Below, piece by piece: positions 1 to 32,240 of a DNA stretch of 32,240 nt; within the stretch, counting starts at the first letter, position 1, and each line of letters starts with the position of its first letter. This stretch comes from Dehalococcoidia bacterium (GTDB lineage: Bacteria > Chloroflexota > Dehalococcoidia > Lucifugimonadales > UBA3495): positions 1 through 32,240 of the forward strand of contig JASLXV010000017.1 of assembly GCA_030740155.1 (NCBI GenBank), in the 5' to 3' direction. The notes beneath the pieces were generated by a model. That model did no database searches. It was not told the origin of the DNA and worked only from the letters and a program-made list of their open reading frames with translations. A program made the translations under genes and the position numbers.

Positions 1-68
1 GAAGGAGCGGGTCTCCTCGGTCCGAGCTTCTGCTGCCATGGCCTTGATGTTTTCTGACTGGGACACAT
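1..68 (-). CDS. 5' end of a CDS running off the left edge (MCPSQKNIKAMAAEARTEETRSF...), product unknown
   Basis: ATG at 68-66 preceded by AAGGAG on the minus strand; frame open to the window edge; same strand as the neighbouring genes. Confidence 0.55.
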   Translation of the reverse strand, partial: MCPSQKTSRPWQQKLGPRRPAP

Positions 69-241
69 TTGCTCCTTTCTGGAAGTAATGTACCTTCATT
101 CCAGGAGCTCACGCCACTTCCACTTTCTCGGGTTTTCTTACCCCCAATGTGTCCCATTATCGCTGACGGTCTACATACGAATGCTTGCCGGGCCAACTCC
201 CGGCCCGCTTCCGCCCAATTGTAGCATCCGCGAGTCTCCTC

Positions 242-1803
242 TCAGGGTCCGGACGCCTCGGAGGGGCAGATGACCGGCAACGTCGACCGGCCGGTCAACC
301 GTTTCCGCCGGCAGGGGGAACGAAACCCGCGAAAAGCCAGCATGCCGAAGGGGGCAACCAGGATGACCAACAGCGCCAGGTCACCGGGGACGCCGCTGCT
401 AGAGCTTGGAGCGTTGCAGCCGGGGGAAGATTCACTGGTTTGTCCGGCACCTTCTGGGGCCGCCCGAGTGGGTTCGGAGGCCGGGGTAGGCGGCACTGAG
501 GCCGGGGCTGGCCCCGGGGTGGTGGGGGCAGGCGCCGCGCCGGTGGGGGTTGGATTCGGTGTGGCAGTGGGCGGTGCCGGGGTGGGCGCCGGTGTTGGGG
601 TGGGAGGTGGCGGCGTGGGAGTCGGCGTCGGAGAAGGGTGCGGCGTCGCGGTCGGGCTCTTTGGGAAGGCGAGTTCCGGCTCATCGGGCAGGGGCCAGGG
701 CTCCAAGCCCGTGGCCGTTCGCCACCGGTTGTCCAGGCCGAGAAGATCCAGCCCGTAGACCAACTGCAATGCCTGGTCGATGTTGAAGGTGCTCTGGATT
801 GCCTGCATCAACTCGGCAATCTTGGCCTCTCCGTACTCGGTGGCCAGGTAACTCACCACTGACTGGCTCTGGCGTAGGCGGTTACTATGTCCTGGGGAGT
901 GCCTCTGATGGTGACGAGGTCGCTCAGAGGCTTGATCCGCCCGTCGTGGATTCCGCGGGCCAGTGCATCATCGTATTCGCTGGCGGGAGCGAGGTTCCCG
1001 TACTCCGCCAGGCCTTCTTTCAACCAGGAAGGCATTCGAGAGTAGGCGCGCCTGGCGGCCTCCGCCGTCGCCAGGTGGGAGACCTCGTGGGAGACGATAC
1101 CCCAAATTGCCGGGTCAAATGACTGAACCAAGACGACGCGCTCATCGCCGAAAGCCATCCCCTCGGTGCGCACCCGGCCCTGCTGAAGCTGAGAGTCGAA
1201 TGGCAGGGCCGCCGACATTTCAAAGTAGCTATCGTAGGCGACGATGCGGAACTGTTCGGTTGGGTCGATGCCCAACACCGGGGCCATGCTCCGGAGCCCC
1301 TCTTGGGCGGCATTCAACACCGTCGCCGCCCGGCCCTTCCCCTCCTCGCCGTAGTAGTCGACGGTTATCAGGCCGGAAGTTATCGTTTGCCAGTCAAACC
1401 GGGCGTCGAAGTAGATGATCTCCTGGTCTGGTGTGCGATACACCGCTCCGGCCTCGTCCCAGATCTCAAAAGAGTATCTGATCGCGGTGCCGGGTGGAAT
1501 GTATCTGCTACCGAAACCGGTGGGCAACACGGTCTCGCCGGTCACCAACTCGGCGGGCTCGAACTCCAGCGTCCAGTACGTGCCGGTCGCGTAGCGGCCG
1601 GTGCTCCTGAAAAACAATCGGATCTCGTCGATTACCTGGGGACTGCGAGCGGTTACGAAGAACCTGATGTTGTCCGGGTATTGGCTCACCGCGCCCAGCT
1701 CCACCACCTCGATCTCGCCCGAGTCGGCCCGAACGTCATTCGCCGTGGAAACTTGGAGCATGGTGGCCAGGCCGAGGGCCAAGCCCAAGCAAAGACGCAT
1801 CAC
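242..1803 (-). pseudogene. Secreted peptidase MA-like (gluzincin) metalloprotease with Pro/Thr-rich linker and C-terminal membrane anchor, split by a 1-nt frameshift near 871 (real or sequencing error)
   Basis: ORF 853..1803 has a signal peptide, HEVSH (HExxH) and WLKEGLAEY. ORF 242..859 continues the domain (VVSYLATEYG...). Adding one C at GCC^AG gives continuous AYAQSQSVVSYL. Confidence 0.8.
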
Positions 1804-1877
1804 GATGGGTGTATCGCTTGGTCGTGCAGACGTACCTGGCGCCGGTCACCGGGAAGCTCGGGGTGTGCCACCGGTGG

Positions 1878-2816
1878 TCAGGACTCCGGCATGTTGCGCA
1901 GGATGTCCTCCAGCGTCTTGTCCAACGCCGGGTCCATATCAACAGGCACGATGTACGGAGTATAGCTGTAATCGGCTCTGGCGTTTTCGATCAGTTGTTT
2001 GGCGTCGGGGTTGGAGTCACTGATCTGCTCCAACCGTTCTTGCAGCTGCCGCGCCTCGGCAAGGCCTTGATCCCGCAGCTCCGATAGGTCAACGGTCAAA
2101 CCGAACATGTCATTGAGTCTTCTCATTATGTCGTAGAAGGAGCGATGGTCCTCGGATATCCCGACCTGTTGGTTGTTAGAGGTGACGAAGGGGAACATGG
2201 GCGCCATGGCCCCAAACCGGAATATCTCGATATCCGGGTACTCATAATGGGCCATGGTGACCAGCGCCATCGCGATTGTTGGCCCTCGTCTCCCTTCGCT
2301 GCCGTAGCTGGAGAATTGCACGCCAAACCGCTCCAGTTCCTGTTTCATACCCGGCTGGCTGTAGACGCAGGTAATCCGCCGTTCCATATCGGGAGGGACC
2401 GGTCCGTTGACACCCTCCACGGCCACGGTCTGCTTGATCCCAAGCTCGGTTATGGCTTGAAAGAAAGCTTTGCCGAAGGCGTCGATACGGAACCAGGGCT
2501 CCTCTCCCCTAAACAGAATAAGGCCGTTGCCCGCATCGTAGAAATAGTTTTCCCGGTGCATCGCCTTGGTGGGGAGTCCTTCCTCGAAGGCTACCCGGGG
2601 ACGGAAGGTGTCGTGGGTCCCCGCGACCTGGAACGGGTAACAGGTGTTGGAGATCCCCGGTCCCAGTTCGCCGATTTTCTTCGCCCCCAGTTTGGCGATG
2701 AGGTATCTGATCAAGCCTCCCGAGATTCCTCCTCCGTCAGACCACTGGCGCCGCCACCCGGCTATCAAGAACCGGGCGGGAGGTTTCTCGTCGAGGATCA
2801 GCATTTGGTCGGTCAT
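1878..2816 (-). CDS. PAC2 (proteasome assembly chaperone)-family protein
   Basis: 312 aa; LIAGWRRQWSDGG, YLIAKLGAKKIGE, RPRV, LILFRGEEP pattern and a C-terminal VDLSELR helical region resemble PAC2 proteins; GGGAGG RBS. Confidence 0.7.
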   Translation of the reverse strand: MTDQMLILDEKPPARFLIAGWRRQWSDGGGISGGLIRYLIAKLGAKKIGELGPGISNTCYPFQVAGTHDTFRPRVAFEEGLPTKAMHRENYFYDAGNGLILFRGEEPWFRIDAFGKAFFQAITELGIKQTVAVEGVNGPVPPDMERRITCVYSQPGMKQELERFGVQFSSYGSEGRRGPTIAMALVTMAHYEYPDIEIFRFGAMAPMFPFVTSNNQQVGISEDHRSFYDIMRRLNDMFGLTVDLSELRDQGLAEARQLQERLEQISDSNPDAKQLIENARADYSYTPYIVPVDMDPALDKTLEDILRNMPES

Positions 2817-3240
2817 GGCACCCTCCCGAAAGAGCCGTGAAGGGGTTATTGTAACTCAGGTGTTCTCCGGGCGTTTAGATATCGGGCCAGGGAAAGGAAT
2901 CTCACCGCTTGCCCGCGGGGTGGTACCCTTGGCCCGCCTTGCTCTATTCCATAGTTTAACCGGCAGCGGCTCAAACGCCAACCGTGCCGCGTGCCAGAAG
3001 GTAAATCACGCTTCATCGAGGGACGTGGCGGTCCAACGGGCAGACTTTTCTTGCGATCCGCCGGGGAGTCCGTGAATCTATTGGGCCTGGAGCCGCACCG
3101 GCGCCTAGTTTTGTGTTCGCCTCACCGAAATCGCCGCGGAACCCAGGCCCTTTTGAAGAAACCGGCGGCTCCGGTTACATCTCGTTTTCTTGCTGAAGAA
3201 ACGTCAAGCGACCGCCGCATCCGGGGGCCAGCCCGGCTTC

Positions 3241-3269
3241 TTGACACCGGCATTGCGCTTCGCTATAGT
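3241..3269 (+). promoter_or_regulatory. sigma70-type promoter for the grd-like pair
   Basis: TTGACA (3241-3246)-N17-TATAGT (3264-3269), upstream of the proposed TTG start at 3313. Confidence 0.7.
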
Positions 3270-3312
3270 CGCCCAATCGTGCGCCGGGCCGCTCCCGGCA
3301 CGGGGGGGTATC

Positions 3313-4614
3313 TTGCGCTTGGACCTGGCGATCCATCGTGTTTCAGAGATTCACGCCGGGGACTCCACCCGGCTGGAGGGGACAAGCCTCCAGGTCGACG
3401 TGGAGGAGTTGCGGCGCCATCTCCTGGAGGACCGCCGCCTCGAAAGCATTGATCTGGACCTGGTCCGGCCCGGGGAGCTGTGCCGGGCAGGCTACGTCTT
3501 CGACATTGTGGAGCCCAGGGCCAAGGAGCCCGGCCACGGGACCGATTTCCCCGGCATCCTTGGTCCCATCTCCGTCGCGGGCCAGGGTACAACCCACGTG
3601 CTCCGGGGATCGGCGGTGACGGTCGTGGATGGCGGGCAGCCCGGAGGCGAATGGGGATACAACTCGAGAAGGGGCGGCATGGTAAAGGTCCTGGAGATGG
3701 GCGGACCAGCCGCGCCGGCCTCGCCCTATAGCAGCCTCCACCATCTGGTATTGGTCCCCCATGCCCTTCCGGAAATCGAACGGCACGCGGTACTCAACTC
3801 CCTGCGGGTGGCGTCTGTAAAGGCAGCAAACTACCTGGCCCGGGCCGGCCTGGGAAGGCCTCCCGCGTCCGAAGATGTTTACGAGTTGGAAGGCCCATCG
3901 GCCGAAGGACGCCGGGGGCTCCCTCGCTTGGCCTACATCGGCCAGATTCATGGCCACCAGCATGGAGCGGAGGTGGACGAGCACATCCTCTACGGCAGCA
4001 ACACTCGCGGTATGATGCCGGTATCGCTCCATCCCAACGAGTGGCTGGACGGCGCTGTAGTCGTCTCCTACTCGTGGGGAGCCCGCGGCCTCGAAACCTT
4101 CTTCTACCAGAACCAGCCCATCATCACCGACCTCTACCGGCGGCACCGTGCCGGAGAGATCACCTTCGCCGGCACTATCGCCACGGTTTCGTCCGACCTG
4201 GAAGAGGAGATGAGGCGCAACTCCATGCTGGCCGCCCAGATTGCCAAGTCGACTCTGAGGGCCGACGGGGTGATCCTGACGAAGTACGTGGGCGGCGCGC
4301 CTCATTCGGACATGTTCGAGACGGCCCGCTTGTGCGAGGCGGCGGGAGTCAGGACCGTTATCCAGGCCACCGACACGGCCCCGGACGGGCGGGCTGAGTC
4401 GGCCCTTCTCATGAGTGCGCCGGGGGTGGACGCGGTGGTAAGCTTGAGTGAGGGGGTTGACCTATCCTGGCGAGTACCGGCCGCGGAGCGTGTCATAGCG
4501 GGAAACCCGGAGGTGGCGGAGACCCTTGCCCCGGCACATGATCTGATGGCCAGGGCACTTTGCGGGGTGACCAACAACCAGGGAGCGTCCCGGCTCCGGT
4601 CCATGGTCTACTGA
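3313..4614 (+). CDS. grdE: Glycine/sarcosine/betaine reductase component B proprotein subunit (GrdE/GrdG/GrdI family); substrate unknown
   Basis: N-terminus MRLDLAIH like GrdE; DIVEPRAK, DFPGILG, G.GTTHVLRG, HPNEWLDGA, QNQPII and ADGVIL motifs. TTG start at 3313 with G-rich RBS is preferred over the ORF-track start 3190 because the promoter lies at 3241-3269. Confidence 0.85.
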   Translation: MRLDLAIHRVSEIHAGDSTRLEGTSLQVDVEELRRHLLEDRRLESIDLDLVRPGELCRAGYVFDIVEPRAKEPGHGTDFPGILGPISVAGQGTTHVLRGSAVTVVDGGQPGGEWGYNSRRGGMVKVLEMGGPAAPASPYSSLHHLVLVPHALPEIERHAVLNSLRVASVKAANYLARAGLGRPPASEDVYELEGPSAEGRRGLPRLAYIGQIHGHQHGAEVDEHILYGSNTRGMMPVSLHPNEWLDGAVVVSYSWGARGLETFFYQNQPIITDLYRRHRAGEITFAGTIATVSSDLEEEMRRNSMLAAQIAKSTLRADGVILTKYVGGAPHSDMFETARLCEAAGVRTVIQATDTAPDGRAESALLMSAPGVDAVVSLSEGVDLSWRVPAAERVIAGNPEVAETLAPAHDLMARALCGVTNNQGASRLRSMVY

Positions 4615-4654
4615 GAGCCCATCCAACAACTCCAGATGAGGCCACTCGAGGTCC

Positions 4655-4727
4655 TTCGACAGGCTCAGGACGAACGGCTTTCCCCCGCTTCGTACGATTA
4701 TCCCCCGTTCGTGGTGAGCCTGTCGAA
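4655..4727. repeat. REP-like inverted repeat pair (family A)
   Basis: TTCGACAGGCTCAGGACGAACGG (4655-4677) and CCGTTCGTGGTGAGCCTGTCGAA (4705-4727) are reverse complements at 21/23 positions, with a 27-nt loop. Confidence 0.8.
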
Positions 4728-4865
4728 CCACCGCAGCAGGCTATTGAATTGGGTCTTTGTACCCAGGCTGGATGCTATCCCCAAGTCGACTCACGAACAA
4801 CTCGACAATGAGCGCTGGACCGGAGAGGTTGACCTTCGAGTGAGCTTGGCGCCGGGAGTATAAAG

Positions 4866-6137
4866 ATGCTAGTGGTCCACTATCTGAATCAATTCTTCGG
4901 GGGCATCGGAAGCGAGGAGGCGGCCGGAACTCCTCCACAGGTGCGTGCGGGAGCCGTGGGCCCCGGCCGGGCGCTGGAGCAGGCCCTGCCCGAGGGCTCT
5001 CACGTCGTGTCCACCATCGTATGTGGCGACAACTACGCGGCCGAGCACCCGGAAGAGATCGCCGCCCTGGCCGTGGCAACGGTGCGCGACGCCGGGGCCG
5101 GCCTCCTGGTAGCGGGCCCGTGCTTCCAGGCGGGGCGCTACGGGGCAGCCGCCGGCGCGGTGTGCAACGCCGTCCAGGCCCAGCTGGGGGTGCCGGCTGT
5201 CACCGGCATGGCGGAGGAGAACCCCGGCGTGGACATCTACCGTGGGGAGATATACATAATCGACTCGGGCCGTGACGTGGCCCGGATGAAGGATGTCCTG
5301 GCGAAGATGGCTTCGCTGGGCGTCAATCTGGTGAACGGGCAGCCGGTGGGCCGGCCCGCCGAGGAAGGATACCTTCTCCAAGGGAAGCTGCGGTCAGAGT
5401 TCGTCGACCAGACGGCGGCCGAGCGCCTGGCGAACCTACTGCTGGCCAAGCTGAAAGGCGAGCCCTTCGAGTCAGAAGCCCCCGTTCAAGCCCCGGAGCC
5501 CGTGCCGGTCCCTCCGGCGGTGGCCGATCTATCCAATGCCACCATTGCCGTGGTGACCGATGGGGGCCTGGTCCCCAAGGGGAACCCGGACCGAATTCCC
5601 ACGGGGTTCGCCAAGGTCTGGGGGGCTTACAGCATCGCCGGGCGGGACGGCCTGATAGGCGAGGACTATGAGGTGGCCCATGGCGGCTACGACGTGCGGT
5701 ACGTCCAGGCCGACCCCAACCGTTTGGTGCCGGTGGATGTCCTGCGCGAGATGGAGCGGGACGGATTGTTCGGCAAGCTGCACGAGGAGTTTCTGTCCAC
5801 CACCGGAAACGTCAACCCTCTGGAGAACAGCCGGAGAATGGGCCGGGAGATGGTGGAGTGGCTCAAGATCGCGCAGGTTGACGGGGTGATCCTGGTCTCA
5901 ACTTGAGGGACCAGCACTCGCAGCGGCGCTGCGATCGGAACGGAGATCGAGAAAGCGGGAATTCCGGTGGCCCAGGTCACACCGATGACCCTGGTGGCCG
6001 AGGCGGTGGGTTCGAACCGCATCGTGCGGGGTCAAGGGATTGTTTGCCCCTTGGGCGACACCGGGCTTCCGCCCGGCGAGGAGCGGGAGTTGCGCCGTAA
6101 GGTGGTCCGGAAGGCATTGGACGCACTGGCTGAGTGA
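4866..6137 (+). CDS. grdB: Glycine/sarcosine/betaine reductase selenoprotein B (GrdB/GrdF/GrdH family), 423 aa, Sec at codon 347
   Basis: MLVVHYLNQFFGGIG N-terminus, AHGGYD, DPNRLVPVD. TGA at 5904-5906 lies in VILVST-U-GTSTRSGA and the frame continues with family-typical EIEKAGIPV...VGSNRIV...PLGD to TGA 6135-6137. SECIS-like hairpin follows the UGA. Confidence 0.92.
5918..5934 (+). promoter_or_regulatory. Bacterial SECIS-like hairpin
   Basis: Perfect 7-bp stem TCGCAGC/GCTGCGA with GGC loop, separated from the in-frame UGA by 11 nt. Confidence 0.75.
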
Positions 6138-6151
6138 GAAAGCGCCACGCT

Positions 6152-6187
6152 CTGGGGGAACTTCTTTAGGAAAAGAAGTTCCCCCAG
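6152..6187. terminator. Long hairpin between convergent grdB and sdhB; candidate terminator or REP-like element
   Basis: CTGGGGGAACTTCTTT-AGGA-AAAGAAGTTCCCCCAG, 16-bp perfect stem; no clear U-tract. Confidence 0.5.
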
Positions 6188-6214
6188 GCCCCCTCAAGAA
6201 ACCTGTGCTTGGCT

Positions 6215-6271
6215 TGGTTCTTTCTGGGGAGGTTTGGAGGACCTCTTTCTTGCAAGAAAGAGGTCCTCCAA
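6215..6271. repeat. Family B palindromic repeat, copy 1
   Basis: 38-bp perfect palindrome TTGGAGGACCTCTTTCTTGCAAGAAAGAGGTCCTCCAA (6234-6271) plus flank TGGTTCTTTCTGGGGAGG shared in inverted orientation with the copy at 29172-29225. Confidence 0.8.
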
Positions 6272-6283
6272 GAGGCCTCGCCG

Positions 6284-7024
6284 CTACCTGATTCCAATAA
6301 GCCGCTTCAGCTTGTTCACCACCACCCGGCGCTTCAACCCCTGAATGGCCACACTGATGGGAATCCCCTTCGGACAAGCGGCGGAACACTCAAAGATCGT
6401 GTGACACCGCCACAAGCCCTCCTCGCTGGCTGCCACCCGCAACCGCTCCCGGGCAGCACTGTCCCGACTGTCGGAGACCAGGGCGAAGGCCCGGTTGAGC
6501 GCCGCCGGTCCCAGGAAATCGGCGTTCAGGCCGGCCACCGAGCAAGCCGAGTAGCAGAGGGCGCAGTAGACGCATTCCCGCTGGGGATCGATGGCTCTTC
6601 GCTCTTTGGAGTCCGGGGAGATCGCCACGGGCCCCCGGTCGTCTCCCACTGGAGAGAGGTAGGGCACGACTTGGAGCAGGCGTTGGTAGAATACTGCCGG
6701 GTCGACCACCAGGTCCCGCACCACCGGCAGATGCCGCATCGGCTCGACCCGCACCGTGCCGCCACGGCCGTCCAGCAATTGGCGCACCAGAGTGCGGCAC
6801 GCCAGGCCTTCCCGCCCGTTGATGACCGTGCCGCAGGACCCGCACATCCCCACCCGGCAGGCGCAGCGGTAGGCCAGCGAAGGATCGGCGTTTCGCTGCA
6901 CCCAGATGAGGGCGTCCAGCACGCTCATGCTTTCCGCTATGACGGGCACGGAAAAGCTCTGCCAGTGGGGGCCGGCTTCGGCGCCCGTTCCCGTTCGCTT
7001 AACCGCCAGCGTTATCTGTTCCAT
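6284..7024 (-). CDS. sdhB: Succinate dehydrogenase/fumarate reductase-like iron-sulfur subunit
   Basis: CRVGMCGSC...LAC [2Fe-2S], CVYCALCYSAC [4Fe-4S], CHTIFECSAACP [3Fe-4S], RDLVVD, FLGPAAL. Confidence 0.92.
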   Translation of the reverse strand: MEQITLAVKRTGTGAEAGPHWQSFSVPVIAESMSVLDALIWVQRNADPSLAYRCACRVGMCGSCGTVINGREGLACRTLVRQLLDGRGGTVRVEPMRHLPVVRDLVVDPAVFYQRLLQVVPYLSPVGDDRGPVAISPDSKERRAIDPQRECVYCALCYSACSVAGLNADFLGPAALNRAFALVSDSRDSAARERLRVAASEEGLWRCHTIFECSAACPKGIPISVAIQGLKRRVVVNKLKRLIGIR

Positions 7025-7052
7025 AGCCTGCTCGCACCCATTTTTCGGAGGG

Positions 7053-7448
7053 CTAGATTATGAACTGCAGCAGCGCCCAGGCACCATAGGCAAAGGTCGC
7101 CACGCCCAGCAGCCAGAGGCCAGCGGTGATGGGCCGCCGCCGTTCCGCGGCGGGCCGCCACTCCAGCAGGATGTTGCGGACTCCGTTGAGGCCGTGGAAT
7201 AGGACCAGAGCCAGTAGGGAGAAGTCCACGAAAACGAACAGCCCCTGGGCCAGCCGGCGTTCCACGATGTCGAACAGGACCAGCTCCTCCCGCCGGCCGT
7301 CGATCACGTCGGCGATGCCGGAGAAATGAGCCATCCAGATGTGGACCGCCAGGAAGAATATGAGCAACAGTCCGCTGACCCGCTGGAAGAACCAGGGCCA
7401 GAAGCCTGACGGGTCTCGCTCTCGTATGCCGGTCGTAGGGATGGTCAT
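7053..7448 (-). CDS. sdhD: SDH-like membrane anchor subunit (SdhD-type)
   Basis: 131 aa, three hydrophobic segments, WFFQRVSG, LAVHIW, FHGLNGVR. Confidence 0.82.
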   Translation of the reverse strand: MTIPTTGIRERDPSGFWPWFFQRVSGLLLIFFLAVHIWMAHFSGIADVIDGRREELVLFDIVERRLAQGLFVFVDFSLLALVLFHGLNGVRNILLEWRPAAERRRPITAGLWLLGVATFAYGAWALLQFII

Positions 7449-7481
7449 AAGTTCTCGCTGGGCTGCTAGTGCGGGCCGGTC

Positions 7482-7883
7482 TCAGAAGATCAAGGGGAAG
7501 CTGACGTAGGCGGCCGTGCCGGTCGTAACCAGGGTCAAGGCCAGGCAGGCCCAGAACAGCGCCGCCTGACACCGGATGCCGATCCCCAGGTCCAGAAGGA
7601 CCACCCGCAGCCCGTTTAAGCCGTGATACAGTACCGCCGCCAGCAGCAGCAGGTCCAGGGCCACGAAGACCGGGGTTTGAAGCACCTTCAGCACGTCGTC
7701 GAAGGTGTCCGCTCCGGCCTGGCCGGTGGAAATGACGGCGATGTGCAGGAAGAGATAGCCAACCAGGGCCACTCCCGTTACCCGCTGCAGCAGCCAGGCC
7801 CACCAGCCGGCGTGGGTGCCGGAGTAGCGGTCGCGGGAGGGACCGTTGTGGAGTAGTAAGGCGCGGACCGGTGCGGCCAACAC
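7482..7883 (-). CDS. sdhC: SDH-like cytochrome b membrane subunit (SdhC-type)
   Basis: 133 aa, WLLQRVTG, YLFLHI, YHGLNGLRVVLLD. Confidence 0.85.
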   Translation of the reverse strand: MLAAPVRALLLHNGPSRDRYSGTHAGWWAWLLQRVTGVALVGYLFLHIAVISTGQAGADTFDDVLKVLQTPVFVALDLLLLAAVLYHGLNGLRVVLLDLGIGIRCQAALFWACLALTLVTTGTAAYVSFPLIF

Positions 7884-7889
7884 ACCCCC

Positions 7890-8564
7890 CTAGAAGAGTT
7901 CCATCTCCGGATTCTGCTCTTCGCCGATGCGGCGGAACACGGGGGGCTTCAACCCCTCGTAGAGGGCGCCCAGCCGTTGGTTGATATCCTCGTTCACCTT
8001 GGAGAAGAAGCTGTTTCCCCGAGCGTCGCCCTCCACCAGGAGGGGTCCCAGCTCGTTGAGGTCTAGGACCCACAGGGCCTCCGAGATGCCCAACTCCTCC
8101 ACCCAATACACCCCCAACACCCGCTGGATGGCCCGGCCGTAGATGGCTCCCAGTCCATAGCCCACTGTGGAGAGGCAGACAGCACCATGTTCCCTGAACA
8201 CATCCTGGTAGACCTTCTCTGACATGCCTGCCTTGCCCACCACGGCTCTGACCCCGTAGCGTCCCAGCAGTTCCGGCATGTATTTGGCGTAGCGGAAACT
8301 GGCGGTGGCCTGGAGTGAGGACACCTTGAACTCTCCGGGGGAGACCTCGACGCCGGCAGGGGAGGACTGGAAGCTGACGTTGGTCAAGGCGGCCAGGTCC
8401 AGGGGCGGCTCGTGGCCCTCCACGAGCATGTGCTGGTACACCCCGTCGCGGGCGGTGAACACCGGGCCCGTCAGGTAGACCAGGTCACCGGCGGACAGCT
8501 TGGCTAGGTCCTCCGGCGTGAGCGGGGTCTTGAGACGCCACTCGCGGCTCTCGGCTTGTTGCAT
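7890..8564 (-). CDS. Fe-S hydro-lyase beta subunit (class I fumarase/tartrate dehydratase family)
   Basis: LKTPLT, GDLVYLTGPVFTARD, VGKAGM, ELGISEALW, GPLLVEGDARGNS; start directly follows the alpha-subunit stop (TAGATG). Confidence 0.88.
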   Translation of the reverse strand: MQQAESREWRLKTPLTPEDLAKLSAGDLVYLTGPVFTARDGVYQHMLVEGHEPPLDLAALTNVSFQSSPAGVEVSPGEFKVSSLQATASFRYAKYMPELLGRYGVRAVVGKAGMSEKVYQDVFREHGAVCLSTVGYGLGAIYGRAIQRVLGVYWVEELGISEALWVLDLNELGPLLVEGDARGNSFFSKVNEDINQRLGALYEGLKPPVFRRIGEEQNPEMELF

Positions 8565-9512
8565 CTAGCCGATCCCCTCCCGGCGGTAGTACTCGGTGAA
8601 CCATCGCGGGTCTTCCCGGAACTCCACTGTCCCGTCCGGGTAGATGCGGCCGACGGCCCGCCGGTAGGCGGTGCAGAATTGGGAGATGGCTACCGGGACG
8701 CCCCCGGTGTGGGTGTAGGCTATCTCGATGTGCACGTCCAGGGCGGTGGTATCTCCACCCACGCCCATAACCCCGAAGCCGGTGCGGTCGGCCAGATCCA
8801 GTAGCTCCTCTTCCAGGGTGGCCACCGCCGGGTCGGGGTGCCGCTCTCCGATCAGCCGCAGGCAGGCAGCCTCCTTGGAGAGGCGGACGGCCTGGTCCTT
8901 GGTGCCGCCCAGTCCCACGCCGACCACCACCGGGGGGCAGGACAGGCCCCGCCGGGCGAACTCGGCCATGTTGTCCAGCAGGAACCGCTTTATGCCGTCC
9001 CGCCCGTCGGCGGGGAACAGCATCCGGTAGTCGGTGCCGAACAGGCCGCCCTTGTGGACGGCGATCAAGTCGATCCAGCTGGCATCGGGCTCGAAGGAGT
9101 AGTCCACGTTGGGGGCGTAGACCCCCACGTTGTTGCCGGGGTTGCGCCGGGTCAGAGGATGTACCCGGTTGGCCCGGAGCTGGATGTCCTGGGTGATGTC
9201 GGCAACCGCCCGCCGCAGGGACCGCTCCAGGGCGACGAAGCCGCCCTCGATGACCGCCTCGTTGCCGGCCTTCACGTAGTAGCGGGGCAGGCCGGTGTCC
9301 CCACACATGGGCCGGGCATCGGCGACCGCCACCTTGGCGTTTTCGATCAGGCGGCCCAGGATGACCCGGGCCAAGGGCTTGCTCTCCCGCTCCCAGGCCT
9401 GGCCGAACGCCACCAGGCCGTCCTGAGGCACCACGATGGCAGCCCGCTTGTTGGCCTCATAGGCGACCTGATAGATGAGTTCTTGGGAGATGCCGGTGGC
9501 GTCGGCAGTCAT
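8565..9512 (-). CDS. Fe-S hydro-lyase alpha subunit (class I fumarase/tartrate dehydratase family)
   Basis: PMCGDTG, VHPLTRRNPGNN, CPPVVVGVGLGG, GVMGVGGDTT, FCTAYRR; ATG at 9512 with GAGAGG upstream is preferred over ORF-track 9608. Confidence 0.88.
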   Translation of the reverse strand: MTADATGISQELIYQVAYEANKRAAIVVPQDGLVAFGQAWERESKPLARVILGRLIENAKVAVADARPMCGDTGLPRYYVKAGNEAVIEGGFVALERSLRRAVADITQDIQLRANRVHPLTRRNPGNNVGVYAPNVDYSFEPDASWIDLIAVHKGGLFGTDYRMLFPADGRDGIKRFLLDNMAEFARRGLSCPPVVVGVGLGGTKDQAVRLSKEAACLRLIGERHPDPAVATLEEELLDLADRTGFGVMGVGGDTTALDVHIEIAYTHTGGVPVAISQFCTAYRRAVGRIYPDGTVEFREDPRWFTEYYRREGIG

Positions 9513-9631
9513 GCCTCTCACACTACCACAAGTTGGGGCGGGCGGGAATGTTGCCAGGGTTGGAAGCAGGACAATCGGGTTCGGCACTTTGTCCGAGGGA
9601 GAGGGCACACCACCACGATGGTGTCTCCCAA

Positions 9632-9731
9632 TCGTTCCGGCGAAAACCGGAACTCAGGGATGCAGGCTCCGCTGCGCGGTTTGCCAGGTGTCGAGTGGCG
9701 CGCCTGGATTCCGGCCCGCGCCGGAATGACG
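9632..9731. repeat. Family C REP-like doublet (two inverted palindromic units)
   Basis: TCGTTCCGGCGAAAACCGGAACTCAG (9632-9657) and CTGGATTCCGGCCCGCGCCGGAATGACG (9704-9731); same motif as the units around the GIY-YIG gene. Confidence 0.8.
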
Positions 9732-9870
9732 AAGGGGAGCAGCCGGACCGCTTTCTTCACCGCTCCGGAATCTCTGAGGGCCAAGGGGAGCCGAAGCCTG
9801 CATTTACTGGCCTCTGAATTGACAACAAAATTTGATCGAGGGCTTGGCCGACGGGCAAAATGCCCCTGTT

Positions 9871-9904
9871 TCCCCCTTTGGTAAAGGGGGACTAAGGAGG
9901 ATTT
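9871..9904. repeat. Family D hairpin repeat
   Basis: TCCCCCTTT-GGT-AAAGGGGGA followed by CTAAGGAGGATTT; related copies at 21428-21494 and 23815-23847. Confidence 0.7.
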
Positions 9905-10052
9905 CCTCGGCGAAGGGCCCAGGGGGATTTCCTCGCCAGCTTCACCGCGCACTCAAGGCACCGTAAGACACGATTTGCCGCGGATTCGGCGGCCCGGTTG
10001 ACAGCCTTTTGCCATCCTGTGTGGAGCCGGGCGTGCGGTAGCAGGCCGCCCC

Positions 10053-10081
10053 TTGCGTTGCTGCAAGAAGTGCCTTATATT
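10053..10081 (+). promoter_or_regulatory. Candidate sigma70 promoter for the sdhA-like gene
   Basis: TTGCGT (10053-10058)-N17-TATATT (10076-10081), upstream of ATG 10113. Confidence 0.5.
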
Positions 10082-10112
10082 TCCGGCCAGAGGAGCGGAC
10101 GAGCGGAGCCAC

Positions 10113-11831
10113 ATGTACGAGAGCCTGGCCATGGACATCCTCATCCTGGGCGGCGGAGGCGCGGGCCTGATGGCGGCGCTTCACGCCCGCCGCAAAGGCC
10201 CCGACCTGCGCATCGCCGTGGCCGCCAAGGGATTGGTCGGCCAGAGCGGGTGCACCCGCATGGTGCAAGGGGGCTATAACGCGGTCATGGACCCCCGGGA
10301 CTCCTTCGATCTCCACTTTGAAGATACGGTCCGGGGCGGGGCTTTCATCAATGACCAGGAGTTGGCCTGGGTGCTGGTCAATCAGGCCCCCGGCATCATC
10401 GGAGAGCTGGAGCGGCTGGGCTGTTTCTTCGACCGCGACCGTGACGGGCGCATCTATCAAAAGGCCTTCGCCGGGCAGACCTTCGACCGCACGGTGCACC
10501 GGGGCGACCTGACCGGCATCGAGATCATGTCCCGGCTCAAGGAAAACGTCCTGGCCTCCGGCCTCCTCTTGTTGGACGAGCAGCGGGCGGTTTCCCTGCT
10601 GGCCGATGGGGAAGGGCGGACCGGCGGCGCGCTGTTGCTCGACATACGCACCGGGGGCTTCACCGCCGTTAGCGCCAAAGCCACCCTGGTGGCCACCGGA
10701 GGGGGCGCCCGCATGTACAGCATCGCGGCCCCCTCTCTCGAAAAGTCCGGTGACGGTATGGCCCTGTGCTATCGGGCCAGCTGCGTGATGCGCGACATGG
10801 AGATGTTCCAGTTCCACCCCACCGGGCTGGTGGCGGGCAAGTCCATTCTGACCGGGGCGGTGCTGGAAGAGGGGTTGCGGGGCGCCGGAGGGTACCTGTA
10901 CAACTCCCTGGGGGAGCGGTTCATGGAGCGGCACGATTCTCAGAGGATGGAGCGCTCCACCAGGGATCTGGTGTCCCGGGCCGCGTACATGGAGATTCAG
11001 GCGGGGCGGGCCACCCCCGATGGCGCGGTTCTCCTCGACGTCTCTCACCTGGGGGCCGAGTTTGTGGAGAAGACTTTTCCCGGCATGGTGGATCGTTGCC
11101 GGGAGGTGGGCTTCGACCTGGCCCGGGCCCCGGTCAAGGTCTCTCCTACCGCCCATTTCCACATGGGCGGGGCTGTTATCGACCCATGGTGCCGCACCGG
11201 CCTGGAAGGACTCTTCGTCGCCGGCGAAGACTCCGGGGGCGTTCACGGCGCCAACCGGCTGGGCGGCAACGGCGTGGCCGAATCCACCGTGTTCGGGGCC
11301 CTTGCCGGAGACGCCATGGCCGAGTTCGTGGCCGGCCGTCCCCAACCCGATCCGGTCCCGGCGCAGGTGAAAGAGGCGGTGGCCGAGGCGGTCCGGCCGT
11401 TGCGCCAGGAAGACGGCCGGTTAGACGGAGAGAACATACACGCCATCCGCCGGGAGATCGAAGACCTGATGTGGGTCCAGGGTGGCGTGGTGCGCGACGG
11501 CCCCGGCCTGGAGTCGGCCATCGCCGGCCTCGATGAACTGGAGGAACGGGCGGCCCGCGCTCCGGTGCCTCCGCTGCGGGAGTACAACCTGGCCTGGCAG
11601 GAGTGGCTCAACGTGCAGAACATCCTGACGGTGGCCCGGCTGACCTGCCAGAGCGCCTTGGCCCGCCGGGAGTCCCGCGGCTCTCACTACCGCAGCGATT
11701 TCCCCGATACCGACAACCGGGAATGGCTTTGCAACATCCTGGTTCGGCGGGACTCGGACGGCGCGCCAGAGGTGTGGCGGGAAGAGGCGAAGCTGACCCG
11801 CCTGCAGCCCGGCCCATCGGTGTCCCCGTGA
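10113..11831 (+). CDS. sdhA: Succinate dehydrogenase/fumarate reductase-family flavoprotein subunit (atypical; lacks the FAD-linking His)
   Basis: ILGGGGAG dinucleotide fold, QFHPTG, STRDLVSRA, HFHMGG, HGANRLGGN, RRESRGSHYRSD; GGAG RBS before ATG 10113. Confidence 0.88.
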   Translation: MYESLAMDILILGGGGAGLMAALHARRKGPDLRIAVAAKGLVGQSGCTRMVQGGYNAVMDPRDSFDLHFEDTVRGGAFINDQELAWVLVNQAPGIIGELERLGCFFDRDRDGRIYQKAFAGQTFDRTVHRGDLTGIEIMSRLKENVLASGLLLLDEQRAVSLLADGEGRTGGALLLDIRTGGFTAVSAKATLVATGGGARMYSIAAPSLEKSGDGMALCYRASCVMRDMEMFQFHPTGLVAGKSILTGAVLEEGLRGAGGYLYNSLGERFMERHDSQRMERSTRDLVSRAAYMEIQAGRATPDGAVLLDVSHLGAEFVEKTFPGMVDRCREVGFDLARAPVKVSPTAHFHMGGAVIDPWCRTGLEGLFVAGEDSGGVHGANRLGGNGVAESTVFGALAGDAMAEFVAGRPQPDPVPAQVKEAVAEAVRPLRQEDGRLDGENIHAIRREIEDLMWVQGGVVRDGPGLESAIAGLDELEERAARAPVPPLREYNLAWQEWLNVQNILTVARLTCQSALARRESRGSHYRSDFPDTDNREWLCNILVRRDSDGAPEVWREEAKLTRLQPGPSVSP

Positions 11832-11991
11832 AAGACCCGGATGTCTTCTGCTATATATCCTGAACTCAGGAAAGAAAGACTCGCCCTGCAGCTAGGGACG
11901 GCTGAGGAAACCGCCGAAAGCGAGGGCACCGGTAAGCATGAAGCATCCAGCGAACGGGACCAACGCGCCGAGGTGCTATGCATGGGCCATA

Positions 11992-12020
11992 TTGCGGAGA
12001 TGGGTTGATGTTCTTATACT
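11992..12020 (+). promoter_or_regulatory. Candidate sigma70 promoter for aprBA
   Basis: TTGCGG (11992-11997)-N17-TATACT (12015-12020); GAGGTG RBS before ATG 12046. Confidence 0.6.
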
Positions 12021-12045
12021 GTAACGTTGCATGCGAGGTGAATAG

Positions 12046-12492
12046 ATGCCGACGTTTGTAAACCCCGAAAAGTGCGATGGCTGCAAGGCCCTGGACAAAC
12101 CTGCCTGTATGTACATCTGCCCCGCCGACCTGATGAAGCTGGACGCGTCGATCGGGAAGGGCTTCAACCAGGAACCCGATACCTGCTGGGAATGCTACTC
12201 TTGTGTCAAGATGTGCCCCCAGTCGGCTATCGACCTCAGAGGCTACGCCGACGTGATGCCCATGGGAGCGACGGCGACTCCCTTGAGGGGGACGGACTCC
12301 ATCATTTGGGCCGTGAAGTTCCGGAATGGGACGCTGAAACGGTTCCGGTTCCCCATCAGGACCACACCCTGGGGGTCCATCGAGCCCCACGGCAAGGCGG
12401 ACGCACCCGGACTGGAAGACTTGAGGACACCTGCCATGGCAGCGGAGATATGTTACCTTGGCGTGGACGGCCTTCCCGTGCCCGCGAAATAA
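12046..12492 (+). CDS. aprB: Adenylylsulfate (APS) reductase beta subunit
   Basis: MPTFVNPEKCDGCK...ACMYICP, CWECYSCVKMCPQ, RGYAD, FRNG..KRFRFPIRTTPWGS. Confidence 0.97.
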   Translation: MPTFVNPEKCDGCKALDKPACMYICPADLMKLDASIGKGFNQEPDTCWECYSCVKMCPQSAIDLRGYADVMPMGATATPLRGTDSIIWAVKFRNGTLKRFRFPIRTTPWGSIEPHGKADAPGLEDLRTPAMAAEICYLGVDGLPVPAK

Positions 12493-12507
12493 CGCGGGCC
12501 TTTTTTT
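12480..12507 (+). terminator. Intrinsic-terminator-like hairpin overlapping the aprB stop codon
   Basis: GCCCGCG-AAATAA-CGCGGGC then C and T7 (12501-12507). Confidence 0.55.
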
Positions 12508-12538
12508 GAACCCAGACAATATCAGCAGGGAGTAAGGC

Positions 12539-14407
12539 ATGGCTGAGCCCAGGACCGAAGTGGTTGAATGCGACGTCTTGGTTATCGGCGGCGGGATGGC
12601 CGGCTGCGGAGCGGCTTACGAGGCCGCCCATTGGGCCAAAGTGAAGGGCCTGCGAGTCGTGCTGGTGGAGAAGGCTGCTATCGAAAGAAGCGGCGCCGTG
12701 GCCATGGGTCTCTCCGCTATCAACATGTACATGGGCATGAAATGGGGAGAAAACACCCCGGAGGACTTTGTCCGCTACGTGCGCAATGAGACCCTGGGAC
12801 TCTCCCGGGAAGACCTGACCTTCGACATCGCCCGCCACGTCGACGCCACCGTCCACATGTTCGAGGAGTGGGGCCTCCCCTTCTTCAAAACCCCCGAGGG
12901 ACGGTACGTCCGGGAAGGACGCTGGCAGGTCATGATCCACGGCGAGTCGTACAAGCCCATCGTCGCCGAGGCGGCCAAGGCCGCCATCGGGGACGGGAAC
13001 CTCTACGAGCGCGTGTTTATCTCCCACCTGCTCACTGATCCCAACGACCCGAACACCATCGCCGGGGCCGTCGGGTTCAGCGTCCGGGACAACGTCGTCT
13101 ACGTGTTCAAGGCCAAGGCCGTGATCTGCTCCGCGGGAGGCGCCGTCAACCTCTGGCGGCCCCACGCCGTGGGCGAGGGGCTGGGCCGGGCCTGGTACAC
13201 CGTGTTCAACACCGGGTCGGTGTACGCCCTGATGCTCCAGGTTGGCGCCGAAATGAGCCAGATGGAGCACCGGATAGTGCAGACCCGCTTCAAGGACGGC
13301 TACGGCCCGGTGGGTATGTACTTCCTGATGTTCCACTCCAAGGCCAGCAACGCCTACGGCGAAGAGTACGAGCAGACCCGCAAGCACGAATTGGAGGGCT
13401 GGCAGCCCTACGCCGGCGCCGCGCCCATGCCCACTCCCCTCAGAAACCACCTGATGCTTCGGGACATCCAGGAGGGCAAGGGACCCATCTTCATGCGTAC
13501 CGCCGCGGCCATGCAGAAGATGATGGAGGGAGCCGACGCCGCCGGAAAACGCGCGGTGGAAAGCGACGCTTGGGAAGACTTCCTGGACATGACCATATCC
13601 CAGGCGCTGTTGTGGGCGTCCAACAACATCGACCCCGCCATAACCGACTCCGAGCTGGTGCTGACCGAACCGTACCTCATGGGCTCCCACGCCGGGACCT
13701 CCGGCGCTTGGGTCAGCGGGCCGGAGGACGTGGCCCCCTCCGAGTACTTCTGGGGCTACAACCGGATGACCACCGTCAATGGCCTCTTCGCCGCCGGAGA
13801 CGGGGTGGGCTGCTCCGCTCACAAGTTCTCCTCGGGCTCCTACACCGAGGGCCGGTTGGCGGCCAAGGGGGCGGTCAACTACGTCTACGACCACCCGGGG
13901 CCTGCCAGCATCGACGACGGCCGGGTTGATGAGATTGCCCGCGACCTGTGGCGGCCCTTGCTTCATTTCGAGGAGCACCGGCACGAGACGACCCGGGAGG
14001 AGATCAACCCCAACTACCTGCTGCCCAATCAGGCTTTGCACCGGCTCCAGAAGATCATGGACGAGTACGGCGGCGGCTGGGGCTCCGGGTACATGACCAA
14101 CCGGCCGATGCTGGAGCGGGGACTGGAGCACCTGGCCATGCTCCGAGAGGATCTGCCCAACCTGGGCGCCGTCGACCTCCATGGCCTGCTGCGGTGCTGG
14201 GAGTTGATCCACCGGCTCTGGTGCGGAGAGACCCACCTGCGTCACCTTCTGTACCGGGAAGAGACCCGCTGGCCCGGCTACTACTACCGGGGGGACTTCC
14301 CCGGACTGGACGACGAGAACTGGAAGCTGTTCGCCAACTCGCGCTACAACTCGACCAGCGGGCAGTGGGAGTTCTCGAAGAAGCCCTACATTCCCGTCGT
14401 TGAGTAG
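12539..14407 (+). CDS. aprA: Adenylylsulfate (APS) reductase alpha (flavoprotein) subunit
   Basis: GGGMAGCGAA, ERSGAVAMGLSAIN, WQVMIHGESYK, GEGLGRAWY, RFKDGYGPVG, WEDFLDMT, HKFSSGSYTEGR, EETRWPGYYYRGD. Confidence 0.97.
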   Translation: MAEPRTEVVECDVLVIGGGMAGCGAAYEAAHWAKVKGLRVVLVEKAAIERSGAVAMGLSAINMYMGMKWGENTPEDFVRYVRNETLGLSREDLTFDIARHVDATVHMFEEWGLPFFKTPEGRYVREGRWQVMIHGESYKPIVAEAAKAAIGDGNLYERVFISHLLTDPNDPNTIAGAVGFSVRDNVVYVFKAKAVICSAGGAVNLWRPHAVGEGLGRAWYTVFNTGSVYALMLQVGAEMSQMEHRIVQTRFKDGYGPVGMYFLMFHSKASNAYGEEYEQTRKHELEGWQPYAGAAPMPTPLRNHLMLRDIQEGKGPIFMRTAAAMQKMMEGADAAGKRAVESDAWEDFLDMTISQALLWASNNIDPAITDSELVLTEPYLMGSHAGTSGAWVSGPEDVAPSEYFWGYNRMTTVNGLFAAGDGVGCSAHKFSSGSYTEGRLAAKGAVNYVYDHPGPASIDDGRVDEIARDLWRPLLHFEEHRHETTREEINPNYLLPNQALHRLQKIMDEYGGGWGSGYMTNRPMLERGLEHLAMLREDLPNLGAVDLHGLLRCWELIHRLWCGETHLRHLLYREETRWPGYYYRGDFPGLDDENWKLFANSRYNSTSGQWEFSKKPYIPVVE

Positions 14408-14653
14408 ATGGCGGCGGAGGCCGCGGTCGGACCAGGGCACAAGAATGAGGTCGAACCGGAGGTTGTCCCGATGCAGTCGACGGGACTGTTTCTTGGCGTG
14501 AGCGGCAACATGAGGAAGAAAGAAACCGCATTCAACGAACGTATCGCGGAGAAAGAGAAGGAAGGGTGGGAAGTAGTCGACATGCAAGTTACCCGGCCTT
14601 CATTCGGATCCCAGCCATGGATTATTTTACGCCTCGCCAGAGAACCAAATTAG
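14408..14653 (+). CDS. Small hypothetical protein (81 aa)
   Basis: ATG directly follows the aprA stop (TAGATG); natural-looking composition including EKEGWEVV; no confident family. Confidence 0.45.
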   Translation: MAAEAAVGPGHKNEVEPEVVPMQSTGLFLGVSGNMRKKETAFNERIAEKEKEGWEVVDMQVTRPSFGSQPWIILRLAREPN

Positions 14654-14839
14654 GACATTACCTAGCAGTAAGCAAAGTGGCTCATTCAGGCATGGCGTTT
14701 CTTGGGAAGATTTCGTTGTGAGCATGCCTTTCGATATTGGTCTGCCCAGAGAACAGACCGGGGTAGGAGTGGCGCGGAGCACCCGCGTTTCCCGAGTTCA
14801 CGGCTGTGGACGGCATGTTGGATTCGAAGGAATGACCGG

Positions 14840-16138
14840 TTGACGGCGACTGAAGCCAGGGAAGCAAGCGTCCTGGTGATCGGCAGCGGCATGGCCGGAT
14901 TAACGGCCGCGGTCGAATCCCTGGAGGCCGGCCACGACGTGTATATCGTGGAGAAGGAGGCCTACCTCGGAGGCCGGGTCGCCGGGTTCCACAAGTACTT
15001 TCCCAAGCTGTGTCCCCCTGCCTGCGGTCTCGAAATCAACTTCAGGCGGGTCAAGACTGGGCACCGTCACCTGAAGTTCTTCACCCTGGCCGAGGTGGAA
15101 AACGTGTCGGGCCAGGCCGGGAACTTCAACGTCAGCATCAAGCTGAACCCCCGCTTCGTGCTGGCCGACCGGTGCACCGCTTGCGCCGAGTGCGTCCCGG
15201 TCTGCCCCGTGGACCGGCCCAACGCCTTCAACTACGGCATGAACAACACCAAGGCCATCTACCTTCCCCACGAGATGGCCCTGCCCATGAAGTACGTCGT
15301 GGACCCGGGGACCTGCCTGGGCGACACCTGCAACAAGTGCGTCGAGGTCTGCCCCACCGATGCCATCGATCTGCACATGGCCCCCGATACCCTCAACCTT
15401 CAGGTGGGGTCGATCATCGTGGCGACGGGGTGGCGCCCCTATGAAGCTTCGAAGATCGATACCCTGGGCTTCGGCGAATACGACAACGTCATCAACAATG
15501 TCATGATGGAGCGGCTGGCAGCTCCCAACGGGCCCACCAGGGGGAAGCTGCTCCGGCCCTCCGATGGCGCGCCGGCCAAACGGGTCGCCTTCGTCCAGTG
15601 CGCCGGCTCCCGCGACGTCAACCACCTGCCGTACTGCTCCGCCATCTGCTGCCTCTCTTCCCTGAAAGAGGCGGCCTACGTCCGGGAGCAGTACCCGGAC
15701 TCCCAGGTGTACATTTTCTACATCGACATTCGCGCTTCCGGCGCCTACGAGGACTTCTTACAGCGAATGGAATCGGACGAGGGAATCCATTTCATCAAAG
15801 GCAAGGTGGCCAAGATCGAAGACGGGGCGGAGCCCGGAGACCTGGCGGTGGAGGCGGACGACATGCTGGCGGGAACCAAGGTGCGCGTGAACGTCGACCT
15901 GGTGGTCCTGGCCACCGGCATGGTTCCCAACTCGGCCGGCGAGAGGATCCCGGGCCTGGACCTGGAGAACGACGAGTTTGGGTTTGCCCTTGAGTCCCGG
16001 AAGACCGGCGTCCATATCGCCGGCGTCGTCCGGAGGCCGATGGACGTGGCCACGACCGTCCGGGATGGCACGGGGGCGGCCTTGAAGGCGGCGCAAAGCT
16101 CCGCCCCTGACCTGGCAAGAGTGACGGCGGGGCGATAG
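14840..16138 (+). CDS. qmoA: QmoA, HdrA-like flavoprotein/Fe-S subunit
   Basis: VLVIGSGMAG, YLGGRV...KYFPKLCPPACGLEIN, two ferredoxin motifs, QCAGSRD..HLPYCSAICC; TTG 14840 with GAAGGA RBS is preferred over 14702; position after aprA. Confidence 0.93.
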   Translation: MTATEAREASVLVIGSGMAGLTAAVESLEAGHDVYIVEKEAYLGGRVAGFHKYFPKLCPPACGLEINFRRVKTGHRHLKFFTLAEVENVSGQAGNFNVSIKLNPRFVLADRCTACAECVPVCPVDRPNAFNYGMNNTKAIYLPHEMALPMKYVVDPGTCLGDTCNKCVEVCPTDAIDLHMAPDTLNLQVGSIIVATGWRPYEASKIDTLGFGEYDNVINNVMMERLAAPNGPTRGKLLRPSDGAPAKRVAFVQCAGSRDVNHLPYCSAICCLSSLKEAAYVREQYPDSQVYIFYIDIRASGAYEDFLQRMESDEGIHFIKGKVAKIEDGAEPGDLAVEADDMLAGTKVRVNVDLVVLATGMVPNSAGERIPGLDLENDEFGFALESRKTGVHIAGVVRRPMDVATTVRDGTGAALKAAQSSAPDLARVTAGR

Positions 16139-16142
16139 CGTT

Positions 16143-18284
16143 ATGACCGGCAGCATTCGGACCTACATTTGTACGGGCTGTGGCATCGGTGAGTGTACCG
16201 ATGTCCGGAAGCTGGCCGAAATTTCGTCAAACGAATTGGGGGTGGATTCCGAGGTCCACCCCCCTCTCTGTGTCCCCGAGGGCGTGGAGTTCCTGCGAAA
16301 AGACATCGAGGCGGCGGGCGCCGGGCGCGCCGTAATCGTCGCCTGTTCGAGCCGGGTCAACTGGGACGTATTCTCCCCCGATTCCCTCGGCGTGGATATG
16401 GTGGAAAGGGTCAACATCCGGGAGCAGGTAGCGTGGAGCAAGCCGCCCAGCACCCCGGAGACCCAACTGCTGGCGGAAGATTATCTGCGCATGGGCGTGG
16501 TGCGGGCCCAGAAGAGTGAGCCGCCTCAAGGCAAGGCCGAGCCGACGGAGCGGTCCCTGCTGGTGGTGGGCGGCGGCGTCAGCGGCCTAACCGCGGCCCT
16601 GGAAGCGGCGGATGCCGGGTCGGACGTGGTTTTGGTGGAGAAAGCAGCAGCGTTGGGCGGTTGGCTGGGCCGGTTCCACAAGATGTTTCCCACGCTTCCA
16701 CCTTATCGAGACCTGGAGGCGGTGGACGTCCGGGAGAAGGCGAGCCTGGTCCAGGACCATCCCCGGATCAAGGTGCTGACCTCGGCCCAGTTGGAGAGGA
16801 TCTCCGGCAAGCCCGGCGCCTTCGATGTCGCCATCCTTCAGAACGGCGATGCCGTTCCCCTGTCCATGGGTTCCATCGTACTGGCGACCGGGTGGGAGCC
16901 CTATGACGCCTCCGGCGTCGAGTACCTGGGATTTGGCAAATACCCCAACGTGGTCAACAGCTTGGCGATGGAGGAGCAGGCCGGCAACGGCGCCATCACC
17001 CGGCCGTCGGACGGCAAGAAGGCCCAGACCGTCGCCTTCATTCAGCGGGTGGGCTCCAAATCCGGGGACCCGTTTTCCTACCGCTCCAGCGTCAGCGACC
17101 TGGTGGCCCTGAAACAGGCCGAGTACGTTCGAGAGCTGAACCCGGACGCCGTCTCCTACATCATCTACGACCACATGATCACCCCCGGCCAGGCCGAGTT
17201 GTTCTACCGGAAGGTCCAGGAGGAAGACCGCATCCTCTTCACCAAGGGCGACGTGGCCATGGTGTCCGAGGACGCGGAAGGAAATCTGCTGGTCGACCTG
17301 GAGAACACCCTTCTCGGCGGCAACGTCCGCCTCCAGGTGGACCTGGTGGTCCTGGCCACGGGGATGGCCCCGGCCACGGCGGGGCAGGAAATCCTGCACT
17401 TGGAGTACAAGCAGGGGCCGGACCTGCCGGTCACCAAGCACGGCTTCGCCGGCTCCAACTACATCTGCTTCCCCTACGAGACCCGCCGGACCGGCATCTA
17501 CGCCGCCGGGTGCGTCCGGGAGCCCATGGACGCCATGGCCAGCGCCGAGGACGCCACCGGCGCGGCGCTGAAGGCCATCCAGAGCATGGAGCTGATATCC
17601 CAGGGAGCCGCCGTTCACCCCCGGGTCCGCGACTTGTCCCTCCCGATCACGCGGATGCAGGGGTGCACCAAGTGCGGCAGGTGCAGCGAGGAGTGCCCCT
17701 TCGGCGCCATCGAGGTGGACCAGCAAGAGTACCCCCAGCTCAACGCCAGCCGCTGCCGAAGGTGCGGCATCTGCATGGGCGCCTGCCCGGCGAAGGTGAT
17801 CTCCTTCGAGGACTACAGCGTGGAGCAGCTATCCTCCATGGTCCGGGCCGTTCAGTTTCCGGAGGACGACGCCACTCCCAGGATCATCGCCTTCGCTTGC
17901 GAGAACGACGCCTATCCCGCCCTAGACATTGCCGGACTCAACCGCCTGGAGTTCGACGCCAGCGTTAGGATCATCCCCTTGCGGTGCCTGGGCTCGCTGA
18001 GTATGGTCCTGGTCACCGACGCCCTTTCCTCGGGAATCGACGGCGTAATGATGCTGGGTTGCAAGACGGGCGACGATTACCAGTGCCACTTCATCCACGG
18101 CAGCGAACTGGCCACCAAGCGGATGGAGAACATCCAGGAGACCCTGACCCGGTTGATGCTGGAGCCCGAGCGGGTCAAGATGGTGGAGTTGGAGATTTCG
18201 GACTACGACAGGGTCCCCGGTGTCATCAACGAGTTCGCCGAAGAGATGCGGGCCATCGGCCCCAACCCTTACAAGGGGTTCTGA
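16143..18284 (+). CDS. qmoB: QmoB, HdrA-like plus ferredoxin plus MvhD-like domain
   Basis: YICTGCGIG, VNIREQVAW, SNYICFPYETRRTGIYAAGC, CTKCGRCSEECPFG, CRRCGICMGACP, CENDAYPALD, GCKTGDDYQCHF, GPNPYKGF. Confidence 0.95.
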   Translation: MTGSIRTYICTGCGIGECTDVRKLAEISSNELGVDSEVHPPLCVPEGVEFLRKDIEAAGAGRAVIVACSSRVNWDVFSPDSLGVDMVERVNIREQVAWSKPPSTPETQLLAEDYLRMGVVRAQKSEPPQGKAEPTERSLLVVGGGVSGLTAALEAADAGSDVVLVEKAAALGGWLGRFHKMFPTLPPYRDLEAVDVREKASLVQDHPRIKVLTSAQLERISGKPGAFDVAILQNGDAVPLSMGSIVLATGWEPYDASGVEYLGFGKYPNVVNSLAMEEQAGNGAITRPSDGKKAQTVAFIQRVGSKSGDPFSYRSSVSDLVALKQAEYVRELNPDAVSYIIYDHMITPGQAELFYRKVQEEDRILFTKGDVAMVSEDAEGNLLVDLENTLLGGNVRLQVDLVVLATGMAPATAGQEILHLEYKQGPDLPVTKHGFAGSNYICFPYETRRTGIYAAGCVREPMDAMASAEDATGAALKAIQSMELISQGAAVHPRVRDLSLPITRMQGCTKCGRCSEECPFGAIEVDQQEYPQLNASRCRRCGICMGACPAKVISFEDYSVEQLSSMVRAVQFPEDDATPRIIAFACENDAYPALDIAGLNRLEFDASVRIIPLRCLGSLSMVLVTDALSSGIDGVMMLGCKTGDDYQCHFIHGSELATKRMENIQETLTRLMLEPERVKMVELEISDYDRVPGVINEFAEEMRAIGPNPYKGF

Positions 18285-18297
18285 CCCGGCTATATCT

Positions 18298-19476
18298 ATG
18301 ACACAAGCAGTAGTTGCAACCACCTTCACCACGCCCGATTCAGGGGCAACCCGGCGCTTCCTCCAGTTGGGCGCCGAGCACCTGGCCCGGTGCTACCAGT
18401 GCGGCACCTGCTCCGTGGTGTGCCCCCTGACACCCGACGACGGCGCTTTCCCCCGTAAGGAGATGGTGTGGGCTCAGTGGGGGCTCAAGGACCGGTTGCT
18501 CCGGGACCCCGACGTCTGGCTGTGCCACCAATGCAACGAGTGCTCCACCTACTGCCCCCGCGACGCCAAGCCCGGCGACCTGATGGCCGCCGTGCGGGCC
18601 TACCAGATCGAAAGCTTCGCCGCACCCAAGATATTGGGCCGGGCGACCGGCCGTCCCAGTTTCCTGCCCCTGGCCTTCATACCGCCCGTGCTGCTGACCT
18701 TCTTCATGGTCCTCTTCGCCGTGATCATCCCCGAGGGCGGCCTGGTTTACCCCGAGGGCGACGTCTTTTTCGAGAAGTTTATCGGCACCATCTACATAGA
18801 TATGTTCTCCGCGATCGCCGTGGGGTTCGCGACGCTGGTGGCGTGGATCGGCGGGCGGAGGTTCTGGAAAGCTATCTCCGAGTCTGAAACCGGCTCCCCA
18901 CAGGTGCTGGAAGGCTTCGTCAAGAGCCTGATGCTCACCCTGGTGGACATCGCCTCTCACCGCTATTTCAAGCTGTGCAAGGTGAACAAGGCCCGGGGCC
19001 ACGCCCACATGAGCATCTTGTATGGCTTTCTTTTCCTGTTCACCGCCTCCGCATTGGCCTTTGTCTACACCGTCATCCTGAACCGGGAACTCTCTCTCCC
19101 CATTTGGGACCCGGCCAAGATCATCGGCAACCTCGGGGGCATCGGGCTTCTCCTGGGCCTTACCGTGGTCTCGATGAGGAGGCTGTTCCGGCGGGACGCG
19201 GCCGGCCGATCGATGTACTTCGATTGGTACTTCATCGGGCTCCTCTACGTGCTGACCATCTCCGGGTTCGCGTTGGAGATAGTCCGGTACGCCGAACTCG
19301 GAGACGTGGCCTACTCCCTCTATATGGGGCACCTGGTCTTCTACTTCATGCTGTTCACCTACCTGCCTTTCACCAAGTTCGCCCACGTCATCTACCGCAC
19401 GCTGGCGTTGACCCACGCGCGGCAAAGCGGCCGCCTGCCGGCGTCACGCCGCCCGGCGCAGGCTGAAGTTCTTTAG
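18298..19476 (+). CDS. qmoC: QmoC, Fe-S plus membrane (heme b) subunit
   Basis: CYQCGTCSVVCP, FPRKEMVWAQWG, WLCHQCNECSTYCPR, several TM segments, YLPFTKFAHVIYR; ATG 18298 just after qmoB. Confidence 0.95.
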   Translation: MTQAVVATTFTTPDSGATRRFLQLGAEHLARCYQCGTCSVVCPLTPDDGAFPRKEMVWAQWGLKDRLLRDPDVWLCHQCNECSTYCPRDAKPGDLMAAVRAYQIESFAAPKILGRATGRPSFLPLAFIPPVLLTFFMVLFAVIIPEGGLVYPEGDVFFEKFIGTIYIDMFSAIAVGFATLVAWIGGRRFWKAISESETGSPQVLEGFVKSLMLTLVDIASHRYFKLCKVNKARGHAHMSILYGFLFLFTASALAFVYTVILNRELSLPIWDPAKIIGNLGGIGLLLGLTVVSMRRLFRRDAAGRSMYFDWYFIGLLYVLTISGFALEIVRYAELGDVAYSLYMGHLVFYFMLFTYLPFTKFAHVIYRTLALTHARQSGRLPASRRPAQAEVL

Positions 19477-19550
19477 GAAGGGTTCCCCGGCATACTGGCT
19501 TGTAGACAGGATTGAATCGGCGACATTGCGCGACACCCTCTCCCAATGAT

Positions 19551-20209
19551 CGTCAATCCGGCGAAGGCCGGAATCCAGGAAGCGCCAGCGGGGTCCCGGC
19601 CTTCGCCGAAATGGCGCATCGGATATCAAGCCATTCGCGAGACACTAGACTAGCGCGGGTCCTCCCAAATCTGACGAGGAGGAACACCCTCGTGCCTCAC
19701 CATCGTCGTTCCGGCGGAAGCCGGAACCCAGGGCGGCAACCTTGCGTCTACCTCCTGGCCAGCAGGCGAAACGGTACGCTGTACGTGGGCGTCACCTCCA
19801 ATCTCGTCCAACGCGTCTGGCAACACAAAGGGGACCTGGCCCAAGGGTTCACTCGGCGATACGGCGTGCACGCGCTAGTGTGGTACGAAGCGCACGTTAC
19901 GATGGAGAGCGCCATCGTACGAGAGAAGAGGATCAAGGATTGGAAGCGGTCTTGGAAGATCGCGCTAATTGAGGAGTCGAATCCCCGATGGCGCGATTTG
20001 TATGAGGAGCTTGGTTAGCTGGATTCCGGCCTTCGCCGGAATGACGAGGAGAGGGGTGCCGGAATGACGCGGCGGGGCACCGAGATGATGTCCACGGGTG
20101 CCCGGACAACGTAAGGGGTGCCGGAATAACATGAGGGCTTGCGTCGGCGCAACGAGGAGGAACACCCCCTGTATCACCATTGTCGTTCCGGCGAAGGCCG
20201 GAATCCAGG
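19551..20209. repeat. Cluster of family C REP-like palindromes around the GIY-YIG gene
   Basis: Units of about CGTCRTTCCGGCGAAGGCCGGAAYCCAG at 19551-19578 (+), 19590-19616 (-, degenerate), 19704-19731 (+), 20019-20046 (-) and 20181-20208 (+), plus half-units GCCGGAATGACG/GCCGGAATAAC near 20058 and 20120. Confidence 0.85.
19692..20018 (+). CDS. Stand-alone GIY-YIG nuclease family protein (108 aa)
   Basis: QPCVYLLASRRNGTLYVGVTSNLVQRVWQHK...FTRRYGV..LVWYE...AIVREKRIKDWKRSWK..LIEESNPRW.DLY; AGGAGG (19677-19682) 9 nt before in-frame GTG 19692. Confidence 0.9.
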   Translation: MPHHRRSGGSRNPGRQPCVYLLASRRNGTLYVGVTSNLVQRVWQHKGDLAQGFTRRYGVHALVWYEAHVTMESAIVREKRIKDWKRSWKIALIEESNPRWRDLYEELG

Positions 20210-20288
20210 AAGACACGGTGCGGCTACCTTCGCTCCGGCAGGACATTGCCGAAACCTTCCCGCCCATTGTTGTATCGGCAGGTGCCGG

Positions 20289-20317
20289 TTGCGGCTGGAA
20301 ACCCGGTGGCGTAAGAT
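20289..20317 (+). promoter_or_regulatory. Candidate sigma70 promoter for the oxidoreductase genes
   Basis: TTGCGG (20289-20294)-N17-TAAGAT (20312-20317); same -35 hexamer as the aprB candidate. Confidence 0.45.
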
Positions 20318-20365
20318 AGTTCGGGCAGCCATGCTGGCTGTCATTGAACCGCGAGCGAGTTGGTG

Positions 20366-21379
20366 ATGGCCCAAATCAAGGAACTCAACCTTATTTCCAT
20401 GTCGGGACAGGGTTCAGTCCAGGCGGGCGAGGCCCTGGCCAAGATCTACGCCCAGCAGGGCTGGTTCGTCTCGGTGAACGTCTACCCCGGCACCCGGGCC
20501 CGCAGCGCCCCGGTCATCAACTACGTCAAATTCTCCGACACCACCGTCCTGGCGAGTTGCGCCAACTACCACCCGGAGCAGGTCGTCGTTTTCCAAGAGG
20601 AGCTGTTGCTGACGGCCCGGGAGAATACCCACGAGCTGATCGCCGACGCCGTGGGGCGCATGAAGCGAGGGGTGCTGCTGGTGAACACACCCAAGGCCCC
20701 TGAGGAGTTGGACCTCCCCTTCGACCTTGAGGGAACTGTGGCCACGGTGGACGCCACCGGCATCGCCGAGCGGCTGCTGCGGCGCAACCCTCCCCCGGTT
20801 GGCCTGGCCCTCCTGGGCGCTTACGCCCGCGTCACGGAAGGCATCGACCTGGAGGCCCTTCTTCAGGTGATCCGGGAGACCTTCCCGGGCCCCGTTGGCG
20901 AGCGCAACGCCGAGGCCGCGCTGGAGGCCTACCAGAGCGTGCAGGCTTCCAACGATGTCAAGTTTCAAGTCGATCGGCAGCCCGCGCGGATGCAGCACGT
21001 CGCGGTCGACGACCTGCCCGAATACTACCAGTTTGACCGCTACGACCTCCTGCCCGGGTTTCGCGAGGGGAGCCCCTTCATCTGGCGGAACAAGGTCCCG
21101 GTTTGTGAAGACGCAAAGTGTACCTGCCCGGGGTTCTGCATCAGCGAGGTGCTGTGCCCCGACGGCACCGGCTTCATCGTCCGCGACGGCCTGCCCCAGC
21201 AGGGATACCGCATCGACGTGGATTTCTGCCGGGGCTGCGGCCTCTGCGTGGAGGTATGCGTGGGGCATGCCCTGACCATGGTGGACGAGGATCAGGTGCG
21301 CAAAGACAACCCCGACTACCGGGACATCACCGTGGAGCCTTTCCGGAAGGCGCAGGCCCCCCGGCGTCCGCTGGGCTAG
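20366..21379 (+). CDS. porC: 2-oxoacid:ferredoxin oxidoreductase gamma subunit fused to a delta (ferredoxin) domain
   Basis: SGQGSV, RSAPV, LLVNT, ATVDATGIA, LLGAYARVT (gamma); C-terminal CPDG and IDVDFCRGCGLCVEVC (delta). Confidence 0.82.
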   Translation: MAQIKELNLISMSGQGSVQAGEALAKIYAQQGWFVSVNVYPGTRARSAPVINYVKFSDTTVLASCANYHPEQVVVFQEELLLTARENTHELIADAVGRMKRGVLLVNTPKAPEELDLPFDLEGTVATVDATGIAERLLRRNPPPVGLALLGAYARVTEGIDLEALLQVIRETFPGPVGERNAEAALEAYQSVQASNDVKFQVDRQPARMQHVAVDDLPEYYQFDRYDLLPGFREGSPFIWRNKVPVCEDAKCTCPGFCISEVLCPDGTGFIVRDGLPQQGYRIDVDFCRGCGLCVEVCVGHALTMVDEDQVRKDNPDYRDITVEPFRKAQAPRRPLG

Positions 21380-21427
21380 CACGCCGTAGAGCAACAATTG
21401 ATGAATCGGGGTTACCCCCCTCTCTTA

Positions 21428-21494
21428 TCTCCCCCTTCGTAAGGGGGAGAGGATTAGTTCCTTCCCCCTTTATGGGGGAAGGTTAGGATGGGGG
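21428..21494. repeat. Family D hairpin repeats (two adjacent units)
   Basis: TCTCCCCCTT-CGT-AAGGGGGAGA (21428-21450) and CCTTCCCCC-TTTAT-GGGGGAAGG (21460-21482) followed by TTAGGATGGGG. Confidence 0.7.
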
Positions 21495-21520
21495 CCCCAG
21501 GTTAGCTAGAGGAGCTTTTG

Positions 21521-22777
21521 ATGACCGCTCCGGTACGCCCCCAACGCCAGGCCCTGACGGGCAACAAGGCGGCAGCCCACGCGCTGAAGCTGGCCCGGAC
21601 CCAGGTCCTGTGCTACTTTCCCATTGGTCCTTCCGACGAGGTGGGAGAAGAACTCGCGCGGATGATCCAACGGGGAGAGCATGAGGCCCAGCTCATCGAG
21701 TTGGAGCATGAGCGCAGCGTGATGAACGCCCAGATCACCGCCACCCAGTCCGGGGTGCGATGCTCTTTCGCCACCAACTCCGAGGGCCTCCTCATCGCCG
21801 CCCAGCAGCTTGTATTCGCCTCCTATGCCCGCATTCCCCTGGTGGTGATCGTTGCCCACCGGGCGCTGGAGCCACCAGGGGTGGTCCGCTCCGACGACCA
21901 GGACACCATCATGTTCCGTGACATTCACTGGATCCACTACCACTGCGAGAACGCCCAGGACGTGCTGGACACCGTCATCCAGGCCTACCGGGTCAGCGAG
22001 GACGCATCGGTGCTACTGCCGACCTTCGTCACCTATGACGGCTGGGAGGTCTCCCACAACAGCTACCCGGTGGAGGTCCCGGATCAGGAAGCCATCGACC
22101 GCCTGCTGCCTCCCTTCGAGTTGCCGCCGGAGTTGGATTTCATCAAATCGCTGGACTTCGCCGCCTACTACGGCGGAGCCCGGATGAGCGGCTACGGCTA
22201 CATCGACGTAGACCGGGAGTACATGGAGCGCCGCTACCAGATGGACCGGGCCCTCAACGTCACCGCCAAGGACCTTATCAAACGGGTCCACCAGGAGTAC
22301 GTGGAGTTGGTCGGCCGGGGCTACGGTGGCTTGATTGAAGCCTACAAGCTGGAAGACGCCGAGGTAGCCATCGTGGCCATGGGCTCTCTGTCCGCCACCT
22401 CCCGCTACGCCGTCGACCGGCTCCGCGAACAGGGGAAGGCGGTGGGAATGGTAAAAGTCCACACCCTCCGGCCGTTTCCCGGCGAGGACCTGGTGGAGGC
22501 CCTGAAAGGGATCAAGGCGGTGGTGGTGCTGGACCGGAACCCGGTGGCCGCCGTCTACCAGGACCTGCGCAGCGCCCTGTTCGGGCAGCCGCAACCTCCG
22601 ATGGTGCTGGGCCGCATCGTGGGCCTGGGCGGCCGCGACGTTACCCACTGCAGTGTGATGTACATGGCGGAAGAAGCCATGGCGGCGGCGCGGCAGGGCC
22701 GCCCTGACGAGGCTCTGGGCTGGCACTTCCAGGTGATCGAGGACGAGGAGATGTTGGCCCGGGCGTTAAAGAAGTAA
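21521..22777 (+). CDS. porA: 2-oxoacid:ferredoxin oxidoreductase alpha subunit (PorA-like, altered active site)
   Basis: LTGNKAAA, YFPIGPS, AHRAL, ENAQDVLD, DGWEVSH, EDAEVAIVAMGS, LRPFP, GLGGRD; GAGGAG RBS. Confidence 0.88.
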   Translation: MTAPVRPQRQALTGNKAAAHALKLARTQVLCYFPIGPSDEVGEELARMIQRGEHEAQLIELEHERSVMNAQITATQSGVRCSFATNSEGLLIAAQQLVFASYARIPLVVIVAHRALEPPGVVRSDDQDTIMFRDIHWIHYHCENAQDVLDTVIQAYRVSEDASVLLPTFVTYDGWEVSHNSYPVEVPDQEAIDRLLPPFELPPELDFIKSLDFAAYYGGARMSGYGYIDVDREYMERRYQMDRALNVTAKDLIKRVHQEYVELVGRGYGGLIEAYKLEDAEVAIVAMGSLSATSRYAVDRLREQGKAVGMVKVHTLRPFPGEDLVEALKGIKAVVVLDRNPVAAVYQDLRSALFGQPQPPMVLGRIVGLGGRDVTHCSVMYMAEEAMAAARQGRPDEALGWHFQVIEDEEMLARALKK

Positions 22778-22843
22778 CAGCGTCCCTCGCACCCTCGCCG
22801 GCGAAGGGGGGCTGAACGTCCAAACCATGCAAGAGAGGAAGCA

Positions 22844-23707
22844 ATGCCCATAAAGATGGTCATGGAGACCCCGGAGCAGCGGGTCTACATGAACGTTACC
22901 GCCAATCAATGCCCCGGCTGCCCGGAGAACCTGGCGGCCCGCCTGGTGATGCACGTGGTCTTCGACGTTATGGCGGACCAGAAACCCATCGTCTTCGGCC
23001 AGGGGTGCGGCATCGGCCGGGACTTTCTCCAGCGCAGCGGCCTGGGCACCCATGACAGCGGAGTGGTCGGGATGCTCACCGCCATGCAGGTGCGGGGCAT
23101 CGACCGTCCCATCGTGGTTATCGACGGCGACGGTCAGGTGGACCTGGGACTGGAGGACCTGGCCACCGGTTTTCAGCAGGGCTACAAGTACCTCCACGTG
23201 GTTTGCGATAACCAGGCCCACGCCGCCAGCGGGAGCCACGCCACCGGCAGCACCCATCCCATGGCCCGCACCGGCGTGCGTCCCTCCGGCAAGCTGCGCC
23301 ACCCAAAACACTTCACGCTAATGCTCATGTTCAGTGGCGCCGAATACGTGGCCACCGCCTCCACCTCCCATCCGCAAGACCTCGAGCGGAAGATCCGGAA
23401 CGCGGCCACGCGGCTGCCCGCCTTTATCCAGATCCTCACCCCCTGCAACCCCTCTTGGGGCTACGACGACGACAAGGGAATAGAGGTGTCCCGCCTGGCG
23501 GTGAACAGCGGGATATGGCCCCTGTTCGAATGGAAAGACGGCGTTTTCGATCGCCAGAACATCCCAAGCAAGGCAACCGTGCGGGAGTATGTTGCGTCCC
23601 AGCGCCGCTACGCCCACCTCAGCGACGCCGACATTCAGTCGATGGAAGGGTACGTGAAGGAGCTGGACGACATGCTGTCCAAGCTGCAAACCGGCTTCAG
23701 CGCCTGA
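22844..23707 (+). CDS. porB: 2-oxoacid:ferredoxin oxidoreductase beta (TPP-binding) subunit
   Basis: CPGC, GC, GDG...DN TPP motif, YVATAS, PCNPSWG, LAVNSGIWPLFE, QRRYAHL. Confidence 0.85.
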   Translation: MPIKMVMETPEQRVYMNVTANQCPGCPENLAARLVMHVVFDVMADQKPIVFGQGCGIGRDFLQRSGLGTHDSGVVGMLTAMQVRGIDRPIVVIDGDGQVDLGLEDLATGFQQGYKYLHVVCDNQAHAASGSHATGSTHPMARTGVRPSGKLRHPKHFTLMLMFSGAEYVATASTSHPQDLERKIRNAATRLPAFIQILTPCNPSWGYDDDKGIEVSRLAVNSGIWPLFEWKDGVFDRQNIPSKATVREYVASQRRYAHLSDADIQSMEGYVKELDDMLSKLQTGFSA

Positions 23708-23814
23708 GGTCTCCGCGCTCTCAGTTCTCGCGGGCCAGTCAAGGGCTCCGGGAAAAGTCACAAGATCTCCCTATGCGTCAATGCATGACTAACGAACCGA
23801 GAAACCCCTTTTCG

Positions 23815-23847
23815 CCCCCCTTTCGTAAAGGGGGGTTGGGGGGATTT
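23815..23847. repeat. Family D hairpin repeat
   Basis: CCCCCCTTT-CGT-AAAGGGGGG followed by TTGGGGGGATTT. Confidence 0.7.
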
Positions 23848-23906
23848 CGCCCAACCCGTCACGGGCACATTCTCGCCCTGCCACCAATTCTCAGAGTGGG
23901 GCACTG

Positions 23907-25595
23907 ATGGACCGGCCCTGGTTTCAGCATTACCCCGCCGGGGTGCCGAAGAGCATCTCCTACCCGAAGGTCCCCTTTTACCGTCTCCTCCAGGATTCCG
24001 CCACCCGCTTCCCAGACCGTACCGCCATCATCTTCTACGACGGCGTCGAAGGGCGGGAACTGGGCGCCACAAGCTACGCCGCCCTGGACGGCGAGTCGGA
24101 CCTATTTGCCGCGGCGTTGTCGGCACTGGGCATCGGCCGGGGAGACCGGGTGGCCTATTTCCTGCAGAACTCACCGGCCCTGGTGGTGGGGTTCTACGGC
24201 ATCCTCAAGGCTGGGGCCGTGGTGGTGCCCTGCAACCCGATGTACCGGGGCGAGGAGCTGGGCCATCAGCTTCGAGACTCGGGAGCCAAGGCTATCCTCT
24301 GCGAGGCCGGTCTCTATCCCCTCGTGGAGCAGGTGGCCGCGGATACCGCCCTGCGCCACGTCATCGTCACCGGCGGGCCGCTGGATGGCGAGGTACATTC
24401 CCCGGACCGGGAGGTCCATTCCATGGAAGCCCTGGTGGAATCGCAGCTGGGGCGCAAAGTCTTGCGCCCCTACCGGTGTCCGGACATTGATCCCGTGCGG
24501 GACCTGGCCTTTCTGCCTTACACCGGGGGCACTACGGGCGTGCCCAAGGGGAGCATGCTCACCCACCAAAACCTGGTGGTCAACGCCCTCCAGTTCAAGA
24601 CCTGGTTCCAGTACCGGGAGGGGGAAGAGGTCTTCATCGCCGCGTTGCCCCTCTTTCACATCGGGGGGATTGCCGGGGTTATGAATGTGCCGCTGGCCAC
24701 CGGGGCCACTATCGTGCTGTTCCGCCGGTTCGATCCCCTCGGCGTGCTTCGGGTGATCCAGGACTACCGGGCCACCCGCTTCCTGGGCGTCCCCACCATG
24801 TACATCGCCCTGCTCAACCAGCAGGAGGCGCGGTCCTTCGACCTGACCTCCCTCCGGGCCAGCCGCACCAGCGCCGCCTCGCTGCCGGCGGCGGTAAAAG
24901 GGGCCTTCGACCAACTGGTGGGCCATGAGGTGCTCGTAGAAGGTTATGGCCTCACCGAGACCTCGCCCCTGACCCACGCCAACCCCATCCACCGGGCCCG
25001 GGCCGGCTCCATCGGTGTCCCGTTGCCCGACACCGACGCCCGCATCGTGGACGCCGGCACGGGGACGGAGGTGCTGCCCGCGGGCGAGATCGGGGAGTTG
25101 GTGCTGCGAGGGCCTCAGGTGATGCAGGGTTACTGGCAAAACCCAGAGGAGACTCGCGCAGCCCTCCGCGATGAATGGCTATACACTGGCGATCTGGCTT
25201 ACATGGGTGAGGATGGGTATTTCTGTATCGTCGACCGGAAGAAGGACGTGATCAATGCCGCGGGTTTCAAAGTCTGGCCGCGGGAGGTGGAAGAAGTGCT
25301 CTATCAGCATCCTCACATCCAGGCGGCGGCGGTGGTCGGGATGCCCGACAGCTATCGAGGGGAGACGGTCAAGGCGGTGGTGGTGCTGAAGAAGGAACAC
25401 GGCTTCCCCTCGGACGAAGCGGCCAAAGAGGAGATCGTGGCCTTCTGCCGCCGGGAGCTGGCCGCCTACAAGGTGCCCCGCGTCGTGGAGATCCGGGACA
25501 GCCTTCCCATCAGCGGGGCGGGCAAGGTCCTGCGCCGGGTGTTGCGGGATGCGGCCGCGGCTGACGAGGGGACCACTAACGCCTCGGGCCATTGA
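23907..25595 (+). CDS. Acyl-CoA ligase (long-chain-fatty-acid--CoA ligase-like, ANL superfamily)
   Basis: YTGGTTGVPKG, EGYGLTETSP, YTGD, IVDRKKD, PREVEEVL, AYKVPR, GKVLRR. Confidence 0.92.
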   Translation: MDRPWFQHYPAGVPKSISYPKVPFYRLLQDSATRFPDRTAIIFYDGVEGRELGATSYAALDGESDLFAAALSALGIGRGDRVAYFLQNSPALVVGFYGILKAGAVVVPCNPMYRGEELGHQLRDSGAKAILCEAGLYPLVEQVAADTALRHVIVTGGPLDGEVHSPDREVHSMEALVESQLGRKVLRPYRCPDIDPVRDLAFLPYTGGTTGVPKGSMLTHQNLVVNALQFKTWFQYREGEEVFIAALPLFHIGGIAGVMNVPLATGATIVLFRRFDPLGVLRVIQDYRATRFLGVPTMYIALLNQQEARSFDLTSLRASRTSAASLPAAVKGAFDQLVGHEVLVEGYGLTETSPLTHANPIHRARAGSIGVPLPDTDARIVDAGTGTEVLPAGEIGELVLRGPQVMQGYWQNPEETRAALRDEWLYTGDLAYMGEDGYFCIVDRKKDVINAAGFKVWPREVEEVLYQHPHIQAAAVVGMPDSYRGETVKAVVVLKKEHGFPSDEAAKEEIVAFCRRELAAYKVPRVVEIRDSLPISGAGKVLRRVLRDAAAADEGTTNASGH

Positions 25596-25830
25596 CCGGC
25601 GCCAGAGGCACTGTTATGCTGGACCTCACCAAGGAGGGACCTCCGTGCGGGCATCCTCCAGCTTGCGGAGGGGGTGGCGAATCGGGGCCAAACTTCTCAG
25701 ATGCCCGCGGCGTGGCATGGGCCTCGCTCAGGTTGGCAAATCCCCGCCAATGCTCGTCGCCACAGGTACCACGAAAGACGAAAACGGCCGGGCATAACCA
25801 AGCGATTAGAAACAGGGAAGGAGGCGCACC

Positions 25831-26610
25831 ATGGCAGACACCGTGTTATTGGAGGTCCGGAACCGGGTGGCCTACGTTACCCTCAACCGGCCGGAGAAAC
25901 TGAACGCCGTCAACAATGAGATGATCGCGGACCTCTTTGACGCCTTCGACGAGGTCAACCGGAACCCGGACATCTGGGTGGTCCTCCTCACTGGTGCGGG
26001 CCGGGCCTTCTGTACCGGCCACGACCTGGTGATGGGCCGGCTGGAGAGGGCCGACGACGAGAAGCCCCCGCGGGGCGACACCGACGACCTGTACGTTTAC
26101 CTCAGCCGCATCTGGAAACCGGTCATCGCCGCCATCAACGGCTACTGCCTGGCCCAGGGCGGGGGCTTGGCGCTGCTGAGCGACATCCGCATCGCGTCGG
26201 AGACGGCCCAGTTCGGCTGGCCTCAGGTCAGGCGGGGCATCGCCTCGATCAGCGGGCCGACCATCCTCTCCCACTACGTGCCCCTGGGCTCCGCCCTCAA
26301 GTTCCTGTTCACCGGAGAGCTCTGCGATGCCCAGGAGGCCTACCGCATCGGACTGGTCCAGGAGGTGGTGCCCACGGACAAGCTGATGGACCGCTGCGAA
26401 GAGATCGTCCGCGGGATCGCCGAGAACTCGGCACCCTTGGCGGTGCGCACCATCAAGGAGGCTGCCATCACAGGCCTGGGCATCGGCGATTTCACCGAGA
26501 GGGTTGCGAACTCGCGCCGAGCCTGGGTGGCCATGGGCGAAACGGAGGACTCAAAGGAGGGGCTGGACGCCTTCGCGGAGAAGCGCAAGCCTGTCTTCAA
26601 GGGACATTAG
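25831..26610 (+). CDS. Enoyl-CoA hydratase/isomerase (crotonase) superfamily protein
   Basis: TLNRPEKLNA, GAGRAFCTGHDL, KPVIAAING, IGLVQEVV, EDSKEGLDAFAEKRKPVF; AAGGAGG RBS. Confidence 0.92.
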   Translation: MADTVLLEVRNRVAYVTLNRPEKLNAVNNEMIADLFDAFDEVNRNPDIWVVLLTGAGRAFCTGHDLVMGRLERADDEKPPRGDTDDLYVYLSRIWKPVIAAINGYCLAQGGGLALLSDIRIASETAQFGWPQVRRGIASISGPTILSHYVPLGSALKFLFTGELCDAQEAYRIGLVQEVVPTDKLMDRCEEIVRGIAENSAPLAVRTIKEAAITGLGIGDFTERVANSRRAWVAMGETEDSKEGLDAFAEKRKPVFKGH

Positions 26611-26631
26611 GCCCGGCAGGGCTGGCGGGCC

Positions 26632-27819
26632 ATGGCCGCGGTCTTGGAGGGAATAACTGCCCTGGACCTGACCCAGGGTGTCGCCGGTCCTTATTGCACC
26701 AAGCTCCTGGCCGGGATGGGGGCCGAGGTCATCAAGGTGGAGACTCCGGCTACCGGCGACCCGTCGCGGGGCCTCGGCCCCTTCGTGAACGATGACCCCC
26801 ATCCCGAGAAGAGTCTCCTCTTTCTCTACCTCAACACCGGTAAAAAAGGCCTGACCCTGGATATACAGAGTGGGGCTGGCCGGGATATCCTCCGTGAACT
26901 CGCGAGAGGGGTGGATATCCTAGTTGAGGGCTTTGAACCCCGTCTCATGCCCGGCCTGGGGCTCCACTACAGCCGGCTCTCGGGGGACAACCCCGGGCTA
27001 GTTATGACCTCACTCACTTTCTTCGGCCAGGACGGCCCCTATGGCGAGTACAAAGGTGAGGAGATAATCGCTCAGGCGATGAGCGGGAATCTCCAGATAA
27101 CCGGCGAACCGGACCGTGAGCCGGTGATGATAGGAGGCCATTTCGCCCAGTACGTGGGAGGCCAGGCAGCGTGTGTCGCTACCCTGATGGCGATGTACCA
27201 CGCCATGATCACCGGGCAGGGCCAGCACGTCGACTGCTCTATCGTGGAGGCCAACGCCGACCTGCTGGATAGCTGGGGCGTGAACGCTGTGCTGGGGATG
27301 AAACAACAGCGGACCGGGACGCGCCATCACGGATTGTACCCGGCTCAGGCCTACCCGTGCCGGGACGGATACGCGGTCCTGGGGACAGAACCGGCAGGCT
27401 GGCATACCCTCGTCGACTTGGTGGGTGACGAAGTCCTGCGCGACCCCAAATATGCCGACCCCGGACGCAAAAAGTTCCAGGAGGAGATCGACCCCGTCCT
27501 GGTCTCGTGGTTGCGAGACAGGAACAAATTGGACGTCCACCACGCTGCCCAAAACAGGCGGGTGGCCTCCGGGTACCTAATGACCCCGGAGGACATGCTG
27601 GAGTCGCCCCAACTGCGGGAACGGGAGTATTTTCAAGAAATCGACCACCCGGCTACTGGACCGTCCAGGTATCCGGGCCCTCCCTTTCGGTTCTCCGGGG
27701 CCGGGTGGGATCGGAGTCGGGCCCCCCTTCTCGGCGAGCACAATCAAGAGGTCTACGGCCGGCGCCTGAGCCTGTCCGATGGGGACCTGGTCCGGCTCAA
27801 GCGGCGGGGAGTGATCTGA
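26632..27819 (+). CDS. Family III (CaiB/BaiF) CoA-transferase, probably a non-catalytic subunit
   Basis: AGPYCTKLLAGMGAEVIKVE, LNTGKK, FGQDGPY, GQGQHVDCS, APLLGEHN; Gln where the catalytic Asp is expected (FAQYVGG). Confidence 0.9.
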   Translation: MAAVLEGITALDLTQGVAGPYCTKLLAGMGAEVIKVETPATGDPSRGLGPFVNDDPHPEKSLLFLYLNTGKKGLTLDIQSGAGRDILRELARGVDILVEGFEPRLMPGLGLHYSRLSGDNPGLVMTSLTFFGQDGPYGEYKGEEIIAQAMSGNLQITGEPDREPVMIGGHFAQYVGGQAACVATLMAMYHAMITGQGQHVDCSIVEANADLLDSWGVNAVLGMKQQRTGTRHHGLYPAQAYPCRDGYAVLGTEPAGWHTLVDLVGDEVLRDPKYADPGRKKFQEEIDPVLVSWLRDRNKLDVHHAAQNRRVASGYLMTPEDMLESPQLREREYFQEIDHPATGPSRYPGPPFRFSGAGWDRSRAPLLGEHNQEVYGRRLSLSDGDLVRLKRRGVI

Positions 27820-27826
27820 GGCCAAG

Positions 27827-29110
27827 ATGAACCGCGCACTGCTGCATGGAGTCCGGGTCTTGGACATGACTCAGATTCGTGCCGGGCCCAAGGCCGCCAA
27901 ATGGCTGGCCGATGGCGGGGCCGAGGTCATCAAGGTAGAGTCCCGCCAGCGCTCCGATGGCAGGGGGTTTGGGCGCCGGGGAGGCGACCGCAGGCAGGCC
28001 GTACCCCTGGCGGCGGTGCCAGAGGCCGAGCAGCGGGCGCGGAACCGCCGGGGCTTCGAGCAGCTCAACCGCAACAAGCTGGGCCTGTCCATCGACCTCT
28101 CCAAACCCGAGGGCATCTCTCTGCTCCAGCGGTTGGTCGCCGTTAGCGACGTGGTGATGGACAATTTCAGCTACGGCGTGATGGACCGGCTGGGCCTGGG
28201 CTACCGGGAACTGTGCCGTGTGCGGCCCGACATCATCATGATCTCCATGCCGGGCTTCGGCGCCAGCGGCCCCTTTCGGGACCACGTGGCTTTTGGGTGG
28301 GCCCAAGAGCACATGGCCGGTATAACCGCCATGACGGGTTACGTCGGCGGACCCCCGCTGAAGACCGGGACCATCGTGGCAGACCCGCTGAACGGCGTCC
28401 ACGCCGCGGTGGCGGTCCTGGGCTGCCTGATGTACCGGGCACGGACCGGCAAGGGGCAGCTCATCGACCTTTCCCACCTGGAATCGCTCATCTGCCTGGT
28501 GGGTGATGCCGTTCTGGACTACACCATCAACGGTCGGGTGTGGGAGCGCATGGGTAACCGCCACCCGGTTTACGCTCCCCAGGGGGTGTACCGCTGCCTG
28601 GGCGACGACAAGTGGATAAGCGTGACCGTGGCCAGCGACAACGAGTGGCGAGCCCTTTGTGGAGTGATTGGCCGCCTTGATCTAGCCAGAGATCCTCGCT
28701 TCGCCGGTAACTTCAGCCGCAGGAGGGACCAGGACTCCCTCGACCCCATCATCGAGGAGTGGACCCGCCGGCACGAGCAGTACCGGGCCATGGCGCTGCT
28801 CCAGGGCGCCGGGGTGCGCGCCGGGGCCGTACTGGACCAGGATGAAGCCCTGACCAACCCTCAGGCCCGGAGCCGCGGCTTTCTTCCCGTATTGGCCCAC
28901 CCGGACGGCGTCCATCACCCGTACATCGACACTCCCGCCAGGTTCTCACGCACGCCGGCCGGGGTGCGGGCCCCAGGGCCGCTGCTGGGGGAACACAACG
29001 GGTACCTCCTGGGAGAGCTCCTGGGGTTGCAACCTGAAGAGCTGCGGCGCCTGGAGGCCGCCGGCGTGACCGCCACGCTTTCGACGGACCTCTCGGGCGG
29101 CTGTAGTTAG
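27827..29110 (+). CDS. Family III (CaiB/BaiF) CoA-transferase, catalytic subunit
   Basis: AGP..LADGGAEVIKVE, NRNKL, GFGASGP, VADPLNG (Asp present), GKGQLIDLS, PLLGEHN. Confidence 0.9.
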   Translation: MNRALLHGVRVLDMTQIRAGPKAAKWLADGGAEVIKVESRQRSDGRGFGRRGGDRRQAVPLAAVPEAEQRARNRRGFEQLNRNKLGLSIDLSKPEGISLLQRLVAVSDVVMDNFSYGVMDRLGLGYRELCRVRPDIIMISMPGFGASGPFRDHVAFGWAQEHMAGITAMTGYVGGPPLKTGTIVADPLNGVHAAVAVLGCLMYRARTGKGQLIDLSHLESLICLVGDAVLDYTINGRVWERMGNRHPVYAPQGVYRCLGDDKWISVTVASDNEWRALCGVIGRLDLARDPRFAGNFSRRRDQDSLDPIIEEWTRRHEQYRAMALLQGAGVRAGAVLDQDEALTNPQARSRGFLPVLAHPDGVHHPYIDTPARFSRTPAGVRAPGPLLGEHNGYLLGELLGLQPEELRRLEAAGVTATLSTDLSGGCS

Positions 29111-29171
29111 CGGTGCGAGAGCCCTTTTCGAGGGACTGCGACAATATCCTTTCTTTGCGTTCTCGGGCCTT

Positions 29172-29225
29172 TTGGAAGACCTCGTTCTTGCAAGAACGAG
29201 GTCCTAGCCTCTCCAGAAAGAACCA
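29172..29225. repeat. Family B palindromic repeat, copy 2 (inverted relative to copy 1)
   Basis: 26-bp perfect palindrome GACCTCGTTCTTGCAAGAACGAGGTC (29178-29203) followed by CCTCTCCAGAAAGAACCA. Confidence 0.78.
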
Positions 29226-29246
29226 TGATGGGGTTTACCTGGCCGC

Positions 29247-29275
29247 TTGACACTCAGGCTGCCCGCCACCATGAT
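29247..29275 (+). promoter_or_regulatory. Candidate sigma70 promoter
   Basis: TTGACA (29247-29252)-N17-CATGAT (29270-29275). Confidence 0.4.
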
Positions 29276-29356
29276 ATGACCCACGATGACTGACGGGGTT
29301 TGGGCCGCGTCCATGAAGTTGCGGAGACGGAGCATTACCGAGGGGGTCTGCTCTTG

Positions 29357-29626
29357 ATGCGGAAGCTGGGCCAGGCACTGCTTCCAGGTGCCGCGGCGAG
29401 TTGGATGAACGTGGGCCTCGCTCTGGCCCACACAGGAGAGGTGCATGTGGGCGGCCTGTCGAATACCGCGTCCCTAGCTATCATCGTGGCTGGCGGGGTA
29501 CTGGCGGCGCTGTTTCTTGGGCTGTTCATTCTGAGTTGGAGACGATCTATTCAGTCCCCGGTCCCGCCTTCCGGGGAGGGCGAACAGGATGTGCCCTTGG
29601 AACCCGATAGCCGGGATGGGGCCTAG
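29357..29626 (+). CDS. Small membrane protein (89 aa)
   Basis: GAGGGGG upstream of ATG 29357; signal-like N-terminus ending ALA-H, one strong TM helix followed by WRR; stop 3 nt before the MFS start. Confidence 0.5.
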   Translation: MRKLGQALLPGAAASWMNVGLALAHTGEVHVGGLSNTASLAIIVAGGVLAALFLGLFILSWRRSIQSPVPPSGEGEQDVPLEPDSRDGA

Positions 29627-29629
29627 GGA

Positions 29630-30985
29630 ATGTCATCCGCTGGACTGCCGAGGCCAGGTTCGGAACCGGTCGATGGCCCCCAGCCTCTAGATGGGCTGAG
29701 GAGTTATTTCGGCACGGCAAGAGGGTTCAGCCGCAACGCCCGGCTGTTCTTGGGCTACGCGCTGATGGCTCAGTTCGGGGCTGGCATCTGGCTGGTGATG
29801 TTCAACCTGTACCTCCTGCGCCTGGGTTTCTCTACCAACTTCGTGGGGCTGTTCATCATGGTGGACATGCTGTTCCATGGACTGGTAGCATTCCCCGCCG
29901 GGCTGGTGGCCGACAAGATAGGCCGCCGAAAGGCTTTCTTTATTGCCACGTGTATCAACTTGGTGGCTCGGGGCGCCTTGCTGTTCACCCAGGACCCAGC
30001 GATGCTGCTGGTGTTGGCCGGCGTCTCCGGCGTCGGCGAGGCCTTCCACGGGGTGGCCGGTCCGCCCTTCATAATGGAGAACAGTGAGCCAGAAGAGCGG
30101 CCCCTCCTTTTCAGCCTGAACTGGATGTTTCTCATGGTATCGCGCTCCGTGGGCAGCGCCCTGCCGCTGGTCTGGGCCGTGGCCCTGGGAGTGCCCGACC
30201 TGGACATCGGCGCGGCGCGGTGGGTTCTGATTGGCTCCCTACCCCTGACACTAGCGGCCCTGACGCCGCTGGCTTTCATGGTGGAAAGGCGGGTAGCGTT
30301 GGCGGGCAGCTTCCTGGACCTGCTGGCCTTGAGAAATGTGGTTAACTTCTCCAACATCGCCAAGCTGACCCTTTGCAGCCTGGTGGTTGGGATGGGGTTT
30401 GGCCTGGCCACCCGCTTTTTCAACGTTTTCTTCAACCTGGCCCTCGGCGCCAGCGACCGGCAGATCTCGTCCATATTCGCCATCGGCGCTTTGGGGGGCG
30501 CGACCGCCATCCTTTTCTCAGGGATGTTCGTCCGCAAGTGGGGAAAGACGCGGAGCATCGTTCTGGCCCAGCTAGCTTCCGCTCCATTTCTTATGCTCAT
30601 GGTGTTGGTCCCGGCCGTGGTTCCCGGACTGCCCATTGTGGTGGTGTTTCTACTCCTTCGGGATGCCTGCTACAGCATTTCCATGCCGGCCCGCGATCAA
30701 CTCGCCATGGAGCTTACCGTGGCCCAAGAAAGAGGAACGGCGGCGGGCATGACTCACATGTCCTTTGACCTGGGAGGGGCCTTCGGTGCCGGAATATCCG
30801 GCACTTTGATCGGAGTGAGCGCGGCCCAGGCAAGCCGGGGATTAGTGGACATCGGCCAGTTCGTTCCGGCGTTCGCCGTTGCCGCCTCACTGGTGGCGGC
30901 GGCGGCAGTCCTTTACCACGTCTTCTTCCAGGGACGGGAGGCTCGCGTCCGACACCCAGCAATTGCCACGCCGGAGGCGGGCTAG
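29630..30985 (+). CDS. Major facilitator superfamily transporter
   Basis: About 12 hydrophobic segments, motif A GLVADKIGRRK, second-half GMFVRKWGKTR, ERGTAAG. Confidence 0.9.
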   Translation: MSSAGLPRPGSEPVDGPQPLDGLRSYFGTARGFSRNARLFLGYALMAQFGAGIWLVMFNLYLLRLGFSTNFVGLFIMVDMLFHGLVAFPAGLVADKIGRRKAFFIATCINLVARGALLFTQDPAMLLVLAGVSGVGEAFHGVAGPPFIMENSEPEERPLLFSLNWMFLMVSRSVGSALPLVWAVALGVPDLDIGAARWVLIGSLPLTLAALTPLAFMVERRVALAGSFLDLLALRNVVNFSNIAKLTLCSLVVGMGFGLATRFFNVFFNLALGASDRQISSIFAIGALGGATAILFSGMFVRKWGKTRSIVLAQLASAPFLMLMVLVPAVVPGLPIVVVFLLLRDACYSISMPARDQLAMELTVAQERGTAAGMTHMSFDLGGAFGAGISGTLIGVSAAQASRGLVDIGQFVPAFAVAASLVAAAAVLYHVFFQGREARVRHPAIATPEAG

Positions 30986-31220
30986 AGGAAGTACCATCTT
31001 CGAAACATCTTGGACAAGCTCCACCTGGAGCACCGGGCCTAAGTCATAGCTTGCGCAAAGCGCCAGGGACCGCGGACACCACCCGGCGCCACGTTATCGA
31101 CCGCATACAGCCGACATTAACTTTCGACGAACCGCTGCCACTATAATGGCGCAAGCAGACAGGCACCGCAACGCGCTGCCGGGTTCGATGTTCGCCTGCA
31201 TGTGACGCTTGCTTGCCGAG

Positions 31221-31772
31221 TTCATCCTTGCCTGAGAGGTACAGCGGGATATGACGGCCAACTCCCTGATCGAGGCGGTGCAAGGTGCGGTAGATGCCAC
31301 AGGTATGGATGCAGTCCCTGTGCAGGATCGAACCAGATTGCTCTCGGACAACGGCTCAGGATACATCTCCCAGGCTTCCCAGGAGTACCTGCACCGGGTG
31401 GGCATCCGCCATATTCTGGCCTTGCCCTACCATCCGCAGACCAATGGAAAGCTGGAGCGCTACCACCGGACCTTGAAGTCAGACGTGAACAAGGCGCCCT
31501 ACGAGGTGGTCCAGGACCTGGAGACAGTTTTCGGGGACTTCGTAGGTTTCTAAAAGCACCGAAGATACCACAAGGCTCTGGGAGACCTGACACCGGCGCA
31601 AGTGCTGGAGGGGAAGAGGGGGGTCATTCTCACACGGAGAAAGGAGGTGCAGTGAGAGACTTTCCAACGACGCAGGCAGTACAATCAACAGGTCCGAGAT
31701 GACCTCAACGGAGGGGCCTCATCCCCCTCAGTCTTCGGTCCCAAAGTATCCACTTGATGCTGACACCTGACA
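31221..31772 (+). mobile_element. Decayed IS remnant: 3' half of a DDE (rve) transposase of IS3/IS481 type with in-frame stops
   Basis: One frame reads FILA*EVQRDMT...RLLSDNGSGY...PYHPQTNGKLERYHRTLK...FVGF*KHRRYHKALGDLTPAQV...EVQ*; stops at 31233, 31551, 31653; N-terminal part absent; candidate right end ...TGACA at 31765 or 31772. Confidence 0.85.
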
Positions 31773-31826
31773 TTTGTTACCATTCTTGCCACGTGATGCA
31801 AGTCTGAAAAGGAATAAGCGAAAAGT

Positions 31827-32240
31827 ATGCGAATCAAATATGTCCTGGTGATACCGAGCTTGTTGTTGCTGCTGTTAATGCTAGCGGTAGCTTGTGAGGA
31901 CGACGGTGGTGACGCCGAACAGGAAGCCGGTGAGCAGGCAACCGGCGACAGACTGCAAGAAGTTAAGGACCGGGGTAAACTCATATGCGCAAGTCGCAAC
32001 GATGTTCCAGGTTACGGTTCCCTGGACGCATCCGGGAACAATGTGGGCTTTGACATAGACCTCTGCCGCGCGGTGGCCACTGCAGTGCTGGGCGATTCTA
32101 GTGCCATAGAGATCCGGTATATCACCGCAGCCGAACGTGGGCCGACCATCCAGTCAGGCGAGGTGGACCTGCTTGTCCGCACAGTCACCTGGACAACGTC
32201 TCGCGATGCCCAGTGGGGCAACTACGTCCAGACCATGTTC
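31827..32240 (+). CDS. Amino-acid ABC transporter substrate-binding lipoprotein (AapJ/BztA-like), truncated by the window end
   Basis: Manual translation MRIKYVLVIPSLLLLLLMLAVAC (lipobox)...RLQEVKDRGKLICAS...GFDIDLCRAVATAVLGD...IQSGEVDLLVRTVTWTTSRD; not in the ORF track. Confidence 0.9.
   Translation, partial: MRIKYVLVIPSLLLLLLMLAVACEDDGGDAEQEAGEQATGDRLQEVKDRGKLICASRNDVPGYGSLDASGNNVGFDIDLCRAVATAVLGDSSAIEIRYITAAERGPTIQSGEVDLLVRTVTWTTSRDAQWGNYVQTMF

Follow-up and report, generated by a model that had tools for sequence, protein, structure and literature searches.

Sulfite oxidation in SAR202 bacteria has been attributed to AprBA and Sat by Mehrshad et al. (PMC5864207), who proposed sulfite from organosulfur degradation as the substrate; the main text of their paper makes no mention of 'qmo'. 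The AprBA-QmoABC complex is the subject of PMC3333476. An unpublished Konstanz thesis (J. Mayer) is cited in PMC11489063 for the conversion of 3-sulfopropionate via sulfoacrylate to sulfolactate in Roseovarius nubinhibens ISM, with genes and enzymes unnamed in the citing passage. The closest described relatives of the other proteins treated below are E. coli SdhCDAB (1NEK), class I fumarate hydratase and L-tartrate dehydratase (M. jannaschii FH, 7XKY; L. major FH, 6MSO), component B of glycine, sarcosine and betaine reductase (GrdE/GrdB) together with FarE, archaeal-type pyruvate:ferredoxin oxidoreductase (9BT4) and oxalate oxidoreductase (5C4I).

Gene content and layout

We analyzed a stretch of 32,240 nucleotides (the window) from a SAR202-type Dehalococcoidia. 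An earlier note on this DNA had proposed a single organosulfur island around AprBA-QmoABC. Every gene it named was found in place by profile hits and translations (Table 1), and the non-canonical residues it had pointed out are real and kept across homologues. It had missed that these genes fall into at least four blocks or directions of transcription with REP-type palindromes and a GIY-YIG gene between them. The latter is not present in the congener and has three further copies in the genome, one of them 98% identical. Two metagenome contigs support the layout (99.9% over 11521-24788 and 99.4% over 19709-27702), as do two contigs of the congener spanning 3240-14060 and 13922-29494 at 86-98%; for the left end, 3313-11520, the support comes from the congener only.

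Table 1. Features of the window, with the block to which each belongs
Feature	Block	Position	Strand	Evidence
GrdE/GrdG-like component B alpha	1	3313..4614	+	PF09338 238 bits; under GrdG and FarE cut-offs
GrdB-like selenoprotein	1	4866..6138	+	TIGR01918 365 bits, cut-off 65
SECIS-like hairpin		5918..5934	+	starts 11 nt after UGA; fold and conservation in 19 loci
SdhB-like iron-sulfur subunit	2	6284..7024	-	TIGR00384 213 bits, cut-off 88
SdhD-like small membrane anchor	2	7053..7448	-	translation; kept in 21/21 SAR202-type loci
SdhC-like small membrane anchor (start uncertain)	2	7482..7883	-	translation; kept in 21/21 SAR202-type loci
Fe-S hydro-lyase beta	2	7890..8564	-	PF05683; alignment to 7XKY_B
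Fe-S hydro-lyase alpha	2	8565..9512	-	TIGR00722 230 bits, cut-off 100.65; alignment to 7XKY_A
SdhA/TfrA-like flavoprotein	2	10113..11831	+	TfrA 567 bits (cut-off 718), best NCBIfam; TIGR01812 450 (cut-off 567)
aprB	3	12046..12492	+	translation; homologues adjoin aprA in relatives
aprA	3	12539..14407	+	TIGR02061 948 bits, cut-off 641.75
81-aa ORF, no assigned function		14408..14653	+	Pfam/NCBIfam: no hit
qmoA	3	14840..16138	+	HdrA-like; 71-89% to G040, G049, G001
qmoB	3	16143..18284	+	HdrA-like, FlpD domain
qmoC	3	18301..19476	+	NF038018 391 bits, cut-off 300
GIY-YIG nuclease gene		19689..20018	+	PF01541; REP-type palindromes on both flanks
OFOR gamma-delta fusion, porCD	4	20366..21379	+	TIGR02175 86 bits, cut-off 81
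OFOR alpha, porA	4	21521..22777	+	all equivalog scores under cut-offs; alignment to 9BT4, 5C4I
OFOR beta, porB	4	22844..23707	+	invariant DNQAHAASGSH
AMP-forming acyl-CoA ligase	4	23907..25595	+	PF00501
Crotonase-family protein	5	25831..26610	+	PF00378
Two family III CoA-transferases	5	26632..29110	+	PF02515

Conservation of the region in related genomes

Among 61 related genomes the congener alone carries the whole 26-kb set, all blocks occurring together only in the genome of the window (G000) and in the congener (G001). The Grd pair of the block 1 clade was found in 12 of the 61, the SDH-like genes with the hydro-lyase (block 2) in 6 and the 2-oxoacid:ferredoxin oxidoreductase (OFOR) in 13, mostly alongside the CoA ligase; aprBA-qmoABC accounts for four of the 20 aprA loci read. 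The hydro-lyase occurs without OFOR in G011, G035 and G047, aprBA-qmoABC without the hydro-lyase in G040 and G049, the Grd pair without the hydro-lyase in seven genomes and OFOR without it in ten. In G025, genes of these kinds are spread over three widely separated sites (Grd adjoining the SDH-like module; OFOR; aprBA), and a G023 locus (L141) shows the same Grd flanks with block 2 absent between them. With the modules unlinked in relatives, the proposal of a single conserved island does not hold. The 26 kb are, very probably, a genus-level patchwork of five separately inherited blocks.

The earlier note had read the whole region as one pathway leading, for example, from sulfopropanoate via sulfolactate and sulfopyruvate through OFOR to sulfoacetyl-CoA, which in its fuller form has the CoA-transferases and the Grd selenoenzyme freeing sulfite for Apr-Qmo and the pathway assembled within the genus. 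We consider this highly improbable. The layout is common to window and congener, but the blocks are not linked beyond the genus and the separate occurrences listed above count against a joint function. aprA is present in 6/6 hydro-lyase, 11/12 Grd and 12/13 OFOR genomes in comparison to 28/61 overall, and OFOR in 4/4 Qmo-type genomes; however, aprA is frequent in the family regardless (24/36). RNA-library contigs match parts of every block examined, and in G040 the Grd pair lies 8 kb from OFOR, but in relatives neither Grd nor OFOR has a sulfonate gene as a recurring neighbor and the window is without a sulfolactate dehydrogenase. The crotonase and the CoA-transferases furthermore come from large paralogue families with 46 and roughly 100 (for each transferase) tblastn hits in the genome. 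No sulfonate link was found for the Grd pair, OFOR, ligase, crotonase or CoA-transferases. The Grd pair, the OFOR-ligase genes and the crotonase/CoA-transferase genes are regarded as separate uncharacterised SAR202 catabolic units, probably outside the sulfonate route.

A complex II and fumarase look-alike

The conserved unit of the region is the six-gene module of block 2, and its non-canonical active sites are near-invariant. All six genes are present in 21 of 21 SAR202-type loci, and of 43 other loci, 42 have the sdhA-like gene, divergent from the other five in the window, next to the hydro-lyase. Besides SAR202 the module occurs in 23 of 351 Alphaproteobacteria and is frequent in Roseobacter-group genera. 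Profile matches and alignments reveal a predicted membrane-bound complex II look-alike (SdhABCD-like) and a look-alike of two-subunit class I fumarase; the substrate pockets of the two are altered. The genome encodes a canonical SdhA elsewhere (C100; TIGR01812 717 bits, cut-off 567), a class II fumarase-like gene (C85), PDH E1 (C32) and KorAB (C67). Since canonical enzymes are encoded elsewhere, block 2 is not housekeeping, in line with the earlier note.

The SDH-like proteins share with E. coli SdhCDAB the four-subunit layout, the two small anchors and the SdhB Cys motifs, and the SdhA-like protein retains the equivalents of H242, E255, R286, H354 and R399. In contrast to 1NEK, the covalent-FAD His (H45) is replaced by Cys and T254 by Glu, and two extra Arg are invariant. 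The protein falls below the sdhA_frdA cut-off, its nearest NCBIfam model being the methanogen TfrA, shares about 33% identity with the canonical SdhA of the genome and is nearly always paired with the hydro-lyase. The EEG motif containing the T254 replacement is present in 87 of 87 homologues. SDH binds a carboxylate at T254, and an invariant acid at this site does not sit easily with an anionic substrate.

The hydro-lyase belongs to the same fold family (TIGR00722) as class I fumarate hydratase and L-tartrate dehydratase, but scores under the equivalog cut-offs of fumarate hydratase and TtdA/TtdB. With the M. jannaschii enzyme its alpha subunit shares the three cluster Cys, D62, H257 and the basic R102, and its beta subunit the catalytic T80 and the basic R32, R84 and K104. 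In 89 of 89 homologues, however, alpha Q61 is Gly or Ala, KGxGS is replaced by KGGLFG and a new invariant Arg appears in RxNRVH; T81 of beta is Ala. Non-polar mutants of Q61 and T81 of the M. jannaschii enzyme are inactive on fumarate/malate (bioRxiv 2022.09.03.506457). The four basic residues that bind the substrate are all retained in the hydro-lyase and one Arg is added, which fits an anion.

Genomic context and substrate of the module

For the SDH-like genes and the hydro-lyase the sulfonate assignment of the earlier note gains support from proteobacterial neighborhoods and from literature precedent; for the Grd, OFOR and CoA enzymes it found none. The two reactions predicted from the module anatomy are the same as those reported for R. 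nubinhibens ISM in the citing passage of PMC11489063, a match by reaction only. In Paracoccus versutus a single island combines the module with yeiH, tauE, dehydrogenases of the Ldh and hydroxyacid types, a TTT transporter, hpsNOP-like genes, a sulfite oxidase and suyAB-like genes, the suyB call being based on 69% identity to a gene in the hpsN-hpsO cluster of C. pinatubonensis. suyAB-like genes also directly follow the module in two loci (L072, L095). By raw count, TauE, YeiH or sulfite dehydrogenase are found near the module in 9/10 plasmid loci read. SuyB, Xsc or CuyA are present in 15/23 alphaproteobacterial module genomes vs 65/328 others, a difference for which habitat, genome size and relatedness are confounders (kin are not independent); the remaining 8/23 contain none of the three. 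In an evenly drawn set of 20 loci, TauE is near the module in one and a NitT/TauT-type ABC transporter in two.

We consider a C3 sulfonate the likely substrate of block 2; this widespread six-gene copy of two Krebs-cycle steps probably breaks down 3-sulfopropanoate. The flavoprotein would oxidize 3-sulfopropanoate to trans-3-sulfoacrylate, passing electrons via the Fe-S subunit to quinone, and the hydro-lyase would hydrate sulfoacrylate to (R)-3-sulfolactate, which corresponds sterically to (S)-malate. Desulfonation of sulfolactate would fall to enzymes from other loci, namely SuyAB in many Proteobacteria and, as candidates in SAR202, Ldh_2-family dehydrogenases and Xsc-like TPP enzymes. SuyB was found in 0/23 SAR202 module genomes (G000 and 22 others) and CuyA in none of the five searched. 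Since the Xsc-like gene of G000 scores below the cut-off (435 vs 676) and is near-core in the family (31/36), it is not module-specific. This conversion, combined with the patchwork and with sulfite oxidation by Apr-Qmo, is the best overall explanation, to which we give an even chance.

Alternatively, block 2 could desulfonate unaided if water were added to the sulfonate-bearing carbon and the resulting bisulfite adduct collapsed, yielding malonate semialdehyde and sulfite from 3-sulfopropanoate or oxaloacetate and sulfite from sulfosuccinate; in the window, sulfite would pass directly to the adjacent AprBA-QmoABC. This appears rather unlikely but is a serious rival, and several loci point to it. 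Self-contained cassettes in Pseudomonas MPC6, Pseudorhizobium NT-26 and Methylobacterium nodulans carry sulfite export or oxidation genes without a lyase, and SuyB gave no hit on the three plasmids searched. The MPC6 module abuts MMSDH (695 bits, cut-off 448.5), with tauE, yeiH and a sulfite oxidase in the cassette, and MMSDH neighbors occur at four separate places in the module tree (L103; L107, a 108-aa remnant; L109/L110; L070). MMSDH is, however, not in G000 and above the cut-off in 0/5 SAR202 module genomes, and MMSDH-linked and SuyAB-linked hydro-lyases have identical motifs. In P. versutus a yeiH and a tauE belong to the module itself, in addition to the exporter adjoining suyAB, nearby tricarboxylate/dicarboxylate transporters fit sulfosuccinate, and the SAR202 module genomes searched are without SuyB. 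Against this stand the suyAB-like genes directly after the module, an Xsc-like gene in the same place in G047, a CuyA-like gene inside the module in three loci and the sulfolactate named in the thesis as cited. On balance we lean towards sulfolactate over direct sulfite release as the product.

Another substituted propanoate or succinate, e.g. 3-sulfinopropanoate, the thioether MMPA, the sulfonium DMSP or a sulfur-free compound, is an improbable substrate; sulfonate neighbors would then reflect plasmid clustering of catabolic genes. The invariant Glu would suit a cationic or hydrogen-bond-donating group, but the basic residues of the hydro-lyase argue otherwise. By the query set used, 47/73 non-SAR202 loci have no sulfonate-related neighbor; still, TauE, YeiH or sulfite dehydrogenase turn up repeatedly, in Pseudomonas, Paracoccus, Pseudorhizobium, Methylobacterium, Sulfitobacter and Cupriavidus, and genome-level counts show enrichment of lyase genes. 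In Sulfitobacter THAF37 the module has a 3-sulfinopropanoyl-CoA desulfinase 9 kb away. In eight SAR202 loci a cupin read as thiol-dioxygenase-like (Pfam: no hit at 1e-8) lies beyond the Grd pair, but it accompanies Grd rather than the module.

AprBA-QmoABC of block 3

Because sat is present in the genome, unlinked to aprBA, and dsrA is absent, Apr-Qmo probably runs in the oxidative direction, in agreement with the sulfite oxidation assigned to it by the earlier note. The organism resembles the SAR202 of PMC5864207 in having aprBA and sat without dsr. The usual layout of the family is sat-aprB-aprA without qmo: sat adjoins aprBA in 12/16 loci, and qmoC was found in 0/4 genomes searched with this layout. 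The window has qmoABC and a different AprA type, for which identity is 83-85% with G040/G049 but only some 59-63% with the type usual in the family. The 81-aa ORF was not found in the congener (tblastn, L006). AprBA-QmoABC with the unlinked sat would convert sulfite via APS to sulfate and deliver electrons to quinone. In the genus, block 3 appears to have replaced the usual sat-aprBA operon and to have come to lie directly downstream of block 2, for which selection may or may not be the cause.

Blocks 4 and 1

The OFOR has the same alpha, beta and gamma-delta subunits as 9BT4 and 5C4I and retains the catalytic Glu and the alpha Arg. It differs in Thr31, which is Gly (a conserved FPIGP motif where YPITP is expected), in the beta Asn site and in accompanying an acyl-CoA ligase, which adjoins OFOR in 10/11 other loci read. 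No close relatives were found outside Chloroflexota-type records.

The Grd-like pair resembles GrdE/GrdB and FarE in its alpha/beta composition and in Sec at the STU position, but lies under every substrate-specific cut-off. In the alpha protein the expected cleavage site is without its Cys, and an HGHQHG stretch is conserved. In the GrdB-like gene an in-frame TGA (5904-5906) lies in an STUGTSTRS motif, giving UxxSxxS instead of UxxCxxC; three paralogues in the same genome read TUGxCNRC. selA is present in the genome, as are GrdA and a GrdC-like gene away from the window. The UGA with GTSTR[S/C] is kept in 19 related loci, and the SECIS-like hairpin shows a two-sided change in L141.

Distribution of the gene blocks

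All genes named by the earlier note were found in the window, which is the entire contig C17 of a genome (G000) of 3.6 Mb and 93.7% completeness; record titles of the closest loci read Dehalococcoidia and SAR202 cluster bacterium. We distinguished five blocks: a Grd pair, a six-gene module made up of an sdhABCD-like cluster and an Fe-S hydro-lyase with its alpha and beta subunits, aprBA-qmoABC, a 2-oxoacid:ferredoxin oxidoreductase (OFOR; porCD, porA, porB) with a CoA ligase, and a crotonase with two family III CoA-transferases. For window positions 11521-24788 and 19709-27702 there is one metagenome contig each from the same species with 99% identity or more, and the entire gene order of the region is repeated in the congener G001 over two contigs. 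Since these contigs agree, the layout is not an assembly artefact.

We analyzed the distribution of the blocks in 61 genomes, namely G000, one congener, 35 further members of the family and 24 genomes from other families of the order. The earlier note had proposed one island; as a conserved unit it was rejected on the distribution of the blocks among these relatives: all blocks are found at one place only in G000 and G001 and are unlinked elsewhere. aprA is present in 28 of the 61 genomes, the hydro-lyase alpha subunit in 6, GrdE of the window's type in 12 and the corresponding OFOR alpha subunit in 13. G025, a genome in a single contig, has the Grd genes together with the SDH-like block (2.70 Mb) and carries the OFOR (1.63 Mb) and aprBA (2.28 Mb) at two other sites. 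Three genomes (G011, G035, G047) contain the hydro-lyase without the OFOR, and seven contain Grd without the hydro-lyase; one of the latter (G023) has the flanks that enclose Grd and the SDH-like block in genomes of the G025 type. G040 and G049, which have no hydro-lyase, contain an aprBA-qmoABC like that of the window (AprA 83-85% identical) between unrelated neighbors. Among 21 SAR202-type module loci the Grd pair adjoins the module in 9 and aprA in a single one, that of the congener. The region is thus a patchwork of blocks, and the island as a whole, a local gene order of one genus, is less important than the module.

Some coupling is favored by the co-presence of aprA in all 6 hydro-lyase genomes, 11 of the 12 Grd genomes and 12 of the 13 OFOR genomes, and by the occurrence of the OFOR in all four Qmo-type genomes. 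But 24 of 36 family members have aprA anyway, and the aprA found in 17 of 22 genomes with the module is mostly an unlinked copy of the usual type.

Composition gave no signal of recent foreign origin: GC3 is 0.76-0.90 across all blocks and the GC content of the window is near the 0.63 of the genome. The crotonase/CoA-transferase block is nearly identical between the window and the congener, with 99.7% protein identity for the CoA-transferases, and the rest of the region reaches 86-92%, below this block; this suggests a recent exchange of the block between the two species. Large paralogue families (46 tblastn matches for crotonase and about 100 for CoA-transferase in G000) are typical of the SAR202-type group. 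RNA runs were identified by means of window positions 6284-16200. Among contigs from 4 of the 10 runs listed, pieces with at least 99% identity cover aprBA-qmoABC in three (X1, X2, X5), with scattered pieces elsewhere; such contigs show neither level nor co-transcription and were not taken as evidence of expression.

Positions of features in the window, on other contigs of the same genome (C numbers) and in a relative; L numbers denote loci
Feature	Location	Remarks
Peptidase_MA-like gene	window 242-1803	broken over two frames near 853-859, probably a frameshift or sequencing error
Grd subfamily	window 3313-6138; L139-L149	HGHQHG stretch in alpha subunit
REP-type palindromes, several families	window 4650-4732, 6143-6277, 9614-9900, 19535-20209, 23800-23835, 29160-29225	at block borders; each family has 9-20 exact-pattern copies genome-wide; a GIY-YIG gene flanked by one family has near-identical copies elsewhere and is missing in the congener
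81-aa ORF	window 14408-14653	between aprA and qmoA; no family match; missing in the congener
OFOR and acyl-CoA ligase	window 20366-25595; L161-L171, L175, L177	non-canonical, highly conserved (68-93%)
Crotonase/CoA-transferase block	window 25770-29494	98.4% DNA identity to L006 (G001)
Insertion-sequence remnant	window 31044-31702	internal stops
Amino-acid ABC substrate-binding gene	window 31827-32240	truncated at contig end
Canonical SdhAB	C100	SdhA TIGR01812 717 bits, cut-off 567
Class II fumarase-like gene	C85	536 against FumC cut-off of 665; above an AspA subfamily cut-off
PDH E1	C32	
KorAB	C67	
sat without aprBA, beside NAD synthase	C32:68336-69598 (L151)	position where relatives have sat-aprB-aprA
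Second OFOR, oxalate-oxidoreductase-like	C38:114983-117105 (L031)	YPIRP motif; best matches NF045791/NF045792, under cut-offs
SdhA/TfrA-like flavoprotein	C99:20236-21870	active-site motifs quite different
SdhA/TfrA-like flavoprotein	C14:4083-5324	
SdhA/TfrA-like flavoprotein	C32:28060-29703	
Partial module in the relative G047	C1:2821349-2825669 (L024)	only fumA-fumB-sdhC-sdhD in the 20 kb read; sdhA and sdhB not in that stretch

Housekeeping counterparts

The question raised by the earlier note of whether separate canonical sdh, fum and por loci exist was answered by SDH, PDH E1, KorAB and a fumarase-like gene outside the window. With these copies on C100, C32, C67 and C85, we rejected housekeeping SDH, fumarase or POR as the identity of the window genes. 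The genome also holds three further divergent SdhA/TfrA-like flavoproteins without an adjacent sdhB. An ordinary aldehyde dehydrogenase was not found in G000, where PF00171 gave one weak match (C40); the four relatives searched contain 1-4 each.

The six-gene module and its active sites

All six genes of the module are found together in 21 of 21 SAR202-type loci. Of 43 loci belonging to Alphaproteobacteria, Nitrospinota and others, 42 have the flavoprotein next to the hydro-lyase. The module is present in 23 of 351 evenly drawn Alphaproteobacteria and on 12 plasmids, and its proteins account for more than 3,000 protein clusters. As databases name them "fumarate hydratase", "tartrate dehydratase" and "succinate dehydrogenase", these clusters are probably mislabelled as Krebs-cycle enzymes.

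Like SDH and fumarate reductase the module combines an Fe-S subunit and membrane anchors in one cluster. The window flavoprotein scores 450.5 bits with TIGR01812, below the cut-off of 567.3. In comparison to E. coli SdhA (1NEK) the module flavoproteins keep H242, E255, R286, H354 and R399, whereas T254 is changed to Glu in 87 of 87 sequences and two Arg are added; the six positions are those which we take to form the dicarboxylate site. H45, presumably the His that binds FAD covalently, is Cys in all 84 sequences covering the site.

The hydro-lyase was compared with the fumarate hydratase of M. jannaschii (MjFH, 7XKY) according to the residue list in the available text of bioRxiv 2022.09.03.506457. 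The module enzymes retain the three Cys of the cluster, D62, H257 and T80 as well as the four basic residues, whereas Q61 is replaced by Gly or Ala and KGxGS by KGGLFG in 89 of 89 module hydro-lyases; T81 is Ala in every motif variant listed, and there is one extra Arg. Q61, T81 and KGxGS are required for the activity of MjFH, which non-polar changes at Q61 and T81 inactivate according to the same text. Considering the kept catalytic and basic residues, the altered Q61, T81 and KGxGS positions, the added Arg and the MjFH mutants, we infer that the chemistry is kept in a larger and still cationic pocket, which would make fumarate an unlikely substrate. These altered active-site residues are the same across module homologues. 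A cationic substrate such as DMSP or betaine, hinted at by the T254 to Glu change and the Grd pair, became less probable, as the Grd pair is inherited apart from the module and the basic residues of the hydro-lyase are retained.

Sulfonate genes in the vicinity of the module

In Paracoccus versutus the module lies within a stretch of about 35 kb that, besides yeiH and tauE, encodes an ABC transporter, a tripartite tricarboxylate transporter, and dehydrogenases of the Ldh family and for hydroxyacids, which we take to be ComC/SlcC-like. The same stretch has genes similar to hpsN/O/P, suyA and suyB and encodes a sulfite oxidase as well as a sulfate exporter. The suyB assignment is based on 69% identity to a gene in the hpsN-hpsO cluster of Cupriavidus pinatubonensis. 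suyAB-like genes follow the module directly in two other loci (L072, L095), a CuyA-like gene (333 bits, cut-off 450) is located inside it in three related loci, and an Xsc-like gene (464, cut-off 620) comes directly after the module genes in G047 (L024). TauE, YeiH or a sulfite dehydrogenase is near the module in 9 of the 10 plasmid loci read (12 plasmid matches in total).

When comparing the 23 module genomes with the 328 other Alphaproteobacteria, we found SuyB in 8 versus 24, Xsc in 9 versus 32 and CuyA in 5 versus 24. Any of the three occurs in 15 of 23 and 65 of 328 genomes, an odds ratio of 7.6 which is overstated by kinship and habitat. SuyB was further detected in 19 of 43 other module genomes. 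A sulfonate-related neighbor is absent at 47 of 73 loci outside SAR202, by a query set that also counts weak matches to NitT/TauT-type ABC transporters; among evenly drawn loci (20 read of 21 new) TauE was found at only one and a NitT/TauT-type ABC transporter at two.

A TPP enzyme resembling 2-hydroxyacyl-CoA lyase and acetolactate synthase is located directly upstream of the module sdhB in unrelated Proteobacteria (L092, L110, L120, also L111 and L122) and is a candidate for a downstream enzyme of the module. A 279-aa amidohydrolase follows the module in L070, L107, L109 and L110, with DUF3604 nearby in five loci.

Proposed routes for 3-sulfopropanoate

The earlier note had placed 3-sulfopropanoate among the possible substrates of the region. 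Its oxidation by the SDH-like complex would yield trans-3-sulfoacrylate, with the electrons passing to quinone, and a hydration would follow. A fumarase-like addition of water, if the sulfonate takes the position of the distal carboxylate, would then give (R)-sulfolactate, the substrate of SuyAB. According to the available part of PMC11489063, bacterial degradation of 3-sulfopropionate was previously unreported; it cites a Konstanz thesis in which Roseovarius nubinhibens ISM degrades the compound through sulfoacrylate and sulfolactate, with no genes named there. Module homologues occur in many Roseobacter-group genera including a Roseovarius sp.; R. nubinhibens is not among the names listed.

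If the sulfonate sits at the other end of the substrate, hydration would instead produce a bisulfite adduct that falls apart into sulfite and malonate semialdehyde, or oxaloacetate when starting from sulfosuccinate. This alternative has real support. Cassettes of Pseudomonas MPC6, Pseudorhizobium NT-26 and M. nodulans contain genes for sulfite export or oxidation and no lyase, and MMSDH, which abuts the module in Pseudomonas, is found at four separate positions of the module tree. SuyB was found neither in G000 nor in any of the 22 other SAR202 module genomes, and CuyA in none of five; G000 has no CuyA. However, MMSDH was not found in G000 either, and three Ldh_2 dehydrogenases together with an Xsc-like TPP enzyme under the cut-off could handle sulfolactate there. 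The tree does not separate MMSDH-linked from SuyAB-linked enzymes; it was built with FastTree from concatenated subunits of 78 loci, those in which each of three subunits is present at full length, and was midpoint-rooted without an outgroup. Given the thesis and the suyAB-linked operons we place the sulfolactate route somewhat ahead of direct sulfite release. The Xsc-like gene on C38 is near-core in the family, which is why a partnership with the module is not supported.

It is possible, though in our estimate rather doubtful, that the fumarase look-alike represents a novel type of enzyme for C-S bond cleavage. It would add water at the sulfonate-bearing carbon after oxidation by the SDH-like complex and free sulfite with no need for SuyAB, CuyA, Xsc or an oxygenase; all steps would be independent of oxygen and feed the quinone pool, and in this genus the sulfite would be oxidised, with further energy conservation, by the newly acquired AprBA-QmoABC encoded directly downstream. 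If direct desulfonation were true, SAR202 genomes without a known C3 sulfo-lyase would have a source for the sulfite they oxidise, and the reading would extend to about 6% of the sampled Alphaproteobacteria.

The module is a concrete candidate for the degradation of 3-sulfopropanoate, a compound formed from homotaurine and by fermentation of sulfoquinovose and DHPS, and the cultured hosts of the module include Paracoccus versutus, Nisaea denitrificans, Methylobacterium nodulans and Cupriavidus necator N-1. It also offers a sulfite source for SAR202, abundant dark-ocean bacteria thought to oxidise sulfite. Our literature search returned no paper that names 3-sulfopropanoate-degrading enzymes or describes the module. 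The accessible sections of a 2026 review (PMC12890257) name no enzyme for the 3-sulfopropionate step, and the only match for the enzyme names was a coenzyme M paper (PMC9457059) whose retrieved text mentions sulfoacrylic acid; PMC4337565 was dismissed as a lead, the term in the excerpt being a misspelling of DMSP. New from this window are the SAR202 branch of the module, the lack of known lyases in it, the MMSDH-linked alternative and the split of the island into blocks.

Probable sulfite oxidation by AprBA-QmoABC

The order in the window is aprB-aprA-qmoA-qmoB-qmoC, with aprA and qmoC above curated cut-offs. Since sat is present on C32 and no dsrA above the cut-off was found in the five genomes searched (G000 being 93.7% complete), Apr-Qmo likely works in the oxidative direction. 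Dissimilatory sulfate reduction was rejected in the absence of dsrAB, the NIR_SIR matches on C90 and C99 being of the assimilatory type.

PMC5864207 puts forward AprBA and Sat as the enzymes that oxidise sulfite in SAR202; its available main text does not mention qmo. At 16 loci with AprA of the usual type, taken from 24 such genomes, qmo is nearby in none and sat is adjacent in 12; qmoC is absent from all four usual-type genomes searched. sat of G000 is 67-78% identical to the usual-type copies and adjoins NAD synthase as in five of those, but without aprBA. Judged by synteny and identity, the simplest reading would be that the genus lost its resident aprBA and gained an aprBA-qmoABC of another type. 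The window shows a second, Qmo-coupled type of APS reductase in the SAR202 group.

OFOR and Grd variants

No link to sulfonates was found for Grd or the OFOR; both are SAR202 enzyme variants worth a study of their own. The window OFOR differs from pyruvate:ferredoxin oxidoreductase in the Thr of YPITP and an Asn of the beta subunit, both lost, and stays below the equivalog cut-offs. We take these two residues to bind the pyruvate carboxylate. A CoA ligase adjoins the OFOR in 10 of 11 other loci. A search of the ESM Atlas with the OFOR beta subunit returned generic OFOR-beta clusters only, a metagenome scan with PorA gave 7 loci with no new context, and the plasmid matches to PorA reached only 32-34%.

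The GrdB-like gene contains a conserved UGA and a SECIS-like hairpin, and selA is present in the genome; the selenocysteine is predicted. In contrast to the B component of glycine, sarcosine and betaine reductases, the window pair lacks the UxxCxxC motif, which reads UxxSxxS in 18 of 19 loci and UxxSxxC in one, as well as the cleavage Cys of the alpha subunit, and does not reach the substrate-specific HMM cut-offs. GrdA and a GrdC-like gene are located on C54. Frequent neighbors of window-type Grd are genes for a 190-aa cupin and a protein of the isochorismatase family; some genomes have grdA/grdC-like genes next to it. The retrieved portion of PMC6946804 does not mention "glycine reductase". 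Outside the window G000 contains five or more GrdB/GrdE pairs and additional fragments (C54, C69, two on C79, C91, C11, C59). UGA occurs in several of them (TUGxCNRC) and in one grdA. For a bacterium whose group apparently lives in oxic water, this expansion is large.
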